In this document: piece by piece, positions 1 to 64,000 of the stretch
How the letters are laid out: the number at the start of each line of letters is the position of its first letter
Numbering within the stretch: the stretch's first letter is position 1
Assembly (NCBI GenBank): GCA_035627695.1
Contig: DASPLE010000058.1
Location: forward strand, 43,423-107,422
Length of the DNA stretch: 64,000 nucleotides
Direction: 5' to 3'
Origin: Planctomycetota bacterium
GTDB taxonomy: Bacteria; Planctomycetota; UBA11346
The notes under the pieces: model-generated
Told to the model about the DNA's origin: nothing
Database searches by the model: none
Seen by the model: the letters and a program-made list of their open reading frames with translations, nothing else
Program-made: the position numbers and the translations under genes

Positions 1-2
1 CC

Positions 3-1616
3 ATCGACGCCATCGTCGGCGCGCACCGCTGGGCGACGCCCGACACCCTCCAGCGCCTGCGCTCGCAGCACGGCGCGGGCGATGCGGCCAGCTACCTGCG
101 GCTGCTCGGCACCAGCCACGTCCTCGACTCGGAGAAGCGCGCGCAGCTCGACCAGGTGCAGATGCAGCAGAACGTGCTGCCGGCCTTCCAGCTGCTCAAG
201 AAGCTCGGCGCCGGCGGCATGGGCACGGTCTGGCTCGCGCGCATGGCCGGCGTCGACGAGCCGCTCGCGCTCAAGGTCATCAACGCGCGCCTCGCGGTCG
301 ACGCCGACTTCCTCGGCCGCTTCCACCGCGAGACCAAGGCGCTCGCCGGCCTGCGCCATCCGCACATCGCCGCGGTCATCGACTCGGGCGGCGTCCAGGA
401 CACGCACTACCTGGCGATGGAGTACATCAACGGCCCGAACCTGGGCGAGATGCTCAAGACGCACAAGGCCATCCCCGAGGCCTACGTCCTGCGCATCATC
501 CATCAGATCGCCGAGGGCCTCGCCTACGTCAACGGCACGTGCGGCCTCGTCCACCGCGACATCAAGCCCGAGAACATCCTGGTGAAGCGCCTCGACGACG
601 CGGCGATGTTCCCCGAGGACGACATCGCGAAGCTGATCGACTTCGGCCTGGTCAAGAACGCCAACGACGACGAGCACCTGACCCAGACCGGGATGACCAT
701 CGGCACCCCGCTGTACATGTCGCCGGAGCAGGTGCGCGGCGAGAAGCTCGACGGCCGCAGCGACATCTACGCGCTCGGCGCGACCATGTACCACCTGCTG
801 ACGGGCACCGCGCCGTTCAAGGGCTCGAGCCCCGGGGCGATCATGAGCGCCCACCTGACCGAGCCCGTCCCCGATCCGGGCGACCTCGTCCCGAGCCTGA
901 GCGACGCGACGCGCCGCCTGGTCACCATGGCGATGGCCAAGAACGTCGACGACCGCTTCCGCGGCTTCGACGCGCTGGTGCGCGCGATCGACGAGGCCGA
1001 GCAGGCCGCGCACGAGAAGGGCGGCGGCATGAAGCTGCTGCGCAAGCCGCTGGTCATCGCCAAGAAGCCCGCCGCCACGAAGAAGCCCGGCACCGGACCG
1101 CACGACGGCTCGCACCCCAGCGGTGAACGCCCGGCCGCGGAGCTGACCGAACGCATCGCGCGCAAGCACAGCGAGAGCCAGCGCGAGTCGGGCCGCCTCC
1201 AGAAGAGCAGCGGCCGCTTCCAGGTGGCGAAGGAACACGGCGCGCCCGCCCCCCTCCAGGCGCTCACCGAGCGCCAGGTGCGCCCGGCCCCGCCGGCGGC
1301 CATCACCGCGACCGCCTCGCTCGAGGACTCGGTGAACCTGCGCCCGTCCGACGCCGTCGCCGTGACCAACGCCCTGACCAAGCCGCACGACCCGCCGCGC
1401 TCCCGTCCCGGCTCGTCCGTCGCCGCCGCCGCCCATCCCACGCCGGCGCCCCATCCGTCGCCGCTGGCCACGCCGCCGAGCGATCCGCACAAGCGCAGCG
1501 CGGTCTACGATGTCGACCCGACCACCGCCACCGGGTTCGGGATCGTCCCGTGGACCATCCTGGCGCTGGCGATCCTGGCGACGCTCGGGTTCGCGGCTTT
1601 CCAGCTGCTCTGGTAG
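3..1616 (+). CDS. Ser/Thr protein kinase (5'-partial; reading frame open to window edge), C-terminal transmembrane anchor
   Basis: Hanks kinase motifs in translation: GxGxxG (LGAGGMGTV), VAIK-like (LALKVI), HRDIKPEN, DFGL, TPLYMSPE; frame stays open upstream of first ATG/GTG so N-terminus lies outside window; hydrophobic C-terminal segment IVPWTILALAILATLGFAAFQLL. Confidence 0.85.
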   Translation: MDAIVGAHRWATPDTLQRLRSQHGAGDAASYLRLLGTSHVLDSEKRAQLDQVQMQQNVLPAFQLLKKLGAGGMGTVWLARMAGVDEPLALKVINARLAVDADFLGRFHRETKALAGLRHPHIAAVIDSGGVQDTHYLAMEYINGPNLGEMLKTHKAIPEAYVLRIIHQIAEGLAYVNGTCGLVHRDIKPENILVKRLDDAAMFPEDDIAKLIDFGLVKNANDDEHLTQTGMTIGTPLYMSPEQVRGEKLDGRSDIYALGATMYHLLTGTAPFKGSSPGAIMSAHLTEPVPDPGDLVPSLSDATRRLVTMAMAKNVDDRFRGFDALVRAIDEAEQAAHEKGGGMKLLRKPLVIAKKPAATKKPGTGPHDGSHPSGERPAAELTERIARKHSESQRESGRLQKSSGRFQVAKEHGAPAPLQALTERQVRPAPPAAITATASLEDSVNLRPSDAVAVTNALTKPHDPPRSRPGSSVAAAAHPTPAPHPSPLATPPSDPHKRSAVYDVDPTTATGFGIVPWTILALAILATLGFAAFQLLW

Positions 1617-1699
1617 AGGCGCAAGGCCGTCGCGAGCTTCGCGTCGCGCTCCCGGCTCCGGGCTTCGAGCCTCTGGCCTTTGGCCTTCGCCCGACGAGC

Positions 1700-2635
1700 A
1701 TGCGGCCCGTGGCGTTCGCCGGGCGCAATATCATCTCGATCGCCGACTTCGGCCACGCCGACCTCATCGCCGTGCTCGATGCGGCCGCTGCGCTCGAGCG
1801 CGAGCCGCGGCCGCGGCTGTGCGATGGCCGTCTGATGGCGACGCTGTTCTTCGAGCCGTCGACCCGCACCCGCCTCAGCTTCGAAGCCGCGATGCACAAG
1901 CTCGGCGGCTCGGTGATCGGCTTCTCCGACGTCGCCTCGACCAGCGCCAAGAAGGGCGAGAGCCTCGCCGACACCATCCGCATGGTCGAGCAGTACGCCG
2001 ACGTCGTGGTCATGCGCCATCCGCGCGACGGCTCGGCGCGCCTGGCCAGCGAGGTCAGCCGCGTCCCGATCATCAACGGCGGCGACGGCTCCAACCAGCA
2101 CCCGACCCAGACGTTCATCGACCTCTACACCATCGCCAAGCTGTTCCCCGAGCTGCGCGACGGCACGCGCGAGCTGACGGTGGCCTTCGCCGGCGACCTC
2201 CGCTACGGCCGCACCGTGCACAGCCTGCTCGCGGCGCTGGCGCATTTCCGCTGCCGCGTGCTGACCGTCGCGCCGCGCGGCCTCGAGATGCCCGAGCAGC
2301 ACCTCGCCCACGCGCGCGAGGCCGGCGTGCGCATCGACGCGGTGCCGTCGCTGACCGACGCGATCCGCGCCGCCGACGTGCTGTACATGACCCGCCTGCA
2401 GGAGGAGCGCTTCCCCGATCCGCTCGAGTTCGGCCACATCAAGGCGACCTACCGCGTCGACGCCGCGATGCTCGCCGGCGCCAACCCGCGCCTGCGCATC
2501 CTGCACCCGCTGCCGCGCGTCAACGAGATCGCCACCGACGTCGACCGCACGCCTCACGCGCACTACTTCGCCCAGGCCGGCAACGGCATCCCCGTGCGCC
2601 AGGCGCTGCTGGCGATGGTCCTCGGGAAGACCTGA
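1700..2635 (+). CDS. pyrB: aspartate carbamoyltransferase catalytic subunit (archaeal/PyrI-dependent type)
   Basis: STRTR, HPxQ (HPTQ), HPLPR motifs; ORF-track start 1550 would overlap kinase end, so internal ATG at 1700 (MRPVAFAGRN...) chosen; start uncertain. Confidence 0.8.
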   Translation: MRPVAFAGRNIISIADFGHADLIAVLDAAAALEREPRPRLCDGRLMATLFFEPSTRTRLSFEAAMHKLGGSVIGFSDVASTSAKKGESLADTIRMVEQYADVVVMRHPRDGSARLASEVSRVPIINGGDGSNQHPTQTFIDLYTIAKLFPELRDGTRELTVAFAGDLRYGRTVHSLLAALAHFRCRVLTVAPRGLEMPEQHLAHAREAGVRIDAVPSLTDAIRAADVLYMTRLQEERFPDPLEFGHIKATYRVDAAMLAGANPRLRILHPLPRVNEIATDVDRTPHAHYFAQAGNGIPVRQALLAMVLGKT

Positions 2636-2636
2636 C

Positions 2637-3092
2637 ATGCCCGACTCGCACAAGGTCCGCCAGGTCGAGGCCATCGCCAACGGCACGGTCATCGACCACA
2701 TCCCGTCGGCCGCGACGATGATCGTGGTCTCGATGCTGGCCAACGACGACGACGAGGTCTTCATCGGCCAGAACCTGCGCTCGGCGCGGGTCGGGCGCAA
2801 AGGCGTGGTCAAGATCGCCGGGCGCGAGCTGTCCGACCGCGAGGCCTCGAGCCTGGCGCTGATCGCGCCGGGCGCGTCGCTGTCGATCATCCGCGACTAC
2901 AAGGTCGTCGCCAAGCACGTCGTGCCGGTGCCCGAGGTGTTCGAGGACGTCGCGCGCTGCGCCAATCCGAACTGCGTCACCAACCACGAGCAGTGGCCGA
3001 CCAAGTTCGAAGTCGTCGGACAGCAGCCGCTGCGCGTGCGCTGCCGCTACTGCGAGCGCGGCTTCGCGCCGGGCGAGCTCGAACCGACGTGA
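2637..3092 (+). CDS. pyrI: aspartate carbamoyltransferase regulatory subunit
   Basis: 151 aa; Cys4 zinc domain (CANPNC...CRYCE); 1 nt downstream of pyrB stop. Confidence 0.85.
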   Translation: MPDSHKVRQVEAIANGTVIDHIPSAATMIVVSMLANDDDEVFIGQNLRSARVGRKGVVKIAGRELSDREASSLALIAPGASLSIIRDYKVVAKHVVPVPEVFEDVARCANPNCVTNHEQWPTKFEVVGQQPLRVRCRYCERGFAPGELEPT

Positions 3093-3093
3093 G

Positions 3094-3119
3094 GGCGGCC
3101 GGTTCCCCGGCCGCCCATC
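3094..3119. terminator. GC-rich perfect hairpin (10-bp stem GGGCGGCCGG/CCGGCCGCCC, loop TTCC) between convergent pyrI and ECF gene ends; no U-tract
   Basis: inverted repeat read directly from sequence; sits in the 36-nt gap between two convergent stop codons. Confidence 0.4.
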
Positions 3120-3128
3120 CCATCCCGT

Positions 3129-5516
3129 TCAGTTGATCCCGGAGACCCCCGCCGCCGCGCCGGCGCCGGCGGCCGCGATCGCGGCGATCACCGCGGCGAT
3201 GCCGCTGGCCTCGGCGTTGAAGCCGTCCTCGTCGGCGCGCATCACCATCCATCCGGCCTCGCGCTCCTCCTCCAGGCGGCGCGACGCCTCCTCCATGCCG
3301 GCGACCTCCTCGTGGGGCAGGCCCGACGCCGCGGCCATCGGCACCGCCAGGTCGATCAGGCGATCGGTGCGCACCAGCAGCCGCGCCATCGCCGGCGCGT
3401 CGCCGGTCGCGACCAGGGACGCCGCGACATCCGGCACCTGCGCGAACGCCGCGCCGTGCACCGCGAACGCCGCCACGCCGGCGGGATTGCTGGTGCACAC
3501 CAGGTGCCCGTCGTGGTAGCCGAGCTGGAACAGGAACAGCATCGCCGGGATGCGCACGATGCCGTCGGCGGGCGCCTGGCCGAGCAGCCCGGCGATCGCG
3601 TCGACCAGCGCGCGCGCGGAGCCGGGCGTCGTCGGCAGCGCCGCGGTCAGCGCCGGCATGGCGCCGACCGGTTCGAGGTAGCCGATCAGCGCGCCATCGA
3701 CCTCGGCCCCGATGCCGCGCACCGCCGCGATCAGCGCGGCCATCGTCCCGCCCTCGTCCTGCGTGGACACCTGCAGCAGCATCCCCTCCAGCAGCGCGCT
3801 GGTGAACACGTCGCTGCCGCGCATCGCCCACGCGCCCGCGAGCAACGCCTCGGGTGGAACGCGCTGCCACACGTCGGCGGCCAGCGTCGGCATGCCCGCC
3901 AGCATGTCGCGCTGCTGCGTCCCCTGCGCGATGCTCGCGGCGGTCATGCGGAACCGTCCCCGATCGATCCAGAACGTGAGGTGGCCAGCCTCAATGATCT
4001 CCTGCGGCGGCACGCCGAGGATGTCCGCATACGCGCGCGGATCATGCGGCCGCATCACCATGCGCATGGTCACGTCGGCGGGGCCCTGCGGAGTGCTCAT
4101 CCAGGCGAGATCGCCGTCGTTCCACGCCGTCCGCATGCGCATCCCGAGCACGCGCGGGCTGGCCGTGAAGGCCAACGAGCAGTCGTCGCCGCTGAGCGAC
4201 ACCGTGCCGTCTTCGCCGGGCGTCGCGGCGAGGCGGTCTGCGATGCGCGCGCGCCAGCGCTCGGCCGCGGCATCATCGCTGAAGCGGGCGACGGCATCGG
4301 CGCGATACGCGGGGAAGCCGCCGAGCGTCGGCGGATGCTTCGGCGTGCCGGGCACCTCGCGACGCTCGAGCAGCGCCTTCCGCTGCTCGCGCATCATCTC
4401 CTGCTGCTTCGCCGGCCCGCCGAGATGCCCCTTCGCGGCGTCCAGCAGGACCGCCTCCATCTCCTCCGGCCTGAACATCGACATCGGATCCATGCGCAGC
4501 TCGATGTCCTCGATCCCGGCGAGTTCGCCCGAGATCGTGTCGACGATCGTCCCCGGCAGCATCGCGCCGATCGGCGAGTCGACGATGCCGCGCCAGGAAT
4601 CCAGCGGCCGGCGCCAACGCACGACGACGCCCACATCGGCGCGCATCGCCTGCGCGACGCGCGCGACGCGCTGGTCCTCGGTCTCGGGCGGCGGGTTCAC
4701 GGGCGGCGCGGCCTCGATCGCGGCCCGCGCCGGTTCGGGGCGATCGGCGGCCGCGCCATGCGTGGCCAGGAACAGGGTGGCGACGCACAGGACGGCGGCG
4801 CCGGCGACGACGATGATCTTCACGATGGGACTCTCTCTGGTCGACCACTGCAGTATCCGCGCCCCCACGACCGCAGCGGTCGTTCCCGCCATGGCGGCGC
4901 GAGGAAGGCGATGGACCCGCGCGACGAGCGCGTCCGGCACCGCGGCGTGCGCCTCGTCGCCGAGCAGGGCGACGAGCCCCGCCAGCGACAGGGTGCAGCC
5001 GCGCGCCGTCAACCGGCGCCGCAGGGCGCCCAGGCCCTGCTGCACGCGCGCCGCCACCGTCGCCTTGGCGCAGCCCTGCTGCTCGGCGACCTCGGCGTAG
5101 CTGTGGCCGGCGAGCTGGCTGAGCAGCACCGCGTCGCGCTCGGGCGCGGGCAGGCTGGCCAGGGCGTCGTCGATCAGCGCGCGCGCCTCGGCGCGTTCCA
5201 GGGCCGACATCTCGGGGCGATCCATCGTCGTCGCCTCCGGCTGCGCCGCGCGTTCCTCCGCGGTGCGCCGGCGCATGCGATCGCGCCGGGCGCGCTGGAT
5301 CACGAATCCAGTCGTGCGGTACAGCCAGCTGGCCAACGCGGGACCCTCGGCCGGAGCCTCGTCCCGTCGTCTCCACAGCACCAGGAACACCGCCTGCACC
5401 GCGTCGTCGACGTCGGCGCCCTTGAGCGACCGCCCGCAGCGGGCGGCGACCAGGGGCGCGTAACGCGCGACGGCATCGGCGAAGGCGGCCTCATCGATCA
5501 CACCGGAGTCGGTCAT
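3129..5516 (-). CDS. ECF-type sigma factor fused to a transmembrane helix and a ~550-aa C-terminal extracytoplasmic domain of unknown function (paralog 1)
   Basis: sigma70 region 2 (DAVQAVFLVLWRRR...ASWLYRTTGF) and region 4 HTH (LSQLAGHSYAEVAEQQGCAKATVAARVQQGL); TM IVKIIVVAGAAVLCVATLFLA; start taken at internal ATG (MTDSGVIDEAAF) matching the paralog. Confidence 0.7.
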   Translation of the reverse strand: MTDSGVIDEAAFADAVARYAPLVAARCGRSLKGADVDDAVQAVFLVLWRRRDEAPAEGPALASWLYRTTGFVIQRARRDRMRRRTAEERAAQPEATTMDRPEMSALERAEARALIDDALASLPAPERDAVLLSQLAGHSYAEVAEQQGCAKATVAARVQQGLGALRRRLTARGCTLSLAGLVALLGDEAHAAVPDALVARVHRLPRAAMAGTTAAVVGARILQWSTRESPIVKIIVVAGAAVLCVATLFLATHGAAADRPEPARAAIEAAPPVNPPPETEDQRVARVAQAMRADVGVVVRWRRPLDSWRGIVDSPIGAMLPGTIVDTISGELAGIEDIELRMDPMSMFRPEEMEAVLLDAAKGHLGGPAKQQEMMREQRKALLERREVPGTPKHPPTLGGFPAYRADAVARFSDDAAAERWRARIADRLAATPGEDGTVSLSGDDCSLAFTASPRVLGMRMRTAWNDGDLAWMSTPQGPADVTMRMVMRPHDPRAYADILGVPPQEIIEAGHLTFWIDRGRFRMTAASIAQGTQQRDMLAGMPTLAADVWQRVPPEALLAGAWAMRGSDVFTSALLEGMLLQVSTQDEGGTMAALIAAVRGIGAEVDGALIGYLEPVGAMPALTAALPTTPGSARALVDAIAGLLGQAPADGIVRIPAMLFLFQLGYHDGHLVCTSNPAGVAAFAVHGAAFAQVPDVAASLVATGDAPAMARLLVRTDRLIDLAVPMAAASGLPHEEVAGMEEASRRLEEEREAGWMVMRADEDGFNAEASGIAAVIAAIAAAGAGAAAGVSGIN

Positions 5517-5622
5517 CGTCTTCCTCGCGCTCCAGTGCCCGGCCGCGATGGCGCGTTCGGCACATTCCGCGGAGCGGTGGCCGGCGCGTCGCCGCGGGGC
5601 GGCCGACCAGGCTGCCAGCGCC

Positions 5623-5628
5623 ATTATA
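5623..5628 (-). promoter_or_regulatory. perfect TATAAT hexamer (minus strand) ~110 nt upstream of ECF paralog 1 start; candidate -10 element
   Basis: AT-only hexamer is very rare in this 72% GC sequence; no convincing -35 found. Confidence 0.25.
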
Positions 5629-5661
5629 GCCGCAGCCGGGCGCCCCCGCGCCGGCGAGCGC

Positions 5662-7911
5662 CTAGTTGACGCCGCTGACCGCCATCGCCATGGATCCGGC
5701 GATCACCGCGCCGACCGCGCCGACGGCCGCCGCGGCCCCGCCGGCTTCGAGGCGCAGGCCACCCGCCCCGGCGCGTATGGTCATCCAGCCGGCCTCGCGC
5801 TCGTCGCGCAGGCGCTGCGCGCCATCGGCGACCAGCGCCGCGCGCGCCTCATCCCCGACCAGCGGTCCGATCAGATCGAGGATCCGATCGGCGCGCACCA
5901 CCAGCTGTCCGAGAGCCGGGGCCTCGCCGGATGCGGCGATCGAAGCGGCGACGTCGGCTTCGTTGCTGAAACCGGGTCCCTGCGCCGTGAACGCCGCCAG
6001 ACCGTCCGGATGGGTCGAGCAGATCAGGTGCCGACCATGCCAGCCGACCCGCAGCATGAGCGGCATGAGCGGGACGGTGAGCATGCCCGTGGCGTCGGGC
6101 TCGCGCCCGGACAGCGCGCCGAGCCTCGCGACCAGCGCCCGCGCCTCGGTTTCGCCGGTCGGCAGCGCGACGGTCATCGCCGGCATCCCGCCGGCAGCCT
6201 CCACGTAGCCGACGACGTCGCCGTCCATCGCGGCGGAAAGCGCGACCACGTCCTCGACGAGCGTGAGAGCTTCGCCCCCCTGCACGACATTGGGCAGCGC
6301 CAGCATGGCGATCGTGCGCAGGACGCCGCTCGACAGCTCGTCGCCACCGCGCACGGCATAGGCGCCGGCGATGAGCGCCTCGCGCGGGATCCGCTGCCAG
6401 CTCGACGCGTCCACTGCCGGAGCCGACTCGAGCATCGGGCGGGTCATCGGCCCGTTGGGCGGCAGCACGCCATCGAGCCGCAACCGGCCGCGCTCGAACC
6501 ACAGGTCGATGCGCAGCAGGTCGCCGATCGCCACGCCGCCGACGGGGCGGACGCAGGCGCGCAGCGCCAGGCGTCCCGGCTCGATCCCATCGAGCGACGG
6601 GAGCCAGCCGAGATCACCCTGGTTGTGGTCGGTATCCAGCCGTGCGCGCAGCTCGGCGCCGTTCGCGGTCACCGACAGCGTGCAGCCGTCGCCGCGCGCG
6701 CTCCACACGTCATCGCCGCTCGTCGTCCAGACGACCTGCCCGCCGAGCCCGTCATCGATCGCCTGACGCCACGGCGAGGCATCCGCGGCGGCGGCGTCCG
6801 CGAAGCTGACGACGAGGTCGGTCCGATTCACCCCGCGGCCGGCGATGCGCGCCGACGGATTGCGGGCCTTTCCCACCTGGTGCGCGCCGAGCTCGGGATC
6901 GAGCCGCAGCTCGACTGCCTCGATCCCGACCAGCCATCGGGCGATCGGAGCGACGGTCTCCGTCGGGATCAGGGCCCCGATCGGCGACTCCTGGAACGCG
7001 GTGAGGGCGGCCATCGGTCGGCGCCAGCGCACCAGGAGGCAGGTCTCGACGCGCCCTCCGGCCTCGACCGGTGCCGGCGCCGGATCAGGCGTGGCCGCGG
7101 CCGCGGCCACGGGCGATGGCGGCTCGGGCGTCGGCTGCGTGCCGAGATCCGCTCCCACGAGCAGCGACACGGCGAGCGCGCACAGCGCGACGGCGCCGCA
7201 CGAAGCGATGATCTTCACGACGGGACTCTCTCTCATCGACCACAGGAGTATCCGCGCCCCCACGACCGCAGCGGTCGTCCCGGTCATGACGGCGCGAGGA
7301 AGCCGATGGATGCGCGCCGTCAGATCGTCCGGCACCGCCGCCTGCGCCTCGTCGCCGAGCAGGGCGATGAGCCCGGCCAGCGACAACGTGCAGCCGCGCG
7401 CCGTCAACCGACGCCGCAGGGCGCCCAGGCCCTGCTGCACGCGCGCCGCCACCGTCGCCTTCGCGCAGCCCTGCTGCTCGGCGACCTCGGCGTAGCTGTG
7501 GCCGGCGAGCTGGCTGAGCAGCACGGCTTCGCGCTCGGCCGCCGGCAGGTGCGCCAACGCGTCGTCGATCAGCGCGCGCGCCTCGGCGCGTTCGAGGTCG
7601 GAGAGCGTCGTCGCGTCCATGCTCGTCGGCTCCTGCGCTGCCGCCCCCTGCTCGGCGGAGCGCCGGCGCGCGCCATCGCGCCGCGCCTGCCGCAGCACGA
7701 ATCCCGTCGTGCGGTACAGCCAGCTCGCCAGCGCCGGCCCCTCGGCGGGAGCCTCGCGCCGGCGCCGCCACAGCACGAGGAACACCGCCTGCACGGCGTC
7801 GTCGGCGTCGGCGCCGGGGATCGCGCGCCGGCAACGGGCGGCGACCAGCGGCGCGTAACGCTCGACGGCGCGCGCGTAGGCCGCCTCGTCGCTGATGGTG
7901 GTGTCGATCAT
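5662..7911 (-). CDS. ECF-type sigma factor fused to TM helix and large C-terminal domain (paralog 2, tandem duplicate of 3129..5516)
   Basis: N-terminal 250 aa nearly identical to paralog 1 (AVQAVFLVLWRRR.EAPAEGPALASWLYRTTGF, LSQLAGHSYAEVAEQQGCAKATVAARVQQGLGALRRRLTARGCTLSLAGL); C-terminal domains homologous but diverged; start at internal ATG MIDTTISDEAAY. Confidence 0.7.
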   Translation of the reverse strand: MIDTTISDEAAYARAVERYAPLVAARCRRAIPGADADDAVQAVFLVLWRRRREAPAEGPALASWLYRTTGFVLRQARRDGARRRSAEQGAAAQEPTSMDATTLSDLERAEARALIDDALAHLPAAEREAVLLSQLAGHSYAEVAEQQGCAKATVAARVQQGLGALRRRLTARGCTLSLAGLIALLGDEAQAAVPDDLTARIHRLPRAVMTGTTAAVVGARILLWSMRESPVVKIIASCGAVALCALAVSLLVGADLGTQPTPEPPSPVAAAAATPDPAPAPVEAGGRVETCLLVRWRRPMAALTAFQESPIGALIPTETVAPIARWLVGIEAVELRLDPELGAHQVGKARNPSARIAGRGVNRTDLVVSFADAAAADASPWRQAIDDGLGGQVVWTTSGDDVWSARGDGCTLSVTANGAELRARLDTDHNQGDLGWLPSLDGIEPGRLALRACVRPVGGVAIGDLLRIDLWFERGRLRLDGVLPPNGPMTRPMLESAPAVDASSWQRIPREALIAGAYAVRGGDELSSGVLRTIAMLALPNVVQGGEALTLVEDVVALSAAMDGDVVGYVEAAGGMPAMTVALPTGETEARALVARLGALSGREPDATGMLTVPLMPLMLRVGWHGRHLICSTHPDGLAAFTAQGPGFSNEADVAASIAASGEAPALGQLVVRADRILDLIGPLVGDEARAALVADGAQRLRDEREAGWMTIRAGAGGLRLEAGGAAAAVGAVGAVIAGSMAMAVSGVN

Positions 7912-8084
7912 CGTCGTCCTCGCGGTCCAGTGGCCCGTCCGCGAGGTGCGTTCGGCACTTTCCGCCGGCTGACCGAGGCCGGGGGCGCGCACGGGGCAAC
8001 GTGACTGCCCGCCTAGGTATACGCCACGAACGACCGGCCGGCCCGGGCGCCGGGGCGCCAGGGGCCGGCGTGCGCGGCCGGAGG

Positions 8085-9260
8085 TCAGCGCCGCGCGGCG
8101 ACCGCCGGCACCGCCGCCGCGCCGGCGATGGTCTGGAACGTGTGGGTCTGCGCCGAGGTGCGCGCGGCGAGGCACAGGCGGGCGCTCTGCAGCCCGGCGT
8201 GCAGATCGGTGTGCGAGCGGCCGCCGCGCACCACGGCGATGAAGTCGCGGGCGAGCTGGCTGTCGCCGCCGGAATGGCCGCCGGCCGGCTTGACCTCGAC
8301 GCGGTCGACGCGGTGGTCGAAGTGGTCGGTGACCGTGAACGCGTCGCGGTACCAGTCGAACTCGAGGGTCGCGCGGTGGCCGGTGATGCGCGCGCCGCGC
8401 GCCCCGGCCGACCGCCGGCTGACGAAGTTCTGGCTGTAGGCGACGTGCAGGCCGTTGGCGAAGACGATCAGCGCCGAGCTGGCGTCGTCGTTGCGGATGC
8501 TGCTGCTGAAGGCGCAGGCGTGATCGCCCGCGCCCATGCCGCCGTTGTCGCCGCGCGCCGCCTGGTTGACCGGGCTTTCCGGACACGTCGCCGTGCGATC
8601 GCACGTCGAGCACGTCAGCTCCGGCGGCATGTCGCCGCCGAAGACCAGGCGCGTGCCGACCGCGGCGACGGCCACCGGCTCCGCCGCCGCCAGGAGGACG
8701 AGATAGGCGAAGTCGTGGGTCGCCTTCTGCAGCCACAGCCCGCCGGTCAGGTCGTGATCGCGGTACCACTGGCCGAAATACACGCCGCCGTAGGTCACGT
8801 AGTTGAACGCCTGGATCTGGTTCACCTGGCCGAGGCGGCCGCTGCGCACGACCTCGTGCACGGCGCGGAACAGCGGCGTCGAGGACAGCGGGAACGACAC
8901 CACCACTTGGTCCTCGCGCCCGCGCCAGGCGGCGGCGAGACGCGTCGCCTGGTCGTCGGTGATCGCCACGGGCTTCTCGAGGAACAGCGGCGCGCCGAGC
9001 GGCGCCACCGCGCAGGCGACGTCGGCATGCAGATCGCAGCGCGTGCCGACCACGTAGCCGTCGTAGCGCCCGCCTTCGGCGATCAGCGCCGCGACGGACG
9101 CGAAGCGCTTCGCCGCGCCGGCGCCGAGCGTCTCCAGGCGCTTCTCATCGATGCGCGGATCGGCGACCGCGGCGATGCTGATCTCGGGATCGAGCTCGCG
9201 CATCGTCGCGAGCATGCCGCTGATACGTCCGCCGAGACCGATGACCGCGAGTCGTGGCAT
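8085..9260 (-). CDS. Gfo/Idh/MocA family NAD(P)-dependent oxidoreductase
   Basis: N-terminal Rossmann signature MPRLAVIGLGGRISGMLATM; ~391 aa; the ORF-track 883-aa ORF extends out of frame context into the NtrC gene and is trimmed. Confidence 0.75.
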   Translation of the reverse strand: MPRLAVIGLGGRISGMLATMRELDPEISIAAVADPRIDEKRLETLGAGAAKRFASVAALIAEGGRYDGYVVGTRCDLHADVACAVAPLGAPLFLEKPVAITDDQATRLAAAWRGREDQVVVSFPLSSTPLFRAVHEVVRSGRLGQVNQIQAFNYVTYGGVYFGQWYRDHDLTGGLWLQKATHDFAYLVLLAAAEPVAVAAVGTRLVFGGDMPPELTCSTCDRTATCPESPVNQAARGDNGGMGAGDHACAFSSSIRNDDASSALIVFANGLHVAYSQNFVSRRSAGARGARITGHRATLEFDWYRDAFTVTDHFDHRVDRVEVKPAGGHSGGDSQLARDFIAVVRGGRSHTDLHAGLQSARLCLAARTSAQTHTFQTIAGAAAVPAVAARR

Positions 9261-9385
9261 GCTGCACCTCGACCACAACGAAGCCGGGGATGGCCGCCGG
9301 TCAAGGCGACGGGCTGGTTCAACGGTCGGCGAAACCGCCTCGGCCGTGCGGACGAAGCGGCGGCATCGGCTCCGCCGCGACGGCG

Positions 9386-10795
<1,410 letters not shown>

Positions 10796-10867
10796 GCCGG
10801 CAGTGTCGATGCGGATCGCGCGTCTCAAGCCGGGCGAAGCGATTGACACGGACGCGTCGCGTAGGGT

Positions 10868-12556
10868 ATGTCCCTCCTCGTTCTCCTTCCAACCGAGGTC
10901 GCACCCGTGCCCAACGCCCGCTGCCGTTCCCTCCTCCTCGCCCGCATCGCCGGAATCGCCGGCTGCGCCGCCCTGGTCGGCGCCGCGCAGGCGGCCGAGA
11001 ACACCGCCGTCGGGCCGCGCGCCCTGGGCATGGGCGGAGCGGGCGTCGCGGTCACCGACGGCGCAGCGAGCCAGCACCACAACCCGGCGGTGTTCGGCTT
11101 CTTCGCCTACGGTCGCGAGCGCGCGGCCGATGCCGCGGTCGCCGATCCGGTGGCGCCGGCCACGCCCGAGAGCGACCCGCAGGCGGCGCCCGCCGCTCCG
11201 GCCGCCGACCCCGCCTCGCCCCCCGAGCCGGCCGCGATGCCGGCGCCGGTCGACGAGCCGATCACCGCGACCACGGAGCGGTTCGCGTCCGACAACAACG
11301 ACCTCCTGCGCAAGGACTGGGGCGTGCACGTCGACGCGCACATCGGCTACCGGTCGCACGAGCAGTTCGTCGCCTACATCGACCAGATCGACCAGGTCGA
11401 CTTCGACGCGCTCACCGGCTCGGCGATCACCGCCAGCACCAGCCTGCGCGACCTGACCAAGCTCGGCAACGCGTTCGTCAACATCGACGATCCGGGCAAC
11501 GCCATGACCCTCGACGGCACCGGCGGCGCGGCCGTGCGCATCTGGCGCTTCGGCCTCGGCGTGCGCGGCTTCGGCGAGACCGCGGCGCGCGTCGACGAGA
11601 TCGACCTCGTCAACGTCGGCCTGCCGTCGACCCTGGCGACGCCGACCTTCGCCTCGGCGGTCAACGCCTCGGGCGATCCGGAGGACAACCAGATCCTGCT
11701 GCTCGATCCCGGCCTGGTCGCCGCGTTCGGTGGCGGCGCCGCCGCGACCAACGCGGTGGAGCGCCTCGATTTCGCCGCGCGCCAGGAAGGCGTCACCGCC
11801 AGCGAGGCGCAGGAGCTCAGCCTGCTCTACGCGGCGATGAACGCGCAGTACGGCACGGCGAACCAGTTCGAGGACAACACCACCGCCATCACCCTGCGCA
11901 GCGTCTCGGTCGCCGAGGTGCCGCTGACCTACGGCCATCCGCTGAGCGAGCACCTCTCGGTCGGCGGCAGCGTGAAGCTGATGATCGGCAAGGTCTACGG
12001 CACGCAGGTGCGGGTCTTCGACGAGGATCTCGAGGACGCGCTCAAGAGCGCCGACGACGACTACGAGCAGACGGTCAACGTCGGCATCGACCTGGGCGTC
12101 ATGGCGCGCATGCCGATGTTCCAGGTCGGGCTGACGGCGCGGAACATCAACGCGCCGAAGTTCGACGGGCCGACCATCGACGGGCGCGCCTACGACGACT
12201 GGACGGTCGATCCGCAGGTCACGCTCGGCCTCGGCTTCATCCCGTGGACCTGGCTGACCGTCGCGCTCGACTGCGATCTGATCGCCACCGACACCATCCT
12301 CGACGGCTACGAGTCGCAGCGGCTCGGCGCCGGCATCGAGATCGAGCCGTGGCGCTTCATCGCGCTGCGCGCGGGGCTGTCGGACAACATCGCCGAATCG
12401 TCGGACGACTTCCTCGTCCACGCCGGCCTGGGCGTCAACCTGTGGGCGGTGCGCATCGATGTCGCCGGGGCGATGTCGCTCGAGACCGTCGAGGTCGACG
12501 ACGAGGAGTCGCCGACCGAGGCGCGCGCGTCGCTCGGGGTTTCGGTCGACTTCTGA
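10868..12556 (+). CDS. outer-membrane beta-barrel protein, FadL/TodX-like (N-terminal GMGGAG...NPA motif, C-terminal Phe)
   Basis: signal-peptide-like N-terminus, ALGMGGAGVAVTDGAASQHHNPAV motif typical of FadL family, alternating hydrophobic pattern, terminal ...SVDF; exact start uncertain. Confidence 0.5.
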   Translation: MSLLVLLPTEVAPVPNARCRSLLLARIAGIAGCAALVGAAQAAENTAVGPRALGMGGAGVAVTDGAASQHHNPAVFGFFAYGRERAADAAVADPVAPATPESDPQAAPAAPAADPASPPEPAAMPAPVDEPITATTERFASDNNDLLRKDWGVHVDAHIGYRSHEQFVAYIDQIDQVDFDALTGSAITASTSLRDLTKLGNAFVNIDDPGNAMTLDGTGGAAVRIWRFGLGVRGFGETAARVDEIDLVNVGLPSTLATPTFASAVNASGDPEDNQILLLDPGLVAAFGGGAAATNAVERLDFAARQEGVTASEAQELSLLYAAMNAQYGTANQFEDNTTAITLRSVSVAEVPLTYGHPLSEHLSVGGSVKLMIGKVYGTQVRVFDEDLEDALKSADDDYEQTVNVGIDLGVMARMPMFQVGLTARNINAPKFDGPTIDGRAYDDWTVDPQVTLGLGFIPWTWLTVALDCDLIATDTILDGYESQRLGAGIEIEPWRFIALRAGLSDNIAESSDDFLVHAGLGVNLWAVRIDVAGAMSLETVEVDDEESPTEARASLGVSVDF

Positions 12557-12573
12557 GGGACCGGCCGCTCGCG

Positions 12574-12676
12574 GCTCGAAGCTCGAAGTTCGAAGCGCGA
12601 GGCTCGAAGCTCGAAGCTCGAAGCTCGAAGCTCGAAGCTCGAAGCTCGAAGCTCGAAGCTCGAAGCTCGAGCTTCG
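12574..12676. repeat. heptanucleotide tandem array (GCTCGAA)n ~14 units, between convergent gene ends
   Basis: direct reading: gctcgaagctcgaagctcgaag...; begins 18 nt after OMP stop and ends 7 nt before LysR-gene stop. Confidence 0.9.
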
Positions 12677-12682
12677 CGCCAC

Positions 12683-13627
12683 CTACCGCGCCGGCTGCAC
12701 CCGATCGCGCGGCACCGACGTCCGCATCACCGACGCCAGCTCGCGGTACGCATCGCCGCGCGGATCGTTGCGCCGCCAGTAGACCGCGATCGTCCGCCGC
12801 GTGCGCCGGCCGCTGATCGGTCTGAGCGCGATGCGCTCGTCGTCGCCCGTCGCCAGCGCGGGCAGCAGGGTCACGCCGCGGCCGAGCGCGACCAGGCTCT
12901 TGAGCGTCTCCAGGCTGGTCGCGCCGTAGTCGGCGCCGGTGCGACGCGCGTCGCCGCGCAGCCGGCAGAGCTCCAGCGCCTGCTCGCGCAGGCAGTGGCC
13001 CTCGTCGAGCAGCAGCAGGCGCTCGCCGGCGAGCTCGGCCGGCGTCACCTCGTCGGCGCGCGCTAGCGCATGGCGCTTCGGCAGGGCCGCCAGGAACGGT
13101 TCGTCGTAGAGGGCGACGACCTCGTGCCCGGCGTCGAGACCGGGCATCACCGCCATCAGCGCGAGGTCGATGCGGCCGCGGTCGAGGCGTTCGACCATTT
13201 CGGCGGTGGTGCCCTCGACGATCGGCAGGTCGAGGTCCGGCCAGCGCGCCTCGAGCGCGTGCGCCAGGAACGGCAGCGCGTACGGGCCGACCGTCGGGAT
13301 CACGCCGAGGCGCACGGGGCCGAAGAACGGCGGCGTCGCCGTGCCGGCGGCATGCTCGAGAGCCTCGAGCGCGGCGAGCGCGGCGCGCGCCTGCGCGACC
13401 ACGCGCTCGCCGGCGGGCGTGGTCCTGACCCCCGATCCCGACCGTTCGAAGGCCTGCATGGCCATGCGCCGCTCCCACTGCTGGATCTGCGCGCTGAGGG
13501 TCGGCTGCGAGACGCCGCAGGCGGCGGCGGCGCGCCCGAAGTGGTGATGGTCGGCGAGCGCCACCAGGTAGCGCAGGACCGGGAGCGTGGTCGCCTTGGG
13601 ATCGAAGATCCCGTCTATCGCCGCCAT
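12683..13627 (-). CDS. oxyR: LysR-family regulator, OxyR-like (peroxide sensor)
   Basis: LysR HTH (FGRAAAACGVSQPTLSAQIQQWE); OxyR redox-Cys pair context LLDEGHCLREQALELC (Cys-x8-Cys like C199/C208); divergent from zupT-dps. Confidence 0.7.
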   Translation of the reverse strand: MAAIDGIFDPKATTLPVLRYLVALADHHHFGRAAAACGVSQPTLSAQIQQWERRMAMQAFERSGSGVRTTPAGERVVAQARAALAALEALEHAAGTATPPFFGPVRLGVIPTVGPYALPFLAHALEARWPDLDLPIVEGTTAEMVERLDRGRIDLALMAVMPGLDAGHEVVALYDEPFLAALPKRHALARADEVTPAELAGERLLLLDEGHCLREQALELCRLRGDARRTGADYGATSLETLKSLVALGRGVTLLPALATGDDERIALRPISGRRTRRTIAVYWRRNDPRGDAYRELASVMRTSVPRDRVQPAR

Positions 13628-13815
13628 AGTCGCCGCTCCGATGCCGGGACGCCCCGACGCGCATGATGACCGTTGTCAGGGGAGTCTGCGATGCCCGCCG
13701 TTCACGCCATCACCGCTTCCTCGGCCTCGGCGCGTCCCGGCCATGACGAGAGCCTGGCCGTCCGGCGTGGTGAGCCGGCGCCCGCGGTGGACCATGGTCG
13801 GCTCGGGGAGCGACC

Positions 13816-14553
13816 GTGCTGACCGCCGCCACCATCGACGCCGTGGTCATCACCGGCGCCGCCTCGCTCGCCGGCGGGTTCGGCGCGTTCATCCGCGGGC
13901 TCTCGCCGCGTGCCACCGCCGCCGCGTTCGGCGTCGCCGGCGGCATGATGCTGGCCGCATCGCTGCTCGCCCTGCTGCCGCAGGCCCTGGCGCAGGTGCC
14001 GACGACCGGCGGCGGCCTGGGCGTGGTCGGAGGATTCCTCGCCGGAGTCGCGGCCATGTGGCTGCTCGATCTCGTGGTGCCCCACCAGCACCCGGACGAG
14101 TCGGCCGCCGACCACGGCGTCTCGGCGCTACGGCCGGCGCTGCTGATCACCCTCGCGATCGGCCTGCACAACCTCCCCGAAGGCGCCGCCGTCGGCCTGG
14201 CCGCGGCGGGCGGCGAAGGCGGCCGGGTCACCTGGGCCATCGCCGTCCAGAACGTCGTCGAGGGCCTGCTCGTCGCGGTGCCGCTGCGCCTCGCCGGCCT
14301 GCCGCGCTGGGCGGCGTTCGGGCTGGCCGCCGTCGCCGCCGCGGCCGAGATCGGCGCGGCGCTGCTCGCCGGGGCGATCGCCGGCGATGGCGTGGTCGTG
14401 CTCGCACTCGGCATGGCCTTCGCCGCCGGCGCGATGTGCTACGTCGTCTTCGAGGAGCTGATGCCCGCCGCCAACCGCACCGGCCACGGCAACGCCGCGT
14501 CGCTCGGCGCCTCCGCCGGCATCGCCGTCACCCTCGCGCTCGGCGTCGTCTGA
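13816..14553 (+). CDS. zupT: ZIP-family zinc/iron transporter (ZupT-like)
   Basis: multi-TM, HNLPEG motif, HxxxE-type metal site; GTG start. Confidence 0.75.
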   Translation: MLTAATIDAVVITGAASLAGGFGAFIRGLSPRATAAAFGVAGGMMLAASLLALLPQALAQVPTTGGGLGVVGGFLAGVAAMWLLDLVVPHQHPDESAADHGVSALRPALLITLAIGLHNLPEGAAVGLAAAGGEGGRVTWAIAVQNVVEGLLVAVPLRLAGLPRWAAFGLAAVAAAAEIGAALLAGAIAGDGVVVLALGMAFAAGAMCYVVFEELMPAANRTGHGNAASLGASAGIAVTLALGVV

Positions 14554-14601
14554 CGCCGCCCAGGCGACCGCCTCGACCATCCCACCATCACGGAGAACGA
14601 C

Positions 14602-15063
14602 ATGGCCAAGACCTCATCCGCCCCGAAGGGCAACGATCTGAGCAAGGCGCTGAGCCGCATCCTCGCCGACACCTACGCGCTGGCGGTGAAGACCCACGGC
14701 GCGCACTGGAACGTCACCGGCCCGGCCTTCTTCAGCCTGCACGAGGCGTTCAGCGTGCAGTACCTGGCGCTGTTCGAGGCCGCCGACGACATCGCCGAGC
14801 GCCTGCGCGCGCTGGGCGCGTCGGCGCCGAGCGGCATCGCCGAGATCGCCGGCGCGTCGACGCTGCCGGCGTCCCCGTCCTCGAGCGACGGCGTGGCCCT
14901 GGCCGGCGCGCTCGCTGCCGACCACCGGTCCGTCGCCAAGGCCTGCCGCGAGGGCGTCGCCGTGGCCCAAGCCGCCGGCGACGAACCCTCGGCGGACCTC
15001 CTCATCGGCCGCGCCGAGGCGCACGAGAAGACCGCCTGGATGCTCGGCGCCGCGGCGACCTGA
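14602..15063 (+). CDS. dps: Dps (DNA-binding ferritin-like protein)
   Basis: 153 aa ferritin-like; HEAF...E ferroxidase-type residues; good SD GGAGA 6 nt upstream. Confidence 0.85.
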   Translation: MAKTSSAPKGNDLSKALSRILADTYALAVKTHGAHWNVTGPAFFSLHEAFSVQYLALFEAADDIAERLRALGASAPSGIAEIAGASTLPASPSSSDGVALAGALAADHRSVAKACREGVAVAQAAGDEPSADLLIGRAEAHEKTAWMLGAAAT

Positions 15064-15105
15064 GCGTCCGGTTGCGCGCCCGCGTTCGCCAGGCGAGCAT
15101 CGTGC

Positions 15106-16554
15106 ATGCTCGCCGCCTTCCGTTCCGGTGATGCGCGCGCAACGCGCTGGCTGGGCGCCGAAGCGACGACCGATGCGTCGGCGTTCGCGCGCGGCTTCGC
15201 CTGGCGCGGGGACCGCGCGGCGCTGGCGGCGATCCTCGACCAGGCGGTGGCGGACGGCGGACGGCAGGCGCGCGTGGCGGTCGCGCGCCTGCGCGGCGAT
15301 GGCGTCGCGATCGTCGCCGGCCAGCAGCCCGCGGTCGGCGGAGGCCCCCTCTACACGCTGGTCAAGGCGGCCCAGGCGGTGGCGACCGCGCGCGCGCTCG
15401 CTGCCGCCGGCGTCGGCGCATCGGCGGTGTTCTGGTGCGCGTCCGAGGACCACGACCTCGGCGAGGCCGATCACGCCGACCTCATCCGCCGCGACGGCCG
15501 GATCGACCGCGTGCGCGTCGATCTCGGCGACGGCCGCGCCAGCCTGCGCTTCCGCGCCGCCGCGCCGGCGTTCGCGGCCGTCGTCGCGCGCCTGCACGCC
15601 GACCACGGCGACGGGCTCGGCTCGGCCTGGCTGCGCGCGCACGCGCCGCGCGCCGACGAGCGCCTCGGCGGCTGGCTGTGCCGCCTGCTGATGGAGGCCT
15701 TCGCCGCGCACGGCCTGATCGCGGTCGAGGCGCATCGCCTGCGTCCGCTGTGGGCGACGCGCCTCGCGCGCGCCATCGACGCGTGGCCGGCGCGCGAGCT
15801 CGCCGAGCTGCGCCGCGAGATCACCGCAGCCGGCCATGCCGACGCGCTCGGCGCGCTCGACGATCCGCCGCTGTTCCGCGATGCGCCGGACGGCCGCGAG
15901 CCGCTGGATCCCGGCGCGGCGCGCGCCCTGCTCGTCAGCGATCCGCTCGCGCTGAGTCCCGGCGCCGCGCTGCGCCCGGCCCTGCAGCAGGTGGCGCTCC
16001 CGGCGGCGTGCGCGGTGCTCGGTCCGGGCGAGCTCGCCTACCACGCCGTGCTCGGCCCGGTCTACGCCGCGCTCGACGTGCCGCGGCCGTTGCCGCTGCC
16101 GCGCGTCTCGGTCGCGCTGGTGCCAGGATGGCTCGAGCGCGCCGCCGAAGCGTGGGGCGTCGCGGTCGACGCGCTGACCGCGGACGCCGCGCCGCCGTCC
16201 TACCCGGCCCCGCTGGCGCACGAACTCGAACGCATCGAGGCCGCGCTCGCCGATCTGGCGCGCGCCGGCGGTTCGCTGCCCGGCGACCTGCCCCGCCGCG
16301 CCGCCGCCGGCCACGCCCGCCTGACCCGCGAACTCGAACGCCTGCGCGCCTCGCTCGCCCGCGGCGAACGCCGCCGCGCGGGGCGCCCGCCGTTCGGCAC
16401 GCTGACCGGCTGGCTGTTCCCGCGCGGCGAGCCGCAGGACCGCGTCATGAGCCTGTGCCAGGCGTTGTGGCTCTATGGTCCGGGACTGGCCGACACGCTG
16501 GTCGAGGCGGTGGCGATCACGGCGGCGGGTGACCGGCGACTGATCAGGGTGTGA
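15106..16554 (+). CDS. BshC/YllA-family protein (bacillithiol biosynthesis cysteine-adding enzyme homolog)
   Basis: highly characteristic N-terminal motif VAIVAGQQPAVGGGPLYTLVKA (cf. BshC VVTGQQ.GLF.GPLYT), 482 aa. Confidence 0.55.
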   Translation: MLAAFRSGDARATRWLGAEATTDASAFARGFAWRGDRAALAAILDQAVADGGRQARVAVARLRGDGVAIVAGQQPAVGGGPLYTLVKAAQAVATARALAAAGVGASAVFWCASEDHDLGEADHADLIRRDGRIDRVRVDLGDGRASLRFRAAAPAFAAVVARLHADHGDGLGSAWLRAHAPRADERLGGWLCRLLMEAFAAHGLIAVEAHRLRPLWATRLARAIDAWPARELAELRREITAAGHADALGALDDPPLFRDAPDGREPLDPGAARALLVSDPLALSPGAALRPALQQVALPAACAVLGPGELAYHAVLGPVYAALDVPRPLPLPRVSVALVPGWLERAAEAWGVAVDALTADAAPPSYPAPLAHELERIEAALADLARAGGSLPGDLPRRAAAGHARLTRELERLRASLARGERRRAGRPPFGTLTGWLFPRGEPQDRVMSLCQALWLYGPGLADTLVEAVAITAAGDRRLIRV

Positions 16555-16688
16555 GGGAGGCCGTGCGGCGCCGAGCACGCCGCTCGAATCGCGGTTCTGG
16601 ATCCGTCAGCCGGATATTCGCCTACCGGTCGGTCCGATGCGATGTCAGGCGGGGGTCCGCGCGGCTGGACGCATCGGACGAGTCCGAT

Positions 16689-17084
16689 CTACGTCGGTTC
16701 GATGGGCGCCGCGTACGGATTGGGATCACTGCCGGGCTGAAGTCGATCCCCCGCGACTCCGCTCGCATCGCCGGATCCGCTGTCGCGATCAGCATATTTT
16801 CCGCCGACGAGTTCCTTGATGAAGATGAGCCATACGACGGAAGCGAAAACGCCGAGCACTTCCCAGAGGAAGTAATGGATCGCATACTCGTTGTCCGTCA
16901 TGACCGATATGCCGAGCGAGTGGAGCATCTGCTTGGACCAGACGATCAGGAAGAGGAATTCGGCGATGCCGATCGCGAGAACCGTTTTCGTCCGCCGGCA
17001 TCTGCGAAAGACGACGACCACCGTCAGCAGTCCCACCACCGCGGCGATCGGACTGAGAAGATACTGGGCGACGAGATCGATCAT
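16689..17084 (-). CDS. small membrane protein, hypothetical; sits in a ~550-bp low-GC islet
   Basis: 131 aa with 2-3 hydrophobic helices; codon usage AT-richer than all neighbours. Confidence 0.4.
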   Translation of the reverse strand: MIDLVAQYLLSPIAAVVGLLTVVVVFRRCRRTKTVLAIGIAEFLFLIVWSKQMLHSLGISVMTDNEYAIHYFLWEVLGVFASVVWLIFIKELVGGKYADRDSGSGDASGVAGDRLQPGSDPNPYAAPIEPT

Positions 17085-17112
17085 GTGTGATGGCTGACGA
17101 CCGGCATTGCCC

Positions 17113-17499
17113 TCAGCCGAAGATCCGCTCCAGCTTCGACGCCTCCGGCGACAGCAGCACGTACGCCGCGCCGCCGAATGCGACCAGCGCCGCGATCGAC
17201 TTGTAGACCACCCACCCCCAGCCATGGCTGATGCGGTCGGCGTCGCCGGCGGCCTGGCGCAGGCGGATCCGCTGCACGGTGTCGACGGCGATCGCGATCA
17301 GGCGCAGCCCCGAGAGGATCAGGAACACGCCGAGCACCGGCAGCAGCGGGAACGCACCGGTCGCGTAGTGCACGATGACCCCGACCAGGATGTCGAGCAG
17401 CATCAGCCCGGCGCACACCAGGACGACGGTGTTGATCCAGCGCTTCGCCGGCGCCGGCGGGATCTCCGACTGCGGCGGCGCGAACGGATCGGTGGTCAC
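17113..17499 (-). CDS. small membrane protein, hypothetical, translationally coupled (GTGA overlap) to transketolase stop
   Basis: ~128 aa, 3 predicted TM helices; GTG start overlapping tkt TGA. Confidence 0.4.
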   Translation of the reverse strand: MTTDPFAPPQSEIPPAPAKRWINTVVLVCAGLMLLDILVGVIVHYATGAFPLLPVLGVFLILSGLRLIAIAVDTVQRIRLRQAAGDADRISHGWGWVVYKSIAALVAFGGAAYVLLSPEASKLERIFG

Positions 17500-19571
17500 G
17501 CCAGCTTCTTCGCCGCGGCGACGATGCCGTCGACGCCGATGCCGTGCTTCTTGTAGAGCTCGTCGGCCGAGTACGCGCTCTGGCCGAACTCGCCGCGCAC
17601 GCCGAGCACGCGGATGCGCACCTGCGCGCCGGCCTCGGTCAGCGCGTGCAGCAGCATCGCGCCGGCGCCGCCGATCGCCTGGTGGTCCTCGACGGTGACC
17701 AGGCGGTTGCCGCACTTCGCCAGCGCGGCCTGGTGGCCGGCGACGTCCGGATGGTTCGGCGTCGCGTTGTTGAGCACGATCGCGCCGATGCCGTCGGCGG
17801 CGAGCTTCTCGGCGGCCTTGATCGCGTGCGCGACCAGGCTGCCGTTGGCGCTGATGACGACGCTGGTGGCCTTGCCGGCGGTGGTGTCGGCGACGGTCAT
17901 CGCCGTGCCCCACTGGTACTTCACGCCCTCCGGCTTGAGCGTCACCGGGAAGTTCTCGCGGCCGCAGAAGAACAGCACGCTGTCGGGATGCTTGTCGGCG
18001 CGGCGCTCGGCGGCGAAGCGCTCGATGGCGTGGCCCATCGCCCACTCGGCCTCCTCGGCGGACGCCGGGCAGTACTGCTGGACGTGCGGGATCGCGCCCG
18101 ACATCGCCAGGTACATCAGGCCCTGGTGCGACGCGCCGTCGGCCGCGTCCTGGAAGCCGGTGTGGGTGAACACGGCGATCACGCCGGCCTGGCTGAGGTT
18201 GGCCATGCACAGCGGCAGGAGGCCCTTGGTGACCCCGAACTGGACGAAGGTGTCGACCACCGGGATGTAGCCCTGCTTCGACATGCCGGCGGCGGTCGAG
18301 ACCATGTTCGATTCGGCGATGCCGACCTCGAACGACAGCTGCGGGTACTTGGCGCGGAACGGCGCGACGCCGGTCGAACCCTGCAGGTCGGCGCTGACCG
18401 ACACGATCGGCAGGCCCTTGTCCGCCGCGGCGATCATCGCCTTGGGGAAGCCGGCCTGGATCTTGTCCTTCTTCACCGAGGGCGCCGGCGAGGACGGGCC
18501 CTGCTTGGCCTTCTCCTGCTTCGCGGCCCAGGTCGTCTCGATCTCCTTGCACCACGACTCGAACTCGGGCGCCAGCGGGCGGCCGGCGTTGATCTCGGTG
18601 ACGAAGGCGCGCAGCTCGTCGCCCTTGGCGAGCGGGAAGCCGTGACCGCCGGCGGCGGCCTTGATGGTCTTCTCGACGCCGAAGCCCTTGATGGTCTTGG
18701 CCCACAGCACGACCGGCTTCTTCGGATCCGCCTCGGCCTTGGCGATCGCGGTCTCGACGGCGGTGAAGGCCGACTGCAGGTCGTTGCCCTTCTCGCACTT
18801 GACCACGTTCCAACCCTGCGCCTCGAGCGAGGAGAAGTACGGCTGCATGCTGAACGCATCGGCGTCGATGCGGCCGGAGAGCTTGGTGTTGTTGTCGCTG
18901 ACCACGAGCACGAACGGCGCGCACAGGCCCTTGGCGGCGAAGCCCGGGATGGCGCTGACCGCCTCCTTGGCCTCGCCCTCCATCATGCCGCCATCCGAGA
19001 TGACGCAGATCGTGGTGCGCGCGATGTCGGCGAGGCGGTCGGCGATCGCCAGGCCCTGGGCGACCGGGATCGACGAGCCGAGCGGCCCGTTCGAGATCAT
19101 CACGCCGTCCGGGAAGAGGTGGCTCTCGCCGTGGCCGGTGAGCTTCGAGGAGATCGAGCGGAACCCGCGCAGGTCGGTCAGCTTCATGCAGGCGAAGCCG
19201 TAGTTCGCCTTGAGCGCGTAGACGCCGTTCTCGGTGTGCCCGGCGTCGTTGGCGAAGTTGTACTTCTGGTGCCAGACAGGCGCGGCGAACATGATGCCGT
19301 GGATCGACGACATGAGCTCGGCCAGCGCGGCGGGACCGCCCCAGTGGCAGGCCGCTCCGCCGAGCGTCGCGTCCATGTCCATGAGCGCGACCATGGTGCG
19401 CGTCGCGACCGGATCGGCGACGGTCAGCGTCGAGCCGTCGGCGCGCCTGACGGTCGCCGCGAACCGCGGCGCTCCCGGCGGGTTGCCCGCGAGCGGATTG
19501 CGATGGGCGAGGCCCTTGCGGTGGCGCTGCTCGGGCGGGACTTCGGCGGCGGCGGTGAGTTCGGCGGCCAT
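17496..19571 (-). CDS. tkt: transketolase
   Basis: TPP-binding N-domain (HWGGPAALAELMSSIHG...), ISDGGMMEGEAKEA, FTHTGFQDAADGASHQG; 692 aa from ATG at 19571. Confidence 0.85.
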   Translation of the reverse strand: MAAELTAAAEVPPEQRHRKGLAHRNPLAGNPPGAPRFAATVRRADGSTLTVADPVATRTMVALMDMDATLGGAACHWGGPAALAELMSSIHGIMFAAPVWHQKYNFANDAGHTENGVYALKANYGFACMKLTDLRGFRSISSKLTGHGESHLFPDGVMISNGPLGSSIPVAQGLAIADRLADIARTTICVISDGGMMEGEAKEAVSAIPGFAAKGLCAPFVLVVSDNNTKLSGRIDADAFSMQPYFSSLEAQGWNVVKCEKGNDLQSAFTAVETAIAKAEADPKKPVVLWAKTIKGFGVEKTIKAAAGGHGFPLAKGDELRAFVTEINAGRPLAPEFESWCKEIETTWAAKQEKAKQGPSSPAPSVKKDKIQAGFPKAMIAAADKGLPIVSVSADLQGSTGVAPFRAKYPQLSFEVGIAESNMVSTAAGMSKQGYIPVVDTFVQFGVTKGLLPLCMANLSQAGVIAVFTHTGFQDAADGASHQGLMYLAMSGAIPHVQQYCPASAEEAEWAMGHAIERFAAERRADKHPDSVLFFCGRENFPVTLKPEGVKYQWGTAMTVADTTAGKATSVVISANGSLVAHAIKAAEKLAADGIGAIVLNNATPNHPDVAGHQAALAKCGNRLVTVEDHQAIGGAGAMLLHALTEAGAQVRIRVLGVRGEFGQSAYSADELYKKHGIGVDGIVAAAKKLA

Positions 19572-19584
19572 GGCAAACCTCGTT

Positions 19585-19619
19585 GGGGCCCGTTCCGTGG
19601 GCGGCGGAGCCCCGTTTTT
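19585..19619 (+). terminator. intrinsic-terminator-like hairpin (8-bp stem with 1 bulge, GGGGCCCG...CGGaGCCCC) followed by TTTTT, in divergent tkt/19847 intergenic region
   Basis: read directly; T5 tract is unusual in this GC-rich DNA; no plus-strand gene upstream, so function unclear (see finding). Confidence 0.35.
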
Positions 19620-19846
19620 CCAGGGCGCCGCCGAGCATGGAGACGGCTCACCGGCCAGCAAGACGCCCGGCGCGCGGTGGACGGATCCGGCGGCGGTCGA
19701 CGACGTCGCTGGGCCTACGCAGCACCGATCGCTGCTGCGACCGGAGCGCGGATGGCGGACCGGGCCGCGGCCGCGCCGTTCACACGCGCGCACGGCGGAT
19801 GAAAAGGTACGCCTGGCCGCGACCGCCGGCGCGGGACGATGCCGCC

Positions 19847-20851
19847 ATGCGCAGCGCCCTGATCCTCTGTCTCGCCCTTCCCCTCGCCTCCGCCGGGCTG
19901 TCCGCGGCCGAGATCACCACCGCGCCGACGCGTCCGACCGAGACCGCGCCGAAGGCCGATGCGACGCCGACGCCGGTGCGCGCCAGCCTGGCGAACAGCC
20001 GCGTCTCGAGCCGCACCCTGGCGCTCAACCAGCCGGTGCGCGTCGACTTCACCACCCTGCCGCGCCAGATCGAGGGCATCGACATCGCCAGCGCGGTGAC
20101 CAACGCGCTCGCGGTCGGCGCGGCCGGCGACCAGTGGCGCCTGATCGGTCCGGTCAAGGTCACCGAGCACGAGAAGACCAGGACCCTGCTGATCGCGTTC
20201 GCGCTCGCCCCGCGGCGCACCGGCGAGTTCTCGCTGCCGGCGATCCCGGTGACCTGGCTGGCCAACGAGCAGGTCGTCGAGATGGGCCTGGTCACGGTCG
20301 CCGACCGCATCGCCGTCGGCACCGAGCAGCGCCCGCTGCCCAAGGAGATCGACGGCGTCGCCGGCTTCGCCTGGGGCATCCCGCTCGAGGAGGCGGCCCC
20401 GCGCCTGGGCAAGACCGAGCGCGTCGGCGACGCCACCGTCGCCCGCCCGGCCGAGGGGCTGAGCCTGAAGTTCCGCGGCGGCATGCTGTGCGAGGCGACG
20501 CTCGACGTCGCGACGCTGACGCTCGACCGCGCGCGCGACAGCTTCCTCGAGCGCTGGGGCGCGCCGCAGATCGATGAGACGGAGGCGACGGGCGAGACCC
20601 GCTCGCTGACCTGGATCCTCGGCTGGACCTCGATCGTCGCCAAGCCGGCGGCCTCTGGCATCACCCTGACGCTGGTGCGCGAGGACCTGCAGGATCGCCT
20701 CGCCCGCCGCCAGGTGACCGGCAGCGTCTTCGACGTCCTCGAGGGCCCCGGCGTCGCGCCCGAGCCGGTCGATCCGGCCGTCGAATCCGAGCGCCGCACC
20801 AGCGAGGCCGAGAAGGACTTCGGCAAGCCGACGATCCCCGCGCCGGAGTAG
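19847..20851 (+). CDS. secreted hypothetical protein
   Basis: signal peptide MRSALILCLALPLASAGLSAAE; no recognisable domain. Confidence 0.5.
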   Translation: MRSALILCLALPLASAGLSAAEITTAPTRPTETAPKADATPTPVRASLANSRVSSRTLALNQPVRVDFTTLPRQIEGIDIASAVTNALAVGAAGDQWRLIGPVKVTEHEKTRTLLIAFALAPRRTGEFSLPAIPVTWLANEQVVEMGLVTVADRIAVGTEQRPLPKEIDGVAGFAWGIPLEEAAPRLGKTERVGDATVARPAEGLSLKFRGGMLCEATLDVATLTLDRARDSFLERWGAPQIDETEATGETRSLTWILGWTSIVAKPAASGITLTLVREDLQDRLARRQVTGSVFDVLEGPGVAPEPVDPAVESERRTSEAEKDFGKPTIPAPE

Positions 20852-20927
20852 GCACGTCCCAGGCCATCGCGACCAGCCGTCGCGCGTCGCCGCTTCGGCG
20901 CGGACGGCGCCGCCGTAGCCTCCGCGC

Positions 20928-21527
20928 ATGGCCGACACCGCCCCCCTGCCCGCCCCCGCGTACGATCCCGATGCCGGCGCCGTCGATGGGAAGCCGCGCG
21001 CGGCGGTGTTCGCCGCCGGCTGCTTCTGGTGCGTCGAAGGCGTGTTCGAGCGCCTCGACGGCGTCAGCGACGTGGTCTCCGGCTACGCCGGCGGCGCGCC
21101 CGAGACCGCCAACTACGAGGACGTCTGCGGCGGCGACACCGGCCACGCCGAGGTCGTGCGCGTGACCTACGACCCGACGCGCATCACCTTCGGCGAGCTC
21201 CTGCGCGTGTTCTTCAGCACCCACGATCCGACCACGCCCGACCGCCAGGGCGCCGACGAGGGCGAGCAGTACCGCTCGGCGGTGTTCGTCGCCGACGACG
21301 CCCAGCGCCGCGCGGTCGACGGCTACATCGCGCAGCTCACGAAGGCCGGCTCGTTCCGCTCGCCGATCGTCACCCGCGTCGAGACCCTCACCGCGTTCCA
21401 TCCGGCCGAGGAGCACCACCAGGACTTCGTCCGGCGCAATCCCGGCCACCCGTACGTTCGCGCCGCGGCGGGGCCCAAGATCGCCAAGCTGTGCGCGCTG
21501 TTCCCGGATCGGGCGCGCGCGCGCTGA
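20928..21527 (+). CDS. msrA: peptide methionine sulfoxide reductase MsrA
   Basis: GCFWC active site, GHAEVVRVTYDP motif. Confidence 0.9.
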   Translation: MADTAPLPAPAYDPDAGAVDGKPRAAVFAAGCFWCVEGVFERLDGVSDVVSGYAGGAPETANYEDVCGGDTGHAEVVRVTYDPTRITFGELLRVFFSTHDPTTPDRQGADEGEQYRSAVFVADDAQRRAVDGYIAQLTKAGSFRSPIVTRVETLTAFHPAEEHHQDFVRRNPGHPYVRAAAGPKIAKLCALFPDRARAR

Positions 21528-21543
21528 CGCCGCACGTCGCCGG

Positions 21544-21636
21544 GCTTCGCGCTTCGAGCTTCGAGCTTCGAGGTCCGAGCTTCGAGCTTCGAGCTTCGAG
21601 CTTCGAGCTTCGAGCTTCGAGCTTCGAGCCTTCGCG
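21544..21636. repeat. heptanucleotide tandem array (GAGCTTC)n ~12 units between convergent gene ends
   Basis: gcttcgagcttcgagcttcgag...; starts 17 nt after msrA stop, ends ~12 nt before stop of 21648 gene. Confidence 0.9.
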
Positions 21637-21647
21637 CCGCCGACGCG

Positions 21648-22655
21648 TCACCACGCCGCCGGCGCGGTCTCCAGGCGCTGCACCCAACGCACCGAGCCGA
21701 CCGGGTTGTTGATGTGGATCTGGCAACGCGACGACCGCCCGTGCGATGCCTTCGAGCTGTTGCGCGGGTGCATGACGTAGTTGTCGATCACCTTCGCCGG
21801 CGTGTTGCCGTTGCCGCCCCAGCTCCAGCCGTAGCGGTCCTTCGGCGTGTCCCCGTACGGCGCGCCGAACTCGTTGTCCGTCAGGTGGAAATCCGGCGCC
21901 GCGACCGCAGCGCTCCACTCGATGCGGTACCACAGGCGGCGCTCGTCGGCGAGGATCGCGGCGAAGGACGCCTGGTCGCCGAACTGCGCCTCGGCGTTCT
22001 CGGCCACGACCTCGTCCCAGTCGGCGAAGCCGAGCGTGCCGCCCGCGCCGCAGGTGATGACGAAGACCGCCGCGCTGTCGCGGTAGCAGCGGAACCACGA
22101 CATCCCGGTCGATGTCGGGCGCGGCATCGGATCGCCCTGCCGCCAGGAGTCCCAGGTCTCGGTCGGCGTCCGCTTCACCGGCCGCGGGTCCGGACGGGTC
22201 ATCAGCGGCAGGCCGAAGTCGGCGCTCTCCGGACCGGCGATCGGATTGTAGGCGGCGGTCAGCTCGACCGCGAACGGTGGCCGCTGGCGCACCTGCATCG
22301 GGCAGCGCGCGGCGCGGCCGCCGATGGCGGGGAAGCGGCTCGCATCGCTCCACACCGTGTTGTTCGCCTGGTCGCGCGGCCCGGGCTGTCCGTTGCGCAC
22401 GTCGATCCAGCCGAAGCCCTCGCGATGGGCGCCGTTCGCGCCCAGCGTCGTGTCCCAGCCCAGCCGGCTGGACTCGAGCACGTAGTTGCAGCCGGCCACC
22501 AGCATCACCCGCGCCTGGGTCTCGCGCACCACCTCGGCGGTCGCCTCGGCATCGCTGCGCATGCGCAGCAGGAACGCGGCGCCGAGCGACGCCATCAGCG
22601 CGCAGATGCCGGCGATCGCGATCAGCACCGTGCCGCGGCGGCGATCAGGGCGCAT
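21648..22655 (-). CDS. membrane-anchored hypothetical protein (last gene of prepilin-like operon)
   Basis: N-terminal basic stretch + hydrophobic helix (RRRGTVLIAIAGICALMASL), no prepilin E5. Confidence 0.5.
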   Translation of the reverse strand: MRPDRRRGTVLIAIAGICALMASLGAAFLLRMRSDAEATAEVVRETQARVMLVAGCNYVLESSRLGWDTTLGANGAHREGFGWIDVRNGQPGPRDQANNTVWSDASRFPAIGGRAARCPMQVRQRPPFAVELTAAYNPIAGPESADFGLPLMTRPDPRPVKRTPTETWDSWRQGDPMPRPTSTGMSWFRCYRDSAAVFVITCGAGGTLGFADWDEVVAENAEAQFGDQASFAAILADERRLWYRIEWSAAVAAPDFHLTDNEFGAPYGDTPKDRYGWSWGGNGNTPAKVIDNYVMHPRNSSKASHGRSSRCQIHINNPVGSVRWVQRLETAPAAW

Positions 22656-23820
22656 ACGAATCCAGGTCGCGCTGCTGGCGCGCCCCGCGCAGGGTCGTGC
22701 CGAAACCGTTGAACGAGAACTGCGTCTGGTTGCCGCTGACCGGATCGGCCAGGCGGACGATGCACAGGTTGAAGAACTTGCCGAGGCTGAAGTAGCGCAG
22801 CACCGAGGTCCTCACCTCCGGCCAGTGCGACGGACGCAGCGGCGTCAGACGGTCCTGCAGGCCGACGCGGGCGATGAAGCCGCGGACGATGTCGCCGTTG
22901 GTGCCGTAGTGGAGGATCGTGGTCTGCTCGCGATGACGCGCGGCGAGCGCGGCGGCGTCGGCCGGCGCGTCCGGACCCGCCATGAGTCCGTAGGCGTAGC
23001 CGAGCGTGGCGCGGTAGCGCGTCATCGGCGTGCGGTTGCTGTCGGCCCAGGAATGCACCTTCCACGGACCCGTCAGCCACTCGACCGGGATGCCGCCGGC
23101 ATTGACGTACTGGCCCCAGTCGCCTGCCGGCGGCCCTTCCGGATAGAACCGCGAGTAGCTCGCGTGGATCGCATTGGCCGGCAGGTAATCGATCAGCCCG
23201 TAGTAGCCGAGCACGCTGGTCAGCCCGCGGTACTGCCCGCACCACCAGGTCTCGCGCGGCGCGATCGCGGCGCCGTACGCCGGCAGCGCGACGTTGTCGC
23301 GGGCGTACGCGGGGATGTCGAGCGTGGCGCGCTGGTTGAAGAACACGCCGTAGCGGCCGAAGCGGCAGTCGGTGTCCATGCATTCGGCGAAGTTGCCGCG
23401 CCAGCGCGCGGCCTGGTTGTCGGCGTGCGCCGACCAGCGCTGCGCGTCGCCCTCCCAGCGCCCGGGCAGCTCGGTCGAGTCGTCCCACACCTCCGCCATC
23501 GGCGTGAAGGGCTGCCCGAGGCCGTCCTTCAGCGGGTGGTCCTGCGCCGCGCGGCTGTCGTCGACCTGGCGCAGCGCGACGCGGCCGTCGGCGGGATCGT
23601 CGCAGCCCTTCCAGAAGTCGAGCTCGTCGAGGCCGGCGATGAAGCCGGCGCGCATCAGCGCGTTCTCGGTCGACAGGCGCTGGCCGGTGGCGAACGCGCT
23701 CGACGCCGCGCGCAGCCCGGCGAAGGCCACGACCATCAGCAGCGTTCCGATCGAGACCGCGATCAGCAGCTCGATCATGGTGAAGGCGCGGCGCGGCGCG
23801 GCGGTGCTCAGCGCAGGCAT
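22645..23820 (-). CDS. prepilin-type N-terminal cleavage/methylation domain protein (pseudopilin-like, 392 aa)
   Basis: RRAFTMIELLIAVSIGTLLMVVAF class-III signal with Glu at +5; start set at internal ATG just before motif. Confidence 0.65.
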   Translation of the reverse strand: MPALSTAAPRRAFTMIELLIAVSIGTLLMVVAFAGLRAASSAFATGQRLSTENALMRAGFIAGLDELDFWKGCDDPADGRVALRQVDDSRAAQDHPLKDGLGQPFTPMAEVWDDSTELPGRWEGDAQRWSAHADNQAARWRGNFAECMDTDCRFGRYGVFFNQRATLDIPAYARDNVALPAYGAAIAPRETWWCGQYRGLTSVLGYYGLIDYLPANAIHASYSRFYPEGPPAGDWGQYVNAGGIPVEWLTGPWKVHSWADSNRTPMTRYRATLGYAYGLMAGPDAPADAAALAARHREQTTILHYGTNGDIVRGFIARVGLQDRLTPLRPSHWPEVRTSVLRYFSLGKFFNLCIVRLADPVSGNQTQFSFNGFGTTLRGARQQRDLDSYAP

Positions 23821-25697
23821 TGGTGCACCCGCCCGTCGTAGTAGTTGAAGCGGGCGATGGTGCTGGCGCGCATGCGCGACGAGGCCGGCAGGGGTCCGCG
23901 GTCGAGCCGCTGGTTGAAGTTGCGATCGGCGCCGTGCAGGCCGCTGAAGATCCACGGCGGCGAATCGCGGTTGGCGACGTCGCCCCGGCCGCGGTCCTGC
24001 TCGTAGCCGGACAGACCGAGCGTCCACGGCGCGACGTCGGCGCCGGTGGGCAGCGACGGCACGTCCTGGTCGAAGAACAGGATCGCCTTCTCGGGGTTGC
24101 GGTAGTTCCAGATCTCGCCGTCGACCCAGTCGTGGTTGGTCATCATCCAGCCGAGGTCGGCGTTCCGCTCCGGCGCGCCCTTGAGGTAGCGGCTGGCGTC
24201 GATCGGCGCGCTGGCCGCCGTCTCGAAGTCCTCGTAGCCCTGCCAGTCGACCGCCCAGAACACCACCTGGCGGCAGCGCTCCTCGGCCGCGAACGGCGCG
24301 GCGAGCGAGAAGTGGCGATTGTCGCCGTCGCCCCAGATCGTCTCCAACGGCTTGCCCGGGAAGCTGATGCTGCGGCCGATATTGGTCACCGGCGAGCCGC
24401 TGATCGGCTTCCACTGGCTCGCGACGCGGCCGTCGCCGAACACCGTCCCGGGGATCGGCGTCGAGAACACGTCCCACTGGATCAGCGGGTGATCCATCAT
24501 GATCGCGCGCTCGATCGGACGCGGGCCGCCCCAGTCGTAGGGGAAGCTCGCGCAGTAGTGATCGCACAGCCGCAGGGCGTTGTCGTGCAGCGCGACGATG
24601 ACGTCGTGGGTGTAACGCGCCGCCGGCGTGACGTCGGCGCCGATCGTCACCGACGGGATGTCGACCCCCGCGTCGAGCGCCGCCTTGTCGTACCAGCGGG
24701 TCAGGCAGGTCGCCGCGTGGGCCATGAAGCGCAGCGCGCGCACCTGCACGGCCGCGACCGCTGCATCGCCCGACGGCGTCAATATCCCGCCGGGCTGATA
24801 GAAGGAGGCGTCGAGGCCCTTCTTCCGGCAATACAGCAGCGCGGCCTGGACGTAGCGGATCGCGCCTTCACGCGTCGGGGCGTAGCGCTGCAGCTTGGCG
24901 TCCGTCGGATAGAGGGCGTACGCCAGCGGAGCGGCGCTGGGGTAGGCGTAGGGCAGGTAACCGTAGTTCCTGCTGATGTCCCTGTCGGGCGCCGCCGGCC
25001 ACTGCATGACGATCTGCACGTCCGGATCCTGCGTCGCCTCCCACAGGTAGAGTTCGATCGCGCTGTTCTCGGGCACGCCGAACTTCGTGCTCGCGGCCGG
25101 CGCCGCCGGCAGCCAGTCGCCCTCGTGGTGCGCGTGGTACGGCGGCGACGGATACGGGCTGTAGTACGGCCACGACTTCCACGGCAGCGAATACAGGCCG
25201 TTCTCCTGGGCGTAGCCGGTGACGGCGAAGACCAGGCGCTGCTGCTCGCTCGACGGCGCGTTGGGCAGCGCGCGCTCGTCGAAATTGCCGGTCATGTGCG
25301 GCAGCGTGTAGTAGAGGTGGGCGCCCTCGTCGAGCAGCGTGGCGATCTCGTCGCCGTCCGAGTCGAAGCGCCGCGCGATCGCCAGGGGCAGCGGCGCCAC
25401 GCCGCTGCGGTGCGAGGGGACCAGCGACTCGAGGTCGAATGCGCGGGAACGGTACGCCATGGGCACGTCCCACGGCTCCATGCCCTCGTGGTCCATGGAC
25501 GGGTTGCCGTCGTTGGCGGTGTTGAACATGTCGACCAGCTCGAGCATCTTCGCGGACGCCAGAACGCGGAATCGCGCATGCTGCTGCGCCTTGATGCCGG
25601 CTGGGAAAAGGACCAGGACGGTGACCACGGCGATGGCCACCAGGGCCATGGCGATGGCCACCTCGAAGAGCGTGAAGGCTACGCGAGGATGACGCAT
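23808..25697 (-). CDS. prepilin-type N-terminal cleavage/methylation domain protein (630 aa)
   Basis: MRHPRVAFTLFEVAIAMALVAIAV motif; overlaps downstream gene start by 13 nt. Confidence 0.65.
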   Translation of the reverse strand: MRHPRVAFTLFEVAIAMALVAIAVVTVLVLFPAGIKAQQHARFRVLASAKMLELVDMFNTANDGNPSMDHEGMEPWDVPMAYRSRAFDLESLVPSHRSGVAPLPLAIARRFDSDGDEIATLLDEGAHLYYTLPHMTGNFDERALPNAPSSEQQRLVFAVTGYAQENGLYSLPWKSWPYYSPYPSPPYHAHHEGDWLPAAPAASTKFGVPENSAIELYLWEATQDPDVQIVMQWPAAPDRDISRNYGYLPYAYPSAAPLAYALYPTDAKLQRYAPTREGAIRYVQAALLYCRKKGLDASFYQPGGILTPSGDAAVAAVQVRALRFMAHAATCLTRWYDKAALDAGVDIPSVTIGADVTPAARYTHDVIVALHDNALRLCDHYCASFPYDWGGPRPIERAIMMDHPLIQWDVFSTPIPGTVFGDGRVASQWKPISGSPVTNIGRSISFPGKPLETIWGDGDNRHFSLAAPFAAEERCRQVVFWAVDWQGYEDFETAASAPIDASRYLKGAPERNADLGWMMTNHDWVDGEIWNYRNPEKAILFFDQDVPSLPTGADVAPWTLGLSGYEQDRGRGDVANRDSPPWIFSGLHGADRNFNQRLDRGPLPASSRMRASTIARFNYYDGRVHQCLR

Positions 25698-25998
25698 GCT
25701 CACCGGAGTGGACACGAGGATGAGCGTGGTCCGGACAGGATTCGCAGAAAAACCGCAAGAAAGTGATGTCGACGGCGCGAATGTGCCGGCGCGCTCGGTC
25801 AGCAGGAATGACAGTCGCGCCCCAGGAAAATTCCCGTCCACAACTCGTGGCGACGACGGGAGTACGGCAGGCGCATGACGCGCCAGGTGGCGATCGGAGC
25901 GGTAAATGTCATATGGAGCCTGGACGCCGTGATATGCCCGATGGCCAGCTTGCGGGGCTGGACGTGGCTCTCAGCGCCGCGGCGCCGAGCATGAGGCC

Positions 25999-26832
25999 AT
26001 GCCCGCCTGGCTGCCGCGCGTGGTGTCGATGTCGTGCATGCCCACCACGCGGGGCAGCGCCTGCGATTGGCACGCGCACGGCGACGCCGACGAGCTCTGC
26101 CTGGTCAGCGACAGCCCGAGCCGTCTCGGCCATGCGGGCTCGCCGTTCAGCGCGCGGCCGGACACGCTGCTGCTGTTCCGCCGCGGCGAGCGCCACGGCT
26201 ACTGGAACAGCGGCGCCGACGCGCCGCACCTGTGGGTCGTGCACTACCGCGCCGACGAGTCGCTCTACGCGGAATGCCCGCTGCTCGCCGCCAACGATCC
26301 GAGCAAACGCGTGTGGCGCCTGTCGCCCGAGCGCGCCGACGTCTTCAAGGGCCTGTTCCTCAAGATCATGGCCGAGCACCGCCGCGCCGGCCCCAGCGCC
26401 GCCGCCGCGGAATCGGCGTGGCTGCGCCTGCTGCAGGTCGCCGTGCATCGCTGGGCCGCCGGCGAGCGCGACGACAGCCCGCCGGCGCTGGCCGATCGCG
26501 AGCTGCTCGCGCTGTGGCAGACCGTCAACGACCACGCGACCGCGCCGCGCCTGCCGGGCGGGCTCGCCGCGACGGTGCCGAACTACGATTCGCTCCGCCA
26601 CCGCTTCGTGCGCGCGTTCGGCGCCTCGCCGCGCGCGCTGGCGACCGATCTGCGCATCGAGCGCGCGATGAGCCTGCTCCTGGAAAGCGACCTGCCGGTG
26701 CGCGACATCGCCGAGCGCGTCGGCTACGCGCGCCAGCACGAGTTCGCCCGCGCCTTCCGGAGGCGCACCGGCGTCACGCCGACGGCGTGGCGATCGCGGC
26801 CGGTGCCGCGGTCCGATCGCGCGCGATCGTAA
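25999..26832 (+). CDS. AraC-family transcriptional regulator (cupin + HTH)
   Basis: C-terminal AraC HTH (VRDIAERVGYARQHEFARAFRRRTGVTPTAWR); divergent to prepilin operon. Confidence 0.8.
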   Translation: MPAWLPRVVSMSCMPTTRGSACDWHAHGDADELCLVSDSPSRLGHAGSPFSARPDTLLLFRRGERHGYWNSGADAPHLWVVHYRADESLYAECPLLAANDPSKRVWRLSPERADVFKGLFLKIMAEHRRAGPSAAAAESAWLRLLQVAVHRWAAGERDDSPPALADRELLALWQTVNDHATAPRLPGGLAATVPNYDSLRHRFVRAFGASPRALATDLRIERAMSLLLESDLPVRDIAERVGYARQHEFARAFRRRTGVTPTAWRSRPVPRSDRARS

Positions 26833-26863
26833 GCGGTTCACGCGGCATCGCGCGACGAGCGTC

Positions 26864-26978
26864 GGGCTGCGAGCTGCGAGCTGCGGGCTTCGGGCTTCGA
26901 GCTTCGAGCTTCGAGCTTCGAGCTTCGAGCTTCGAGCTTCGGGCTGCGAGCTTCGAGCTTCGAGCTTCGAGCTCGAGC
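26864..26978. repeat. heptanucleotide tandem array (GAGCTTC/GGGCTTC/GAGCTGC)n ~16 units between convergent gene ends
   Basis: gctgcgagctgcgagctgcgggcttcgggcttcgagcttcgag...; fills the gap from AraC stop to stop of 26979 gene. Confidence 0.9.
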
Positions 26979-27797
26979 TCAGGCCGTGCGCTGCGGGACC
27001 GCGTCGTCGCCGAGATCGGCGATGAACGCGATGAAGCCGCCGCTCAGCGCCCACCACGCGAGCGCGAAGACCATCAGCGGACCGCTCACCACCGTCAGCG
27101 CGAACAGTCCCGACGCGAATCCCAGGATCGCGACCGCCGACGCCGCGGCGCCCATGGCCAGCGTGGCGACGAGGACGTTCCACTCGCGCAGCGCGATGAC
27201 GGCGCCGACCGCTCCGCCGACGATCGCGACCATCGAGGCGAACACGACCCCCGCCGGAGACAGGAGGCTCAGCGCGATGGCGGGAAACGCCGCGCCGAAA
27301 GCCGCGGTGAGCGCGATCCGCGCGCAGCGTCGCCGTCGCGCGCACGCGCGGTAGTTGTCGTTGATGGCGCTGAGCCGTCGCGCATGCGCCAGCGCCGCGA
27401 GCAGGTCGTCGGGATCGGTGTCATCCGCCGGCCGGTCGTTGTGCCCGGGCAGCGGCGCTGCGTCCTGGAACGCGTGCATCGGCGCGAGCAGCCAGGCGCG
27501 GGCGAGAGCCAGGGCGCCGACGGCGACCACGGCGACGAGGATGGCCGGCGCATGCATCGGCGCCTTCGCCGACCACGCGACGACACCCACCGCCGCGACG
27601 GCGACAGCGACGGCACCGAGCGCGCCCACGCGCGCCGACACGGCCACCGCCGCGGCGCCGATCAGCGGCCCGCTCCAATGCGCGAGCAGCGCCGGGCCCG
27701 CGCACGCGCCGCCGACCACGACCAGCGCCGTGCTGACGCGCGCGTGCCAGCGCAGGCCACGGGCGTGCTGGCGGTCGACGACCTGCTCCTGGGCCAT
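26979..27797 (-). CDS. polytopic membrane protein, hypothetical
   Basis: 5-6 Ala/Val-rich TM helices; start chosen at internal ATG (MAQEQVV) to avoid overlap. Confidence 0.4.
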   Translation of the reverse strand: MAQEQVVDRQHARGLRWHARVSTALVVVGGACAGPALLAHWSGPLIGAAAVAVSARVGALGAVAVAVAAVGVVAWSAKAPMHAPAILVAVVAVGALALARAWLLAPMHAFQDAAPLPGHNDRPADDTDPDDLLAALAHARRLSAINDNYRACARRRRCARIALTAAFGAAFPAIALSLLSPAGVVFASMVAIVGGAVGAVIALREWNVLVATLAMGAAASAVAILGFASGLFALTVVSGPLMVFALAWWALSGGFIAFIADLGDDAVPQRTA

Positions 27798-27924
27798 GCG
27801 ATGGCGATGCCTGGACTCACGCGCACAGGCGAAGGTCGCGGCGGGATCGCCGGCGGCGGCTGGCGGCGTCGGTTCCATTGCCGCGGTGACGCCGCCGACC
27901 GCTGGACCTGTCGCGAGCGTCGGC

Positions 27925-28173
27925 TCACGCCGTCGCGGGAGCCTTGGCCTCGTTGTTGCGGGCGCTGCGGACATTGATCAGCGCCAGGAACACCTGCAGC
28001 CCGACCAGCGCCCAGGCGCCATCGTGCCAGCCCCACGCCATCCACAGCAGATTGCTGACCAGCATGCTCCAGAAGCCGACCTGACGCTTCCAGCGGATGC
28101 GCGAGCCGATGAACCAGGCGCCGACGATGGTCACGACCATCGCCGGCCACTGCAGGTGATCGATCCAGTCCAT
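27925..28173 (-). CDS. small membrane protein (82 aa), possibly lipid-A-biosynthesis N-terminal (LAB_N)-like
   Basis: two TM helices, Trp-rich (WMAWGW); weak resemblance only. Confidence 0.35.
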   Translation of the reverse strand: MDWIDHLQWPAMVVTIVGAWFIGSRIRWKRQVGFWSMLVSNLLWMAWGWHDGAWALVGLQVFLALINVRSARNNEAKAPATA

Positions 28174-28256
28174 CCGCGGCCATGGTCCACGTCGCCCACG
28201 CGCCGACCACCGCCGATGGTCAGGTCTTGTTCACCGCGCCGTCGCGCCGTCCGCGA

Positions 28257-28814
28257 CTACCGCGGCGCCCGCGCCCGCGCCTTCGCCCGCGCCTTCGCCC
28301 GCGCCTTCGCCCGCGCGCGCTCGCGCAGGAGGCGGCGGTATTCGCGCCCGACCCGGTTCTGCGCGCGCAGGCGCAGCATGGTGCCGCGGCAGCGCGGCGC
28401 GCCGCAGCGGCAGCGGTAGCGCGCCGTCCACACCCGTCGGTAGGGACCATCGATGATCAGGTTGTAGTCGAAGCCCAGCTCATCGCCGGGCGCGATCGGG
28501 CGCAGCGCGACCAGGAACACGCGCTGCCCGCGGATCACCGACTCGCAGTTCGGCGCGCACGAGTGGTTGATGAAGCGCGCGGCGTTGCCGTTGCGCGAGC
28601 CATCGATGACCACGTCCGGCGCGACCTCGAACAGCATGGTGTGGCCGTCGCGGCTGGTCGCCTGGCGCTCGGCCTCGTCGGCCGTCAGGCGTTGGCCGAC
28701 GTACTCGCCGATGCGCCCGCCGGTGCGCACGGCGCGCGTGGCGAAGGCGCCGCGGCCGTGGATCGCCGAGGTGCGGACGACGAACGGCTCGGTCTTTTTC
28801 GCGCGCGGCGCCAT
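28257..28814 (-). CDS. SET-domain protein (lysine methyltransferase fold) with C-terminal basic (KARA)n tail
   Basis: GRGAFATRA...GEYVG, RFINHSCAPNC, GDELGFDY, post-SET CRCGAPRCRG; tail RERARAKARAKARAKARARAPR. Confidence 0.75.
   Translation of the reverse strand: MAPRAKKTEPFVVRTSAIHGRGAFATRAVRTGGRIGEYVGQRLTADEAERQATSRDGHTMLFEVAPDVVIDGSRNGNAARFINHSCAPNCESVIRGQRVFLVALRPIAPGDELGFDYNLIIDGPYRRVWTARYRCRCGAPRCRGTMLRLRAQNRVGREYRRLLRERARAKARAKARAKARARAPR
28270..28322. repeat. 12-nt tandem repeat (GCGCCTTCGCCC)x~4 inside 3' end of SET gene, encoding the KARA tail
   Basis: gcgccttcgcccgcgccttcgcccgcgccttcgccc read directly. Confidence 0.85.
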
Positions 28815-28917
28815 CGGGCTCGGCACGCTGCGCCTCGCGCCGGTCATGACAAGGCCGCGCACGGTTCGGATGCACAGCCGATGCGCCGGACGCGGACCGC
28901 GCCACGATCCACGCATG

Positions 28918-29400
28918 CCGGCCTACGCAGTCCCCGATGCGCAGCTGATCGACGAATGCGACGCGACCAGCTCGTCGACCCACAGCCCCGGTGGCCAGCA
29001 CCGCAACAAGGCGGAATCGGCGGTGCGCCTGCGTCATCGGCCGAGCGGGCTGGTCGCGCAGTGCGAAGCCCATCGCGACCGCTCGGACAACCGCGTCGCG
29101 GCGTTGCGGCGGCTGCGCATCCGCCTCGCGCTGCACGAGCGCGGCGCCGCCGATCCGGCGTGGGTCGCGCGCGGCGACGCGCCACCCGGCCCCGACGACG
29201 ACGGCTACGCGCTGGCGGTCGCGGCGGCGATCGACGCCGTCGCGACCCGGCGCGGCGCGCTGGGCGACGCGGCGCGCGACCTCGGCGTCAGCACCAGCCG
29301 CCTGAGCCGCATCCTGTGCGCCGACAAGGAGGTGCTGCAGGCCGTCAACCGGATCCGCGCGGACAACGACCTCAAGCCGCTCCATCCGGCGCGCGGCTGA
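28918..29400 (+). CDS. hypothetical protein with C-terminal Fis-type HTH
   Basis: C-terminal DAARDLGVSTSRLSRILC...; the track ORF 28567..29400 overlaps the SET gene, so trimmed to internal ATG; weak. Confidence 0.3.
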   Translation, partial: PAYAVPDAQLIDECDATSSSTHSPGGQHRNKAESAVRLRHRPSGLVAQCEAHRDRSDNRVAALRRLRIRLALHERGAADPAWVARGDAPPGPDDDGYALAVAAAIDAVATRRGALGDAARDLGVSTSRLSRILCADKEVLQAVNRIRADNDLKPLHPARG

Positions 29401-29498
29401 ACATGCCGCGCTGCCGCCGCCCCGCGGGCGGACGATGTGCGCGCCGCCGGTAGCGCTGCCCCCTGCCATCGCCGCTCGCCGCGTTCATCATCCGCGGC

Positions 29499-30521
29499 AT
29501 GAAGCCCGCTTCCGACGCGCAGTCCCCCGATGCCGCCGACCTGCGCCGGCGGTTCGTCGCCTGTCTCGGCCGCACGCCGGAATCGGCCGAGCTCGCGCCG
29601 CGCGTCGAACGCCGCGAGCGCGGCGATGGCTACACGCGCGAGCTCGTGAGCTTCGCCGCGAGCCCTGGCGTGCGCGTGCCGGCCTGGGTGCTCATCCCGG
29701 ACGGGCTCGGCGGTCCCGCGCCGGCGGTGCTGGTGCTGCATCAGCACAACGGCGAGTACCACCTCGGCAAGAACGAGCCGGTCGGGCTGGCCGGCAACCG
29801 CGACGTCGCCTTCGCCCATGAGCTGGCGCAGCGCGGCTTCGTCTGCATCGCGCCCGACATGGAGGCGTTCGAGGACCGCCGCGCCAGCGCGGAGGACCAC
29901 GCGCGCTGGCGTGCCGCGCGCACCGCGGTGGCGAGTTCCTATGGCGGGCCCGACGGCCCGCGCGACGGCGACTACGAGCGCTTCGTCGCCACGAAGCACA
30001 TCCTCGAAGGCTCGTCGCTGCAGGCGCGCTACACCTTCGACGCGCGGCGCACCATCGACTACCTGGTGACCCGCCCGGAGATCGACCCGACGCGCATCGG
30101 TGCGATCGGCCACTCGCTCGGCGGCCAGCAGACGGTGTGGGCGCTGGCCGCCGATGCGCGCCTGCGCTGCGGCGTCTCGTCGTGCGGCATCAGCACGCTG
30201 GCCACGATGCTGCGCGACGGCATCAACCACAACTTCGCCTGCTACGCCCCCGGGGTGCTCGCCGTGGGCGATCTCGACGCGCTGGTCGCCAGCCTGGCGC
30301 CGACCCCGCTGATGCTCGCCACCGGCGCGACCGACATCCTCTTCCCGATCGACGGCGTGCGCCGGATCGGTGCGGTCGCCGACGCGGCGTATCGCGCCGC
30401 GGGCGCCGGCGATGCCTTCCGCCTGCTCGAGCTCGATGGCGGCCACGCCGCCCCGGAGGCCGCGCGCCGTGAGATGTACGCCTGGCTCACCCGCTGGCTC
30501 GCGCCAGCGGCGCGCAGGTAG
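29499..30521 (+). CDS. alpha/beta-hydrolase fold esterase (acetyl-xylan-esterase/dienelactone-hydrolase-like)
   Basis: nucleophile elbow GHSLGG, ~340 aa. Confidence 0.65.
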   Translation: MKPASDAQSPDAADLRRRFVACLGRTPESAELAPRVERRERGDGYTRELVSFAASPGVRVPAWVLIPDGLGGPAPAVLVLHQHNGEYHLGKNEPVGLAGNRDVAFAHELAQRGFVCIAPDMEAFEDRRASAEDHARWRAARTAVASSYGGPDGPRDGDYERFVATKHILEGSSLQARYTFDARRTIDYLVTRPEIDPTRIGAIGHSLGGQQTVWALAADARLRCGVSSCGISTLATMLRDGINHNFACYAPGVLAVGDLDALVASLAPTPLMLATGATDILFPIDGVRRIGAVADAAYRAAGAGDAFRLLELDGGHAAPEAARREMYAWLTRWLAPAARR

Positions 30522-30631
30522 AAGGAAGCGTTCGCCGCGATCGGACAATCCGTGCAGCCGACCCTGGATGGGGCACGCTCCCGTCGCGCACGCGGCAACG
30601 AACGTCCTGGCGTTCCAACCGTTTAGTTTCC

Positions 30632-33163
30632 ATGTCGTTCCCTGGCCTCGCGCGCCTCGCCCTGCTGCTCGCCGTCGCGCTCGCCGCCGGCGCCGCCGAC
30701 GCCGCCGCGCTGGCCGAACTGCGCGGCGAGTGCCTGCGCTTCGTCGCCGCCCGCCTGAAGCGCGGTCCGGTCGCCGACGTGCCGTGGTCCAAGGGCATGG
30801 TGCTGACGATCGAAGGGCTCGATCTCGCCACCGGGATGCTCGACGCGACCATGGGCACCTCCGGCCTGCAGGTGCCGGTCTCGACCGTCGACACGACGCA
30901 GCTCGCGCACCTCATGCGCCAGGCCGCGGGCCCGCGCGCCAAGGCCGATCTCGACGCGTGCGCGATGTCCGCCGCGCTGTTCCGCGTCGTCGGCGACCAC
31001 GAGAACGCGCGCCTGGTGCTCGAGCTCGCGAAGACCCACATGCCCGGCGTCGACGAGCGGTACGCGCGCTGGGCCGACAAGCTGCAGCTCGCGACGGTCG
31101 CGACCTCCGCGGCCGACAAGCCGGTCAAGGAGCCCGCCGCGAAGGACGCGTCCGCCGCGAAGAAGGCCGAGGCCAACCAGCCGGCGCGCGGCACGACCAG
31201 CAAGCGCAAGCCGATCGCCAAGGAGCATCCGCGCGTGTTCGGCTCGCGCTCGCGCCTGCAGCAGCTGGCCACGGAGCGCCCGGCGGCGACCAAGGCGATG
31301 CTCGAGGTCGCGCGTCAGGACGATCTCCCGGATTCGGTGGTGATCCCGAGCCGCGCCTTCGCCTACGCGCTGACCGGCGACAAGGCGCTCGGCCGCGGCG
31401 CGATCGACCGCTGCAAGCCGTACATCGACGGCGAGATCAAGGTCGGCCACGTCACCTTCGGCCACGACCTCGCCTGGTGCGCGATCGCCTACGACTGCTG
31501 CCACGACCTGTGGACGAAGGAGGAGATCGCCGCCTTCCACAGCTACATGAACCGCACGGTCGACGCGAACGTCGGCTCGGAGGTGCACGTCTTCCACAAC
31601 GGCTGGTTCGGCTACAAGAACTGGGGCATCGGCCTGGCGTGCTACGCGACCATGCACGAGAACCCGAAGGCGGGCGAGTACCTCAAGACGCTGGAGCACG
31701 ACTACGTGACGCGCGCCGCGCCGGCGCTCGAGCTCGCGGGCGATGGCGGGTCGTGGATCGAGGGCCACTACCTCAACTACTGGATCACGCATTGGCTGTG
31801 CTTCATGGAGGCCGCCCGGCTGTGCGAGGGCGTCGACTACTACGAGAAGGCGCCGCGCTTCTTCGCCAACCGCGCGCTGTGCGGCATGTTCGACATCTAT
31901 CCGGGCGAGCCGCTGCACCACCTCAACCGCGCGGTGCCGCACGGCGACGGCGGCTACGGCGACTACGGCGGCTTCAGCGAGATGATCCTCGCGGCGCGGC
32001 GCATCCTGTGCGGCTACTACCGCAATGATCCGGCCCACCAGGCGATCGCGTCGTACAGCGACCGCATCGAGACCAACTGCATCCCGACCTACGCGTGGTG
32101 GACGTTCCTGTTCGACGACCGCACCGGCGCGCGCGGCGATTACCACGCGCTGCCGCTGTCGCACGTCGCGCCCGGCGCCGGCGCGGTGTTCGCGCGCAGC
32201 TCCTGGGACGGCGACGCGACCTGGTTCCAGTTCCGCTGCGGCGACCGCCTGGCCACGCACCAGCACCTCGACGTCGGCCACTTCATGATCTATCGGCGCG
32301 ACGCGCTGGTCGGCGACGCCGGCGCCTACGACGACTTCGCCGGCGACCACGTGACCAACTTCTACATGCGCTCGATCGCGCATAACACGGTGCTGATCCA
32401 CGACCCCGCCGAGCGGTGGCCGGCAGGCATCCGCGCCTTCCCCGGCTCGACCGGCAACGACGGCGGACAGGCGTATCCCTGGCTCGGCACGCCCGCCGGG
32501 CACAACGCCGCCATGACGGATGTGCCGTCGTACCAGGCGAACCGCGCGCTGATGGAGACCGGCGACCTGCTCGCGTACGCCGATCACCGCGCCTTCGTCT
32601 ACACCGCCGGCGACGCGACCCGCGCGTACAATCCGGAGAAGTGCGCGACGTTCACGCGTCAGATCGTCTTCCTCCGCCCGTCGACCTTCGTCATCTTCGA
32701 CCGCGTCCGTTCGCGCCGGCCGGACCAGAAGAAGTACTGGATCGCCAACCTGCACGCGACGCCGACGCCGAGCGGCAAGCAGCTGGTGGCGACCAACGGC
32801 GATGGCCGGCTCTTCATCCAGACGGTGCTGCCGGCCGAGCCGGAGATCGCGCTGAGGAGCGGCGGCGACATCTACACCTACTTCGGCGAATCGCATCCGC
32901 CGAGCAACCCGCCCGGCGGCCCGGTCGCCCAGTGCCGCGTCGAAGTGTCGTCGCCCAAGGCGGACGAGGCCGAGACGTTCCTGCACGTGCTGACCGCGGT
33001 CGATGCGACATTGGAGTCGGTCCCGACGTACGACGCCACCGTCAAGGGCGGCGACGTCGCGATCACCGTCGGGCCGGCGGCGATCGTCTTCAGCATCAAG
33101 GACGTCGGCGGCAGCGTGACGATCAATGGGCAGAAGCAGGCGCTGACGTCGAACCTGCGCTGA
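30632..33163 (+). CDS. secreted heparinase II/III-like polysaccharide lyase family protein
   Basis: signal peptide; C-terminal heparinase II/III signature HQHLDVGHFMIYRRDALVGDAGAYDDFAGDH...HNTVLIHD. Confidence 0.7.
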   Translation: MSFPGLARLALLLAVALAAGAADAAALAELRGECLRFVAARLKRGPVADVPWSKGMVLTIEGLDLATGMLDATMGTSGLQVPVSTVDTTQLAHLMRQAAGPRAKADLDACAMSAALFRVVGDHENARLVLELAKTHMPGVDERYARWADKLQLATVATSAADKPVKEPAAKDASAAKKAEANQPARGTTSKRKPIAKEHPRVFGSRSRLQQLATERPAATKAMLEVARQDDLPDSVVIPSRAFAYALTGDKALGRGAIDRCKPYIDGEIKVGHVTFGHDLAWCAIAYDCCHDLWTKEEIAAFHSYMNRTVDANVGSEVHVFHNGWFGYKNWGIGLACYATMHENPKAGEYLKTLEHDYVTRAAPALELAGDGGSWIEGHYLNYWITHWLCFMEAARLCEGVDYYEKAPRFFANRALCGMFDIYPGEPLHHLNRAVPHGDGGYGDYGGFSEMILAARRILCGYYRNDPAHQAIASYSDRIETNCIPTYAWWTFLFDDRTGARGDYHALPLSHVAPGAGAVFARSSWDGDATWFQFRCGDRLATHQHLDVGHFMIYRRDALVGDAGAYDDFAGDHVTNFYMRSIAHNTVLIHDPAERWPAGIRAFPGSTGNDGGQAYPWLGTPAGHNAAMTDVPSYQANRALMETGDLLAYADHRAFVYTAGDATRAYNPEKCATFTRQIVFLRPSTFVIFDRVRSRRPDQKKYWIANLHATPTPSGKQLVATNGDGRLFIQTVLPAEPEIALRSGGDIYTYFGESHPPSNPPGGPVAQCRVEVSSPKADEAETFLHVLTAVDATLESVPTYDATVKGGDVAITVGPAAIVFSIKDVGGSVTINGQKQALTSNLR

Positions 33164-33165
33164 GC

Positions 33166-33237
33166 GCGAAGCTCGAGGCTCGAGGCTCGAGGCTCGAGCC
33201 TCGAGGCGCGAGGCGCGAAGCGCGAAGCGCGAAGCGC
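33166..33237. repeat. heptanucleotide tandem array (GCTCGAG / GCGCGAA)n ~10 units immediately after heparinase-like gene stop
   Basis: gcgaagctcgaggctcgaggctcgaggctcgagcctcgaggcgcgaggcgcgaagcgcgaagcgcgaagcg. Confidence 0.9.
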
Positions 33238-33238
33238 T

Positions 33239-33454
33239 GCGGGCGCTAGGCGATAGGCGGCAGGACAACCCGCGAAGCCCGCTACGCCCCCTGTCGAGCC
33301 TTGTCTCGACCGATCGCTTGTGGTCGCACGCCGATCGCGACAGTTGCGCCTTCCCGTCGCCTCGGCGACGACTCGATCAATCCGGGCTCCGCGCGTCGTC
33401 ACGACCGTCTGGTGCTCACCGGCTCACCCGCCGGACCCAACGGGACGACCCATG
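33239..33454 (+). promoter_or_regulatory. long (~215 nt) 5' leader of DEAD-box helicase with hairpin GTCGAGccttgtCTCGAC; possible cold-shock-type regulatory UTR
   Basis: inverted repeats read from sequence; DEAD-box/cold-shock genes commonly carry long structured leaders. Confidence 0.3.
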
Positions 33455-34900
<1,446 letters not shown>

Positions 34901-34930
34901 ACGGTCGCTGACGATCCGCGACGCAGAGCG

Positions 34931-34959
34931 GCCCACCGGCGACGGTGGGCCGTTTTTTT
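34931..34959 (+). terminator. rho-independent terminator (stem GCCCACCG/CGGTGGGC, GCGA tetraloop, T7 tract)
   Basis: canonical hairpin + TTTTTTT directly after helicase stop; also abuts the convergent gene end. Confidence 0.75.
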
Positions 34960-34977
34960 CCGCAGCCCTGCCGCGCG

Positions 34978-36930
34978 TCAGCCGCTGCCCGACGGCGGCT
35001 GCGGGACGATCGCCCAGCGCTGGTTGTCGCTGCCGTGCTCCGACCACTGGATGACATCCGCTCCGTCCACGGTCGAGGCGCCGGCGACATCGAGCACCTT
35101 GCCGCTGTGCGCGGCGACCAGGCGGTAGCACCCGCCGCCGACGGGCTCGATGCGCCAGCGCTGGTTGGCGCCGCCATGCGCCGGCCACTGGATCGCGTCG
35201 CCGCCATCGGCGGTCGCGGCCCCGCCGACGTCGAGCGCCTGGCCGCTGCAGCGCGCGGTGAGCGTGTAGGTGCCATCGCTCAGGGCGTCGATGCGCCACT
35301 GCTGCGCCGACGTGCCGTTGTCGGTCCACTGGACGACGTCCGCGCCGTTGGCGCGCGACGCGCCCGCGACGTCGAGGCACTTGCCGCTGTGCTTGGCGAC
35401 CAGCTTGCACCACGCGCCGGTGACGATCGCGTCGCCGCCGGGCGGCACGCCGCCCGCGACCGTGATCGTCCACGCCGGCGAGCGCGCGGTGCCGCCGGCC
35501 GCGTCCCAGGCGAGCGCGCTGACGCGATGCTCGCCGTCGCGCGCCGTCGCGCTGTCCCAGACGACCTCGAACGGCGCGGTCCGCGACTCGCCGACGACGA
35601 CGCCATCGACCAGGAAGCGCACGCCGACGACGGCGACGTCATCCGCGGCGAACGCCCCGAGGCGCACCGCGCCGCGCGCCACCGCGCCGTCGTACGGCGC
35701 GCGCAGCGCGACCGTCGGCGCGGCGATGTCCGCGACCGCCGCGCGCACGAACGTGCCGTTCAGGTCCTGGCCGTAGCCCTGCCACATCGCCGGCGTGCTC
35801 CACGGCTCGCTCCAATGGAACGGCGCCGCCAGCGAGCCGATGTGGTAGGTGTTCCAGTCGAAGCGGTTCGATTTCTCCGCGCCGAAGTAGATCGCGCCGC
35901 CTGGCACATCGTGCGCCACGCCGTTGTGGCCGCGGCGCATGCGCACGACGTTGTGGTGCACCCACAGGTCGTGCTGGTCGTGGGTGCCGTGCAGCGCCGG
36001 CTCGCCGCGGATCTGCTGCTTGGCGCAGATCGCGCTCGCGTTGTCGATCACCGTGTTGCCGTGGACCTCGACGTCCGGGCTCTCCGACACCAGGATGCCG
36101 GCGCCCCACAGCCACGTCGCGTCGCCGCCGTTGCGCGCGACGAAGTTGTTCCGGATCGTCGCGCGGTAGCTGATCTCGTGGAAGATCCCCATGCCGGCGT
36201 TGTCGACGATGACGTTGTTCTCGTAGAGCGTGTCGATGTTGTTGATGTCGGTCCAGATGCCCGGGCCGTGGTTGTGGTGGCTGTGGTTGCCGCGGACGAC
36301 CAGGCCACGCGTCACGACCAGCTTGCCGGCGCCGCCGTCCTCGAGCCGCTTCCAGTTGTTGCCCGCGATCTCGTTGCCTTCGATCAGCATGCCGTCGCCG
36401 GTGCCGATCAGCCCGTTCCAGCCGTTGTCGAGCAGCCGGCAACGGGTGATGCGCGCGCCGTCGCCGGTGCGGATCGCCGCCATCGCGTTGTCGCGGACGA
36501 CGCAGGCGTCGATGACCCAGCCGATCCCGCCCTGGCCGGTCCCGTGTCCGCCGATGCGGATCGCGCCGAAGTGCAGCGGCGGATTGTAGCGCTGGATGAC
36601 CAGGTTCTCGATGCGCACGCCGGCCGGCCGCGCCGCGACATCGCCCATGAAGGCGTATTCGACCGTGCCGCCGCCATCCATGATCGCGCCGCCATCGCCG
36701 ATGAACCGCTGACCCGCTCGCGGCAGCACCGATTGCCGCAGGTGGACGCCGGCGCGCAGGCGGAACGTCGTCGCGCCGGGATTGGCGTCGACCGCCGCCT
36801 GGATGCTCTGGCCGGGCACGATGACGACCTCGACGGCGTCGAGTCCTGGCACCGCCGCCACGGCGAGCGCGGCGAGGACGATCGCCGCGGTCAGGCCTGC
36901 GTGGATGCGGGACGGTGGGCTGGGGATCAT
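34978..36930 (-). CDS. secreted right-handed parallel beta-helix protein (pectate-lyase-fold) + Ig-like region + ricin-B (CBM13-type) lectin domain
   Basis: signal peptide; repeated NxxxxDN / GN..HHN beta-helix turns; C-terminal three QxW repeats (QQWRI, QRWRI, QRWAI) of beta-trefoil lectin. Confidence 0.75.
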   Translation of the reverse strand: MIPSPPSRIHAGLTAAIVLAALAVAAVPGLDAVEVVIVPGQSIQAAVDANPGATTFRLRAGVHLRQSVLPRAGQRFIGDGGAIMDGGGTVEYAFMGDVAARPAGVRIENLVIQRYNPPLHFGAIRIGGHGTGQGGIGWVIDACVVRDNAMAAIRTGDGARITRCRLLDNGWNGLIGTGDGMLIEGNEIAGNNWKRLEDGGAGKLVVTRGLVVRGNHSHHNHGPGIWTDINNIDTLYENNVIVDNAGMGIFHEISYRATIRNNFVARNGGDATWLWGAGILVSESPDVEVHGNTVIDNASAICAKQQIRGEPALHGTHDQHDLWVHHNVVRMRRGHNGVAHDVPGGAIYFGAEKSNRFDWNTYHIGSLAAPFHWSEPWSTPAMWQGYGQDLNGTFVRAAVADIAAPTVALRAPYDGAVARGAVRLGAFAADDVAVVGVRFLVDGVVVGESRTAPFEVVWDSATARDGEHRVSALAWDAAGGTARSPAWTITVAGGVPPGGDAIVTGAWCKLVAKHSGKCLDVAGASRANGADVVQWTDNGTSAQQWRIDALSDGTYTLTARCSGQALDVGGAATADGGDAIQWPAHGGANQRWRIEPVGGGCYRLVAAHSGKVLDVAGASTVDGADVIQWSEHGSDNQRWAIVPQPPSGSG

Positions 36931-37043
36931 GCGGTGCTCCTGGGGGTTCGCCCGAGGTGGCCGCCGTGTCGTTGAGCGGCGTCAGGGCACCGGCGCCTGC
37001 GGCGGCGGCCGGTGACACACCGGACACGGGCGCGAGCTCGGTA

Positions 37044-37093
37044 CTTCGAGCTTCGGGCTTCGGGCTTCGGGCTTCGAGCTTCGAGCGTCGGGC
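37044..37093. repeat. heptanucleotide tandem array (GAGCTTC/GGGCTTC)n ~7 units between stop of ECF-beta-helix gene and start of beta-helix-lectin gene
   Basis: cttcgagcttcgggcttcgggcttcgggcttcgagcttcgagcg. Confidence 0.9.
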
Positions 37094-37110
37094 TCCACGC
37101 CCGCGCCGCG

Positions 37111-39240
37111 TCACCGCTCGTGCACGATCGTATCGATGCGCCCGGTCGCCTCGTGCCCCAGCGCGCGGAACTCGTCCCAGGTCAACCGACCGAGCCAGTC
37201 CCAGTGCCGCGCATCGCCCGACGCGACGTGGTAGGTGTTGCCGTCGAAGACGACCGCCTCGTAGAAGCGATCGCCGCGCTCCGGTCCACCCGCGCCGGTC
37301 GCGCCGGCGGAGCCGCGGAAGGTGATGTCGTTGCCGCGCACGCGCACGTCCGCGCAGATCCCCTCGCGGTCCTGGATGATGGCGATGCCATTGCCGCCAG
37401 CCGCGCCGACGACCACGCGGTTGCCGGCGATGTCGACGTCGCGCGCGTTGTACCCGGTGATCTGCGCCCCGAACAGCCACTGGTCGTGGCCGACGCCGTT
37501 GTCGATGGCGGTGTTCCCGGCGATCACCACCTCCGAGCTCGCCTTGACCAAGATCCCGCCGGCATTGCCGGTGACGACGTTGCGTTCGCAGCGCACGCCG
37601 GCGCTGTCCGAGTCGACCCACAACCCGCTGCCGCGATTGTCGTGCACCTCGTTCGCGATCAGCCGCAGCCGCCGCGCGCCATCGAGCTTCGCGCCCGCCG
37701 CCCCCCAACGCACGCCGAAGCCGGCGAAACCGTTGTCGGCGATGCGGTTGTCCTCGATCAGCGCGTCCTCGCCGCCGCCGTTGACCCCGCACGCGCCGTT
37801 GCCGTGGACGCGATTGCCGCGCACCACGCAGCGGTCGCCGATGCGGATGCCGGCGAAATGGTTGCCGCGCACGTCGTTGTCCTCGATCAGCCAACCCGTC
37901 GACACCCGCTCGCCGTCGCCGGCCATGATCGCCGCGAGATGCGCCGGCGTCGCGTAGCGCTCGACCACCAGGCCGCGGATCTCGACGCCGTCGACCAGGC
38001 CGCGGAAGGCGTGCGGCGCCACGCTGGTGGCGACCTCGCGCCCCGCCGGATCGTCGGCGATCCAGATCGCGTCCTCGGCGTAGTCGAAGAACCACGCGCC
38101 CGGCCCGAGCGCGTCGCGGCTGGCGACGTGGCGCAGCACCCGGCTATCGAGGAAGCAGTCGTGGCGGAAGGCGCCACGTTCGCGTCCCGGCTCCATCTCG
38201 CCCTGCGCCGACGCCTCCTGGGTCTGGCCGCGGACCACCCAGTGCGCGCCGTCGCGGACGAACCCATCGAGCAGCCGCGCGCCGTCCAGCACCGCGCCGG
38301 GTTCGCCGATGAAGCGGTCGCGCGCCTTCGGCGCCACCGACTGCAGGCGATGGACGCCCGTCGCGATGACGAAGGTCGTCCCGGGCGGATGCGCGTCGAC
38401 CGCCGCCTGCAGGTCGTCGCCGACCGCGATGCGGACGATCCCGTCGCGCTGCGCCAGCCACCACCCGGTCGGTGCCGCCAGAGCGAGGGCGGCGCACGCC
38501 GCCAACGCCATCGCCTTGAGCTTGACGAGGACGAGCGTCCGGCCGGTCGCGTGCGCTGCCGCGACCGCCACCGGCGACGCGCTGCCGGCCGCGCACGTGG
38601 CGACCAGCGCCGGCGGCGCCGCCTGCGCCGTCTGCGCGCCCAGGAAGCCCAGCACGAGCGCCGACGACACCGGCACGCCGCGACGGCGGAACGCCTCGCG
38701 CAGCCGCTCGAGCGCGCGCGTCAGGCGCGTCTGGATGGTGCGCTCGCCGCAGCGCAGGGTCGCGGCGATCTCGGCGCGCGAGAGCCCCTGGAGGTAGCGC
38801 AGGACGACGACCTCGCGCTGCACGCGCGGCAGGCTCGACAAGGCCGCGTCGAGATGCGGCCGCATGAGATCCCAGCGCTCGCCGTCCGCGGCCGCATCGT
38901 CCACCGCGCGCGTCATCGCCGCCTCCCGTTCCCGTCGCCGGCGCCGGGCCTGCTCGCGCCGCACGTCGCGCGCCGCGTATCCGGCGACGCGGAACAGCCA
39001 CGCCGGCAGCACGGTGTCGCGGCCGAGCCCCTCGAGCCGCCGCAGCAGCACCAGGAACGTCGCCTGGGTCGCGTCGTCCGCCCCCTGCGGGTCGCCGAGC
39101 ACGCGCAGGCAGACGCCGTGGACCAGCCCGGCGTGGCGCCGCACGAGCTCGGCGAAGATCGCGTCCGACGGCGCGAGGCGGTACCGGCCCATCAGGTCGG
39201 CGTCGCTGGCCTCGGCGACGGGCACGGGGTCGTCGGTCAT
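37111..39240 (-). CDS. ECF-type sigma factor fused via one TM helix to a periplasmic parallel beta-helix domain homologous to the neighbouring secreted protein
   Basis: sigma region 2 (ATQATFLVLLRRL...AWLFRVAGY) and region 4 (VVVLRYLQGLSRAEIAATLRCGERTIQTRLTRAL); TM LKAMALAACAALALAAPTGWW; beta-helix repeats (IEDNRIADN, GNRVHGN, HDNRGSG...) and shared DAHPPGTTFVIATGVHRLQSV...DRFIGEPGAVLDG block with 34978..36930. Confidence 0.75.
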   Translation of the reverse strand: MTDDPVPVAEASDADLMGRYRLAPSDAIFAELVRRHAGLVHGVCLRVLGDPQGADDATQATFLVLLRRLEGLGRDTVLPAWLFRVAGYAARDVRREQARRRRREREAAMTRAVDDAAADGERWDLMRPHLDAALSSLPRVQREVVVLRYLQGLSRAEIAATLRCGERTIQTRLTRALERLREAFRRRGVPVSSALVLGFLGAQTAQAAPPALVATCAAGSASPVAVAAAHATGRTLVLVKLKAMALAACAALALAAPTGWWLAQRDGIVRIAVGDDLQAAVDAHPPGTTFVIATGVHRLQSVAPKARDRFIGEPGAVLDGARLLDGFVRDGAHWVVRGQTQEASAQGEMEPGRERGAFRHDCFLDSRVLRHVASRDALGPGAWFFDYAEDAIWIADDPAGREVATSVAPHAFRGLVDGVEIRGLVVERYATPAHLAAIMAGDGERVSTGWLIEDNDVRGNHFAGIRIGDRCVVRGNRVHGNGACGVNGGGEDALIEDNRIADNGFAGFGVRWGAAGAKLDGARRLRLIANEVHDNRGSGLWVDSDSAGVRCERNVVTGNAGGILVKASSEVVIAGNTAIDNGVGHDQWLFGAQITGYNARDVDIAGNRVVVGAAGGNGIAIIQDREGICADVRVRGNDITFRGSAGATGAGGPERGDRFYEAVVFDGNTYHVASGDARHWDWLGRLTWDEFRALGHEATGRIDTIVHER

Positions 39241-39416
39241 CCCGGTCGACATACCCCTGATGGCCGCCGCCCGCCAGATGGCGTCAGCGAACCGGCGCCA
39301 TGCCGCCCGGTGGCCCATGCATCACCTGATCCGGCCCGCGGTTGCCATGCGCCGGCCTCCAGCACACTCCGCGCGCCGGCCCGCCGGATCACCACGGTCG
39401 CGTCCAGGAGCGCCCC

Positions 39417-40403
<987 letters not shown>

Positions 40404-40419
40404 TCCGGCGCGGCACCGC

Positions 40420-40902
40420 ATGATCCGCCCGGCCACGCCGGACGACGTCGAGGCGATCGTCGGGCTCATCCGCGGCCTGGCCGACTACGAGCGCCTGTCG
40501 CATCTGGTCGAGATCACCCCCGCGCGGCTGCGCGCGCACCTGTTCGCCCAGCGTCCGTTCGCCGAGGCGCTGGTCGCGTGCGCCGACGGCGGGCGCGTCG
40601 TGGGCTTCGCGCTGTTCTTCCCGACCTACTCGACCTTCCTCGGCAAGCCCGGCATCTGGCTGGAGGATCTCTACGTCGACCCGGCGCAGCGCGGCCGCGG
40701 TCACGGCAAGGCGCTGATCGCGAGCATCGCGGCGCTGGCGGTCGAGCGCGGATGCGGCCGCTTCGAATGGTCGGCGCTGGACTGGAACGCGCCGGCGATC
40801 GGCTTCTACCACGCGCTCGGCGCGGTGCGGCTCGATGAGTGGACCAGCTTCCGTCTCGCCGGCGACGCGCTGACCAGGCTCGCGGCGAGCGCTCAGGCGT
40901 AG
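40420..40902 (+). CDS. GNAT-family N-acetyltransferase
   Basis: 160 aa; acetyl-CoA motif QRGRGHGKALI. Confidence 0.7.
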   Translation: MIRPATPDDVEAIVGLIRGLADYERLSHLVEITPARLRAHLFAQRPFAEALVACADGGRVVGFALFFPTYSTFLGKPGIWLEDLYVDPAQRGRGHGKALIASIAALAVERGCGRFEWSALDWNAPAIGFYHALGAVRLDEWTSFRLAGDALTRLAASAQA

Positions 40903-41765
40903 CGGCGCAGGATCGCGCGCGCCCAGGCGAGCGACTCGGCGACGTCGCAGCCGTGCTCGATCATGCCCATCAGGTGCGGCAGGTAGAGGATCTCGCAGCG
41001 CTCGCGCCAGCCGGGGTCGAGCGGGTGGCTCTCGCGGTAGGCGTCCCAGAAGCGCTCGTCGAAGCCGCCGAACATGCGCGCGTTGTGCAGGTCCTCCTCG
41101 GGCCAGCCGAAATGCGGCGACGGGTCGACCACCGCCGGCCCGCCGGCCCGGTCCGACAGCAGGTTCCCGTACCACAGGTCGCCGTGCAGCAGCGCCGGAC
41201 GCTGGCGCGGCATGAGCTCGGCGAAGCGCGCGCAGAGGCGTTCGAGATCCCGGCGGTCGTCGCGCCCGAACAGCGCGGCGCAGCGCGGGCGCCCGAGCCA
41301 CGGCAGGAAACGCGTCTCGGCGTAGAACGCGCACCCGTCGTCGCGCCAGCGGTTGTCCATGCGGAACCGCCCGTAGTGGTTGTCCGCGTCCCATCCGAAG
41401 CGCGTGCCGAGCCGCCCATGCAGGCGCGCCCACGCGCGTCCGAGCCGTTCGCTGAAATCGTCCGCGCGCGCATCGCCGGGCCCGAGATCCTCGAGCACCA
41501 GGCACTCGTGATCGCAGGCGAGGACCCGCGGGACGCGCCAGCCGTCGCCCAAGGCGATCGCGTCCAGGCCGCGCGCCTCCAGCTGGAAGAAATCGTTGGC
41601 GCAGCCGCGGTCCTGCTTCACGACCAGGCTCGCGCCCGAGGCGGTCGTCAGCCGGCGCGTGGCGCAGATGATGCCGCCCGACAACGCCTCGGCGGCGACC
41701 ACCGGGCCGAGCGCGTGATCGAGGCAATGGCTGGCGACCAGCGGCGGGATGGCGAGCGCGCTCAC
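40893..41765 (-). CDS. fructosamine/ketosamine-3-kinase family protein (GTG start overlapping upstream TGA)
   Basis: phosphotransferase motifs LLHGDLWYGN, DPSPHFGWPEEDL; N-terminal ...VKQDRGCANDFFQLEARGL typical of family. Confidence 0.65.
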   Translation of the reverse strand: MSALAIPPLVASHCLDHALGPVVAAEALSGGIICATRRLTTASGASLVVKQDRGCANDFFQLEARGLDAIALGDGWRVPRVLACDHECLVLEDLGPGDARADDFSERLGRAWARLHGRLGTRFGWDADNHYGRFRMDNRWRDDGCAFYAETRFLPWLGRPRCAALFGRDDRRDLERLCARFAELMPRQRPALLHGDLWYGNLLSDRAGGPAVVDPSPHFGWPEEDLHNARMFGGFDERFWDAYRESHPLDPGWRERCEILYLPHLMGMIEHGCDVAESLAWARAILRRYA

Positions 41766-42061
41766 CCGACCGACGGATCCCACGAACGCAGCCGTCGATC
41801 GAGGACGAACGGCCCGAACGGCACGATCGCGGCGGCGATCAGCGCCAGCGGCCGCGTCGCCGGCCAACGCCGCCGCGCGGCGACGACCACCGCCGCCAGG
41901 CAGAAGGCGACGAACAGCGCGCCGTGCACCGAGCCGACGATGCGCACCGCGAGCGGCATGCCCCACGCGTACTTGAGCGGCATGGCGACGCCGAACAGCA
42001 GCAGCGTCGACGTGCCTTCGATCAGCCCGAGCAGCCGCAGGCGTCTCATTCCCGGAGTCAT
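41762..42061 (-). CDS. DUF3817-type small integral membrane protein
   Basis: LRLLGLIEGTSTLLLFGVAMPLKY...VGSVHGALFVAF pattern; ATGA overlap with upstream gene. Confidence 0.55.
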   Translation of the reverse strand: MTPGMRRLRLLGLIEGTSTLLLFGVAMPLKYAWGMPLAVRIVGSVHGALFVAFCLAAVVVAARRRWPATRPLALIAAAIVPFGPFVLDRRLRSWDPSVG

Positions 42062-43257
42062 GCCTTCCTCGCCTTCCAGATCGCGAACGCCGCGCGGTTG
42101 TCCTGCGCCAGGTCCCACGGCAGCGCCGACAGCGCCTCGCCGCGCCGCCGCGCATCCGCCGCGATCGCCTCGGCGCGCGCCGGCACGTCGACGCCGCACA
42201 GCGCGAGTCCGCGCGCGTGGAAGCGGGCGATCAGCGTCGCGCACAGGCGCGCCAGCGCCGGCAGCTCATCGGCCGCGATGGCGGCGGGGTCGAGCGCCGT
42301 GCGCGCATGGCAGCGCGTGCGCGCGAGCAGCGGCCATGCGGCGCCGGGCAGCACGACCTGGCACGGATCGCCGCCCAGCGCCACGGTGACGGCGATGCCG
42401 CGCCGCGGCAGCCGGTGATCGGGCAGGGCCGGGACGACGCGCGCCAGCTCGCTCGGCCGGCGCTCCTTGATCTCGATGGTGCGCACCGCGCCGGCGTCCG
42501 GGCCGACCGCCAGCGCCAGCCAGCGCCGCAGGCCCAGCGAGCCGACGCCGCTCGCCTCGCGCCGGCACAGATCGATCACCCGGGCGGCGTGCGAGTCCGC
42601 GAGCGCGGCGGCGAGGACCGGCGCCAGCGTGCGCTTGGCCTCGGCGTCGTCGCTCAGCCCGTCGCGCCGGCGCAGGCGGCCGCGGGCGATGGTCTCCTTC
42701 AGCCACGACCGGCGTCGAGCGGGATCGCCATCGCGCTCCATCAGCGCGACGACGCTCGGCGGCAGGTCCTGGACGAAGACCCGCGCGCCGTGCTCGAGAT
42801 CGTCCTCGGCGGCGCGCGCCATGACCTCGGCGTAGCGCGCGAACGTCAGCCGGGCGAGCCCGCGCAGCGCGGCGCGGTCCATCCGCGGACGCGCCACCGC
42901 CAGCGATGCGCAGAAGCGCAGCAGGTCCCACGCCCACGGCGCGGGATGCTCCTCGTCGCCGTCGGCGACGTCGAAGACCACGCGCGGACCGTCGCCGCCG
43001 CGCTCGACGCCGCTGGCCACGGTCGCGAAGTTCGCGAGATGCGCGTCGCCGACCGCCCAGGCCCACGGGCCATCGGCGCCGGCGCGCGCGGCCAGCGCGG
43101 GCAGCTGCAGGGCGAGCGTCGCGCGGTAGAAGGCGAACGGCGAGCCGCGCATGCGCGCGCGCTTGGCCTTGGCGGCGGCGGGATCGACCGCCACCAGCAC
43201 GGCCTGCGCCGGCGCCAGCAGGGAATCGACGAGCGCGGCGGCGCGACGCTGGGCCAT
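42058..43257 (-). CDS. DUF2252-family protein
   Basis: signature SPFAFYRAT...GDAHLANF. Confidence 0.6.
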   Translation of the reverse strand: MAQRRAAALVDSLLAPAQAVLVAVDPAAAKAKRARMRGSPFAFYRATLALQLPALAARAGADGPWAWAVGDAHLANFATVASGVERGGDGPRVVFDVADGDEEHPAPWAWDLLRFCASLAVARPRMDRAALRGLARLTFARYAEVMARAAEDDLEHGARVFVQDLPPSVVALMERDGDPARRRSWLKETIARGRLRRRDGLSDDAEAKRTLAPVLAAALADSHAARVIDLCRREASGVGSLGLRRWLALAVGPDAGAVRTIEIKERRPSELARVVPALPDHRLPRRGIAVTVALGGDPCQVVLPGAAWPLLARTRCHARTALDPAAIAADELPALARLCATLIARFHARGLALCGVDVPARAEAIAADARRRGEALSALPWDLAQDNRAAFAIWKARKA

Positions 43258-43327
43258 GCGCCGATGCTGCGGCTGATGTGGACCACCGCATCGGTTTTCG
43301 GCCGGTGCGATCGCCGGCCAGCCGGGC

Positions 43328-44834
43328 TCAGCGCGCGCCGGGCGCGCGCGGGCCCTCCTCGGGACCGGTGGTGACGATCATCTCCAGATCGGCGCCGGTG
43401 AAGCGGTGCAGGCCGAAGAGATCGTCGACGTCGACGCGCTTGTCGATCGCCACCGGCATGTCCCAGTCGCGGCCGTTGTCGGCGACGATCATGCCGTAGG
43501 TCTTCATCGCCGTGGCCATCGCCGTCGCCTGCGGACCCAGCCCGGTGAGGTCGGCGGACGCCTTGAGGCGGAAGCGCTGACCCATCGCCGGCCAATGCGG
43601 ATGGTGGTTCAGCGAGGCGTGGTGCGACGCCGGATAGATGTACTCCTTGCGCGTCGCGGCGACGGTCATGCGGATGGCGTGCTCGACCTTGCCGCGGGCG
43701 AGCTCGTCGTACCGCACGACGCCCGGGAAGATCGGCAGCCCGGCGGCGTCGGCGCTGGTCCACTCCAGCGGACGCTGGCGGTTGGAGGTCAGGTCCCAGT
43801 TCGCGGCGCAGGTGGCCTGCCAGCCGGTGTCGGTGCGCCGCACGTAGAAGAACTCGTGAAGCATCATGTTCACGGGATCGACCAGCACGACATGGCGGTC
43901 GCCTTCACCGATGCGCTGCACGTGGTCGAGCGTCTGCGGCTCCTCCCACCACGCCGGCCACCCCTGGATCGGAGCCGCGTCGGGGAACGGCCACGGGCCG
44001 GGATCGGATTCGCTGGTCAACGAGATCCGCACGTCGACCTTCGGCTGATTGGGCGGGACGATGATGAAGTTGTGCCCGAAGTCGACGTGCACCTTGGTCG
44101 CGGCGCCGACCTTGGCGATGATCGCATCCGAATCCGGATGCACCGGCCGGACGCTGATGTCCTCGTTCCAGGGGTTGTCCTTGGGGAAGATCTGCAGCGC
44201 CGCGAGGATCGCGTCCGACTCGGGAGTGCCGAAGCTGATCGGGACGTCGAACTCGGGCAGGGGCGGCAGCACGCGCCCCGCGTGGTTGACGCGTTCCAGC
44301 GCCTTGCGCTTCTTCTCGGCGGTGCGCTCGGCCGCGTCCTTCTTCTTCTGGTCGCGCGCGGCCCGGGCCGCCGCCTGCCGCTCGGCGCGGCTGGGTGGAG
44401 GCGTCAGCCCGTGCGCGCGGCAGAGGTCGGCGAAACGCCCCTCGATGTCGCCGGCGAGGCGGGTCGCCGCGTCGAGCATGGCGATGGCGCGGACCTGGTC
44501 GCCGGCGTGCAGCACGAGCGCCGCCCCGACCAGCGCGGCGTCGACGTCCTCGGCGCCGCGCTCGCCCGCGGCGCGCAGCACCTCGGCCAGCTGCGCGTCG
44601 TCGACGCGCGCGAGCGGCGAGCTCATCTCCGAACGATCGAGCCGCGTGACCAGCGCGCCGCCGGCGCGGTCCAGGCGCACGACCTCGACGGTCGCCACGC
44701 CCGCCCACGAGACGCCGGCGATCTCGCGACGCGCCAGCGCGGCGTCGATCGCGTCGAGCGCGGCCGCGCGCAGCGATTCGCTGGCGGAGAGGAGCGGACC
44801 GATCAGGCAGAGCGCGACGACGAGAGGGAGGGGC
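43328..44834 (-). CDS. secreted hypothetical protein (502 aa) with Lys/Ala-rich linker
   Basis: signal peptide MMPLPLVVALCLIGPLLSA; conserved-looking C-terminal half (HVDFGHNFIIVPP..., MIVADNGRDW) without assignable family. Confidence 0.5.
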
Positions 44835-45098
44835 ATCATCGGCAAACGCTCGCCGTCGGCCGGGGTTGATCCATGCCCGCATCCGTTCCGGACAGTTCGG
44901 CCGACCGGACGCGGATGGCGCCTTACCGGAGCCGCGCCGCGCACCGCACGTTGACGTCAGCGACTTCGGGAATAGAGACACGGACCCCCGCGGGCGGACC
45001 GTGCGCGCTGGGCCGCTGTCGCCGCTTGCGTCACGCCGCTGCCGCGCCGGCCGCTCCTTCGCCCCCCTGCCCGTCTGCTCCATCCGAGGAACCCGCCG

Positions 45099-45386
45099 AT
45101 GTCATCCGTCCAAGGTTTCGTCGTCAGCGCGACGCCGACGAAGAATCCGCTCGCGCTCAACATGCTGCCGACCCCGGCCTACGTGCAGCTCTGGGACGCG
45201 AGCAACACCGTGCGCGTCCGCCAGCGCGCCAACGGCGTGCTGGTCAACCGCTTCTGGTTCGCCGGCGTGTTCACCGGGTCGTACTGGGTGCGCTGCTACT
45301 ACGATCCGGCCGCCCCCGCGCTGTTCGCGTCGGCGCCGGTGAACGTCCAGTTCAGCGATCCCGTCATCACCCTCAACATCCCGTGA
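45099..45386 (+). CDS. small hypothetical protein (95 aa), first gene of 3-gene operon
   Basis: ATG with GAGGA SD 8 nt upstream. Confidence 0.4.
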   Translation: MSSVQGFVVSATPTKNPLALNMLPTPAYVQLWDASNTVRVRQRANGVLVNRFWFAGVFTGSYWVRCYYDPAAPALFASAPVNVQFSDPVITLNIP

Positions 45387-45403
45387 AGGCCGAGGACACC
45401 GCC

Positions 45404-45730
45404 ATGCCCAGTCCACGCCGCATGCTCGTCGGCGAGATCACCGTCACCGGCGCCAAGGTGCATTGGAGCGAGATCGAGATCAGCCCGGCGCTGCTCCACG
45501 CGATGGTCGTCGAGGAGGAGGGCACGCTGACCTACTGGATCCCGGAGCTGCCGCCGCTCCCGGTCACGCTCAGCTTCCAGGCCGCGGGCGGCAAGCCGAC
45601 CACCGTGGTCATCACGGACGCGACACCGGCGGCCTCGGCGCGGAAGGGCGCGAAGCGCGGACGATCGGCGAAGGACGGCGAGGCCGCCGTCCGCCGCGAC
45701 GTCACCGTGACGACGGCGTCCGCGCGCTGA
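45404..45730 (+). CDS. small hypothetical protein (108 aa)
   Basis: ATG with GAAGG/GAGGA SD; stop overlaps next start (TGATG). Confidence 0.4.
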   Translation: MPSPRRMLVGEITVTGAKVHWSEIEISPALLHAMVVEEEGTLTYWIPELPPLPVTLSFQAAGGKPTTVVITDATPAASARKGAKRGRSAKDGEAAVRRDVTVTTASAR

Positions 45731-47022
45731 TGACGTCGCGACGTCCGATCCTGCTGCTGGTCGCCGTCGCTCCGGCGCTCGCCGCGGTCGACGCCTCCGG
45801 GGCGTTGAGCCTCGGTTCCGGGGTCCGCGCCAGCGGGCTCGGCGCGTTCGCGGCGATCGACGACGACGTCACCGCGCTGTCCTGGAATCCCGCCGGCGCG
45901 ATCCAGCTCGAGACGCCCGAGGCCGCCGTGGCGCTGGGCGCGTACGACCGCCGTTCCAGCATCGCCGGCGGCGAGGACCAGCACGTCCGCGGCCTGCGCG
46001 TCGACCACGCCGCGCTCGCCGTGCCCTTCCACGCCTTCGGCTGCCAGCAGACCGTGGGCGTGATCTGGCAGCGTCAGCTCGATTTCATGCGCGCGATCGA
46101 CTACCGGTACGCCGCCGCCGATTCGGAGTTCGACATCGAGGTCGACCAGGACGGCTCGTACGCGTCGCTCGGCCTCGGCTACGGCATCGAGGTGGTTCCG
46201 GGTCTGGGCCTGGGGATCACCGCCAACCTCTGGTCCGACGACTGGACCGGGGACAGCCGCTACGAGCAGCGCATCGCCGAGGACGAGCTCAACACGCTGT
46301 TCGCGGCGCGGGTCGTCACCACGCGTACGCGCGAGGTGCGCGTCGAGCACGGCGCGAACGCCGTCATCGGGTCGTGGTGGCGGGCGACGACGTCGCTGGC
46401 GTTCGCCGGGGTGTTCCGCCCGGGGTTCACCCTCGACCAGGAGATCGACGACCACCTGCGCCAGAGCGACGACTTCGGCCCGACGCCGGACGACGGCACC
46501 CGCTCCTCGTCCAGCGTCGAGACGCGCTACCCCGGCAGCGGCACGCTCGGCGTCGCCTGGATCATCGACGATCACGACACGATCGCCGCCGACGCGACGC
46601 TGACGCGGTGGAGCCAGTACCGCACGGTGGCCGGCGGCGCGACGCGCAGCGCGGTCAACACCAACATCGACCCGTCCGAGTTCGATGCCGGCTGGGATAT
46701 CCGCCTGGGCTACGAGCGCGTGCTGATCTTCGAGCGCGCCGTGCTGGTCGCGCGCATCGGCGCGCTCTACCAGGAGCTGCCGGCCGCCGAGCCGGTGCCG
46801 CTGGACACCGTCGATCCCGCCGCCTTCAGCGCCACGCACGACCGCTTCTGGGGCGGCTCGCTCGGGTTGAGCTGGGTCACGCGGCGCATGACCTGGGACC
46901 TCGCCGCGCAGGCGCGCCACGGCGACGACGTCGGCGCCGGCCAGGACGCGCCCGCCGACCGCCAGGCCGACGTGCTGCTGATCACCGCCCAGGCGGGCGT
47001 CACGGTCTTCCTCGGCGAGTGA
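45730..47022 (+). CDS. outer-membrane beta-barrel protein, FadL/TodX-like
   Basis: signal peptide; LGSGVRASGLGAFAAIDDDVTALSWNPAGA N-terminal motif; 430 aa like FadL. Confidence 0.55.
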   Translation: MTSRRPILLLVAVAPALAAVDASGALSLGSGVRASGLGAFAAIDDDVTALSWNPAGAIQLETPEAAVALGAYDRRSSIAGGEDQHVRGLRVDHAALAVPFHAFGCQQTVGVIWQRQLDFMRAIDYRYAAADSEFDIEVDQDGSYASLGLGYGIEVVPGLGLGITANLWSDDWTGDSRYEQRIAEDELNTLFAARVVTTRTREVRVEHGANAVIGSWWRATTSLAFAGVFRPGFTLDQEIDDHLRQSDDFGPTPDDGTRSSSSVETRYPGSGTLGVAWIIDDHDTIAADATLTRWSQYRTVAGGATRSAVNTNIDPSEFDAGWDIRLGYERVLIFERAVLVARIGALYQELPAAEPVPLDTVDPAAFSATHDRFWGGSLGLSWVTRRMTWDLAAQARHGDDVGAGQDAPADRQADVLLITAQAGVTVFLGE

Positions 47023-47036
47023 TCGCGTCGCCGCGC

Positions 47037-47567
47037 TCAGCGCAGGCGTCTGAACAAGCCCGGATAATCGACGACCAAGCCGTCGCGATCGACGCGCAGC
47101 GACCGTTGGAAGCGGCCACGCGACGCGGTGAAGCGGTAGCGGTCGCCGGCGAGCCGACGGTAGGTCTGGACGGCGGTCGCGACCGTGAGCGACGGCACCG
47201 CGACCAGCGCCACGCGGATGTCGCACGAAGCGCCGACCGCGAGGCGCAGCCGACGGATGGGCAGCGCGTTGGTCAGCGGCGTGCAGCTCAGATCGGCGTC
47301 GCGGCAACCATCGAGCGCGCGGACCCGACGGCCATCGATGCGCCAACGGCCGCGGCCGTCGTGGCGCAGCCGCACGCCGCGCCCGCCCAGCACCGCGACG
47401 TCGAGCGCGCGCGTGGTGCCTGCCCGGTCGCAGCGCAGGCGATACGTGACCGCCCAGCGCCGCCCGACGACCAGCGCGTCGGCGATGAACGCCGGCGAGG
47501 TGCGCAGCGCCACGCGTTCGATGCCCGGCCCGCGTGCGGGTCGCCACGCGACCTGGCGCTGCGTCAC
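47037..47567 (-). CDS. putative glycolipid-binding domain protein (DUF2248)
   Basis: DCDLSCTPLTNALPIRR, VPSLTV, C-terminal DYPGLFRRL match family hallmarks. Confidence 0.65.
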   Translation of the reverse strand: MTQRQVAWRPARGPGIERVALRTSPAFIADALVVGRRWAVTYRLRCDRAGTTRALDVAVLGGRGVRLRHDGRGRWRIDGRRVRALDGCRDADLSCTPLTNALPIRRLRLAVGASCDIRVALVAVPSLTVATAVQTYRRLAGDRYRFTASRGRFQRSLRVDRDGLVVDYPGLFRRLR

Positions 47568-48001
47568 GGCCCGGACATCGCGGCGATGCGGCGCTCGAGC
47601 TCATCGGGGGCGACGTCCTCGATGTTGGTCGCCACGCACCAGTCGTTGCCGAAGCGGTCGCGGACGATGCCGCTCCGGTCGCCGTAGAACTGGTCCATCG
47701 GCTCGCGTACGCTGGTCGCGCCCGCGGCCAGCGCGGCGCGGTAGGCGTCGTCGGCGCGCTCGACGTAGAGGTTCAACATGGTCCGCGTCGCGGGATGCTC
47801 GGCACCGGCCCGGCCCATCATCACGACCGAGTCGCCGATCCGGACCTCGGCGTGCTGGATGACCCCATCCGGACCGCGCAACGGCGGGGCGAAGACGATC
47901 GCGCCGAAGGCGCGGACCAGGAAGTCGATCTGGCCCTGCACGTCGGGAACGACCAGGTAGGGCGTGATGGTATGGTAGCCGGGCGGCGTGAACGGGCGCA
48001 T
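47564..48001 (-). CDS. VOC/PhnB-like (glyoxalase/bleomycin-resistance fold) protein
   Basis: ITPYLVVPDVQGQIDFLVRAFGA PhnB-like N-terminus; ATGA overlap with downstream gene. Confidence 0.6.
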   Translation of the reverse strand: MRPFTPPGYHTITPYLVVPDVQGQIDFLVRAFGAIVFAPPLRGPDGVIQHAEVRIGDSVVMMGRAGAEHPATRTMLNLYVERADDAYRAALAAGATSVREPMDQFYGDRSGIVRDRFGNDWCVATNIEDVAPDELERRIAAMSGP

Positions 48002-48079
48002 GGCGCGATCTCCATCGCGCACGGTGTCGCCGAGGCCGTAGCGGCAACGCAATTCCCCGCCGTCCGCCACCGCCTACGA

Positions 48080-48460
48080 ATGGGCATGGCCGCGTGGGAC
48101 GAGCTCGGCGGCGACGCGGTGATGGAGCCGCTGCTCGCCGATTTCTACGCGCGCATCGCCGCCAGCCCGATCGCGCGGCTGTTCCCGCCCGATCTCGACG
48201 AGACGCGGCGCAAGCAGTTCGCCTTCCAGAGCGAGTTCTGGGGCGGCCCGGCGCGCTACTCGCCGTGGCGCGGCCATCCGCGGCTGCGCGCCCGCCACCT
48301 GCCGTTCCCGATCGGCATGGCCGAGGCCGACACCTGGCTCGCGTGCATGCGCGCCGCGGTCGACGCGAGCGCCATGCCCGACGCGGCGCGCGCGGCGTAC
48401 ATGGATCAGATGCGCAAGACGGCCTACGCGATGATCAACCAGCCGGTCGACGGGTTCTAG
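48080..48460 (+). CDS. truncated (2/2) hemoglobin, group II-like
   Basis: FYARI..SP...LF......QF.FQSEFWGGPARY...HP.L...H..F.I...E.D.WL.CM pattern. Confidence 0.6.
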   Translation: MGMAAWDELGGDAVMEPLLADFYARIAASPIARLFPPDLDETRRKQFAFQSEFWGGPARYSPWRGHPRLRARHLPFPIGMAEADTWLACMRAAVDASAMPDAARAAYMDQMRKTAYAMINQPVDGF

Positions 48461-48481
48461 CGGCCGCTGGACAACAGCGCC

Positions 48482-49837
48482 TCACGTCGCGATGGCGCCA
48501 TCGACGCAGTGGAAGCGCGGTCGCGGCGTGCTGTCGAGCAGGCGCACGCGCGCGACGTCGCGGAAGCGCAGCTCGACGCCGGCGTGGGCGTAGCCGCCGA
48601 CGGCGACGGTCGACACCAGCGGCGCGCGCGCGACGGCGGCGTGCCGTTCGCGCGCCTCCACCAGCGCCGCCTCCCATTCGCCGATCTGGGCGATGAGGCG
48701 CGTGCGCTCGCCCTGCACCGCGCGCAGCGCCGACGCCTCGCCGGGGACCGGGTCGCCGTTGCGTGCGATGGCGTGCGCCAGCAGCTTGGCGCGCTCGCCG
48801 AGCTCGGCGACGTGGTCGCGCGCGAACCGGCAACGCCGGTCGAGCTCGCTGATCAGCGCGTCGGCGAACGGATCGACGCCGACCTCGACCACGGTCGGCA
48901 CCTCCGCGGGCGAACCGAGCGTCGTGCACGCCACCGAGCCGGCGACGGTGATCCGACCCCCGACGATGTCCTTGGCGCGCACGCCGCCGGTGGCGAGCAC
49001 CGTCGCGTGCAGGATCCCCGCCTTGGCCTCGATGTCGCGTCCCTTGACCTCGCGCTCCTCGATGAAGCGCGCGTGCACATCGCCGTGCGCCTTGACGCGG
49101 CGCGCGCCCGGCAGGATGCCGCCGCGCACGTCGAGGTCGCCCTGCGCCGACACGCGCGCGTCCTCGACGGAACCGTGGACGCAGATCGAGTCGGCGCTCT
49201 TGACGGTGAAGCCGGCCTTGATGTCGCCCTTGATGACCACGGCGATGCGCGTGTCGATGTTGCCGCAGCGGAAGTCGACGTCGCCCTCGATGACCAGCGG
49301 CACGACGACCTCCCAGCGCCGGTCGCGCGCGCGGCGCATCACGCCGAGCGCCTCGGACTCGATGACCTCGGGGTCGCCAGCGCGCGGGCGGGTTCCGGCG
49401 CCGTATTCGCGCGCCGCGTCCAGCGGGCGTCCCGCCCGCGGCGGGATCGGGTTGCCGAGCACGTCGAGCCCGGCGGTCCCCGCTCCCGCCGGAGTCACGC
49501 GGGCCAGCGCCTGGCCGGCCTCGACCTCGACGAAGGCCATCAGCTCGTGCAGGTCGACGACGCCATCGGCGCCCGCCTGCGGATGCTCCTGCGGCCTGAC
49601 GAGGTGCTCGATTGTGGCGTCGCGCCCGTGCTCGGGCGGACGGCCGCGCGCGATGACGATGGCGCGATCGACCGGCGCGCTCTCGAGCAGGGCGCCCAGG
49701 CCGTCCTTGTCCAGGCCGGCGCGCAGGCCGTGCCGCTCGATCAGCAGGCGCAGCCCGTCGACGTCGGCGGCATCGCCTGCCGGGATGGTGGCCGTCGCCT
49801 CCATCCGGTCGGGAGCGACGGCGATCGTGATCGCCAT
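48482..49837 (-). CDS. FapA-family (DUF342) protein
   Basis: repetitive VxGxV/DI..KG beta-solenoid segments characteristic of DUF342. Confidence 0.6.
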   Translation of the reverse strand: MAITIAVAPDRMEATATIPAGDAADVDGLRLLIERHGLRAGLDKDGLGALLESAPVDRAIVIARGRPPEHGRDATIEHLVRPQEHPQAGADGVVDLHELMAFVEVEAGQALARVTPAGAGTAGLDVLGNPIPPRAGRPLDAAREYGAGTRPRAGDPEVIESEALGVMRRARDRRWEVVVPLVIEGDVDFRCGNIDTRIAVVIKGDIKAGFTVKSADSICVHGSVEDARVSAQGDLDVRGGILPGARRVKAHGDVHARFIEEREVKGRDIEAKAGILHATVLATGGVRAKDIVGGRITVAGSVACTTLGSPAEVPTVVEVGVDPFADALISELDRRCRFARDHVAELGERAKLLAHAIARNGDPVPGEASALRAVQGERTRLIAQIGEWEAALVEARERHAAVARAPLVSTVAVGGYAHAGVELRFRDVARVRLLDSTPRPRFHCVDGAIAT

Positions 49838-49960
49838 GGGTGAGGATACCCCAGGACCGGCCGATCCTCACGCCTTCCCCGGCCCCCTGGCGAACCCCGA
49901 TGCCACGCCGACCGGCCGCGGCGGCTTCCTGCGCGGGCCCCCGACCGCTACAAGGCGCGC

Positions 49961-51010
49961 ATGCGCAGCGCCATCCTCGCGATCCTCCTCGCCGCGAACC
50001 TGGCCGCCGCCGAGGGAGACGCCGTGGCGCGACGCTTCTGGGTGGGCGGCTACGGCGACGCGATCGCGTGGTGCGTGCTGTATGGCGACGGCCGGATCGA
50101 GCGCCTCGGCGCCATCGCCGGCTGCGCGAACCCGTCCTTCCTCGCGGTCGCGCCGGATGGCGGGCGCCTGTACGCGATCAGCGAGGGCGCCCCGGGGCGG
50201 GTCGTCGCCTTCGCCGTCGACCGCTCGACCGCGGCGCTGACGCGGCTGAACGACGCCACGAGCGGCGGCGCCGGTCCGTGCCACATCGCCGTCGATGCCG
50301 GCGGCGGCTGGATCACCGTCGCCAACTACGGCAGCGGCGGCGCGGCGCTCCTGGCGGCGACGGAGGCGGGCGTCGCCGAACCAGCCGCGGTCGTCGCCAC
50401 GGCGGCCGAGGCGCACATGGCGCTGCCGCATGCCGGTCGGCTGCACGTGCCGGTGAAATCGTCCGACGAGGTCCTCGGCTTCGCCATGCGCGACGGCGCG
50501 CTCGCGGCGGAGCCGCAGGTCGCGCGGTTCGGCGCCGGATCCGGCCCGCGGCACATCGCCTTCCATCCGACGCTCGCCGTCGCGTACGTCATCGGCGAGC
50601 ACGACGACACGATCACGCGCTGCGCCATCGCCGCGGACGGCGCCCTGCAGCCGGGAACGACGAGCACGACGCTGCCCGGCGATGCCGATGCCGCGGCCAA
50701 CTACTGCGCGCACCTCGTCGTCCATCCGTCCGGCCGCTTCCTCTACGCCTCGAACCGCGGGCACGATTCGATCGCGCAGTTCGCGATCGATGACGCCGGC
50801 GCGCTGACGCCGATCGGCCACACCGGTGCCGGCGCGGTGACGTGGCCGCGGCATTTCGCCCTCGACCCGTCCGGACGATGGCTGGTCGTCGCCAACGAAC
50901 GCGCCGGCACCCTCTCGGTCTTCGCCGTCGACGGCGAACGCGGCACGCTGACGGCGGGCGAGCGGTTCGCCTGCGGCGGCAAGCCCGCCTGCGTGGTCTT
51001 CGCGCCCTGA
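49961..51010 (+). CDS. lactonase family beta-propeller protein (6-phosphogluconolactonase/YbhE-like)
   Basis: signal peptide; SGPRHIAFHP, ASNRGHDSIAQF motifs of PF10282. Confidence 0.7.
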   Translation: MRSAILAILLAANLAAAEGDAVARRFWVGGYGDAIAWCVLYGDGRIERLGAIAGCANPSFLAVAPDGGRLYAISEGAPGRVVAFAVDRSTAALTRLNDATSGGAGPCHIAVDAGGGWITVANYGSGGAALLAATEAGVAEPAAVVATAAEAHMALPHAGRLHVPVKSSDEVLGFAMRDGALAAEPQVARFGAGSGPRHIAFHPTLAVAYVIGEHDDTITRCAIAADGALQPGTTSTTLPGDADAAANYCAHLVVHPSGRFLYASNRGHDSIAQFAIDDAGALTPIGHTGAGAVTWPRHFALDPSGRWLVVANERAGTLSVFAVDGERGTLTAGERFACGGKPACVVFAP

Positions 51011-51018
51011 GGCAACCG

Positions 51019-51663
51019 TCAGCGCGTCGGCGCGCTGGCCGCCGTCAGCCCCGCCAGCTCGTCGTCCGGGATGCCCGCGGAACGCAGGCGCTTCAGCGCC
51101 CGCTCGTCCCATCCCCGGCGGACCGGCGCGAGCGCGGCGGCGGTCTCGCGCGCCAACTCGCCGTGGGCTTCGGCGAGACGCTTGCCGCTGGTCGAGGCGG
51201 CGAAGCGGCGCACCGCGGTGCGGTCGTCGCCGGTGAACGGCTTGCGCATGGTCTTGTCGAGGCGGTCCTGCGCGCCGACGGCGCGATGGACCAGCTCGTC
51301 GACCGCCATCGGCAGCTCCTGGCCGAGCCGCTTGCCGGTCTCGGTCTGGTAGAACAGGATCGCCGCCTGCAGATCCTCGGCGGGCAGGCGCTGACGGTAG
51401 ACCGCCGCGATCGCGGATTCGGCGTCGCGCTCGCTGAGATCGCCGCGCAGGTCCTCCCAGAACGACGCGGGCATCGACGGACCGGCGCCGCGCCAGCGCG
51501 CGATCGCGCGCTCGACCTCGAGCCGCGCCTGGCCGCTGGCGGCGACCATGATCTCGGCGTCGTCGCGCCGGTCGACGACCTCGCGGACCTTGTCGCGCAC
51601 GCCGCACCCGGCGAGCAACGCGGCGGCGACCAGGACGAGCAGCGGCAGAGGACGGGTGATCAT
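51019..51663 (-). CDS. DUF2059 lipoprotein
   Basis: lipobox LLAGC; AAILFYQTETGKRL motif. Confidence 0.55.
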   Translation of the reverse strand: MITRPLPLLVLVAAALLAGCGVRDKVREVVDRRDDAEIMVAASGQARLEVERAIARWRGAGPSMPASFWEDLRGDLSERDAESAIAAVYRQRLPAEDLQAAILFYQTETGKRLGQELPMAVDELVHRAVGAQDRLDKTMRKPFTGDDRTAVRRFAASTSGKRLAEAHGELARETAAALAPVRRGWDERALKRLRSAGIPDDELAGLTAASAPTR

Positions 51664-51764
51664 GCGCCGATGCTTCTCGCGACGGCCGTCGAGGCTCGCG
51701 AAACCAGGCTCGTCTTCGACACCGCGCGCATCGCGCGCATCGCCCGGTCGCGGCGCGGCCGCGA

Positions 51765-53192
51765 TCACCGCCGCAGCGTCATCGCCGCCCACGGGCCGCA
51801 GCGGTAGCGCCAGACCATCAGCGCGAAGATCGCGGCGAGGTACAGCAGGAAGGTCAGCCAGCAGGCGGTCAGCGGCGACAGGCCGAACGCGTGCCAGGTC
51901 TCGGCTGGCACCAGCCGCGCCGCGGCCATCACCGGCAGGCAGAAGACCAGCAGCGCGGCGCTGGTCAGCGTCACCAGCGGCCAACGCGTGTCGCCCGCGC
52001 CCTGGACGGCGAAGCGGAAGACGATGTGCCCGCCATCGAGGAAGAACATCGGCGCGCACAGCCACATCAGCGGGCGGCCGTGGTCGAGGATCTCGCGCCA
52101 GCGCGCGGCGCTCGCCGCCGGATCGGCGTCGTCGACCGAGACGTAGGCCGACATCAGCAGGTCGGGCGCCAGCACAAACAGCGCCGCCGCGGGAACCAGC
52201 ACGGCCGCGACCAGCCAGCCGGCGCGGCGCACGATCGCGCGCGCGACGTCGATCCGGCCGGCGCCGACGGCCTGGCCGACGCCGATGGTGATGCCCTGGC
52301 CGAGTCCGATCAGCGGCACGAGCACGGTCAGGTAGAGCGAGAACACCAGGTTGTTGGCGGCGAGCTCCGGCGTGCCGAGGCCGGCGATGGCGGTGGTGAA
52401 GACCAGCATCGCCGTCATCTCGAGCACCTCGGTGCCGCCGCGCGGCAGCGCCGAACGGCAGAAGCGCCACAGCCGCCGCGGGTCGGCGTTGCGCATCCGC
52501 CAGGTCGCGAAGCGCGCGCGCATCGCGCGGCCGAAGAACAGCGCGACGCCGATGGCGGCGCCGGTCGTGGTGGCGATCAGCGTCGCCAGGCCCGCCCCGT
52601 GGATGCCCAGCGCCGGCACGCCCAGGGCGCCGAAGATCAGCCAGCGGTTGAGCGCGATCGAGCCGAGGCAGACGCCCAGCGACAGCAGCATGACCAGGCG
52701 CGTGCGTCCGAGCCCGCCGAACCAGCCGGACAGGCCGGCGAGCAGCACCACCGGCAGGGTCTCGGCGAGGTACCACGAGCCGAGCGCGACCATGCCGGCG
52801 GTGACCGCCGGCGCGGCGCCGAACAGCGCGAAGATCTCGTGGCGCAGGCACAGCGAGGCCAACGCCAGCGCGCCGGCGATCAGCGCCAGCCAGATCATCG
52901 GCCAGGCGACGGCGCCGACCTCGTCGTCCTCGCCGGCGCCGTGGTGCTGCGCCGCGAACGCGCCGACGTAGCTGGCGCTGGCGATGAAGAACGCCTGGAC
53001 GGTGTAGGCCAGCATCCCCGCGGGCAGGCTCGCGGCCAAGGCGTCGGGGCTGTAGTGCGACAGGAACAGCCGGTTGATGAACTGCATCGCCCAGTTGACG
53101 CCGGCGCCCGCCGCGAGCGGCAGGGCGAGGCCGAGGAAGCCGCGCGCGCTGGCGAGGCTGGCGACGTCGGGACGCGGCGCGGTGACGTCCAT
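51765..53192 (-). CDS. MATE-family efflux transporter
   Basis: 12-TM, LALPLAAGAGVNWAMQFINRLFL start typical of NorM/MATE. Confidence 0.8.
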   Translation of the reverse strand: MDVTAPRPDVASLASARGFLGLALPLAAGAGVNWAMQFINRLFLSHYSPDALAASLPAGMLAYTVQAFFIASASYVGAFAAQHHGAGEDDEVGAVAWPMIWLALIAGALALASLCLRHEIFALFGAAPAVTAGMVALGSWYLAETLPVVLLAGLSGWFGGLGRTRLVMLLSLGVCLGSIALNRWLIFGALGVPALGIHGAGLATLIATTTGAAIGVALFFGRAMRARFATWRMRNADPRRLWRFCRSALPRGGTEVLEMTAMLVFTTAIAGLGTPELAANNLVFSLYLTVLVPLIGLGQGITIGVGQAVGAGRIDVARAIVRRAGWLVAAVLVPAAALFVLAPDLLMSAYVSVDDADPAASAARWREILDHGRPLMWLCAPMFFLDGGHIVFRFAVQGAGDTRWPLVTLTSAALLVFCLPVMAAARLVPAETWHAFGLSPLTACWLTFLLYLAAIFALMVWRYRCGPWAAMTLRR

Positions 53193-53291
53193 GGCGGGCC
53201 GCGCAGCGTACCGCCCGCCCGTCGCGCGCCAGAGCCCTGCCCGAGCCCGTGCGCGACCGGATCTCACCGACGCCCAGGCGCCGGAAGCACC

Positions 53292-56060
53292 TCAGAAGTC
53301 GTCGCCCTCCTGCGGCTGCGCAGCGGCCGGGACGAGGATTTCGAGGGGGAACCCGGTGGTCCTGGCGAGATCGCGCGCCGTGCTGCCGACGTCGCCCGCG
53401 TCGAGGTCGGCGCCGCGCGCCGCCAGCTCCTGCGCGATGTCGGGATTCCCGGTGATGCCGACCGCGAGCTGCAACGCGGTCATCAGCGTACCGGGATCCC
53501 GCGCGCCGATCGGGACGCCGGCCTCGAGGCAACGACGCACGAGCGCCGCGTCGTCGAGCAGCACCGCCGCGGCGAGCAGACCGGGGCCTTCCGCCTCGCG
53601 ACGGGCGTCGTCCGCGAGAGCCGCGGCAGCGCCGGCGGGATCGCCGCCGAGCGCCTGCGCGCGCGCGGTGATCGGCTTGCCGTGACGACGGAAGAGCGCC
53701 ACCACCCCCGCGGCGTTCGGTCCCGGCCCGAGCAGGTCGATCGCGGCCCCGCCCGGCGCGCCATGCCGGGACTCGTCCGCGATCGCGGCGCCGTGCGCGA
53801 GCAGCAGGTCGATGAGCGGCAGGTGCGCGGCGCGGCAGGCGTACCCCAGCGGCGTCGTCCCGTAGCGGTTGACGGGCGATGCCGGGGCGCCGCGCTCGAG
53901 CAGCAGCTTGGCCGCGGCGAGCGCGTGGTTGTCGATGGCGCGGTACAGCGCCGTGCCGCCGGTGGCGTCGACGGCGTCGATGCGCACGCGCGGATCGTCG
54001 AGGAGCGCGGCGATCGCGCGGCAGCGATCCCCCACCGCCGCGACCGCCAAGGGGCTCAGCCTCGAGCCCGGGAACGGTTCGGTCGGGTCGTCGCCGGCGG
54101 CGAGGCGACGGCGCACCGCGTCGGCATCGTCGTCGCGGATCGCCGACCACAGGTCGTCGCCAGGCCGCGCATCGGGGCGGAGCACGAGGACCTGCGGCAG
54201 ATAGACATCGCTGGTCTGCGCCGAGATCACCAGCCGCCACTGGCCCTGGTGCCGCTGCGGCGCGACGGCATGGAGCCGCCCATCGACCCACACGGCGCAG
54301 GTCGTGCCGTCGGCGAGCAGGCGCAGTTCGATCGCGCCGTCGTCCGGCCGCAGCGACGGGACCTGCGCCCCGGTGCCATCCAGGACGCACTGGGCCCCGC
54401 CGTTGTGCAGCAGCCAGCCGACGTGGTCGCCGGGGCTCGCGCCGCCGCCGACCGGCTCGAGCGCGACCATCACCCGCGCATACGGCCGCGCCAGGCCGGG
54501 CAGCGCCGTGAATGCGTCGCCGCGGATCGAGACCGCGATCGGCCCGGTGAGCGGCTCCGAGCGCAGGCTGACGCCGTCGCCGTTCCAGATGTGCGCGCTG
54601 CCGCTGGCGAGCGACTCGCCGAGATCGGGGTCCTCGAACGCCGCCGCGATGCTCGACCAGTCCGCGGGCCAACTCGGCGGTTCGGCATCCGCAAGGCCGG
54701 CCGGCAGCCGCCCGAGCGACATCGCGAGGCCCTCGCTCAGCACGCGCGCGCGTTCGATGGCGCCGCGCGCGCGCAGCGCCGCGTGGAGCGCGGCATCGGC
54801 GAACCAGCGATCGCCCCGACCAGCCGGCACATCGGCGTGCCATGCCGCGCAGGCGTCGTCGCGCCCCGCCGCCGACGCGCAGGCGGTGCCGAGCATGGCC
54901 AGCGCTACCCGCGGACAGCCGGCGTCGATCGCCCGATCCAGCGCGGCGAGCGCGGCCTCCGGTCGATCGAGCCAGGTCGCCGAGGCCTCCGCCACGGCGT
55001 CATCCCACGCGCCGGGTGGCACGCCGACGCGCGGATCCCAGGCATAGGCGCCGTTCAGCGATGCCGGCGGAAATGGTCCGCAACGCCGCGCCACCGCGGC
55101 TGCGTCGAGCAGGTCGAGGACCATCGGCCCGCCGAACGCGTCGCCCGCCGCGTCGGACCAGCCGAAGTGCCCGATCGGCCGGCCGTTGATCGCGGTCAGG
55201 ACGCGCGAGGCACCGACCGCGCGACGCATGTCGATGGCCGACGCCTCGACGTGGCGCAGCACCAGCGACCAGCCATGGGAGGCGTCCAATCCCGGGACGG
55301 GAGCGGGGGCGGGCGGCTCGTCGGCGACGACCGCCGTCGGCGTGGGCGCGTGACGCGGCCGCGCGGTCCACAGCGCCAGCGCGGCTACAAGCGCCGAGGC
55401 CAGGAGGATCAGCGGCAGCACCGGGATCGCCCAGGCGATCGGGGCGGCGCGCGCGACGAGCGCGACCCGACCCAGCACATCGACCATCGGCGCCGGCAGC
55501 GCCGCCGCGGGAAGCTGCTCGAAGAGCGCCGCCGGCGCCGCGCCGAGCGCGACGCCCCGGCGATCCAGGGCGGCGCGCATGCGCGCGAGCCCCTCGGCGA
55601 GCCGGCGGCTGACCGTCGCCTGGCTGATGGCGAGGCCCGCGGCGATCGCGTCCTGGCTCTGGCCGGCGAGGAAACGCGCGACCAGGACCGCGCGCAGGTC
55701 GACGTCGAGCTCGGCGAGCGCCTCGTCCAGGTGCGCGAGATCCGCGCGTTGCGCCTGCAGCGCCGGGACGTCGTCCGGCAACGCCGTGGTCAGCGGCCGC
55801 CGGGCGATGATGCGCGCGGCGCAGCGGCGGGCGACGGTGTGCAGCCACGCCGGCACGCGCTCGCGCACGCGGTTCGCGCCGCGCGCGAGTTCGAGGAAGG
55901 CGTCCTGGCAGGCCTCGTCGGCCTCCGCCGCGCGGCCGGTGACGCGCAGGCACAGGCCGTAGACCCAGCTGCCATGGCGCTCGACCAGCGCGGCGAACGC
56001 CTGCTGGTCGGCGCGACGGCGGAAGGCGTCGAGCAGGTCGAGGTCGGTCGGCGTGGCCAT
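53292..56060 (-). CDS. ECF-type sigma factor fused to TM, large extracytoplasmic region and C-terminal ankyrin repeats
   Basis: sigma regions 2/4 (ACQDAFLELARG...AWLHTVARR; LVARFLAGQSQDAIAAGLAISQATVSRRLAEGL); TM; ANK repeats GGTALYRAIDNHALAAAKLLLERGA...YGTTPLGYACRAAHLPLIDLLLAHGAA. Confidence 0.7.
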   Translation of the reverse strand: MATPTDLDLLDAFRRRADQQAFAALVERHGSWVYGLCLRVTGRAAEADEACQDAFLELARGANRVRERVPAWLHTVARRCAARIIARRPLTTALPDDVPALQAQRADLAHLDEALAELDVDLRAVLVARFLAGQSQDAIAAGLAISQATVSRRLAEGLARMRAALDRRGVALGAAPAALFEQLPAAALPAPMVDVLGRVALVARAAPIAWAIPVLPLILLASALVAALALWTARPRHAPTPTAVVADEPPAPAPVPGLDASHGWSLVLRHVEASAIDMRRAVGASRVLTAINGRPIGHFGWSDAAGDAFGGPMVLDLLDAAAVARRCGPFPPASLNGAYAWDPRVGVPPGAWDDAVAEASATWLDRPEAALAALDRAIDAGCPRVALAMLGTACASAAGRDDACAAWHADVPAGRGDRWFADAALHAALRARGAIERARVLSEGLAMSLGRLPAGLADAEPPSWPADWSSIAAAFEDPDLGESLASGSAHIWNGDGVSLRSEPLTGPIAVSIRGDAFTALPGLARPYARVMVALEPVGGGASPGDHVGWLLHNGGAQCVLDGTGAQVPSLRPDDGAIELRLLADGTTCAVWVDGRLHAVAPQRHQGQWRLVISAQTSDVYLPQVLVLRPDARPGDDLWSAIRDDDADAVRRRLAAGDDPTEPFPGSRLSPLAVAAVGDRCRAIAALLDDPRVRIDAVDATGGTALYRAIDNHALAAAKLLLERGAPASPVNRYGTTPLGYACRAAHLPLIDLLLAHGAAIADESRHGAPGGAAIDLLGPGPNAAGVVALFRRHGKPITARAQALGGDPAGAAAALADDARREAEGPGLLAAAVLLDDAALVRRCLEAGVPIGARDPGTLMTALQLAVGITGNPDIAQELAARGADLDAGDVGSTARDLARTTGFPLEILVPAAAQPQEGDDF

Positions 56061-56248
56061 CGTGGTCTCCACAGCGTGGTGGGCTCCTCGGGCGCCGCCC
56101 ATTCAATGTTTCCGCGTCCGGTCTGGCACCCGGCTCGTCCCGGGCGTGCCGACGACGGACGCCACCGCCGCGCAGCGGACGTGGCGCCGCGAGGCCCCGC
56201 CTCGCGCCTTGAGTCCCGGGCGCGGCGGACGACCGTGCGCGTCCGCAT

Positions 56249-56512
56249 ATGGACGTCGATCCGCTCGCGCTCGCCCGGCGCATCGTCGAAGGGCTCAATC
56301 TCGAAGGCGTGGAGCCGGCGAGCATCGATCCCAAGGCCCCGTTGTTCGGCGAAGGGCTCGGGCTCGACTCGATCGACGCGCTCGAGCTGGCCGTGGTCGT
56401 CGACCGCTCCTACGGGGTGAAGATCCAGGGCCAGGAGGATGGCCGCGCGGCGTTCGCCAGCCTCGAAGCGCTGGCCGCGTACATCCGCGCGCACGGCACC
56501 AAGACCGCATGA
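56249..56512 (+). CDS. acyl carrier protein
   Basis: 87 aa, phosphopantetheine site LGLDSIDALEL. Confidence 0.8.
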   Translation: MDVDPLALARRIVEGLNLEGVEPASIDPKAPLFGEGLGLDSIDALELAVVVDRSYGVKIQGQEDGRAAFASLEALAAYIRAHGTKTA

Positions 56513-58137
56513 CCACGACGCGCGAGGCCTACGACGTCGTCATCCTCGGTGGCGGCCTGGCCGGCCTGTCGCTGGCGATCCAGCTCAAGCAGGAACGGCC
56601 GCGGACCAGCGTCCTGGTGATCGAGAAGAAGGCGCACCCGCTGCGCGAGGCGGCGCACAAGGTCGGCGAATCGTCGGTCGAGATCGGCGCGCACTACTTC
56701 ACGCACGTGCTCGGCCTCGAGCCGCACTTCATCAAGGACCAGCTGCCCAAGCTCGGGCTGCGCTACTTCTTCGCCGACGGCGACAAGCGCGCGCTCGAGA
56801 CGCGCACCGAGATGGGCGGCAACGTCTTCCTGCCGTCGCGCAGCTGGCAGATCGACCGCGGCCGGTTCGAGAACCACCTCGGCGTGCGCGCGGTCGAGCT
56901 CGGCGCCGACTTCGTCCACGGCGCCAGCGTCGGCGCGATCGACCTCGGCAAGGACAAGAGCGAGCACACCGTCGCCTTCGCCGTCGGCGCCGACAAGCGC
57001 ACCGCACGCGCGCGCTGGGTGGTCGATGCGGCGGGTCGCGCCTCGATCCTCAAGCGCAAGCTCGGCCTGCTCGAGGGCAACGGCCACGACGCCAACGCCG
57101 TGTGGTGGCGGTACGACCGCCACGTGAAGATCGACGACTGGTCGACCGACGCGACGTGGCAGGCGCAGTGCCCGAGCCGCCAGCGCTGGCTGTCGACCGT
57201 GCACTTCATGGGCCCCGGCTACTGGGTGTGGTTCATCCCGCTCGCCTCGGGCAGCCACAGCGTCGGCATCGTCGCCGACGGGAAGATGCATCCGTTCAGC
57301 GGCTACTCGTCGTACGCCAAGTCGCTCGAGTGGCTGCGCACGCACGAGCCGCAATGCGCGGCGATGTGCGAGGGGCGCGACGACCAGCTGCAGGACTTCC
57401 TCGGCCTGAAGGGCTTCTCGCACTCGGCCAAGCAGGTCTATTCCGATCAGCGCTGGGCCTGCGTCGGCGAGGCGGGCGCGTTCCTCGATCCGTTCTATTC
57501 GCCCGGCAGCGACTACATCGGCATGGGCAACACGTTCGTCGTCGACCTGGTCAAGCGCAGCCTGGCCAACGAGCCGATCGCCGCGCGCTCGCAGTTCTAC
57601 GACCAGATCTACTTCACCTTCTTCCGCAACCACCTGTCGCTGTACGAAGGGCAGATGCCGCTGTTCGGCGACGCCAAGATCATGACGGCGAAGATCCTCT
57701 GGGACTTCGCCTACTACTGGTGCGTGCCGGCGGCGTTCTTCTTCCATCGCCGGCAGTGCGACCTGGCGGCATTCGCGCGGGGCAAGGCCGAGCTCGACCG
57801 ATCGGGCGAGATCAACCGCGCCATGCAGCGGCTGTTCCGCGACTGGAAGGCCGGCGACACGACGATCGCCAAGACCTTCATCGACGTGCCGAACATCCCG
57901 TTCATGCGCCAGCTCAACAGCGCGCTGCAGGACCCGCTCGACGACGCCCAGTTCGACCGCCGGCTGCGCGACAACCTCGCCCTGCTCGACCGCCTCGCCG
58001 GCGAGATCGCCGGCGAAGCGCGGCGTGACCTGCCGACGATCGACGCCAGCGGCCTGCCGCCGACGCCGGCGACGATCGAGCTGCTCGCGCCGATCCTGCA
58101 CCAGCTGCGGTCCAGGCCGATGGCGGCGAAGGCGTAA
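56509..58137 (+). CDS. FAD-dependent (flavin-dependent) halogenase
   Basis: GGGLAG Rossmann, conserved Lys (AAHKVGESS), WxWxIP (GYWVWFIPL), Fx.Px.Sx.G (FLDPFYSPG); ATGA overlap with ACP stop. Confidence 0.75.
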   Translation: MTTTREAYDVVILGGGLAGLSLAIQLKQERPRTSVLVIEKKAHPLREAAHKVGESSVEIGAHYFTHVLGLEPHFIKDQLPKLGLRYFFADGDKRALETRTEMGGNVFLPSRSWQIDRGRFENHLGVRAVELGADFVHGASVGAIDLGKDKSEHTVAFAVGADKRTARARWVVDAAGRASILKRKLGLLEGNGHDANAVWWRYDRHVKIDDWSTDATWQAQCPSRQRWLSTVHFMGPGYWVWFIPLASGSHSVGIVADGKMHPFSGYSSYAKSLEWLRTHEPQCAAMCEGRDDQLQDFLGLKGFSHSAKQVYSDQRWACVGEAGAFLDPFYSPGSDYIGMGNTFVVDLVKRSLANEPIAARSQFYDQIYFTFFRNHLSLYEGQMPLFGDAKIMTAKILWDFAYYWCVPAAFFFHRRQCDLAAFARGKAELDRSGEINRAMQRLFRDWKAGDTTIAKTFIDVPNIPFMRQLNSALQDPLDDAQFDRRLRDNLALLDRLAGEIAGEARRDLPTIDASGLPPTPATIELLAPILHQLRSRPMAAKA

Positions 58138-58240
58138 GCGAGGGCGAGGGCGCCGATCCGGACGATGTGCGCGTTCCCATGGGCGCGCCCGCCAACGGAT
58201 CGCCGCACCGGCCGTACGCTGGGAACCAGGCCTCCACCCC

Positions 58241-59665
58241 GTGGTCCAGACGTCTCCATCGCCGACGCGCGGCATCGCGCGTGAACTCATCGCCCTGGCG
58301 TTGCCGCTGTCGGTCGCCGGCGCGGCGATCGCCGCCAACGACTTCGTCGGTCGCTGGATCCTCTCGACGCTCGGACCGGTGACGCTGGCGGCGACCGCGC
58401 CCGCCGCGTTGTTCGCGCAGTGGCTGGGCGTGTTCTTCCTCGCCGCCGCCGGCTACCTCGCCAGCGTCGTCGCCCGCCGCGTCGGCGCGCGCGATGAACG
58501 CGGCGCCGGACCGGCGTTGTGGCCCGGCCTGGCGTTGGCCGCGATCGGCGGGGCGCTGGCGATCGCGGCGATCCCGCTGCTGCCCCTGGTCGCCGCCGCC
58601 GCGACCAGGGACGCCGCGGTCGCCGAACTGATCCCGCGCTTCGGACGATGGCTGCTGATGGCCGTCGGACCGGGGATCGCGCTGGCGGCGTTCAACGGCT
58701 TGTTCATCGGCATCGGCCGCGGCGGCGTCGTGCTGGCGCTCGATGGCGCCGCGTGCGTCATCAACGCGGGGCTCGCGTGGTTCCTGGTGCGCGCGGAGAC
58801 GGGGCCGCACCTGGGCGTCGACGGCGCCGGCATCGCCGCGGTCGCGTCCACCAGCGGCGCCGTCCTCGTCGCTGCGGCGCTGGCGTGGACGCCGCGCATG
58901 CGCGCGCGCTATGGCACCTGGGACGGCCGCTCCGGGATCGTGCGACGGCTGCGGCTGTTCATCTCCGAGGCCGGAGCGCAGGGCCTGAGCAGCGTGGTCT
59001 CGGTGGCGGCCTGGGGCTGGTTCTTCCTGGTCGTGGGTCGCTTCGGCCGCGAACCGATGGCGGCGACGAACGCGCTGATGGCGTGGACGGTGGTGGCGTA
59101 CGTGCCGATGATCGCCGTCGGCCGCGCCGTGACCGTCGCCGTTGGGCGCGCCACCGGCGCGGGCGATCCCGGGCGCGCGCGGCGCATCGCCCGTACCGGC
59201 TGCGCGCTGGCCGGGATGTGCGCGGTCGTTGTCGGCGTCGCCTTCGTCGCCGGCCGCGAGGCGCTCGTCGGCGCGTTCGTGCCGGCGGGTTCGGAAGGCG
59301 GTGAGCGCATCATCGCCCTCGGTCGCCAGCTGATGTGGGTGGTCGCGGCCTGGGGCATCGCCGACGCCGTGGTCATCGCCTACGCGGGCGCCCTCGCCGG
59401 GATCGGCGACGTCCGTTGGATGTGCGTCGCGGCGCCGTGCTGCCTGGGCACGCTGCTGGTCGTGCCGTGCCTGGCGATCCTCGCCGCTCCCGACGCCTGG
59501 TGGGGGCGGTTGGGAGCCGAACCGGTCGTCGTCCTGTGGTTCGTCAGCGTGGCCAACGAGATCGGCTGGGGCTGGCTGCTGCATCGCCGCTTCGCCGCGG
59601 TGACCGCGCGGCACGCCACCCCGCGCCGCGGCACGGACGATGCGCCGGCCGCGACCGCGGCCTGA
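58241..59665 (+). CDS. MATE-family efflux transporter (GTG start)
   Basis: 12-TM; ELIALALPLSVAG start; no ATG between halogenase stop and conserved N-terminus. Confidence 0.65.
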   Translation: MVQTSPSPTRGIARELIALALPLSVAGAAIAANDFVGRWILSTLGPVTLAATAPAALFAQWLGVFFLAAAGYLASVVARRVGARDERGAGPALWPGLALAAIGGALAIAAIPLLPLVAAAATRDAAVAELIPRFGRWLLMAVGPGIALAAFNGLFIGIGRGGVVLALDGAACVINAGLAWFLVRAETGPHLGVDGAGIAAVASTSGAVLVAAALAWTPRMRARYGTWDGRSGIVRRLRLFISEAGAQGLSSVVSVAAWGWFFLVVGRFGREPMAATNALMAWTVVAYVPMIAVGRAVTVAVGRATGAGDPGRARRIARTGCALAGMCAVVVGVAFVAGREALVGAFVPAGSEGGERIIALGRQLMWVVAAWGIADAVVIAYAGALAGIGDVRWMCVAAPCCLGTLLVVPCLAILAAPDAWWGRLGAEPVVVLWFVSVANEIGWGWLLHRRFAAVTARHATPRRGTDDAPAATAA

Positions 59666-59930
59666 TCGGCGGCGCCAACCTCTTCGCGGCCACGGACCTG
59701 GCAGGGCCAGGCGCCGGACCTGATCGCGCGTCGCACGTCGGCTCCGTCGTCCATGCGAGCACGAGGATTCGGTTTCTTCCGAGCCCGGCGCCCGTATGGT
59801 TCGCCCGGCGCCGCGTGTCGTGTCGCCTCTCCGGCGCCGAATGGCGCCTCTCTACCAGCGCCACGATGCCATTCCGGCGTCCGCAGCGTTTCTCTCGGCG
59901 CCCTCGCGGTGCCATCGTAAGGCTCAGTCT
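59666..59930 (+). promoter_or_regulatory. long structured leader upstream of RRM gene (several GGCGCC-based hairpins)
   Basis: ggcgccgaatggcgcc and gcccggcgcc...cgcccggcgcc inverted repeats; typical of cold-induced rbp leaders. Confidence 0.3.
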
Positions 59931-60293
59931 ATGGAACTCTTCGTCGGCAACCTTCCTTGGTCCATGTCGGATCAGGAACTGCAGGACCTCTTCTCCACGC
60001 ACGGCACGGTCGAGCGCGCCAAGATCGTCACCGATCGCGACACCGGTCGCAGCCGCGGCTTCGGCTTCGTCACGATGACCGACGACGCCCAGGGCCAGGC
60101 GGCCATCAAGGCCCTCAACGGGTCGCAGTCCGGCGGTCGTCCGATGACCGTCCGCCAGTCCGAGCCCCGCGGTGAGCGCACCGGCGGCGCCGGCGGCGGC
60201 GGCGGTGGCCGTGGAGGCGATCGCGGCGGCGATCGCGGTGGTTACGGCGGCGGCGGCGGCGGCGGATACGGCGGCGGCGGCAATCGTCGCTGA
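59931..60293 (+). CDS. glycine-rich RNA-binding protein (single RRM)
   Basis: RNP2 LFVGNL, RNP1 RGFGFVTM, Gly/Arg tail. Confidence 0.85.
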   Translation: MELFVGNLPWSMSDQELQDLFSTHGTVERAKIVTDRDTGRSRGFGFVTMTDDAQGQAAIKALNGSQSGGRPMTVRQSEPRGERTGGAGGGGGGRGGDRGGDRGGYGGGGGGGYGGGGNRR

Positions 60294-60317
60294 TCCAATC
60301 ACCGACGGCATCGATCC

Positions 60318-60347
60318 GCGGGGCCCGGCCTGACGGCCGGGCCCCGC
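60318..60347 (+). terminator. 13-bp perfect GC hairpin (GCGGGGCCCGGCC tgac GGCCGGGCCCCGC) after RRM gene; no U-tract
   Basis: read directly. Confidence 0.4.
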
Positions 60348-60382
60348 GCGTTACCGAGGCCGCCATCGCGCAGGAGTCCGCC

Positions 60383-60616
60383 GTGGCCGCCAAGCCCCGT
60401 GCCCGTTTTCTCATCCACCCTTCGATCGATAGCCTGGTCCAGCGCATCGCCGAGATCGGCGCCAAGACGCCGGCCGACGAGGTCGCGGCGCTGCGCGAAT
60501 CGTGCCGCGGCAAGATCCGCAGCTATCCGATCGAAAGCTACCTGCGTTCCAGCACCGATCCGGTCGCTGCGCGCACGCGCTACGATATCGTCGCCCGCTT
60601 CGCCGCGGGCAACTGA
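60383..60616 (+). CDS. small hypothetical protein (77 aa, GTG start)
   Basis: AGGAG SD 6 nt upstream. Confidence 0.4.
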   Translation: MAAKPRARFLIHPSIDSLVQRIAEIGAKTPADEVAALRESCRGKIRSYPIESYLRSSTDPVAARTRYDIVARFAAGN

Positions 60617-60665
60617 GCGCCTTCGCGTCGATCCGACGGCCGCTGACGCTTCCTACGGAGTTCCC

Positions 60666-60830
60666 ATGGCCCGCAATCCCGCAACCTTCGCCAAACGCCA
60701 GCGCGAGATGGACAAGAAGCGCGCGCAAGAAGAGAAGCGCAAGAAGCGCGCCGAGCGCAAATCGAATCCCGACCAGAAGGACGACGGCGGGGAAGAGACC
60801 TACGAAAAGTGCATGCCGATCCTGGATTGA
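60666..60830 (+). CDS. small Lys/Glu-rich basic protein (54 aa)
   Basis: ATG with GGAG SD; Lys-rich composition atypical for random GC-rich ORF. Confidence 0.35.
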   Translation: MARNPATFAKRQREMDKKRAQEEKRKKRAERKSNPDQKDDGGEETYEKCMPILD

Positions 60831-61001
60831 TGTCCTGACGGCGCGGCGGCCCAGCCTGCGACCGTCGCGCGGCCGCTGCGTCCCGATCGCGCGGCGGCGA
60901 TCAGGCGCTCCCGATCGCATTCCCTTCGGCGGTGATGGCGCACCCGGGCGCTGCGGCTAGCCTGCCGCCCGTGGCCGATCCGAGCACCCGCCCGAGCCGC
61001 C

Positions 61002-62342
61002 GTGGTTGGTGCCATGCGTAAGCGCACCGTGTGGCGCTCGGCGATCGCCGCGGTCGCCGCGGCCATCGTCGCCGTCGTGACGGTCCCGGTCAGCGCCCGT
61101 CCGAACACGCGGCTCACCCTCTGGCACGTCTGGGGCGGTGCGCGCAGCCAGCTCTTCGCCGACCTCATCGCGCGATTCCAGGCCGAGAATCCGGGGATCT
61201 CGGTCGACGCGGTCTTCATCCCGCCCGACCTGATCCACGACCAGCTGCTGGCGGCCGCGCGCTCCGATTCGCTGCCCGAGATCGTCGGCATCCACACCGA
61301 CTGGCTTGGCGAGTTCGACGCGGCGGCGCTGCTGGCGCCGCTCGACACCCTCACCGGTCCCGCGGCATCGGGCGTGCGCACGCAGGACCTCGAGCGCAAC
61401 CGCGTCGACGGCACGCTGGTCGCCCTGCCCAACACCGTCGCCGGCGGAATGGCGCAGCTGTACGCCAATACGCGCGTGACCGACGCCGCCGGTCTCGACG
61501 CCGGGCGGCGCCTGCCGCGCCGCTGGGACGACTTCACCGCGGCCAGCGCCGTCGTCGTCCGCGCGCTCAACCGCGAGGGCGTCCTGCGCGTCGTCGCCTG
61601 GGATCCATTCATCGAACCGACCATCCAGCCGTGGCTCGCGCTGTGCTTCGGCGCCGGCGCGCCGACCGTCAGCCCCGATGGCCGGCGATCGTTGATCGCG
61701 ACCGCGGGCGTGCGGCGGGTGATGGACGCGATCGACGCCTACGTCGCCGAGGTCTACGGCGCGTTCGACGGCTGGCGCGGACTGCTGCGCTGGCGCCAGG
61801 AGGTCGCGGGCTTCCTCGCGAACGCCGATCAGATCCGCCCCTTCGCCCGCGACCTGCAGGCCTATTCGCTGCAGGGCGTGTGGACGACGACGATGATCCG
61901 CGCCGCCGATCCCGCGCTGACGTGGGAGGTCGGCCCCCTGCCGGGACTGGATGGCCCGCATGGCGCCGTCGCGGCGCAGGGCTGGTCGTACGCCATGCGC
62001 CGCGACCGCGCCGACGATCCCTCGGCGTGGGCGCTGCTGCGGTACCTGACCATCGATCCCGCCGGCAACGGCGCGTTCTGCATCGCCCAGGGTCGGCCGA
62101 GTCCGCTCACGGCGCTCGACGAGGATCCCGGCTACGCCGCAGCGGGACGCCAGTGGCGGTCGATCATGGGCGTGCTCGCGCTCGACATCCGGCACCCGGG
62201 ATCGCTCCACGGCCACGTCCTCGACGCGATGCTCACCGAGATCCCCGCGCGGCGCGCCAGCGGCGAAGCGATGCAGCGCATCGTCGACGACCTCGACCGC
62301 CGCTACCAGGCGCACCTCGACGGCCTCGACGGCACGCGATGA
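61002..62342 (+). CDS. ABC transporter extracellular solute-binding protein (family 1, sugar type)
   Basis: signal/TM anchor then SBP_bac_1-like LTLWHVWGGARSQLFADLIARFQAENPGI. Confidence 0.7.
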   Translation: MVGAMRKRTVWRSAIAAVAAAIVAVVTVPVSARPNTRLTLWHVWGGARSQLFADLIARFQAENPGISVDAVFIPPDLIHDQLLAAARSDSLPEIVGIHTDWLGEFDAAALLAPLDTLTGPAASGVRTQDLERNRVDGTLVALPNTVAGGMAQLYANTRVTDAAGLDAGRRLPRRWDDFTAASAVVVRALNREGVLRVVAWDPFIEPTIQPWLALCFGAGAPTVSPDGRRSLIATAGVRRVMDAIDAYVAEVYGAFDGWRGLLRWRQEVAGFLANADQIRPFARDLQAYSLQGVWTTTMIRAADPALTWEVGPLPGLDGPHGAVAAQGWSYAMRRDRADDPSAWALLRYLTIDPAGNGAFCIAQGRPSPLTALDEDPGYAAAGRQWRSIMGVLALDIRHPGSLHGHVLDAMLTEIPARRASGEAMQRIVDDLDRRYQAHLDGLDGTR

Positions 62343-64000
62343 ACGAACGGCGCGCGGCACTGCTCGTCGGCATCGCGCTGCTCGGTGCGGTCGCGCTCGC
62401 CGCCGTCGCGGGCTGGCGCGCGGCGCGCCTGTACGAGGCCGAAGTCCGCGCCCACCGCGCGCACGCGACCATGCACCGCCTGCACGCCGCGACGCGCGCG
62501 CTGCTCGGCGCCCGCGAGCCGCTGCCGCGCCTGGCCGGCGACTGGCGCGCCGCGCGCACCGCGGGAATGGCGGACCTCGCGGAGCTCGAGCGCACGCTCA
62601 GCGCGGCACCGGTGGACGCCGGCTTGCACGCGCGCCTGCGCCGCCTCGACGACGCGTGGGCGGCATTGGAACGGGATCACGGCGCCGAGCCGGACCAGCT
62701 CGGCGGCATCGCCATCGCCCGCCTGGCCGAGATCACCGGCGATGCCGGCATCGTCCTCGCGTACCAGCGCGCGCTCTCCGGCGGCGACGCCGATCCGGCG
62801 TCGATCCCGATCCTCGATGCCGTGCAGCGCAAGCTCGAGGAGTTCGACCTGCGCACGCGCACCTGCGCCGGCGAGCTGACCGCGGTCGCCGACGAGGTCG
62901 GCGCCCGCGCCCGCGCCGATGCGCGCGTCGCCGGCGGCAGCGCCCTGGCGGTCCTGGCGATCGCCGCCGTGGCCGCCGTCGCCGTGCTGCTCGGCATCGG
63001 CCGCGTCAACCGCCGCCTGCGCGACGACCTCGAGGCGCGTCGCCAGGCCGAGGAGGGCCTCGCCCACCTCTCGCAACGCCAGCGGGTGCTGCTCGACACG
63101 CTGCCGGACCTGATCTTCGTCGTCGGCCGCGATGGCACGTACCAGAACGTCCTCGGCAACACGGCGATGCTCCCGATCCCGCGCGAGCAGGCGCTCGGCA
63201 GGCGGCCGTGCGACATACTCCCGCCGGCGATCGCCGCCGAGCGCGAGGCGGCGATCGAACGCGCGTTCGCCACCGGCAAGCCGCAGCAGATGGAGCAGCG
63301 CTTCGCGCTCGGCGGCGGCCTGCGCGACTACGTCGTGCGCATCGTCGCGGTCGACGGCAACGAGGCGCTGGTCGTCACCACCGACGTCACCGACCACCTG
63401 CGCCTCGAGGAGCAGCTGCGCCACGCGCAGAAGTTCGAGGCGGTCGGGCAGCTCGCCGGCGGCATCGCGCACGACTTCAACAACCTGCTGGTCGGGATCC
63501 TCGGCTACGCCGAGCTGCTGGCGCAATCCGAACGCGACCCGCTGGGCAAGCGGCAGGCGGAGGCGATCGTGCGCGCGGCGACGCGCGCCGCCGAGCTGAC
63601 CTCGCAGCTCCTGGCCTTCTCGCGCAAGGGCCCGCGCCTGATCCAGGCGATCGATGCGAACGCCGTCGTCAACGACGCCATCGGGCTCCTGCGCCACTCG
63701 ATCGATCGCCGGATCATCATCACCACCGACCTGCGCGTCGGCGGCGCCTGGGTGCGCGGCGATCGCGCGCGGCTGCAGAGCGCCCTGATCAACCTCGGTA
63801 TCAACGCGCGCGACGCGATGCCCGACGGCGGCGAGTTCAGCCTGGTCAGCGACCGGGTCGAGCTGCCCGGCGGCGATCCCGACGCGCCGGGAACGCTCGC
63901 CCCGGGCCGCTACCTGCGCCTGGGCGCGCGCGATACCGGCGGCGGCATGGACGACGACACGCGTCGACGCGCCTTCGAGCCGTTCTTCACCACCAAGGGT
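62339..64000 (+). CDS. sensor histidine kinase (TM + PAS + HisKA + HATPase; 3'-partial)
   Basis: H-box [12 protein letters not shown]-box [12 protein letters not shown]1 box; ATGA overlap with SBP stop. Confidence 0.8.

Follow-up and report, generated by a model that had tools for sequence, protein, structure and literature searches.

Two adjacent genes, here named A and B, lie in the 64,000-nucleotide stretch of DNA that was analyzed (the window), and each encodes an ECF sigma factor joined to a transmembrane (TM) helix and a large C-terminal domain, which raises the question of how the pair arose and how two such proteins might act side by side. A sequence-only reading of the window had proposed a recent tandem duplication that kept its regulatory region, as expected for autoregulated sigma factors diversifying their sensor domains. 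Fused extensions are found on dozens of ECF sigma factors in planctomycetes, none of which, to our knowledge, has been characterized experimentally.

Gene assignments and integrity of the locus

The placement of A and B next to one another on one strand was borne out by the open reading frames and by the third-position GC content (GC3) of 0.90–0.93, which confirmed both minus-strand frames (Table 1). The encoded proteins are 795 and 749 aa long, not 796 and 750 aa as first given, because the stop codon had been counted. The protein of gene A is identical to a public protein (P0001) from a Planctomycetota MAG, named sigma-70 family sigma factor at NCBI. The start of B was set at 7911 because GC3 in its frame drops from 0.90 within 5662–7911 to 0.61 upstream, and a long upstream ORF was rejected on the same grounds and because close homologs use the same Met. 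For A, the ATG that overlaps TATAAT (5624) was discarded as an upstream start, since the close homologs all use the same Met (6/6). Plus-strand ORFs at 3312–5669 and 5548–8004 were discarded for their wrong codon-position GC pattern. The leaders were designated as non-coding based on this shared start Met and on an in-frame TGA inside the leader motif of the homolog P0006. An independent ENA assembly (L001) matches positions 1–7892 of the window at 99.975% identity, which speaks against the pair being an assembly artifact. The neighboring genes encode PyrI/PyrB, a Gfo/Idh/MocA oxidoreductase and an NtrC-type regulator. No anti-sigma gene was found among them and no neighbor genes were found to be conserved among homologs, which fits with a self-contained system.

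Table 1. Coordinates of the features of genes A and B, numbered from the first letter of the window
Feature	Position	Strand	Description
Gene A	3129..5516	(-)	795-aa ECF sigma/TM/extracytoplasmic-domain fusion; stop codon 3129-3131; ORF, GC3 0.93, Pfam
A, ECF sigma core	5007..5516	(-)	sigma2 + sigma4, residues 1-170; Pfam, NCBIfam TIGR02937, Foldseek
A, sigma4-coding tract	4993..5129	(-)	nt 388-524; 2 mismatches vs B; probable gene-conversion tract
A, conserved cytoplasmic linker	4821..5006	(-)	residues 171-232; ends in W-S motif before membrane
A, single TM helix	4761..4817	(-)	residues 234-252; Kyte-Doolittle 19-aa mean hydropathy 2.62
A, extracytoplasmic alpha/beta domain	3207..4646	(-)	~480 aa, residues 291-770; AF2, undescribed family
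A, apolar Ala/Gly tail	3132..3206	(-)	residues 771-795; ends in C-terminal Asn
A, leader	5517..5568	(-)	GGAAT..GAACGC..GGGCAC, then GAGGAAG ribosome-binding site; candidate ECF-type promoter
A, TATAAT hexamer	5623..5628	(-)	54 nt upstream of GGAAT block; sole TATAAT in window
Gene B	5662..7911	(-)	749-aa tandem paralog of A, architecture as A; stop codon 5662-5664; GC3 0.90
B, ECF sigma core	7402..7911	(-)	residues 1-170; Pfam, NCBIfam
B, counterpart of sigma4 tract	7388..7524	(-)	
B, TM helix	7156..7212	(-)	residues 234-252; hydropathy 2.57
B, extracytoplasmic domain	5740..7059	(-)	40% identical to that of A
B, apolar tail	5665..5739	(-)	ends ...VSGVN
B, leader	7912..7963	(-)	GGAAA..GAACGC..GGGCCAC, GAGGACG; blocks as in leader of A
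B, TATACC hexamer	8016..8021	(-)	equivalent site, 52 nt from GGAA block

Sigma core, linker and membrane segment

In the Pfam search, Sigma70_r2 (30.6 and 30.9 bits for A and B; cut-off 24) and Sigma70_r4_2 (47.2 and 47.9 bits; cut-off 25.7) were above cut-off at residues ~16–165, with nothing C-terminal of these, and NCBIfam TIGR02937 scored 73.4 and 73.8 bits (cut-off 42.9). Neither Pfam nor NCBIfam identified a sigma3 or sigma1 region in either protein, and this combination of sigma2 and sigma4 without sigma3 or sigma1 is that of an ECF (group 4) sigma-70 factor. Consistent with this assignment, the sigma core of the structural model of A was matched by Foldseek to ECF sigma structures. Both proteins are also "one-component" ECF sigma factors, which are defined by an extension of >50 aa after sigma4 and by having no adjacent cognate anti-sigma gene: here the extension is about 625 aa and no cognate anti-sigma gene is next door.

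The linker that follows the sigma core is only ~60 aa long, was modeled at a pLDDT of 68–88, and retains W224 in 24 and S225 in 20 of the 29 family members that carry sigma; a like linker was found in related sigma factors with WD40 or CarboxypepD_reg extensions. It had no match to a known anti-sigma domain in Pfam, and across 52 family members no anti-sigma domain (zf-HC2, RskA and similar) was matched in Pfam or NCBIfam at E <= 0.1. Besides the apolar tail, A and B each have one strong hydrophobic segment (residues 234–252), which is separated from the ~480-aa domain by a Pro/Ala-rich spacer. Given that the sigma factor must be cytoplasmic and that there is a single TM helix, the sigma core and linker are predicted to be in the cytoplasm and the large domain outside it. 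Supporting this predicted location of the outer domain was that distant family members without sigma (P0043, P0047, P0051, P0054 and others) have a signal peptide at the N-terminus in its place.

The outer domain and its C-terminal tail

AlphaFold2 (AF2) produced a pLDDT of 41 when only two sequences were supplied, and an alignment of 52 sequences was used instead, with which the model of A had a mean pLDDT of 85.6 and an outer domain mostly >90. It had been stated at the outset that C-terminal domains of low complexity would count against the proposal; this is not the case, as a pLDDT >90 indicates a real fold. The outer domain had no match in Pfam, NCBIfam or PDB sequences even at E = 10, and its relatives form 63 representative clusters among 1.84 billion proteins; judged by these searches, it is a rare, undescribed family. 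When it was used alone in a k-mer protein search only its own protein was returned, a first genome scan returned nothing, later genome and metagenome scans returned sigma-domain relatives only and none with the outer domain, and a viral fold library produced sigma matches only. An internal duplication within the domain was rejected (hhalign probability 0.4%).

Most of the family is of the sigma-fused form, whose order of parts is kept at 20–25% identity, and the stand-alone versions with a signal peptide have no sigma neighbor. Apparent "split" sigma/sensor genes (P0007 and P0016, about 540 aa) were rejected as contig-edge truncations of fused genes.

Hydropathy analysis upheld the Ala/Gly-rich hydrophobic tail that had been noted on both proteins (residues 773–791 of A and 727–745 of B). 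The tails end in the pattern ...[P/L]-[R/K/H/S/T]-[G/I/A/V]-[A/V/I]-N-COOH, with the C-terminal Asn present in 48 of the 63 family clusters although members otherwise share only 20–25% identity. Known C-terminal sorting signals have a signature motif that is followed by a TM helix and a basic cluster; with respect to PEP-CTERM, GlyGly-CTERM, LPXTG and MYXO-CTERM, neither a PEP, GG or LPXTG motif nor a basic cluster is present in the tails, and there was no match to a C-terminal sorting signal in NCBIfam. The outer domain and its conserved terminal Asn are new relative to the published planctomycetal fusions. It is conceivable, although we regard it as improbable, that the apolar helix and terminal Asn are a new C-terminal signal that is read by, or shielded from, a carboxy-terminal processing protease and would gate the first cut of the sigma/sensor, coupling envelope state to transcription, with the ~480-aa domain being a new envelope-sensing fold.

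Divergence of the A/B pair

A and B are 48% identical over their full length, with 81% identity over residues 1–232 and 40% over residues 291 to the end. The description of the N-terminal ~250 aa as near-identical is accurate for sigma4 (residues 129–176), which is 100% identical at the amino acid level, but overstated for the remainder of the module, whereas that of the ~500-aa outer domains as homologous but diverged fits well with their level of identity. The two proteins are one another's closest relatives, with 81% (N-terminal) and 40% (outer) identity versus 56–61% and 27–34% for the homologs of other organisms. Hence the tandem part of the proposed recent tandem duplication stands, based on this mutual relationship in both modules, and we assign A and B as tandem paralogs, specific to their lineage, of a "one-component" ECF sigma factor of planctomycetes. 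Tandem arrays recur in the family, as P0004, P0064 and P0005 are on one 10.2-kb JGI contig.

The designation as recent is not upheld. The synonymous divergence (dS, Nei-Gojobori) is about 0.74 in the outer domain, 0.33 in the N-terminal module and 0.14 in the sigma4 tract, and the identity at fourfold sites in the outer domain is 0.56 versus 0.44 expected by chance, so that synonymous sites there are close to saturation, based on which we consider the duplication to be old and the sigma module to have been homogenized later. Across the 137 nt of the sigma4 tract there are only 2 mismatches, with a longest identical run of 62 nt (permutation p = 0.0014), which points to probable gene conversion. 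The higher N-terminal similarity would then reflect stronger constraint together with gene conversion, and not youth.

The leaders of A and B

All of the conserved blocks that had been reported upstream of the two genes were present. These are GGAATGTGCCGAACGCGCC at 5568–5550 (A) and GGAAAGTGCCGAACGCACC at 7963–7945 (B), followed by a second block, GGGC..CTGGA.CGCGAGGA.GACGATG, at 5540–5514 (A) and 7936–7909 (B). The alignment of the two leaders scored 36 versus -1 +/- 3.7 for dinucleotide shuffles, with 0/2000 reaching 36. The leader was kept after duplication, in agreement with the proposal, and part of it is also conserved upstream of P0006, a 40%-identical homolog from another metagenome (L099), whose leader scored 17 against that of A (-0.2 +/- 4 for shuffles, 1/2000). 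The comparison spans three independent leaders, and the leader of P0010 is without the motif. The GGAA block is at -52 relative to the start in both A and B, at -53 in P0006 and at -50 in P0009, and the GGAA-to-GAAC spacing varies from 6 to 8 nt. Since the blocks recur upstream of the P0006 gene they are probably functional, and we read them as a candidate ECF-type autoregulated promoter plus ribosome-binding site. Together with the identical sigma4 protein sequence, the shared leader block suggests that A and B have the same promoter specificity.

The motif did not serve as the regulon marker for which it had been suggested, because it is upstream of no other gene in the 64-kb window: GTGCCGAACGC has exactly two occurrences there, both at the A/B leaders. 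Motif matches at 44275 and 46399 were rejected as they are inside genes and at chance level, and the leaders of the other two ECF fusions in the window are without the motif. A structured leader RNA or riboswitch was also rejected, as the leader RNA folds no better than shuffles (z-scores of +0.75, -0.30 and -1.19) and had no Rfam match. The AT-rich hexamers placed ~60 nt further upstream of each leader were found, at 54 nt (A) and 52 nt (B) from the GGAA blocks.

Proposed mechanism and alternative explanations

With moderate confidence, we lean towards a model for A and B of a one-component sigma/sensor that is released by regulated proteolysis and has a self-activating leader, with two inputs into one specificity and a sigma module kept uniform by gene conversion. 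The tethered sigma would be inactive, with the linker probably folding onto sigma2/sigma4 as a cis-acting anti-sigma segment. A signal at the outer domain would lead to trimming of that domain and then to intramembrane cleavage by a site-2 protease, a route as shown for IutY. The freed sigma, with core RNA polymerase, would transcribe from the GGAA..GAACGC..GGGCA element that lies about 52 nt ahead of its start codon, resulting in positive autoregulation from its own leader and presumably also driving a wider regulon. In view of the identical sigma4, the near-identical sigma2, the shared leader element and the only 40% identity of the outer domains, A and B probably connect two distinct inputs to a single promoter specificity, with gene conversion acting to keep the sigma module uniform as the sensors diverge. 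The sigma core of the model was a better match to anti-sigma-bound ECF structures (TMt 0.46–0.49, rmsd 6–9 Å) than to holoenzyme (rmsd ~27 Å); this compact form may be an AlphaFold habit and not evidence of autoinhibition.

The history and the leader could each be explained differently. A recent whole-gene duplication, after which the sensors diverged rapidly under diversifying selection, would fit with A and B being mutual closest relatives in both modules and with an omega of 0.74 in the outer domain versus 0.38 in the sigma module. We consider it very unlikely, however, given that dS also rises more than two-fold from the sigma module to the outer domain, that fourfold-site identity there is 0.56 against a chance level of 0.44, and that the 40% identity between the A and B outer domains is hardly above the 27–34% that they share with those of other lineages. 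A stronger contender, albeit still an unlikely one, is that the shared leader blocks are not an ECF promoter and are instead leftover duplicated or converted sequence, a ribosome-binding region or the operator of another regulator, with transcription starting at TATAAT/TATACC. The identity of the two leaders (48/55 columns) is near that of the neighboring coding sequence (84%) and drops to the background level past about -60, a pattern also expected at a duplication or conversion boundary; in addition, there is a Shine-Dalgarno sequence inside the 3' block, the candidate promoter has no canonical ECF -10 (CGTC-like), and TATAAT occurs once in the 64 kb on either strand. Yet a single TATAAT is also found in 18% of shuffles, no sigma70-type -35 partner was found for it, and the P0006 gene, which has the blocks at the same distance from its ATG, has no matching hexamer at that distance. 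A sigma54 promoter at GGGCAC was rejected, as the GC of the -12 element is not in register and GGCAC is missing from B.

The mode of activation could differ as well. Instead of being freed by proteolysis, the sigma could act without release, as a membrane-tethered regulator (ToxR/CadC-like) or through a conformational switch via the linker, as suggested by the conserved W-S linker, which resembles a transmission element more than a mere tether, by no site-1 or site-2 protease gene being found in the window, including near A/B, and by a review in which ECF57 members of planctomycetes are proposed to be activated by a conformational change or by protein interactions (PMC8999054). We judge this to be unlikely based on the logic that a sigma factor must join the RNA polymerase holoenzyme and that IutY, the only characterized TM-tethered sigma fusion, is released by Prc and RseP (PMC5411451). 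Less likely again is that the large domain is not a sensor but a periplasmic protein with a structural or lipid-handling role, captured by the insertion of a duplicated sigma module ahead of it, the fusion mainly serving to co-localize and co-express the parts. Such a route has been proposed for planctomycetal extensions by Pinto and da Fonseca (PMC7671368) and would agree with the existence of stand-alone signal-peptide domains without a sigma neighbor and with a weak fold likeness to the lipid carrier TP0453 (PMC5421087); against it, the fused form predominates and keeps its order of parts over deep divergence, the "split" fragments are truncated fusions, and a captured domain could still have taken on a sensor role later.

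A and B offer a clean natural pair, with probably one sigma specificity, one leader element and two diverged putative sensor domains. The outer-domain family folds confidently, is unannotated and is suited to a Pfam entry, and its conserved terminal Asn is easy to mutate. Divergence of the sensors would go along with a DNA-recognition module that gene conversion holds uniform. In practical terms, the pair is of value as a testable model system and not as a new principle.

Comparison with known systems

The sole non-sigma Foldseek match of the A model was TP0453 of Treponema pallidum (PDB 3k8g–3k8j), an alpha/beta/alpha lipid-binding lipoprotein that has amphipathic helices and has been proposed to carry lipids or glycolipids (PMC5421087). 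The Foldseek probability was ~1.0 over 266–284 aligned columns. The match is weak (E ~1e-2, TMt 0.35–0.40, rmsd ~10 Å, 8–10% identity), covers about half of the outer domain and involves no sequence relationship; the apparent likeness is a lead rather than an assignment.

The actinobacterial ECF52/ECF53 fusions (e.g. SCO4117) resemble A and B in their order of ECF sigma, TM helix, Pro-rich spacer and large extracytoplasmic domain, and proteolytic activation has been proposed for ECF48, ECF52 and ECF53 fusions (PMC8999054). They differ in having a zinc-finger (ZAS) anti-sigma segment and carbohydrate-binding/glycosyl-hydrolase domains, none of which were detected in A/B. IutY of Pseudomonas putida (an ECF243 sigma/anti-sigma fusion) is, like A and B, a single chain in which one TM helix joins a cytoplasmic ECF sigma to a regulatory domain in the periplasm, and it is the only experimentally characterized model of such a fusion, being activated by Prc trimming and then RseP (PMC5411451). 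However, its phylum and extension family are different, and its periplasmic portion, an anti-sigma domain of the FecR type, acts together with a TonB-dependent receptor, whereas no FecR or TonB-receptor matches were identified in the A/B proteins or their neighbors.

The architecture class of A and B is already published, as planctomycetal ECF sigmas with C-terminal extensions (ECF57-like). ECF57 (Casas-Pastor et al. 2021; formerly part of ECF01-Gob) shares with A and B its occurrence in Planctomycetota, a long C-terminal extension after the ECF core, the lack of an adjacent anti-sigma gene and its multiple copies, although membership is defined by the ECF Hub group HMM and the likeness of A/B rests on their nearest planctomycetal sigma-domain relatives, which carry WD40 or CarboxypepD_reg extensions behind a like linker and TM helix. 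The count of four ECF fusions in the 64 kb was correct, the other two being at 37111–39252(-), with a beta-helix extension, and 53292–56060(-), with an ankyrin extension, and the inferred expansion of single-chain sigma/sensors agrees with the mean of about 5.3 ECF57 copies per planctomycetal genome (PMC7826278). ECF57 members have a conserved cysteine in each of sigma2 and sigma4 (PMC8999054). In the family of A and B, 27/29 members have C27 of sigma2, while C149 of sigma4 occurs in A, B and 10/29 overall. In contrast to WD40, the extension of A/B is a ~480-aa undescribed alpha/beta domain, and no WD40 or other Pfam domain was found in it, a criterion that for ECF57 is one of prevalence and not requirement.

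Duplications of planctomycetal ECFs with conserved sigma2/sigma4 and divergent extensions have been described (Pinto and da Fonseca 2020, PMC7671368), and the "recently duplicated clusters" of that study are, as here, paralogs with poorly conserved C-terminal extensions. In those clusters the extensions of paralogs are mostly unrelated, which was explained by the sigma module duplicating and inserting elsewhere. In A/B, conversely, tandem duplication took in the entire gene, the two extensions are homologs of each other (40%) and gene conversion appears to have homogenized the sigma module. The pair also refines the published multiplication of planctomycetal ECFs by placing whole-gene tandem duplication beside the route in which a sigma module jumps and captures a new tail.

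Gene models and domain order

At a G+C content of 73%, the window has long but spurious ORFs in every frame, and it was codon-position G+C that singled out the minus-strand genes A and B. The same frame upstream of B is non-coding (GC3 0.61). An earlier reading made from the sequence alone had correctly placed two adjacent genes on the same strand, but its product lengths of 796 and 750 aa included the stop codon. The locus derives from a Planctomycetota MAG, and window positions 1-7892 recur at 99.975% identity in an independently produced ENA assembly (L001), indicating that the tandem order is not an assembly artefact.

In both proteins, the Pfam and NCBIfam matches (Sigma70_r2, Sigma70_r4_2, TIGR02937) define a sigma core of ECF type within residues 1 to ~170; past that core neither database gave a match. 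Hydropathy analysis revealed a single strong transmembrane segment (residues 234-252) in both, and confirmed the apolar, Ala/Gly-rich C-terminal tail that had been noted for each.

Features in and near the A/B locus (window coordinates)
Feature	Coordinates	Strand	Details
Ser/Thr protein kinase	3-1616	plus	C-terminal membrane anchor; two genes from A, convergent with A
Gene A	3129-5516	minus	GC3 0.93; 795 aa
A tail with terminal Asn	3132-3206
A leader	5517-5568
TATAAT upstream of A	5628-5623	minus
Gene B	5662-7911	minus	GC3 0.90; 749 aa
B tail with terminal Asn	5665-5739
B leader	7912-7963
NtrC-type sigma54 activator	9386-10798	minus
SET-domain protein (bacterial)	28257-28922	minus
Gene directly downstream of third ECF fusion	34978-36981	minus	Beta_helix, Big_7 and ricin-type lectin domains
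Third ECF fusion	37111-39252	minus	Right-handed beta-helix (Beta_helix/NosD) extension
Putative glycolipid-binding protein (PF06475)	47037-47600	minus
FapA-family protein	48482-49867	minus
MatE transporter	51765-53291		Next after fourth ECF fusion
Fourth ECF fusion	53292-56060	minus	Ankyrin repeats, residues ~670-890, after hydrophobic segment

An old duplication with a homogenised sigma module

A and B are 48% identical over their full length, 81% over residues 1-232 (sigma plus linker, the N-module) and 40% from residue 291 to the end. Their outer domains are therefore homologous yet diverged, as had been described, and the description of the N-terminus as near-identical applies to sigma4 (residues 129-176, 100% identical) but not to the rest. 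At the DNA level only 2 of 137 positions differ in nt 388-524, against 84% identity over nt 1-720, and the longest identical run in that tract is 62 nt (p = 0.0014, codon-position-stratified permutation). Identity at fourfold-degenerate sites of conserved codons drops from 76% (N-module) to 56% (outer domain), the level predicted by base composition being 44%. Nei-Gojobori dS climbs from 0.14 (sigma4) through 0.33 (N-module) to 0.74 (outer domain), and omega is 0.38 and 0.74 in the latter two. These data show that the history of the pair is a mosaic along the gene: the tract identity, fourfold sites and dS indicate that the duplication is old, not recent as first proposed, and that the sigma module, sigma4 most of all, was homogenised later. 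Judged from these sequence patterns, gene conversion between the tandem copies is the likeliest cause.

The tandem duplication itself was upheld: in either module, the protein most similar to A is B and vice versa; identities to the homologs P0004, P0064, P0005 and P0006 are 56-61% in the sigma module and 27-34% in the outer domain. The duplication is hence lineage-specific. Three of these homologs (P0004, P0064 and P0005) lie on the same strand within 10.2 kb of one JGI contig, implying that tandem amplification of this gene type recurs independently. The paralogs on that contig (metagenome 3300071358) are of 804, 810 and 787 aa, and an opposite-strand 399-aa ECF-like gene lies between the second and third.

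Leaders and candidate promoter

Both conserved leader blocks reported previously are present upstream of A and B. The final ~55 nt before the two ATG codons align in 48 of 55 columns (score 36; dinucleotide shuffles, -1 +/- 3.7), and identity further upstream is down to background. Taken alone, such a drop in identity could reflect a duplication or conversion boundary. We consider the leader of P0006, which encodes a 40% identical protein from another metagenome with different neighbours, to be decisive sequence evidence against a mere boundary pattern. It reads GGAAAATCCGCTGAACGCACGGCCGCGAGCGGGCATCC...GAGGAAGTCG-ATG with the same spacing to the start as in A and B, scores 17 against A (shuffles, -0.2 +/- 4; 1/2000 shuffles), and holds the single occurrence of GGAA-N5-9-GAACGC in the 16.5-kb P0006 locus. 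The leader, whose retention the sequence-only reading had proposed, is thus probably functional. Among other homologs, the AT-rich leader of P0009 has GGAAA at -50 and that of P0010 has no GGAA block; within the 64-kb window the motif precedes no other gene.

An in-frame TGA within the P0006 element and a start Met common to all close homologs indicate that the element is non-coding. Two 1-nt indels separated by 12 nt distinguish the A and B leaders and compensate each other, so that the upstream in-frame translations remain similar (..AERAIAAGHWSARKT-M versus ..AERTSRTGHWTARTT-M), a similarity that is probably due to chance since P0006 has its in-frame stop at that place. The leaders fold no better than shuffles and matched no Rfam family. 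Plausibly, the GGAA..GAAC 5' block serves as the -35-like element and GGGCA as the -10-like element of a promoter of ECF type, although the latter is not a canonical -10 and the spacing from GGAA to GAAC varies; GAGGA(A/C)G would be the ribosome-binding site, 6-7 nt ahead of the ATG.

The AT-rich hexamers described upstream of each leader were also found. TATAAT (A) is unique in the 64-kb window on both strands (0.18 expected; at least one in 18% of shuffles), and TATACC (B) occupies the equivalent relative position; no -35 partner was found for either, and the P0006 leader has no equivalent hexamer. An alternative start for A at the in-frame ATG at 5624, which overlaps TATAAT and would add 36 codons, was rejected because the extension was judged non-coding. 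The sigma-domain relative that comes closest in GTDB genomes, at 43% identity, lies at locus L002; ~47 nt ahead of its ATG (about 7900-7960) is what looks like a textbook ECF promoter, GGAAC..GTCTAA, and then GGAGAGGAAG. This placement recalls that of the A/B GGAA block.

The extracytoplasmic domain and its terminal asparagine

Among 1.84 billion representative proteins, a profile built from both outer domains retrieved only 63 relatives at E <= 1e-3. The majority are 770-805 aa with the order sigma-linker-TM-domain; several apparent stand-alone forms of ~540 aa were rejected as contig-edge truncations of sigma fusions. In a distant minority, a signal peptide is followed by the outer domain, a genuine TM helix and a tail rich in Pro; these proteins lack sigma, and no sigma gene lies near theirs. 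Apart from the sigma core, family members had no match in Pfam or NCBIfam, nor did the outer domain match PDB sequences.

AlphaFold2 (52-sequence alignment) predicted an alpha/beta fold of helices interleaved with beta-hairpins at a mean pLDDT of 85.6 (mostly >90 over 280-770), low confidence being limited to three stretches: the loop between sigma2 and sigma4, the TM/Pro-rich spacer and the final 13 residues. In Foldseek searches of the PDB the N-terminus matched ECF sigmas, and the sole non-sigma match was a weak one to the lipid-binding lipoprotein TP0453 (E ~1e-2, TMt 0.35-0.40; PMC5421087). No internal repeat was detected in the outer domain. Gly, Pro, Thr and Phe make up its invariant positions, a pattern more in line with a binding or structural module than with an enzyme.

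The tail ...[P/L]-[R/K/H/S/T]-[G/I/A/V]-[A/V/I]-Asn-COOH was found in gene B and 48 of the 63 representatives, the Asn typically lying within G-V-N, I-A-N or A-A-N. This ending was absent from truncated ORFs, from four of the fused members (two of these terminate in Asn-Ser) and from the sigma-less signal-peptide subgroup, which is without a terminal Asn. An apolar helix precedes the tail, with a median uninterrupted apolar run of just 15 residues, and none of the known C-terminal sorting signals fits the pattern.

Other genes in and near the window

The third ECF fusion and its downstream neighbour have a Beta_helix domain in common, so that the sensor domain of the fusion resembles its neighbour; these domain contents suggest a glycan-sensing sigma with a glycan-acting target next to it. 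The ankyrin repeats of the fourth fusion would be an unusual domain on the extracytoplasmic side. Links between kinases and ECF sigmas have precedent in planctomycetes, but none involving A or B was found. The rpoN gene (sigma54) is just past the left edge of the window; the region listed with the kinase and rpoN observation is L001 6277-9585. The SET-domain, FapA-family and PF06475 genes lie elsewhere in the window.

Proposed mechanism

The sigma core of A and B must be cytoplasmic, outer-domain homologs with signal peptides exist, and A and B have neither an adjoining anti-sigma gene nor conserved neighbours. Together with the part order and the one TM helix, this points to self-contained single-chain sigma/sensor proteins. 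By analogy with IutY of Pseudomonas putida, the only characterised TM-tethered sigma fusion, in which Prc (tail-specific protease) trims and RseP then cuts (PMC5411451, PMC8999054), activation would proceed by regulated proteolysis. The linker shows conservation, including a W-S motif ahead of the membrane, and the modelled sigma core is at an rmsd of 6-9 A to anti-sigma-bound forms and ~27 A to holoenzyme forms; linker and model may hint at autoinhibition in cis. Since sigma4 is identical, sigma2 near-identical and the leader element held in common, A and B would recognise the same promoters, each other's included, and two different sensors would converge on one output.

Relation to known planctomycetal ECF sigma factors

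ECF57 is an established class of planctomycetal ECF sigmas with long C-terminal extensions, at ~5.3 copies per genome (PMC7826278). The four fusions in the window (A, B, the beta-helix type and the ankyrin type) match this published multiplicity, and the expansion of sigma/sensor fusions suggested earlier holds. Pinto and da Fonseca described paralog clusters in Planctomycetota with conserved sigma2/sigma4 and divergent extensions, which they explained by a sigma module that duplicates and captures new tails (PMC7671368). The four fusions agree with that picture, as do the nearest sigma relatives that are fused to WD40 or CarboxypepD_reg. A and B depart from what is known in four respects: they arose by whole-gene tandem duplication and have homologous extensions, their sigma module bears signs of gene conversion, their extension domain is described in no database, and their terminal Asn is invariant.

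Follow-up and report, generated by a model that had tools for sequence, protein, structure and literature searches.

Tandem arrays of a GAGCTTC heptanucleotide behind stop codons in an uncultured planctomycete

Introduction

Dispersed families of heptanucleotide repeats lying near stop codons have already been described, namely the LSSRs, the GGGAATC repeats of Xanthomonas, the GGGGAYT repeats of Nostoc and the cyanobacterial STRR. The tandem arrays that we analyse here were recorded as a lineage-specific microsatellite family in a first-pass annotation of the same DNA; as a kind of element they are not new (PMC4692102, PMC4679880). Our literature search returned no description of the GAGCTTC unit itself, nor of the rule that its orientation follows or its start directly at the stop codon.

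The GGGAATC repeats of Xanthomonas and the GGGGA(C/T)T repeats of Nostoc (Rehm et al. 2015) form ~90-190 arrays per genome, 89-93% of them intergenic, with the upstream ORF 28 nt away on average; they are depleted between divergent ORFs and differ in length between species (PMC4692102). They have in common with the planctomycete arrays a single dispersed 7-nt unit, a mostly intergenic location abutting or overlapping the upstream stop, scarcity between divergent ORFs, some inverted pairs, transcription and variable length. Their units are, however, G-rich and G-quadruplex-forming, whereas GAGCTTC lacks G-runs and is a quasi-palindrome in which TCGA and AGCT overlap. The LSSRs, with units of 5-11 nt (Mrazek, Guo & Shah 2007), are, as far as they are summarised in PMC4679880 and PMC4692102, like the GAGCTTC arrays in being longer than chance would give, in having heptanucleotides as the commonest class, in their phylogenetic scatter and in the polymerase slippage proposed for them, but they make up a general statistical class. 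The cyanobacterial STRR and the TAACTGA repeats of Beggiatoaceae also consist of one heptamer that is scattered between genes in numerous short tandem sets and shared by distant phyla; the TAACTGA sets, however, have 2-6 copies, lie mostly just before start codons, contain stops and have no predicted structure (PMC4679880), whereas the planctomycete arrays have 7-18 copies, lie behind stop codons and are open in six frames.

Two further systems share some of these features. The REP and BIME elements of enterobacteria and pseudomonads likewise occupy extragenic 3' ends, convergent or within operons, and are transcribed and hairpin-forming; mRNA stability, termination and supercoiling are among the roles proposed for them (PMC3733652). 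REPs are, however, imperfect palindromes of 20-40 nt mobilised by RAYT, whereas the GAGCTTC arrays are head-to-tail 7-nt repeats, no GTAG/CGTC tag is seen with them, nor a RAYT among the Pfam matches and gene calls examined. In the contingency loci of Haemophilus and Neisseria slippage changes the copy number, as it probably does in the GAGCTTC arrays, but there the repeats act as on/off switches of genes, from positions in promoters or 5' coding sequence. As the GAGCTTC arrays follow the stop codon, a change in their number of units cannot shift a reading frame or a promoter spacing.

Results

The window, by which we mean the whole stretch of 64,000 nucleotides analysed, comes from a Planctomycetota MAG contig of an uncultured planctomycete. 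It contains five dispersed tandem arrays of the 7-nt unit GAGCTTC (GAAGCTC on the opposite strand) and its one- and two-base variants, which were recovered with Tandem Repeats Finder at period 7, in agreement with the annotated positions. Such arrays are not expected by chance: when up to 2 mismatches were allowed, a pattern of three units had 36 matches in the window and 0 in 100 shuffles, a two-unit pattern had 51 against 0.75 expected, and 408 kb of unrelated metagenome loci held only two 4-copy heptamer arrays, with units different from GAGCTTC. All five lie within 25 kb, the remaining 39 kb of the window having only a short degenerate sixth copy (1660-1695, plus strand; GGGCTTC GAGCCTC TGGCCTT TGGCCTT), a remnant or a seed, ~44 nt beyond the stop at 1614-1616. 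The first-pass annotation had called the arrays perfect, which holds for a core in each; blocks of variant units (GGGCTTC, GCGCTTC, GAGCTGC, GAGCCTC/GCTCGAG) are present everywhere and are the majority in arrays 4 and 5, and the variants fit GNGCNNC. Both orientations occur, as annotated: on the plus strand arrays 1 and 4 read GCTCGAA, the other three GAGCTTC. No common sequence was found when the flanks of the five arrays were compared, again as annotated, and the description as a dispersed microsatellite family, neither CRISPR nor REP element, is supported. One 9-mer does occur in two of the flanks, but this word is common, with 22 occurrences in the window.

Gene context was taken from GC3-based calls and from the called genes on the same contig. 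Array 1 (12567-12678, minus strand, ~16 units with a degenerate left edge and a perfect core; 12574-12670, 13.9 copies and 93% matches in Tandem Repeats Finder) spans the convergent gap (12557-12682) between a TraF-like gene (stop 12554-12556) and a LysR/OxyR-like gene (stop 12683-12685), and at 12661-12676 has a 16-nt perfect palindrome, CGAAGCTCGAGCTTCG, where the orientation of the unit flips. Array 2 (21542-21637, plus strand, ~13 GAGCTTC units with the variants GGGCTTC, GCGCTTC and GAGGTCC; 21544-21634, 12.9 copies, 92%) spans the gap (21528-21647) that separates the convergent ends of msrA (stop 21525-21527) and of a 335-aa gene (stop 21648-21650). Array 3 (26857-26978, plus strand; 26856-26979, 17.9 copies, 88%) has ~17.5 units, with GAGCTGC/GGGCTGC in one block, GGGCTTC in another and GAGCTTC in the core; it fills a convergent gap (26833-26978) downstream of an AraC-family gene (stop 26830-26832), and its end, GAGCTCGAGC, is continuous with the minus-strand gene's stop (tca, 26979-26981). 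The gap of array 4 (33164-33239, minus strand, ~11 variant units; 33164-33237, 10.6 copies, 91% at period 7 with a score of only 78) is co-directional, with a DEAD-box helicase gene downstream, and the first base of the array directly follows the TGA (33161-33163) of a heparinase-like gene; read directly, its plus strand is GCGCGAA, GCTCGAG four times, CCTCGAG, GCGCGAG and GCGCGAA three times. Array 5 (37041-37096, plus strand, ~8 units, namely GAGCTTC, GGGCTTC three times, GAGCTTC, GAGCGTC and others; 37044-37094, 7.3 copies, 88%) lies 14-24 nt past the stop (37111-37113) of a minus-strand ECF-sigma/beta-helix gene, reads GCUCGAA/GCCCGAA in the mRNA sense and precedes the next minus-strand gene (start ~36930).

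The arrays thus occupy the untranslated trailer directly 3' of stop codons. The nearest stop is 0-24 nt away from each of the five, slightly more than the 20 nt first annotated, and the gene calls bear out that three of them fill convergent gaps, compared with 11-16% of the Xanthomonas and Nostoc sites. The enrichment at convergent gene ends extends to other genomes, where among 100 arrays 32 of the 70 that could be classified are convergent (background 18-22%, p ~1e-6) and only 5 of the 70 lie in divergent gaps (background 19%). Trailers are intergenic space without a promoter or a ribosome-binding site, which is the reason why arrays accumulate in convergent gaps and are avoided in divergent ones.

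Contrary to what had been supposed, the family is not restricted to one lineage. The GAGCTTC unit is present in at least 10 phyla, and multi-copy families of it occur in Halomonadaceae, a Thermomicrobiales MAG, Psychromonas and Natronospira. Low-GC genomes are among its hosts, for example Psychromonas (41% GC). In these other lineages the array starts 0-3 nt past the stop at 24 of 38 orthologue-collapsed gene ends, and where canonical terminators exist it comes after the stop codon and before the terminator (14 cases), and is therefore transcribed. Orientation relative to the abutting gene, with orthologues collapsed, is 20 A-type to 4 B-type in Halomonadaceae and 2 to 14 in other taxa (Fisher test, p = 1e-5); within the planctomycete clade the mRNA of the closer gene reads GAAGCUC in every determinable case. 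In Halomonadaceae, moreover, 8 of 10 groups have a fixed phase relative to the stop (p = 6e-6), and several genera have arrays behind the same housekeeping genes (hslU, ppk, PII).

In relatives (83-90% nucleotide identity) an array was present at none of the 4 comparable sites, whereas ~90% of the Xanthomonas arrays are flanked by the same ORFs in two species. Three assemblies of a relative of ~90% nucleotide identity show the gap of array 2 as TGA-T-CTA, 1 nt long and without an array, and a more distant relative has no array in the 29 nt available past its msrA stop. Arrays 3 and 4 are absent from relative B, which is also without both genes flanking array 5. Relative A, for its part, carries (TTCGAGC)x10 in the gap between BshC and a 128-aa gene, where the window is array-free, and synteny breakpoints coincide with 3 of the 6 arrays of the clade. 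These comparisons show that whole arrays are quickly gained and lost between species of the same clade.

Arrays change in length by whole units, and their variant units are locally amplified as blocks. Besides the window, as many as three independent assemblies (two from ENA, one from Logan) have matching arrays of equal copy number; Logan contigs break within arrays. Over 20.8 kb, 6 SNPs and a single indel of 35 nt separate an ENA contig from the window; the indel consists of 5 extra units in the ENA contig after position 26865, inside array 3, a difference that could also reflect a short-read assembly error. The sole indel between near-identical assemblies is thus a change in copy number, in line with the suggested slippage hotspot.

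Discussion

We consider it fairly probable that the arrays are one slippage-driven, fast-turnover microsatellite family of the LSSR class, confined to 3' trailers. Whole-unit length changes would arise by slipped-strand mispairing. A new array would be founded by a seed copied from an existing one, for instance by microhomology-mediated template switching, and the seed would then expand through slippage; an imported seed would be needed, given that relatives have only 1 nt in one of the array-bearing gaps. This import step is inferred, not observed. Neutral deletions may then remove the spacer up to the stop codon, which selection keeps, and this would explain why arrays start at the base after the stop, often with 1-2 nt shared. 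The arrays would be transcribed within the 3' UTR and may fold into long imperfect hairpins. They are most likely a tolerated by-product, and this organism probably does not require them as terminators or as regulatory signals. The presence of a single unit at every locus is left unexplained by this neutral model. Also set against it are the recurrence of GAGCTTC-unit families in at least 5 distant lineages, a count made without control heptamers, the strong lineage bias of orientation relative to the abutting gene, and the fixed phase in Halomonadaceae together with the recurrent housekeeping-gene sites.

It is possible, but in our view unlikely, that the arrays are terminators or 3'-end stabilisers, in which a long imperfect hairpin, or dsRNA between convergent transcripts, would halt RNA polymerase or hold off 3' exonucleases where canonical terminators are few. 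Indeed, the whole window has only one canonical hairpin-plus-U-tract terminator at a gene end, behind the helicase gene, the convergent gaps of arrays 1-3 hold no other hairpin, and the minimum free energies of the arrays are -49 to -78 kcal/mol. In Xanthomonas, heptamer repeats coincided with the start or end of a transcript more often than controls did (PMC4692102). Folding, which the first-pass annotation had proposed as a check, exceeds shuffled controls in array 4 only, where the orientation flip produces a 13-bp perfect hairpin (z = -2.2 to -2.5); arrays 1, 2, 3 and 5 do not beat shuffled controls (z = -0.1 to -1.6). GAGCTTC repeat RNA is hairpin-prone but not exceptional among heptamers, ten copies of the unit folding at -36 and -31 kcal/mol (ranks 319 and 432 of 2340). 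Moreover, no U-tract follows any of the five arrays, the msrA convergent gap works at 1 nt in a close relative, and the hairpin of the helicase-gene terminator is conserved in relative B whereas the arrays are not. The suggestion that arrays stand where terminators would be expected is misleading, since in other genomes the array precedes the canonical terminator and does not replace it. There is no evidence for the arrays as a dedicated terminator in this planctomycete.

Rather improbable is a heptad-periodic binding platform, on which a protein would coat the 3' UTR past the stop, one unit per 7 nt, and affect ribosome release, mRNA decay or termination; candidates are a cold-shock/OB-fold RNA-binding protein, Rho (one UC per unit) or a DNA-binding protein. 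The start close to the stop, the fixed phase, the lineage-specific orientation, the transcription of arrays upstream of terminators and the distant lineages sharing the unit, low-GC Psychromonas included, would fit such a platform, and CspB is described as binding heptamer repeats with one protein per unit (in the account given in PMC4679880). No candidate protein was identified, however, copy number is highly variable, variants are tolerated at 3 of the 7 positions, turnover is fast, and orthologous sites in the planctomycete clade are array-free. The prevalence of the opposite orientation in other lineages speaks against a single conserved RNA reader, and phase and abutment can be explained by microhomology deletions halted by selection on the stop codon.

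We give little credence to an enzyme-mobilised element, or its footprint, inserted past stops by a transposase or reverse transcriptase as RAYT does with REP. Array 2 does stand with ~25 nt of unique flank in the gap that is 1 nt in relatives, half of the clade's arrays lie at synteny breakpoints, and orientation is biased relative to the gene. Against this, the arrays have no common flanks, terminal inverted repeats or target-site duplication; no array-adjacent transposase gene appeared in the Pfam matches and gene calls examined, which cover a minor part of the window; 2.9 million viral contigs gave 0 matches; and local block amplification is typical of slippage. An origin as assembly artefacts, to which the frequent termination of short-read contigs inside arrays might point, can be practically discounted given the equal copy numbers in independent assemblies and the GAGCTTC-unit arrays in isolate genomes, including a complete Halomonas chromosome.

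Tandem arrays in the window and their gene context

Tandem Repeats Finder located five arrays of period 7 in the window, at 12574-12670 (array 1), 21544-21634 (array 2), 26856-26979 (array 3), 33164-33237 (array 4) and 37044-37094 (array 5), with 7.3-17.9 copies of the unit GAGCTTC (GAAGCTC on the other strand), 88-93% matches and 0-1% indels. A three-unit probe with at most 2 mismatches matched the window 36 times versus 0 in 100 dinucleotide-preserving shuffles, and a two-unit probe 51 times versus 0.75 expected; the latter also detected a degenerate short remnant at 1660-1673. The five dispersed tandem arrays reported in the first-pass annotation are thus confirmed and stand far above the shuffles. 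No other sizeable array of period 5-11 was found in the window, and 408 kb of control loci held only two short heptamer arrays, both with units other than GAGCTTC. This control consisted of JGI metagenome MsrA loci, which had been discarded as a source of orthologues (best match 58% identical, no orthologous gaps).

The arrays had been described as perfect or near-perfect. Perfect cores are indeed present, but blocks of variant units (GGGCTTC, GCGCTTC, GAGCTGC and GAGCCTC, the last being GCTCGAG on the other strand) flank or interrupt them, so that "perfect" overstates the case; in arrays 4 and 5, variant units make up the larger part. Positions 1, 3, 4 and 7 are constant in most variant units (GNGCNNC), and all six frames of the unit are free of stop codons. 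That the arrays share no flanking sequence was borne out: the flanks are unrelated at the five loci, at the remnant and at one more locus in a planctomycete relative (relative A, below), and the 9-mer CGGCATCGC common to two flanks, considered as a shared element, was rejected as a frequent word. Among the oriented flanks of 83 arrays, no common sequence was found outside Halomonadaceae.

Because the window has a GC content of 73%, genes were called by third-position GC, and the calls were compared with those recorded for the same contig. All five arrays lie 3' of stop codons. Arrays 1, 2 and 3 fill the convergent gaps between a TraF-like and a LysR-type gene, between msrA and a 335-aa gene, and between an AraC-type and a 272-aa gene, respectively; array 4 follows the TGA of a heparinase-like gene without an intervening base, a DEAD-box helicase gene lying downstream, and array 5 lies 14-24 nt past the stop of a minus-strand ECF-sigma/beta-helix gene. 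These flanking genes have ordinary, mutually unrelated functions. Both co-directional arrays read GCUCGAA/GAAGCUC in the mRNA, and array 3 directly abuts the TGA of the gene for which it reads that way. Arrays occupy about 3 of 8 convergent gaps in the window versus 2 of 24 other gaps, which on the window alone is only suggestive of an enrichment.

In the convergent arrays 1-3, the left units (in window coordinates) are degenerate and the right units perfect, whatever the orientation of the unit. As GC skew is negative throughout the window, this may reflect a polarity of growth relative to replication, a pattern that is not significant with three arrays. Scanned in full against Rfam, the window gave no match, and it contains no tRNA or tmRNA genes. 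Two further repeats are present: a perfect 12-nt tandem repeat (CGCCCGCGCCTT x3.8) at 28272-28316, at the 3' end of a 189-aa gene whose orthologue in another relative (relative B, below) has a SET-domain hit, and, in a region of incomplete gene calls (60182-60281), a long (CGG)n tract whose roughly 33 triplets show a 24-nt super-period.

Copy-number change and turnover of whole arrays

By exact protein matches, the window region is present in four assemblies: on ENA contig ERZ27257312:k141_642305, in a second ENA assembly, on Logan contigs of SRR7003766 and on a 119-kb NCBI TPA MAG contig, which encodes HYE05223.1; the named transketolase relatives are all Planctomycetota MAGs. Contig k141_642305 covers the window from 11515 onward, reaching about 20 kb past its right end, and is 99.8% identical to it over 20.8 kb, with six SNPs and one indel. 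This sole indel lies within the GAGCTGC block of array 3 and measures exactly 35 nt, or five units. Copy number thus varies in array 3 between near-identical assemblies; in arrays 1, 2, 4 and 5 it is equal in every assembly spanning them. The Logan contigs end inside arrays. In other genomes, orthologous Chromohalobacter arrays measure 67 versus 88 nt, and arrays after ppk 135, 75 and 49 nt. The arrays change by whole units, which would result from slipped-strand mispairing, and variant units are amplified in local blocks.

Two planctomycete relatives have comparable sites: relative A (GCA_013821365.1, GCA_020064125.1 and SRR11719877; about 90% nucleotide identity) and relative B (GCA_043737525.1; 83-90%). 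In the three assemblies of relative A, the gap between msrA and the 335-aa gene is TGA-T-CTA, that is 1 nt, and in a more distant relative (MsrA 85% identical) no array is found in the 29 nt available after the stop. Since this is so, the most parsimonious reading of array 2 and its roughly 25 nt of unique flank is a gain. Slippage alone would not make array 2 in an ancestral gap of 1 nt, so a seed would have to be imported; the simplest route would be template switching from another array, and such seeding would account for the presence of one unit at all loci. Deletions may then trim the spacer down to the stop codon.

Relative B lacks an array after the heparinase-like gene, having instead a spacer of about 55 nt, unrelated but with array-like scraps; after its AraC gene there is a 15-nt gap with different neighbours, and both beta-helix genes that flank array 5 are missing. 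One of these two genes encodes a RICIN/Big_7 protein and the other an ECF-sigma fusion; together with the intervening array 5 they occupy 34978-39318 in the window, a strain-specific 4.4-kb indel; in relative B, a PALP gene directly follows the helicase gene. Array 3 sits at a synteny breakpoint, as relative B has AraC-type and PhyH genes (locus L197, 5036-6702) in place of the right-hand genes of the window (272 and 82 aa, without Pfam hit; 26979-28256). Relative A carries (TTCGAGC)x10 in the BshC/128-aa convergent gap, where the window has no array; the corresponding window site (16555-17112) contains a 131-aa ORF on the minus strand (16689-17084). Two further loci, L183 and L184 (transketolase 83% identical), were set aside as comparators, being non-syntenic and without arrays in 7 kb.

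Whole arrays turn over rapidly between close relatives, the most telling of the results. The GAGCTTC family is a property of the clade, but single arrays do not last. Fast gain and loss is here documented directly, including an array at a gap that is 1 nt in sister lineages.

The GAGCTTC unit in other genomes

When 185,579 species genomes were searched for four perfect units, at least 101 loci matched. Among the matches listed, the majority belong to Halomonadaceae, several arrays each occur in a Thermomicrobiales MAG, Psychromonas sp., Natronospira and a Marinilabilia MAG, and single matches come from Planctomycetota, Verrucomicrobiota, Acidobacteriota, Dehalococcoidia, Cyanobacteria, Patescibacteria and others; the genome GC of these listed carriers spans 33%-74%. 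Among 185,579 genomes any heptamer may turn up somewhere. The point that needs explanation is that GAGCTTC forms a multi-copy family in several distant lineages. The family had been taken as lineage-specific, which its multi-copy state in Halomonadaceae, the Thermomicrobiales MAG, Psychromonas and Natronospira contradicts; a family with a unit common to several phyla is new here.

Positional rules were drawn from 100 arrays of other genomes, among the matches listed. The 70 with a classifiable gap comprise 32 convergent, 33 co-directional and 5 divergent gaps, versus a background at the same loci of 18-22% convergent (p ~1e-6) and 19% divergent (p = 0.009), orthologues being counted separately in this test; the suspected enrichment in convergent gaps is thus significant among these 100 arrays. 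With orthologues collapsed, and among the matches listed, the array starts 0-3 nt past the stop codon at 24 of 38 gene ends. Where a canonical terminator is present, it lies 3' of the array (14 cases among the matches listed). This makes the array a 3'-UTR component rather than a substitute for the terminator, and the earlier description of arrays as lying exactly where terminators would be expected has to be amended, since in these 14 cases they precede it. The convergent layout of Halomonadaceae runs gene, stop, short (GGAAGCT)n, bidirectional hairpin, (GAGCTTC)n, stop, gene, and thus a GAAGCUN array opens the 3' UTR of each gene. This composite was seen at ten Halomonadaceae loci (L005, L008, L009, L029, L036, L038, L042, L061, L066 and L083), in which the bidirectional terminator is a GC hairpin that carries A/T tracts, separated by about 20 nt from (GAGCTTC)n.

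The orientation of the unit is lineage-specific. Among the matches listed, the mRNA reads GAAGCUC in 20 versus 4 cases in Halomonadaceae, and GAGCUUC in 14 versus 2 in other taxa (Fisher p = 1e-5). Phase follows a rule in Halomonadaceae, with stop+GCTCGAA in 8 of 10 groups (p = 6e-6, among the matches listed), the last 1-2 bases of the stop doubling as unit bases (T/AAGCTCG); in the opposite orientation, TGA+GCTTCGA, i.e. T/GAGCTTC, is common. An array that begins at the base after the stop, upstream of the terminator and in a lineage-specific orientation, is likewise new here.

Genes abutting arrays include hslU, ppk, a PII gene, lnt and secF. In Chromohalobacter and Billgrantia (L055, L075, L079), a 30-nt spacer of other heptamers separates hslU (C-terminus ...DEDLSRYIL) from an array that reads GAAGCUC in the mRNA; after the Natronospira hslU (L096), the array comes straight after the TGA, in the opposite orientation.

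Possible explanations and the question of termination

The arrays are a real feature, and what stands out is their positional and orientation rules together with their documented turnover. They are confined to promoter-free 3' trailers, and we favour a microsatellite family driven by slippage and subject to fast turnover there. If this neutral view is true, the arrays are hypervariable strain markers, which would explain the assembly breaks within them. The neutral account does not explain why orientation depends on lineage, why phase is fixed in Halomonadaceae or why one unit recurs across phyla, and because of this, rivals at the RNA or protein level, such as a 3'-end stabiliser or a heptad-periodic binding platform, stay alive. 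Should the orientation and phase rules be functional, cultivable Halomonas, in which arrays follow hslU, ppk and glnB/glnK-type PII genes, would provide a tractable test system for heptad repeats. One such proposal, to which we give little credence, is an orientation-specific 3'-UTR element, (GAAGCUC)n or (GAGCUUC)n, that would be copied and pasted at the first base after the stop and read by a heptad-periodic nucleic-acid-binding factor. If true, it would account for the recurring unit, position and phase in Halomonadaceae, Thermomicrobiales, Planctomycetota and other lineages, whatever their GC.

A role of the arrays as terminators can be weighed in the window itself. No T-run or U-tract follows any of arrays 1-5, and the terminator scan of the window found no intrinsic terminator at any array. 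Only one gene end in the window has a canonical intrinsic terminator, at 34931-34958 (site 34901-34977). This terminator lies in the convergent gap that follows the DEAD-box helicase gene and consists of GGCCCACCG-gcga-CGGTGGGCC followed by T7; its hairpin is kept in relative B (L196), with a shorter T-run. Because this terminator is conserved, the arrays are not, and a 1-nt gap functions, we argue that the arrays would not be needed for termination in this organism. The 36-nt convergent gap at 3093-3128 contains a 10-bp GC hairpin (GGGCGGCCGG ttcc CCGGCCGCCC) without a T-run, which may be a U-less terminator.

The unit can fold: ten copies form helices with one bulge per unit, at -35.8 kcal/mol for GAGCUUC and -30.7 kcal/mol for GAAGCUC, and the real array gaps give -49 to -78 kcal/mol. 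Dinucleotide shuffles come close to these values for arrays 1, 2, 3 and 5 (z = -0.1 to -1.6); the exception is array 4 (z = -2.2 to -2.5), where an orientation flip gives a 13-bp perfect hairpin. Exceptional hairpin propensity was rejected as the cause of the recurrence of the unit, the two ten-copy folds ranking only 319 and 432 of 2340 heptamers (87 and 117 of 640 at the same GC). Spread by phages was likewise discarded, with four perfect units in 0 of 2.9 million viral contigs. A stop codon made within the array was dismissed on the grounds that HslU and PII at array sites terminate at their usual C-termini; the arrays therefore reach a native stop and did not create it.

Relation to known repeats

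Reports of heptanucleotide repeat families in bacteria go back to 1990, and counts of them to 2007; to our knowledge, such families have no accepted function or origin. The arrays described here share the features of LSSRs: (i) head-to-tail units of 5-11 nt without spacers, (ii) length and number above chance, unlinked loci with unrelated flanks and strain-variable copy number, and (iii) a mostly intergenic location near the stop of the upstream ORF, rarely between divergent ORFs (as in PMC4692102). Other classes were rejected. The arrays had been judged not to be CRISPR, and correctly so: the 7-nt units are contiguous, as opposed to repeats of 23-50 nt with unique spacers, the window has no match to an Rfam CRISPR direct-repeat family, and the flanking genes carry no cas domains. 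Nor are they REP-like palindromes, as had also been stated, the unit being a 7-nt tandem, where REP elements are 20-40 nt imperfect palindromes with a conserved tag, in genomes that have a RAYT transposase; palindromes occur in the arrays at orientation flips only. Phase-variation contingency loci do not fit, as all arrays lie after stops and not in a promoter or 5' ORF, and the intrinsic terminator class is improbable, as no U-tract follows any array.

Heptanucleotides are the most abundant LSSR class in many bacterial genomes (Mrazek et al. 2007, as cited in PMC4679880). Xanthomonas has about 185 GGGAATC arrays and Nostoc about 90 GGGGA(C/T)T arrays, 89-93% of them intergenic, often overlapping the stop codon and rare between divergent ORFs, at a mean of 28 nt from the upstream ORF versus 160 nt to the next; they are transcribed, vary in length between species, and their function is unresolved (PMC4692102). 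Further examples mentioned in these sources are the TAACTGA repeats of Beggiatoaceae (PMC4679880) and the cyanobacterial STRR heptamers (cited in PMC4692102). Whereas the Xanthomonas and Nostoc G-quadruplex heptamers have runs of at least three G per unit, the GAGCTTC core has no G-run, and GGG occurs only in the GGGCTTC variant. The kind of element is thus known, but the GAGCTTC family is apparently undescribed, since no rotation of the unit was found as a repeat in the literature searched. Some planctomycetes carry several heptamer families, as a Planctomycetota MAG from Lake Mendota (L047, 1-500) has four different heptamer arrays within 500 nt: GTGACCA x18, a GGACCAGA-like array, GCTCGAA x4 and GCTGGTC x8.

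Follow-up and report, generated by a model that had tools for sequence, protein, structure and literature searches.

Results

Gene structure and neighborhood of the SET locus

The window, meaning the whole 64-kb stretch of DNA analyzed here, derives from an environmental Planctomycetota MAG. It harbors a gene for a small SET-domain protein and, across a short intergenic region, a divergent gene for an RF-1-domain protein (Table 1). The SET coding sequence as listed begins at an ATG. An alternative GTG at 28826 is preceded by GAGG 6 nt upstream, would yield a protein of 189 aa, and is the same start called by the gene caller for the near-identical protein P0001. The start of the longest ORF, at 28916, is unlikely because the start of the divergent gene would abut it. 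The GC content per codon position of the SET gene (0.70/0.60/0.93) is typical of genuine genes in this 73% GC window. The protein contains no other Pfam domain across its 185 residues. Inspection of the N-terminus, MAPRAKKTEPFVV, revealed no hydrophobic signal-like stretch, and the protein is most likely cytoplasmic. A scan of the intergenic region for promoters found no sigma-70-like site.

Table 1. Features of the SET locus, in window coordinates
Feature	Position	Strand	Basis or remark
SET-domain CDS, 185 aa, stop codon included	28257..28814	-	ORF list, Pfam SET, GC3 0.93, homologue N-termini
SET catalytic domain, residues 20-118	28461..28757	-	Pfam envelope and residue-wise alignment to MLL1 SET
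Post-SET Cys cluster, C135-x-C137-x4-C142	28389..28412	-	aligned to MLL1 CNCGAKKC
Clade-specific conserved extension, residues 148-166, RLRAQNRVGREYRRLLRER	28317..28373	-	opens predicted long helix
Perfect 12-nt tandem repeat, 3.75 copies, residues 167-181, ARAKARAKARAKARA	28272..28316	-	TRF
22-aa tail as delimited in the original prediction, R164-R185, RERARAKARAKARAKARARAPR	28260..28325	-	translation
Divergent intergenic region, 100 bp, presumed promoter region	28815..28914	.	gene coordinates
Divergent neighbor, 161-aa GGQ/RF-1-domain gene	28915..29400	+	Pfam RF-1, E=3.5e-14

The divergent neighbor corresponds to HYE05220.1, named by NCBI as a "peptide chain release factor-like protein", and another neighboring protein matches HYE05218.1. 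For the SET protein itself, exact queries with the products of four possible starts (185, 189, 196, and 219 aa) matched no entry of the protein collection searched. The same SET/RF-1 arrangement is present in the five close-relative loci that are long enough to show the whole RF-1 gene (L081, L082, and L085-L087), with a spacing of approximately 60-100 bp, the window included. This synteny would fit a methyltransferase of the translation apparatus, one that modifies a ribosomal protein or translation factor, rests its tail on rRNA, and is linked to the GGQ/RF-1-domain protein. Lysine methylation in bacteria is best known from ribosomal proteins and EF-Tu, and in yeast ribosomal proteins are methylated by the SET enzymes Rkm1-4. 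Against such a role, an RF-1 gene lies beside the SET gene in only 2 of 82 loci, both belonging to the close clade; the 80 diverse GTDB loci have no such neighbor. The adjacency is therefore attributed to shared ancestry, and a functional link was rejected as family-level evidence. Moreover, GGQ methylation is a glutamine methylation carried out by PrmC, which is not SET chemistry. All-against-all clustering of the ORFs in the 82 loci revealed no family-wide neighbor and no nucleoid, ribosomal, or translation partner, so no translation gene is conserved beside the SET gene across the family. A dedicated role in translation is thus very improbable. Two other neighbors recur, topoisomerase III in 12 loci of Burkholderiales and a DEAD-box helicase in 7 loci of Gemmatimonadota, and both were discarded as conserved partners because they reflect lineage synteny.

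The SET core is intact and under purifying selection

Every motif expected of a SET protein is intact: G20-R-G22, E37-Y38-V-G40, R80-FINHSCAPNC-90, E112-LGFDY-117, and the post-SET cluster C135-RCGAPRC-142. The Pfam SET profile (PF00856) matches over its full model length (positions 1-105) with 77.8 bits against a cutoff of 22.4 (E=1e-21). The closest solved relatives found by phmmer in the PDB are the SET domains of MLL1, MLL2, and SET1 (E=7e-22), with the GRG, EYxG, NHSC, YDY, and CxCx4C motifs all aligned. Residues predicted to act in SAM binding and catalysis (G20/G22, Y38/G40, N83-H84-S85-C86, E112, D116, and Y117) align with those of MLL1. In alignments of 121 and 150 homologues, N83, C86, and E112 are invariant, and G20, G22, Y38, H84, and Y117 are at least 90% conserved. 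From the sequence, C86 of the NHSC motif together with C135, C137, and C142 would supply the four ligands of a zinc ion, placing the protein in the subclass with a post-SET zinc cluster. The post-SET cysteines are invariant in the 121-sequence alignment and at least 90% conserved in the 150-sequence alignment. The AF2 model is confident (mean pLDDT 89.5), and Foldseek matched the predicted structure to MLL1 chains across the overall SET fold (E=2e-12, probability 1.00, TM 0.71, rmsd approximately 3 Å, 37% identity). These results bear out the original prediction, which listed the SET hallmarks and named a lack of conservation of the key SAM or lysine-channel residues as a ground for refuting it. 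The protein is most likely a SAM-dependent protein-lysine methyltransferase, as predicted from its motifs.

The position of the Phe/Tyr switch in ELx[F/Y]DY is Phe in the close clade and Tyr in at least 90% of the family. By analogy with the eukaryotic enzymes from which the rule relating this switch to product state derives, Phe may favor di- or tri-methylation.

The resemblance to the KMT2 (SET1/MLL) enzymes consists of 36-37% identity over approximately 145 residues, including GxG, EYxG, NHSC, YDY, and CxCx4C. Unlike those multidomain, multi-thousand-residue proteins, which have an N-SET/WIN motif, depend on the WRAD/COMPASS complex, and end a few residues past the post-SET cluster, the window protein is stand-alone, has only 185 residues, continues into a basic tail, and carries Phe at the switch. 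Membership in the KMT2 family was rejected; the likeness is of the catalytic core alone.

Three relatives of 79-84% protein identity all encode an intact ORF, and their comparison with the window gave a dN/dS of 0.15-0.25 for the core. The catalytic core is under purifying selection. In all, the ORF is uninterrupted in five relatives, in agreement with the expectation that it would not be disrupted.

The C-terminal tail is encoded in part by a 12-nt tandem repeat of variable copy number

The 38 residues that follow the post-SET zinc cluster consist of a helical segment conserved in the clade and then a hypervariable, polybasic, low-complexity segment, which is (KARA)n in the window protein. 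The first segment contains RLRxQNRxGxxYxRLL, the conservation of which is restricted to P0001-P0007. AF2 predicts a helix over residues 157-182 (pLDDT 92-95), but a confident AlphaFold helix is a common default for Ala/Arg/Lys repeats and is uninformative about binding. The tail has a net charge of +15 and is dominated by Arg, with 3 Lys and 14 Arg.

As originally proposed, the tail is encoded by a 12-nt unit. TRF detected the repeat with period 12, 3.8 copies, and 100% matches, with the unit CGCCCGCGCCTT, which reads AAGGCGCGGGCG on the coding strand and encodes K-A-R-A. The perfect repeat accounts for 15 of the 22 residues originally assigned to the tail, and a looser 6-nt periodicity (28265-28320) encloses it. 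Only four perfect tandem arrays in the window reach 40 nt: this repeat and three intergenic heptamer arrays. Since arrays of this kind were absent from all 60 first-order Markov simulations of the window, the 12-nt repeat is beyond chance. The heptamer repeat was sought in the loci compared, and none was found. Repeat-encoded low-complexity tails are also present in a DEAD-box helicase and an RRM protein in the window. A role for the 12-nt repeat as a structured RNA or terminator was rejected: Rfam gave no match anywhere in the window, a scan of the coding strand 3' of the SET gene found no terminator, and inverted repeats are locally unremarkable.

The repeat is variable in copy number, which had also been anticipated. 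A metagenomic contig, L083, aligns with the window over 1,152 positions with 0 mismatches, and the sole difference is a single 12-nt gap inside the repeat; L083 has exactly one unit fewer. At the corresponding site, the tails of relatives are short or consist of (AK)n, (KP)n, or (SK)n, and the repeat part lacks sequence conservation even among the relatives of 79-84% protein identity. The dN of the tail is 3-8 times that of the core.

Polybasic tails are a trait of a widespread bacterial SET family

At E<=1e-10, members of the family of bacterial SET plus post-SET proteins were found in no fewer than 516 GTDB species loci and 3,611 clusters (50% identity), spread over Gemmatimonadota, Proteobacteria (Beta- and Gamma-), Myxococcota, and other phyla. 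For this analysis the family was defined operationally as proteins of approximately 150-230 aa with CxCGxxxCRGT(M/I)L followed by a basic tail; the window protein, with CRCGAPRCRGTML and then its +15 tail, falls within this definition. Hundreds of species that carry the gene are free-living in soil and water, including Gemmatimonadaceae, Comamonas, Hydrogenophaga, Archangium, and Steroidobacteraceae. NCBI routinely names these proteins "SET domain-containing protein-lysine N-methyltransferase", and SET proteins in free-living bacteria are already in the literature (PMC3980110). The view that such an enzyme is unusual in free-living bacteria is therefore not tenable. The window gene is genuine and intact but largely ordinary, since it belongs to a very common bacterial SET family.

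Nor is the tail a special feature of the window protein. The tail carries a net charge of at least +3 in 97 of 121 homologues, with a median length of 16 aa, a maximum of 71 aa, and a composition of 22% K, 20% R, 15% A, and 8% P. Tails encoded in 72 GTDB species loci, of 51-73% GC, show the same pattern. Among 145 representatives of the 50%-identity clusters, 99 have a tail charge of at least +3 and 65 have tails of at least 20 aa. As judged from these sequences, the basic C-terminal tail is a trait of the family, of which (KARA)n is one version, the Arg-dominated tail of the window contrasting with a Lys-rich norm. Very short tails, and even acidic ones (e.g., GEEEE, GEDE, and APED), occur in a minority of members, so the tail is not strictly required for function. 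A search of the literature, in a limited library, found no paper describing the fast-evolving, charged, Lys-enriched tail of the bacterial SET family.

High GC alone is insufficient to produce these tails, because K/(K+R) is 0.57 in the tails but only 0.21 in the corresponding cores (Wilcoxon p=1e-16). The correlation between GC and K/(K+R) is weak (rho -0.28), and GC bias was rejected as the sole cause. This result bears on whether (KARA)n has any function at all. The segment could have arisen neutrally, through replication slippage in a GC-rich 3' end (GCG/CGG/AAG codons), and be tolerated as a disordered appendix, with only the SET core and perhaps the RLRxQNR segment being of consequence. 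The rapid divergence of the tail, the copy-number difference between otherwise identical sequences, the nearly tailless members of the family, and the similar tails of the helicase and RRM protein are all as expected of a segment with such an origin. However, drift would yield mixed or Ala/Gly/Pro-rich tails rather than steadily basic ones, and positive charge is kept in approximately 70-80% of the family, across phyla and from 51 to 73% GC, with Lys enriched against the compositional trend. A tail without function is unlikely, although it retains some plausibility.

The Lys enrichment, which holds even in genomes of more than 70% GC, would also be needed if the tail lysines were substrates of the enzyme itself. 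As a site of automethylation or a pseudo-substrate, the tail would regulate the activity of the enzyme or its own binding, with the number of sites set by repeat number; all of this is compatible with a tether. The ARAK repeats resemble the ARTK of the H3 N-terminus, which is methylated by SET1/MLL-type enzymes; H3K4 is the target of the nearest solved homologues and, reportedly, of BtSET. NUE of Chlamydia self-methylates K209/K210 in its basic patch, and mutation of these residues lowers its histone activity (PMC2904774). Yet the ARxK spacing is found only in the window protein and P0001, the next relatives having (AK)n, (KP)n, (SK)n, or none, and the tail of the window protein offers just three lysines. 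A Lys-rich composition is also just as typical of DNA-binding tails. Automethylation as the role of the tail is therefore considered unlikely.

The tail resembles histone H1-like sequences in composition

The original prediction likened the tail to H1 or HU-like DNA-binding tails. The likeness holds in composition but did not extend to detectable similarity: a phmmer search of the PDB with the last 51 aa gave no match at E<=10, and the HC2 profile (PF07382) gave no match to the window protein at E<=0.1. H1-like proteins and tails, such as chlamydial Hc2 and Pseudomonas AlgP, are polyanion-binding and consist of repetitive basic sequence rich in Ala, Lys, Arg, and Pro. Bordetella BpH1 and the C-terminus of mycobacterial HupB are likewise H1-like, low-complexity, and basic. 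The tail of the window protein is short and Arg-rich in comparison, and its similarity to these sequences is a compositional resemblance and not homology. Elsewhere in the family the likeness is closer. Some tails are long AKKA/PAKK arrays like those of H1, and the Hc2 Pfam model matches 3 of 149 family representatives in their tails, the best with E=2.8e-9 and 37.8 bits against a cutoff of 40. One family protein is fused to a ribbon-helix-helix (RHH) DNA-binding domain. Given the Hc2 matches and the RHH fusion, the idea of a nucleic-acid tether is reasonable. AlgP associates with polyphosphate granules (PMC9239181).

Discussion

The reading preferred here, to which we assign a probability of approximately 0.6, is that the protein is a cytoplasmic SET lysine methyltransferase with a fast-evolving basic tail that tethers it to a polyanion and varies by slippage. 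The enzyme would methylate lysines of a basic protein with SAM as the methyl donor. The tail would dock the enzyme electrostatically on a polyanion, which may be nucleoid DNA, RNA or ribosomes, or polyphosphate, and tethering would place the enzyme near its basic-protein substrate. Replication slippage of the 12-nt repeat would lengthen or shorten (KARA)n and thereby tune the length of the tail. Polyanion tethering is the likeliest role of the tail because a charged, Lys-enriched tail has been kept across most of the family despite its variable length and sequence.

Prokaryotic SET enzymes with endogenous, DNA-associated substrates have been described. The stand-alone Go1-SET of Methanosarcina mazei acts on MC1-alpha, and by analogy provides the strongest precedent for a "chromatin" role inside the cell. 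Go1-SET is archaeal, the comparison is with its description, and a basic tail is not reported for it. In Chlamydia, cpnSET methylates the H1-like nucleoid proteins Hc1 and Hc2.

Most of the bacterial SET proteins characterized to date are described as secreted histone methyltransferases with NLS-like basic patches, and the window protein could be viewed in the same light, as a nucleomodulin (the group of NUE, BtSET, RomA, and BaSET) that is directed at a eukaryotic host or predator and uses its basic tail as a nuclear or nucleolar localization signal, a use that has been proposed for NUE, LegAS4, and BtSET. The BtSET/LegAS4-like proteins of Burkholderia, Bordetella, and Legionella belong to the same broad family, being small proteins with a SET plus post-SET core and short to long basic C-termini. 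Homologues of approximately 50% identity to the window protein are found in Burkholderiaceae (Caballeronia and Trinickia) and Alcaligenaceae (Achromobacter and Paralcaligenes). BtSET reaches the nucleolus with an undefined NLS, and inside eukaryotic cells a polybasic tail would serve as NLS or NoLS. In contrast to these proteins, the window clade has Phe at the switch, the RLRxQNRxGxxY extension, and an environmental planctomycete host. The best NCBIfam match, LegAS4/AnkI (NF043024), reached 43 bits against an equivalog cutoff of 550 and covers profile positions 32-140 of 439, which is the SET region only. The window protein also lacks ankyrin repeats, and membership in this group of Dot/Icm effectors was rejected.

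NUE offers a parallel for the tail itself. Like the window protein, it is a bacterial SET enzyme (approximately 219 aa) with a C-terminal basic patch (at residue 206), KHRKKR, to which the 38-residue tail of +15 is analogous. Without the patch, NUE is less enriched on chromatin and in the nucleus and is less active as an enzyme (PMC2904774). NUE is, however, an effector that an obligate intracellular pathogen exports by type III secretion, and the six residues of the patch are not encoded by a repeat. The window protein has a much longer tail with a 12-nt tandem repeat in a free-living organism, and the likeness is at the SET domain and the basic patch. The source of the window is an environmental MAG, the N-terminus has no signal, and a secretion system was sought across the 64-kb window and not found, the context being chromosomal housekeeping. 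The same tails occur across hundreds of free-living soil and water species. A secreted effector is hence highly unlikely.

A broader version of the tethering reading is that the polybasic, Lys-enriched, and often H1-like tails are ancestral to the whole family and under selection, that their role is to hold the enzyme at the nucleoid or another polyanion, and that they are perhaps themselves methylated. Free-living bacteria would then possess a widespread endogenous "chromatin mark" system, in which nucleoid-associated proteins are methylated on lysine. This proposal is speculative and fairly unlikely. If it is correct, the ancestral tail would incidentally send effectors such as NUE and BtSET to the nucleus or nucleolus, as reported for them, and would not be an evolved NLS; slippage of the 12-nt repeat would tune tail length at the strain level in the lineage of the window.

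The window gene itself adds little, as one more member of a family already named by annotation pipelines. The fast-evolving, charged, Lys-enriched tail, present across several phyla, provides a handle on the role of SET proteins in bacteria that do not encounter eukaryotic nuclei. Basic tails of this kind may by themselves account for the nuclear localization seen when bacterial SET proteins are expressed ectopically.

Identity and integrity of the SET protein

The original prediction of a SET ORF with a repeat-encoded tail is confirmed, and every motif quoted for the SET assignment is found in the 185-aa translation. Pfam SET matches the protein with 77.8 bits (cutoff 22.4). The nearest solved sequences are the SET and post-SET modules of MLL1, MLL2 and yeast and human SET1 (E about 1e-21), with which GRG, EYxG, NHSC, (F/Y)DY and CxCx4C align residue for residue. 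An AlphaFold model built on a 121-sequence input has a mean pLDDT of 89.5 and matches MLL1 chains in Foldseek (E=2e-12, TM 0.71, 37% identity, about 146 columns). The protein belongs to the SET superfamily and to its post-SET zinc-cluster subclass; membership in the KMT2 family was rejected. The SET1/MLL catalytic core is its nearest likeness in structure, whereas small bacterial SET enzymes such as BtSET and NUE are nearest in how it works.

Non-conserved SAM or lysine-channel residues, or an ORF disrupted in relatives, had been named as grounds for abandoning the prediction; neither was found. In alignments of 121 close homologues and of 150 more distant ones, the residues for SAM binding, the lysine channel and Zn coordination are invariant or conserved in at least 90% of sequences, and the ORF is unbroken in all five close relatives found. 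Core dN/dS is 0.15-0.25 against three relatives of 79-84% protein identity. The SET and post-SET core is intact and under selection, and the predicted function, that of a working SET lysine methyltransferase, is highly probable.

Phe directly precedes the D-Y of ELxxDY in the window protein (ELGFDY, with residues 114-117 at 28461-28472) and in its nearest relatives. This Phe/Tyr-switch position is Tyr in at least 90% of the SET family and also in the close relative P0004 (alignments A2 and A4). The Phe/Tyr-switch rule is established for SET enzymes; under it, Phe would leave more space in the lysine channel, and di- or tri-methylation would be expected. The difference from the family Tyr suggests a clade-level shift in methylation multiplicity.

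GC content by codon position (0.70/0.60/0.93) follows the pattern of genuine genes in this 73% GC window, and by the same measure the plus-strand ORFs overlapping the SET gene are antisense artefacts. The longest possible start, at 28916, directly adjoins the start of the divergently transcribed gene, and a GTG at 28826 with GAGG upstream was chosen by the gene caller for the near-identical homologue P0001. The gene therefore likely starts at ATG 28814 or GTG 28826.

Features of the window discussed in the text
Feature	Position	Strand	Description
SET gene	28257-28814	-	ORF, ATG start, 185 aa
Period-12 tandem array	28272-28316		3.8 copies, 100% matches (Tandem Repeats Finder)
HYE05220.1	28915-29400	+	GGQ/RF-1-domain "peptide chain release factor-like protein", 161 aa
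HYE05218.1	27925-28173	-	hydrophobic protein without Pfam family, downstream of SET, 82 aa
Ala-rich membrane-like ORF	26979-27974	-	without family, overlaps HYE05218.1 gene, 331 aa
DEAD-box helicase	33320-34900	+	tail from 15/18-nt repeats, 34660-34734
RRM protein	59796-60293	+	GGGRGGDRGGDRGGYGGG tail from (CGG)n, repeats 60182-60281
ECF-sigma fusion proteins	3129-5624, 37111-39318, 53292-56102	- (all)	N-terminal ECF-type sigma-70 domain
Heptamer arrays	12574-12670, 21544-21634, 26856-26979, 33164-33237, 37044-37094		intergenic

Distribution and genomic context

The protein had been considered of a kind unusual in free-living bacteria, which is not borne out. When 1.84 billion cluster representatives were scanned exhaustively with HMMER, 13,809 clusters scored E<=1e-3, of which 3,611 reached E<=1e-10 and 85 reached E<=1e-30. 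SET relatives at E<=1e-5 account for 957 of 8,000 scored candidates, and at least 516 species-representative genomes encode one. The best among the matches listed are from Gemmatimonadaceae, Burkholderiales (Caballeronia, Comamonas, Hydrogenophaga, Achromobacter), Lysobacterales, Steroidobacteraceae and Archangium/Cystobacter, with single Chloroflexota, Binatia and Acidobacteriota also listed. Relatives already carry the database name "SET domain-containing protein-lysine N-methyltransferase", and SET genes of free-living and environmental bacteria have been under discussion in print for years (PMC3980110). A secreted nucleomodulin, with the basic tail as a nuclear localization signal, would be consistent with the literature on pathogens, but it is at odds with an environmental planctomycete and with hundreds of free-living family hosts. 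The protein also fails the LegAS4 equivalog test.

Three or more proteins from the SET neighbourhood have exact counterparts in NCBI (HYE05198.1, HYE05206.1, HYE05218.1 and HYE05220.1), which come from a "Planctomycetota bacterium" MAG. The window appears to be unremarkable chromosomal DNA, with no sign of a mobile element or secretion system; its genes include pyrB/pyrI, msrA and those for a transketolase-like enzyme, Dps, a Ser/Thr kinase, several ECF-sigma fusion proteins, an AraC regulator and a heparinase-like protein. Three large ECF-sigma proteins have long C-terminal extensions, one with a right-handed beta-helix/NosD region and another with ankyrin repeats.

When ORFs lying up to 4 kb from the SET gene were clustered all against all across 82 loci, no family-wide neighbour emerged. 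In the window's clade, a "release factor-like" gene with a GGQ/RF-1 domain (161-162 aa) always lies divergent from the SET gene. This synteny is the sole support for a rival reading, a methyltransferase of the translation apparatus linked to the RF-1 neighbour. The adjacency occurs in only 2 of 82 loci, both of the close clade, and all 80 diverse GTDB loci lack it; given this restriction, it is treated as inherited synteny. The C-terminal half of HYE05220.1 is not a basic ArfB-type tail and appears helix-turn-helix-like by eye. Gene content downstream of SET varies even between close relatives: directly 3' of the stop codon, the close-clade locus L081 has PhyH and AraC genes and L085 has other small ORFs, which implies rearrangement just beyond the stop. 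Elsewhere, 12 betaproteobacterial loci (L049 and 11 other Burkholderiales) have DNA topoisomerase III some 200 bp upstream of SET, and a DEAD-box helicase lies divergent, about 70 bp away, in seven Gemmatimonadota loci (L053 and six others). Both neighbours act on nucleic acids, but common descent accounts for the pattern.

The repeat-encoded tail

The last 22 residues of the SET protein are RERARAKARAKARAKARARAPR, as described in the original prediction, which attributed all of them to a 12-nt repeat. The residues are present, but the perfect array, with the unit AAGGCGCGGGCG (K-A-R-A on the coding strand), spans only residues 167-181. Perfect tandem arrays of at least 40 nt number only four in the window and zero in 60 first-order Markov simulations.

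The suggestion that the repeat could vary in length is supported by L083, a 1,140-nt metagenomic contig from another assembly (ENA ERZ27252495). It matches window positions 28108-29259 without a mismatch; the only gap is precisely one 12-nt unit long and lies within the array. Judging by the contig name (k141_), the assembly k-mer probably exceeded the 33-45-nt array in length, so collapse of the repeat by the assembler is unlikely, although proof would come only at read level. Since one repeat unit is the sole difference, the variation fits slipped-strand mutation outpacing point mutation.

Within the close clade (P0001-P0007) the tail is bipartite, with a conserved RLRxQNRxGxxYxRLL followed by a hypervariable basic segment that is (KARA)n in the window and (AK)n, (KP)n/(SK)n, an unrelated basic stretch or almost nothing in relatives. 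Among relatives, tail dN is 3-8 times core dN. It is plausible that the exact KARA sequence is a neutral by-product of slippage, but this leaves unexplained the charge and Lys enrichment seen across the family. A basic stretch of highly variable length and sequence follows the conserved CxCGxxxCRGT(M/I)L in almost every homologue. Among 121 sequences, tails have a median of 16 aa (range 3-71) and a composition of K 22%, R 20%, A 15%, P 8% and S 7%, and 97 have a net charge of at least +3. The pattern is repeated in 72 species-representative loci of 51-73% GC and in 50%-identity cluster representatives (charge at least +3 in 99/145; at least 20 aa in 65/145). Charge, rather than sequence, is conserved family-wide. 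The tail is the rule in the family without being a requirement, since a few proteins end very short or in acidic residues (GEEEE, for example).

Tails have a K/(K+R) of 0.57, compared with 0.21 for the SET cores of those proteins (Wilcoxon p=1e-16), and genomes exceeding 70% GC still encode Lys-rich tails; base composition is therefore ruled out as the sole cause of the tails. The tail could be an automethylation or pseudo-substrate element, a role compatible with tethering. The Lys enrichment and the resemblance of ARAK to the H3 ARTK motif favour it, but ARxK spacing is found only in the window protein and P0001.

The likeness of the window tail to H1 or HU holds for composition only: it matched neither the PDB nor the model of Hc2, the chlamydial H1-like nucleoprotein. 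It is Arg-dominated (3 K, 14 R). AlphaFold predicts a single long helix for residues 157-182 (pLDDT 92-95), a common default for Ala/Arg/Lys repeats that was given little weight. H1-like tails are frequent in cluster representatives, e.g. KKAAVKKAAVKKTASKKTPAKK, KKAKAPAKKAGKAK and KKTAKKATKKAVKK, the latter lengthened to 134 aa with net charge +63. Pfam Hc2 was matched by 3 of 149 representatives (best E=2.8e-9, slightly below cutoff), and one representative is fused to a ribbon-helix-helix domain.

Other C-terminal modules replace the basic tail in representatives outside the window (P0172, P0198, P0180, P0190, P0268): RHH_1/RelB-like, Hc2-like, ureidoglycolate lyase, PqqD and peptidase C39, one protein each. 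The Hc2-like assignment was seen directly for P0198 and the others were deduced from tail sequences; some may be gene-fusion or gene-calling artefacts.

Two RNA-binding proteins of the window, the DEAD-box helicase and the RRM protein, also end in repeat-encoded low-complexity tails. Five intergenic arrays of a related heptamer each sit immediately past a gene end (GCTCGAA or its reverse complement TTCGAGC in 13-18 copies; GCGCGAG/GCTCGAG x10.6; CTTCGGG x7.3), and three are among the four perfect arrays. The palindromes TCGA and AGCT both occur within the unit. The arrays could be terminator-like or genome-specific repeat elements; they are absent from the 87 loci compared.

Proposed function

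The literature offers precedents for the mechanism proposed here. In Chlamydia NUE, loss of the C-terminal KHRKKR patch lowers chromatin enrichment and activity, and its lysines are automethylated (PMC2904774). The H1-like Hc1 and Hc2 are methylation substrates of cpnSET, and MC1-alpha is a substrate of Methanosarcina Go1-SET. A limited literature search, which is no proof of novelty, found no published description of the polybasic tail, its Lys enrichment or the 12-nt polymorphism. The family-wide tail, the enrichment and the copy-number polymorphism are modest but concrete additions.

The enzyme is probably cytoplasmic, since its N-terminus has no signal-like stretch, and it would use SAM to methylate lysines on one or several basic proteins while the tail holds it on a polyanion. 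Such tethering is about an even bet. Nucleoid DNA would be the leading candidate, based on the H1/Hc2-like tails and the ribbon-helix-helix fusion among relatives. RNA or ribosomes are possible, as is polyphosphate, given that the H1-like AlgP marks polyphosphate granules (PMC9239181). Overall, with a probability of roughly 0.6, this planctomycete encodes a functional SET methyltransferase that its basic tail would tether to such a polyanion.

Follow-up and report, generated by a model that had tools for sequence, protein, structure and literature searches.

A probable aryl-polyene tailoring pair of carrier protein and halogenase, separated from the rest of its cluster, in a lineage of Planctomycetota

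The closest described systems to the locus analysed here include the aryl-polyene (APE) pathways, among them the xanthomonadin pathway of Xanthomonas. Xanthomonas has a halogenase gene and its pigment is a brominated aryl polyene, whereas Lysobacter enzymogenes is without the gene and produces a non-brominated pigment (PMC3691225). The Xanthomonas acyl carrier protein (ACP) XanC is loaded with 3-HBA by the ligase XanA2 (PMC6859482). In the APE pathway of Acinetobacter baumannii / E. coli, ApeH loads the ACP ApeE selectively with 4-hydroxybenzoate; the description of the APE clusters in that study leaves a halogenase unmentioned, which does not establish its absence (PMC12624758). In Azoarcus sp. 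BH72, the arcuflavin genes occupy two separate places on the chromosome, one with the halogenase gene arcA and the other with the ACP gene arcV (PMC3949708).

The stretch of DNA analysed here, 64 kb in length and referred to as the window, encodes the proteins HYE05211-05244 of a Planctomycetota MAG with the locus-tag prefix VEL07. An earlier note had singled out an 87-aa ACP with a DSID site, coupled by an ATGA overlap to a flavin-dependent halogenase, with an ECF-ankyrin sigma gene and a MATE pump divergently upstream and a second MATE gene downstream. All of these features were recovered, the upstream pair on the minus strand and with the expected Pfam domains (Table 1). The gene calls are ordinary features and not a statistical pattern, so that chance is no issue for them.

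Table 1. Coordinates of the ACP-halogenase pair and its immediate neighbours in the window.
Feature	Position	Strand	Basis
MATE transporter 1 (MATE1)	51765..53192	-	MatE domain; start corrected by relative L157
ECF-type sigma, one TM helix, C-terminal ankyrin domain, 922 aa	53292..56060	-	GenBank HYE05242.1
Starter ACP, ApeE/XanC-type, aryl/acyl carrier, 87 aa	56249..56512	+	GenBank HYE05243.1
ATGA stop/start overlap of ACP and halogenase	56509..56512	+	direct sequence reading
Flavin-dependent halogenase, xanthomonadin/aryl-polyene cluster type, 542 aa	56509..58137	+	GenBank HYE05244.1
MATE transporter 2 (MATE2)	58241..59665	+	MatE domain; likely start GTG 58241, inferred from sequence

The interpretation which explains the locus best, with a probability of about three in four, is that the ACP and halogenase genes make up a small tailoring sub-operon of two genes, belonging to a xanthomonadin-like aryl-polyene type II polyketide pathway, which has been separated from the remainder of its cluster in this Planctomycetota lineage. 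The identity of the carrier protein is central to this interpretation. The ACP carries Ser41 within an LDSID sequence and is matched by the Pfam PP-binding family with 31.1 bits (cutoff 20.8). It scores 91.7 bits against a cutoff of 70 for NCBIfam NF006617, while the AcpP family TIGR00517 reaches only 20.5 bits, below its cutoff of 70.45. These scores, together with the lack of fab genes in the window, rule out the housekeeping AcpP, an identity that the earlier note had named as fatal to its own proposal. The top match in a sequence search of the PDB is 9LS6 (E 1.4e-14), which is ApeE (PMC12624758), whereas the 60 leading PDB matches do not include ApeF (9L1V). As in ApeE, a Gly-rich α1-α2 loop precedes the DSx serine, with the stretch F33-G34-E-G36-L-G38-L-D-S41 in which F33, G34, G36, G38 and S41 correspond to the ApeE numbering (PMC12624758). 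By these sequence comparisons, the window ACP is of the ApeE/XanC starter type of APE pathways.

The halogenase, as judged by alignment and gene context, is orthologous to the enzyme inside xanthomonadin/APE clusters, and the ACP is likewise an APE-cluster orthologue. Proteobacterial homologues are 43-52% identical to the window halogenase, and the one from X. citri stands between KS-CLF-GT2 on one side and KR/DH/MMPL/LolA/LpxL-type acyltransferase/ACP on the other. Of the loci of distant relatives, 68 have 5 kb or more of sequence on both sides of the halogenase. In 54 of these a KS is found no further than 10 kb from it, and a chain-length factor (CLF; 47/68), an LpxL-type acyltransferase (41/68) and an MMPL gene (39/68) are also frequent near it. 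Halogenases of the planctomycete clade are 58-73% identical to that of the window. In related Planctomycetota, KS and CLF follow directly after the overlapping ACP-halogenase pair, and the order DH-ACP-halogenase-KS-CLF is found in the loci L085, L005 and P0036; in L086 the order is ligase, MMPL, LolA, CLF and KS, followed at some distance by the halogenase and the LpxL-type acyltransferase. A metagenome scan with the single halogenase protein gave relatives of about 50% identity, mostly of the Proteobacterial type, and no close ones. A CLF could not be tied to the H0X45 relative through neighbouring accession numbers, MBA3709372 and MBA2481385 being distant from MBA3847728.

In the window itself, Pfam scans of about 55 ORFs detected no KS, AT, NRPS or TE, as the earlier note had stated, and no flavin reductase gene; a combined Pfam and signature scan of the window was likewise empty for AMP-binding genes or signatures that would indicate a ligase. 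A six-frame tblastn search of the 64 kb with all Xanthomonas and planctomycete APE proteins returned no KS, CLF, LpxL-type acyltransferase, KR, DH, LolA or MMPL. On one side of the pair, no other APE gene is closer than 6 kb, with four unrelated genes in between; on the other side the distance is at least 56 kb. Elsewhere in the VEL07 genome, HYE03903.1 is a CLF of the APE and clade type, and HYE03900.1 (VEL07_00145) is the clade's LpxL-type (PF03279) acyltransferase (E 2e-110). Both are located together on one 34,560-nt contig separate from that of the window, and they are the two pathway genes identified outside the window in this genome, with KS, KR, DH, ligase and LolA/MMPL not among them. 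As there is no KS or CLF in the 64 kb and a clade-type CLF is found on another contig, the window contains a fragment of the pathway and not an APE cluster.

The earlier note had understood the same pair as a compact route in which an ACP-bound acyl or aryl unit supplied by primary metabolism is halogenated, with export to follow. As a self-contained minimal route, this would also include release of the unit and its passage through the flanking MATE pumps as a small halogenated molecule, perhaps under the control of the ECF-ankyrin sigma. This is unlikely, even though 64 kb without KS, AT, ligase and TE would fit it, MATE genes stand on both sides of the pair with MATE1 adjoining it in the nearest relative L157 as well, and stand-alone planctomycete enzymes are known that produce a small brominated aromatic acid (bioRxiv 10.1101/723874). 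Both a loading enzyme and a thioesterase are missing, and therefore the ACP-halogenase unit is not self-sufficient. Moreover, the known planctomycete brominase BaaB is carrier-free and has a chorismate lyase as its partner (bioRxiv 10.1101/723874); for the same reasons, a link to the dibromo-anisic acid genes BaaA/BaaB was set aside.

The neighbouring genes speak against this route as well. The likely start of MATE2 is 103 nt past the halogenase stop, close to the 100 nt reported before, and the protein is 33% identical to MATE1. In no other locus does a homologue of MATE2 follow the halogenase, and across about 150 loci of other lineages neither MATE nor ECF-ankyrin homologues stand beside it. 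The adjacency of MATE1 recurs outside the window only in L157, where its retention says little because the DNA identity is 92%. The sigma gene, with the Pfam domains Sigma70_r2, Sigma70_r4 and Ank_2, is one of four ECF-ankyrin sigma genes in the window and is part of a 2,965-nt stretch (53233-56197) that is missing from L157. Neither a target-site duplication nor terminal inverted repeats were found around this stretch; one 16-nt imperfect direct repeat is present and is probably due to chance. Scans of positions 53000-60000 gave no promoter-like sites for sigma-70 and only weak terminator-like sites, all inside genes, and an Rfam scan of the whole window gave no match. The ECF-ankyrin sigma is probably outside the ACP-halogenase system, while MATE1 and MATE2 are adjacent genes whose link to the pair is unproven. 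With both proteins being orthologues of APE-cluster members, KS-CLF following the pair in relatives and APE core genes residing in the same genome, the compact novel route and its proposed export and regulatory partners are not borne out. What survives of the proposal is halogenation on the carrier, as the halogenase most plausibly acts on an aryl substrate tethered to a carrier protein; the supply from primary metabolism does not.

The two genes of the pair are closely tied to each other. In the ATGA overlap, the ATG of the halogenase (56509-56511) and the TGA of the ACP (56510-56512) interlock, and an identical 4-nt overlap is present in L001, L085, L157 and the P0036 contig, while in L005 the ACP is placed directly upstream of the halogenase. 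The overlap couples the two genes and suggests halogenation of an ACP-tethered starter. Both genes are under strong purifying selection, with a dN/dS of 0.05 for the ACP, measured against L157, and 0.11 for the halogenase. It is quite unlikely that the pair, once detached, works for something else than APE synthesis, such as another type II PKS or a dialkylresorcinol-type system, or that it is an evolutionary leftover which has not yet decayed. The distance of the pair from all other APE genes would agree with this, as would the occurrence of the halogenase alone in L084 and in a KASIII-containing architecture in L085. The purifying selection, the preserved overlap, and the presence of a CLF and an acyltransferase of the APE type in the same genome argue against it.

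All signature motifs that had been claimed for the halogenase are in place and invariant in 21 clade members: the FAD-binding GxGxxG as GGGLAG (residues 14-19), the lysine as K81, WxWxIP as W239-V-W-F-I-P244 (with W239, W241, I243 and P244 invariant) and Fx.Px.Sx.G as F325-L-D-P-F-Y-S-P-G333 (with F325, P328, S331 and G333 invariant). The WxWxIP motif, which separates halogenases from flavin monooxygenases, aligns with the same motif in PltA, CmlS, CndH and Bmp2. K81 is aligned to the lysine within FPKK of PltA, PIKRG of CndH and VKK of CmlS, which we take to be the catalytic lysines of the published structures. The Pfam Trp_halogenase family (PF04820 type) matches with 42 bits (cutoff 21), and a sequence search of the PDB gives 19 matches at E<=1e-5, each of them a halogenase or 3NIX; PltA ranks first. 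In a Foldseek search of the PDB with the AF2 model (pLDDT 88.6, pTM 0.90), ranks 1-45 are all halogenases or 3NIX, with KMO-type monooxygenases behind them. The closest relatives with solved structures include the carrier-dependent PltA, CndH, Bmp2, Mpy16 and ChlB4, and the free-substrate enzymes CmlS, CtcP and RadH score close to CndH, Bmp2 and Mpy16 in both sequence and fold, as seen from the E-values; Trp halogenases are barely picked up (E 0.0026). By its motifs, sequence and predicted fold, the protein is a genuine flavin-dependent halogenase. We infer its halogenating activity, its halide preference and the timing of the reaction, on aryl-S-ACP or polyene-S-ACP, from sequence, as no biochemical characterisation of any member of this xanthomonadin-type clade was found in the literature. 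That the flavoprotein is a hydroxylase or other monooxygenase of an ACP-bound aryl polyene and no halogenase in vivo is very unlikely, for although the generic FAD-monooxygenase families FAD_binding_3, geranylgeranyl reductase and QhpG also match it, its clade is known from sequences and the related structure 3NIX is uncharacterised, the four invariant motifs including WxWxIP and the lysine whose lack the earlier note had considered, the 45 leading structural matches, and the distribution of the gene between Xanthomonas and Lysobacter enzymogenes (PMC3691225) all contradict it.

For the tailoring pair of a dispersed APE pathway, the following sequence of events can be proposed. A ligase of the ApeH/XanA2 type, encoded outside the window, would place 3- or 4-hydroxybenzoate on Ser41 of the holo-ACP. 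The halogenase would receive its FADH2 from a flavin reductase encoded at an unlinked site and, with O2 and halide, form a hypohalous or Lys81-chloramine-type species. This would halogenate the ACP-tethered substrate, either on its electron-rich ring or, at a later stage, on the polyene. The starter would then be extended to the polyene by KS/CLF, KR and DH encoded elsewhere, and an LpxL-type acyltransferase would join the finished polyene to a membrane lipid. In this scheme, both MATE genes and the ECF-ankyrin sigma gene would be neighbours by chance. A variant with little probability is that the pair and one or both flanking MATE pumps were co-opted after the split into an independent module, which would secrete a halogenated small molecule of the hydroxybenzoate type made from ACP-tethered starters; if true, the route would branch here, one arm leading to the pigment and the other to a diffusible halogenated metabolite.

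One false lead is removed by the placement of the pair in APE synthesis, as it would then not be a minimal new halogenation pathway. This also illustrates that fragmented clusters of Planctomycetota can pass for compact novel systems when one window is read. The recurrent overlap with the ACP gene in Planctomycetota leads to the testable hypothesis that hydroxybenzoyl-S-ACP is halogenated before chain extension, and halogenated aryl-polyene lipids may be among the products of uncultured Planctomycetota from soil.

In comparison with known systems, the carrier-dependent halogenases PltA, Bmp2, Mpy16, CndH and ChlB4 share with the window enzyme the motifs, the aligned lysine and the genetic pairing with a carrier protein. 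They are, however, only 15-22% identical to it, with query-normalised TM-scores of only 0.5-0.6. Residues 340-542 of the window halogenase form a helical C-terminal region, and the listed alignments with PltA end at about residue 335-337. The substrate would differ as well, being hydroxybenzoyl- or polyenoyl-S-ACP in place of the pyrrolyl-S-carrier of the PltA-type group. ApeE is the closest solved structure to the window ACP, with identical positions of the loop and of Ser41, but an ApeH-like ligase is missing from the window. The xanthomonadin (pig) cluster of Xanthomonas is similar in both proteins, with an identity of about 50% for the halogenase, over 517 aa, and of 57% for the ACP (XanC). 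There, the two genes are about 10 kb apart in one cluster, while those of the window share an overlap and stand apart from KS, CLF, KR, DH and the export genes, in a Planctomycetota MAG of soil type. The arcuflavin genes of Azoarcus, an APE-type pathway split over loci, provide a precedent for fragmented APE clusters; in contrast to Azoarcus, the window keeps halogenase and ACP together, with both split from the synthase.

The window has a G+C content of 73%, and genes were called by third-position G+C with about 55 open reading frames scanned against Pfam. The genes named in an earlier note, an acyl carrier protein (ACP) gene joined to a halogenase gene by an ATGA overlap, two MATE exporter genes and an ECF sigma factor gene with ankyrin repeats, are all found in the sequence, with the TGA of the ACP gene (56510-56512) overlapping the ATG of the halogenase gene (56509-56511). 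The absence of KS, AT, NRPS and thioesterase genes described there holds among these reading frames, which also lack AMP-ligase, PPTase and flavin reductase genes, and a six-frame scan of the window gave no match to the AMP-binding signature. The three genes downstream of MATE2 are unrelated to the pair, and the SET-domain, BshC-like and FapA-family proteins encoded elsewhere in the window have no relation to it either.

Coordinates of the ACP-halogenase pair and of other genes in the window
Feature	Position	Strand	Remarks
ACP	56249-56512	+	87 aa; contains FGEGLGLDSID; Pfam PP-binding; GenBank HYE05243.1
Flavoprotein/halogenase	56509-58137	+	542 aa; Pfam Trp_halogenase and FAD-binding families
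ECF-ankyrin sigma	53292-56102 (ORF)	-	Pfam Sigma70_r2, Sigma70_r4, ankyrin repeats; start at 56060 in GenBank HYE05242.1 (53292-56060, 922 aa)
MATE1	51765-53192	-	MatE domain (Pfam); start set by comparison with close relative
MATE2	58241-59665	+	MatE domain (Pfam); start most likely GTG 58241, 103 nt past halogenase stop
ECF sigma	3129-5624	-	
ECF sigma	5662-7950	-	
ECF sigma	37111-39318	-	beta-helix/NosD domain
RRM-type RNA-binding protein	59931-60293	+	Gly/Arg-rich tail
Solute-binding protein	61002-62342	+	
Sensor histidine kinase	from ~62339	+	runs off window end
BshC-like protein	15106-16554	+	bacillithiol synthesis
SET-domain protein	28257-28916	-	
FapA-family protein	48482-49837	-	

By every computational test applied, the flavoprotein is predicted to be a bona fide flavin-dependent halogenase, as its motifs, its matches in the PDB, an aligned lysine and the ranking of structural neighbours all agree. 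The full motif set noted earlier is present (GGGLAG 14-19, K81, WVWFIP 239-244, FLDPFYSPG 325-333), with its defining residues invariant in 21 clade members. The closest solved relatives by sequence are PltA, 3NIX (an uncharacterised Cytophaga flavoprotein), CmlS, CndH, Bmp2, ChlB4 and Mpy16, and all 19 PDB sequence matches at E<=1e-5 are halogenases or 3NIX. A grouping with non-halogenating FAD monooxygenases, which the earlier note had considered, was not observed: K81 lines up with the corresponding lysine of PltA, CndH and CmlS, and a Foldseek search with the AlphaFold model (pLDDT 88.6, pTM 0.90) places exclusively halogenases or 3NIX at ranks 1-45, with non-halogenating monooxygenases ranking after them. 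Free-substrate halogenases such as CmlS score about as well as the carrier-dependent CndH, Bmp2 and Mpy16, and by these scores the enzyme is no more than a possible member of the carrier-dependent subgroup.

The ACP is likewise not the housekeeping AcpP, as it scores 20.5 bits against the AcpP model TIGR00517 (cutoff 70.45) and 91.7 bits against NCBIfam NF006617 (cutoff 70). Its top solved-structure match, 9LS6 (E 1.4e-14), is the Acinetobacter protein ApeE, which serves as starter ACP in the aryl-polyene (APE) pathway and is selectively charged with 4-hydroxybenzoate by ApeH (PMC12624758). The ApeE features F33, the G34/G36/G38 loop and Ser41 are found at identical positions in the window ACP (PMC12624758).

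Protein searches with the halogenase identified relatives of 60-73% identity in Planctomycetota MAGs and "halogenase" proteins of about 50% identity in Xanthomonas, Lysobacter and Luteimonas. The Xanthomonas citri homologue lies within the xanthomonadin/APE cluster, in the order KS, CLF, GT2, halogenase, KR, ApeP-like DH, MMPL, LolA, LpxL-type acyltransferase, ApeI-like DH, PlsC-type acyltransferase and ACP, with KR and DH in the positions of XCC4003 and XCC4004 (PMC6859482) and the ACP, judging from gene order, in that of xanC. When the proteins of this cluster were searched against the window by tblastn, matches were confined to the halogenase (50% identity) and to the ACP (57%). Both genes of the pair are thus orthologous to APE-cluster genes. 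A census of 68 loci from genome and metagenome collections, 40-58% identical and flanked on both sides by 5 kb or more, found within 10 kb of the halogenase a KS in 54, a CLF in 47, an LpxL-type acyltransferase in 41 and an MMPL protein in 39, while a MATE or ECF-ankyrin homologue occurred in none. APE clusters also carry a second, shorter Trp_halogenase/FAD_binding_3-like gene of 430-455 aa (L086 6502-8468; L003 20375-21644; L002 1-1125), which is followed by a 216-225 aa unknown in planctomycete loci, is divergent from the ACP gene in Xanthomonas and is absent from the window.

Among the close planctomycete relatives, gene arrangement around the halogenase varies. Three relatives (L085, 9195-20121; L005; P0036) share the order FabA-like DH, ACP, halogenase, KS, CLF, ABC ATPase, FtsX permease, unknown, KASIII-like, unknown and BtrH_N/DUF4872, with the 4-nt ACP/halogenase overlap in L085 and P0036. 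This cluster, which recurs in planctomycete and 'deltaproteobacterial' loci, resembles an aryl-polyene or dialkylresorcinol-type system with ABC export replacing MMPL/LolA. L086 and L004 encode ligase, MMPL, LolA, CLF, KS, further genes, halogenase and LpxL-type acyltransferase; L002, L007, L008 and L158 have halogenase and LpxL-type acyltransferase, and L001 encodes acyltransferase, ACP and halogenase and lacks a KS within 10 kb. In L084 (10001-11635, GCA_014193115) the gene for a 63%-identical halogenase is solitary, with fur/znuA-type metal genes on one side, marR/yceI on the other, and no ACP, KS or acyltransferase gene within 10 kb.

No APE gene lies in the window over the 56 kb upstream of the pair or downstream of it, where 5.9 kb hold at least four unrelated genes (MATE2 to the histidine kinase). 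HYE05244.1, encoded on a contig of 119,048 nt, has the same sequence as the halogenase, and further window proteins are HYE05211.1 (VEL07_06750), HYE05213.1 (VEL07_06760), HYE05231.1 (VEL07_06850) and HYE05240.1. A search with the planctomycete-type CLF of L086 returned 69 relatives including HYE03903.1, annotated as "beta-ketoacyl synthase chain length factor" and encoded on a contig of 34,560 nt, and a profile built from LpxL-type acyltransferases of the clade, the gene usually adjoining the halogenase, found HYE03900.1 (VEL07_00145; E 2e-110) on the same contig. As the VEL07 prefix is common to both contigs, they belong to one assembly, which therefore holds an APE-type CLF and the acyltransferase, three genes apart, on a contig other than that of the window. 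The compact, possibly novel route proposed earlier gives way to these findings.

The MATE and ECF-ankyrin neighbours are probably not partners of the pair, contrary to the earlier proposal, as the distant loci lack them and the nearest relative, L157 (prefix H0X45), keeps MATE1 but not the sigma gene. The halogenase of L157 shares 94-95% protein identity with that of the window (DNA ~92%), and the comparison reaches from MATE1 into the halogenase gene, where the L157 contig ends. There, 240 nt separate MATE1 from the ACP gene, which the halogenase gene follows; by blastn, positions 1-939 of L157 correspond to window 52293-53232 and 1089-2529 to 56198-57626, so that the 2,965 nt with the sigma gene (53233-56197) have no counterpart. 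No mobile-element hallmarks were found in this stretch, and the sole feature around it is an imperfect 16-nt direct repeat (53247-53262 and 56233-56248), probably due to chance. Outside the window MATE1 adjoins the pair only in L157, at a very short evolutionary distance. Sigma genes of this kind are simply common in this genome: all four in the window encode a single hydrophobic (TM) helix after region 4 and a C-terminal extension of 500-700 aa, the first two being tandem paralogues (48% identical over ~790 aa). It is very improbable that the pair, once detached, has come to work with the MATE pump(s) in producing a halogenated aromatic for secretion.

Between the window and L157, the ACP has a dN/dS of 0.05, the halogenase one of 0.11 and MATE1 one of 0.18; the first two values imply that the pair is kept by selection. 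In the APE pathway an ApeH/XanA2-type ligase would charge Ser41 of the ACP with hydroxybenzoate, and the halogenase, using FADH2, O2 and halide, may halogenate the ACP-tethered aryl group or the later polyene. Chain extension would be performed by KS/CLF, KR and DH, and the LpxL-type acyltransferase could link the product to a membrane lipid. That the halogenase acts on the starter while it is bound to the ACP is argued mainly from the recurring stop/start overlap with a starter-type ACP gene, which suggests but does not prove it.

In eight loci of Planctomycetota and Acidobacteriota (L056, L059, L063, L071, L072, L079, L014, L062), the match has a neighbouring second halogenase homologue at about 1.6-1.9 kb, which shares 40-45% identity with the halogenase of the window, and KS genes lie 2-9 kb away; neither the window nor the Xanthomonas cluster shows this architecture. 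That the xanthomonadin cluster contains a halogenase gene is long known, and presence of the gene correlates with bromination: Lysobacter enzymogenes lacks it and its pigment is non-brominated (PMC3691225). Arylpolyene clusters in Planctomycetota are already reported from genome mining (PMC8882080), and in Azoarcus the APE genes are split between loci (PMC3949708). Therefore, the pair belongs to the known APE/xanthomonadin type of pathway, here in a fragmented arrangement.
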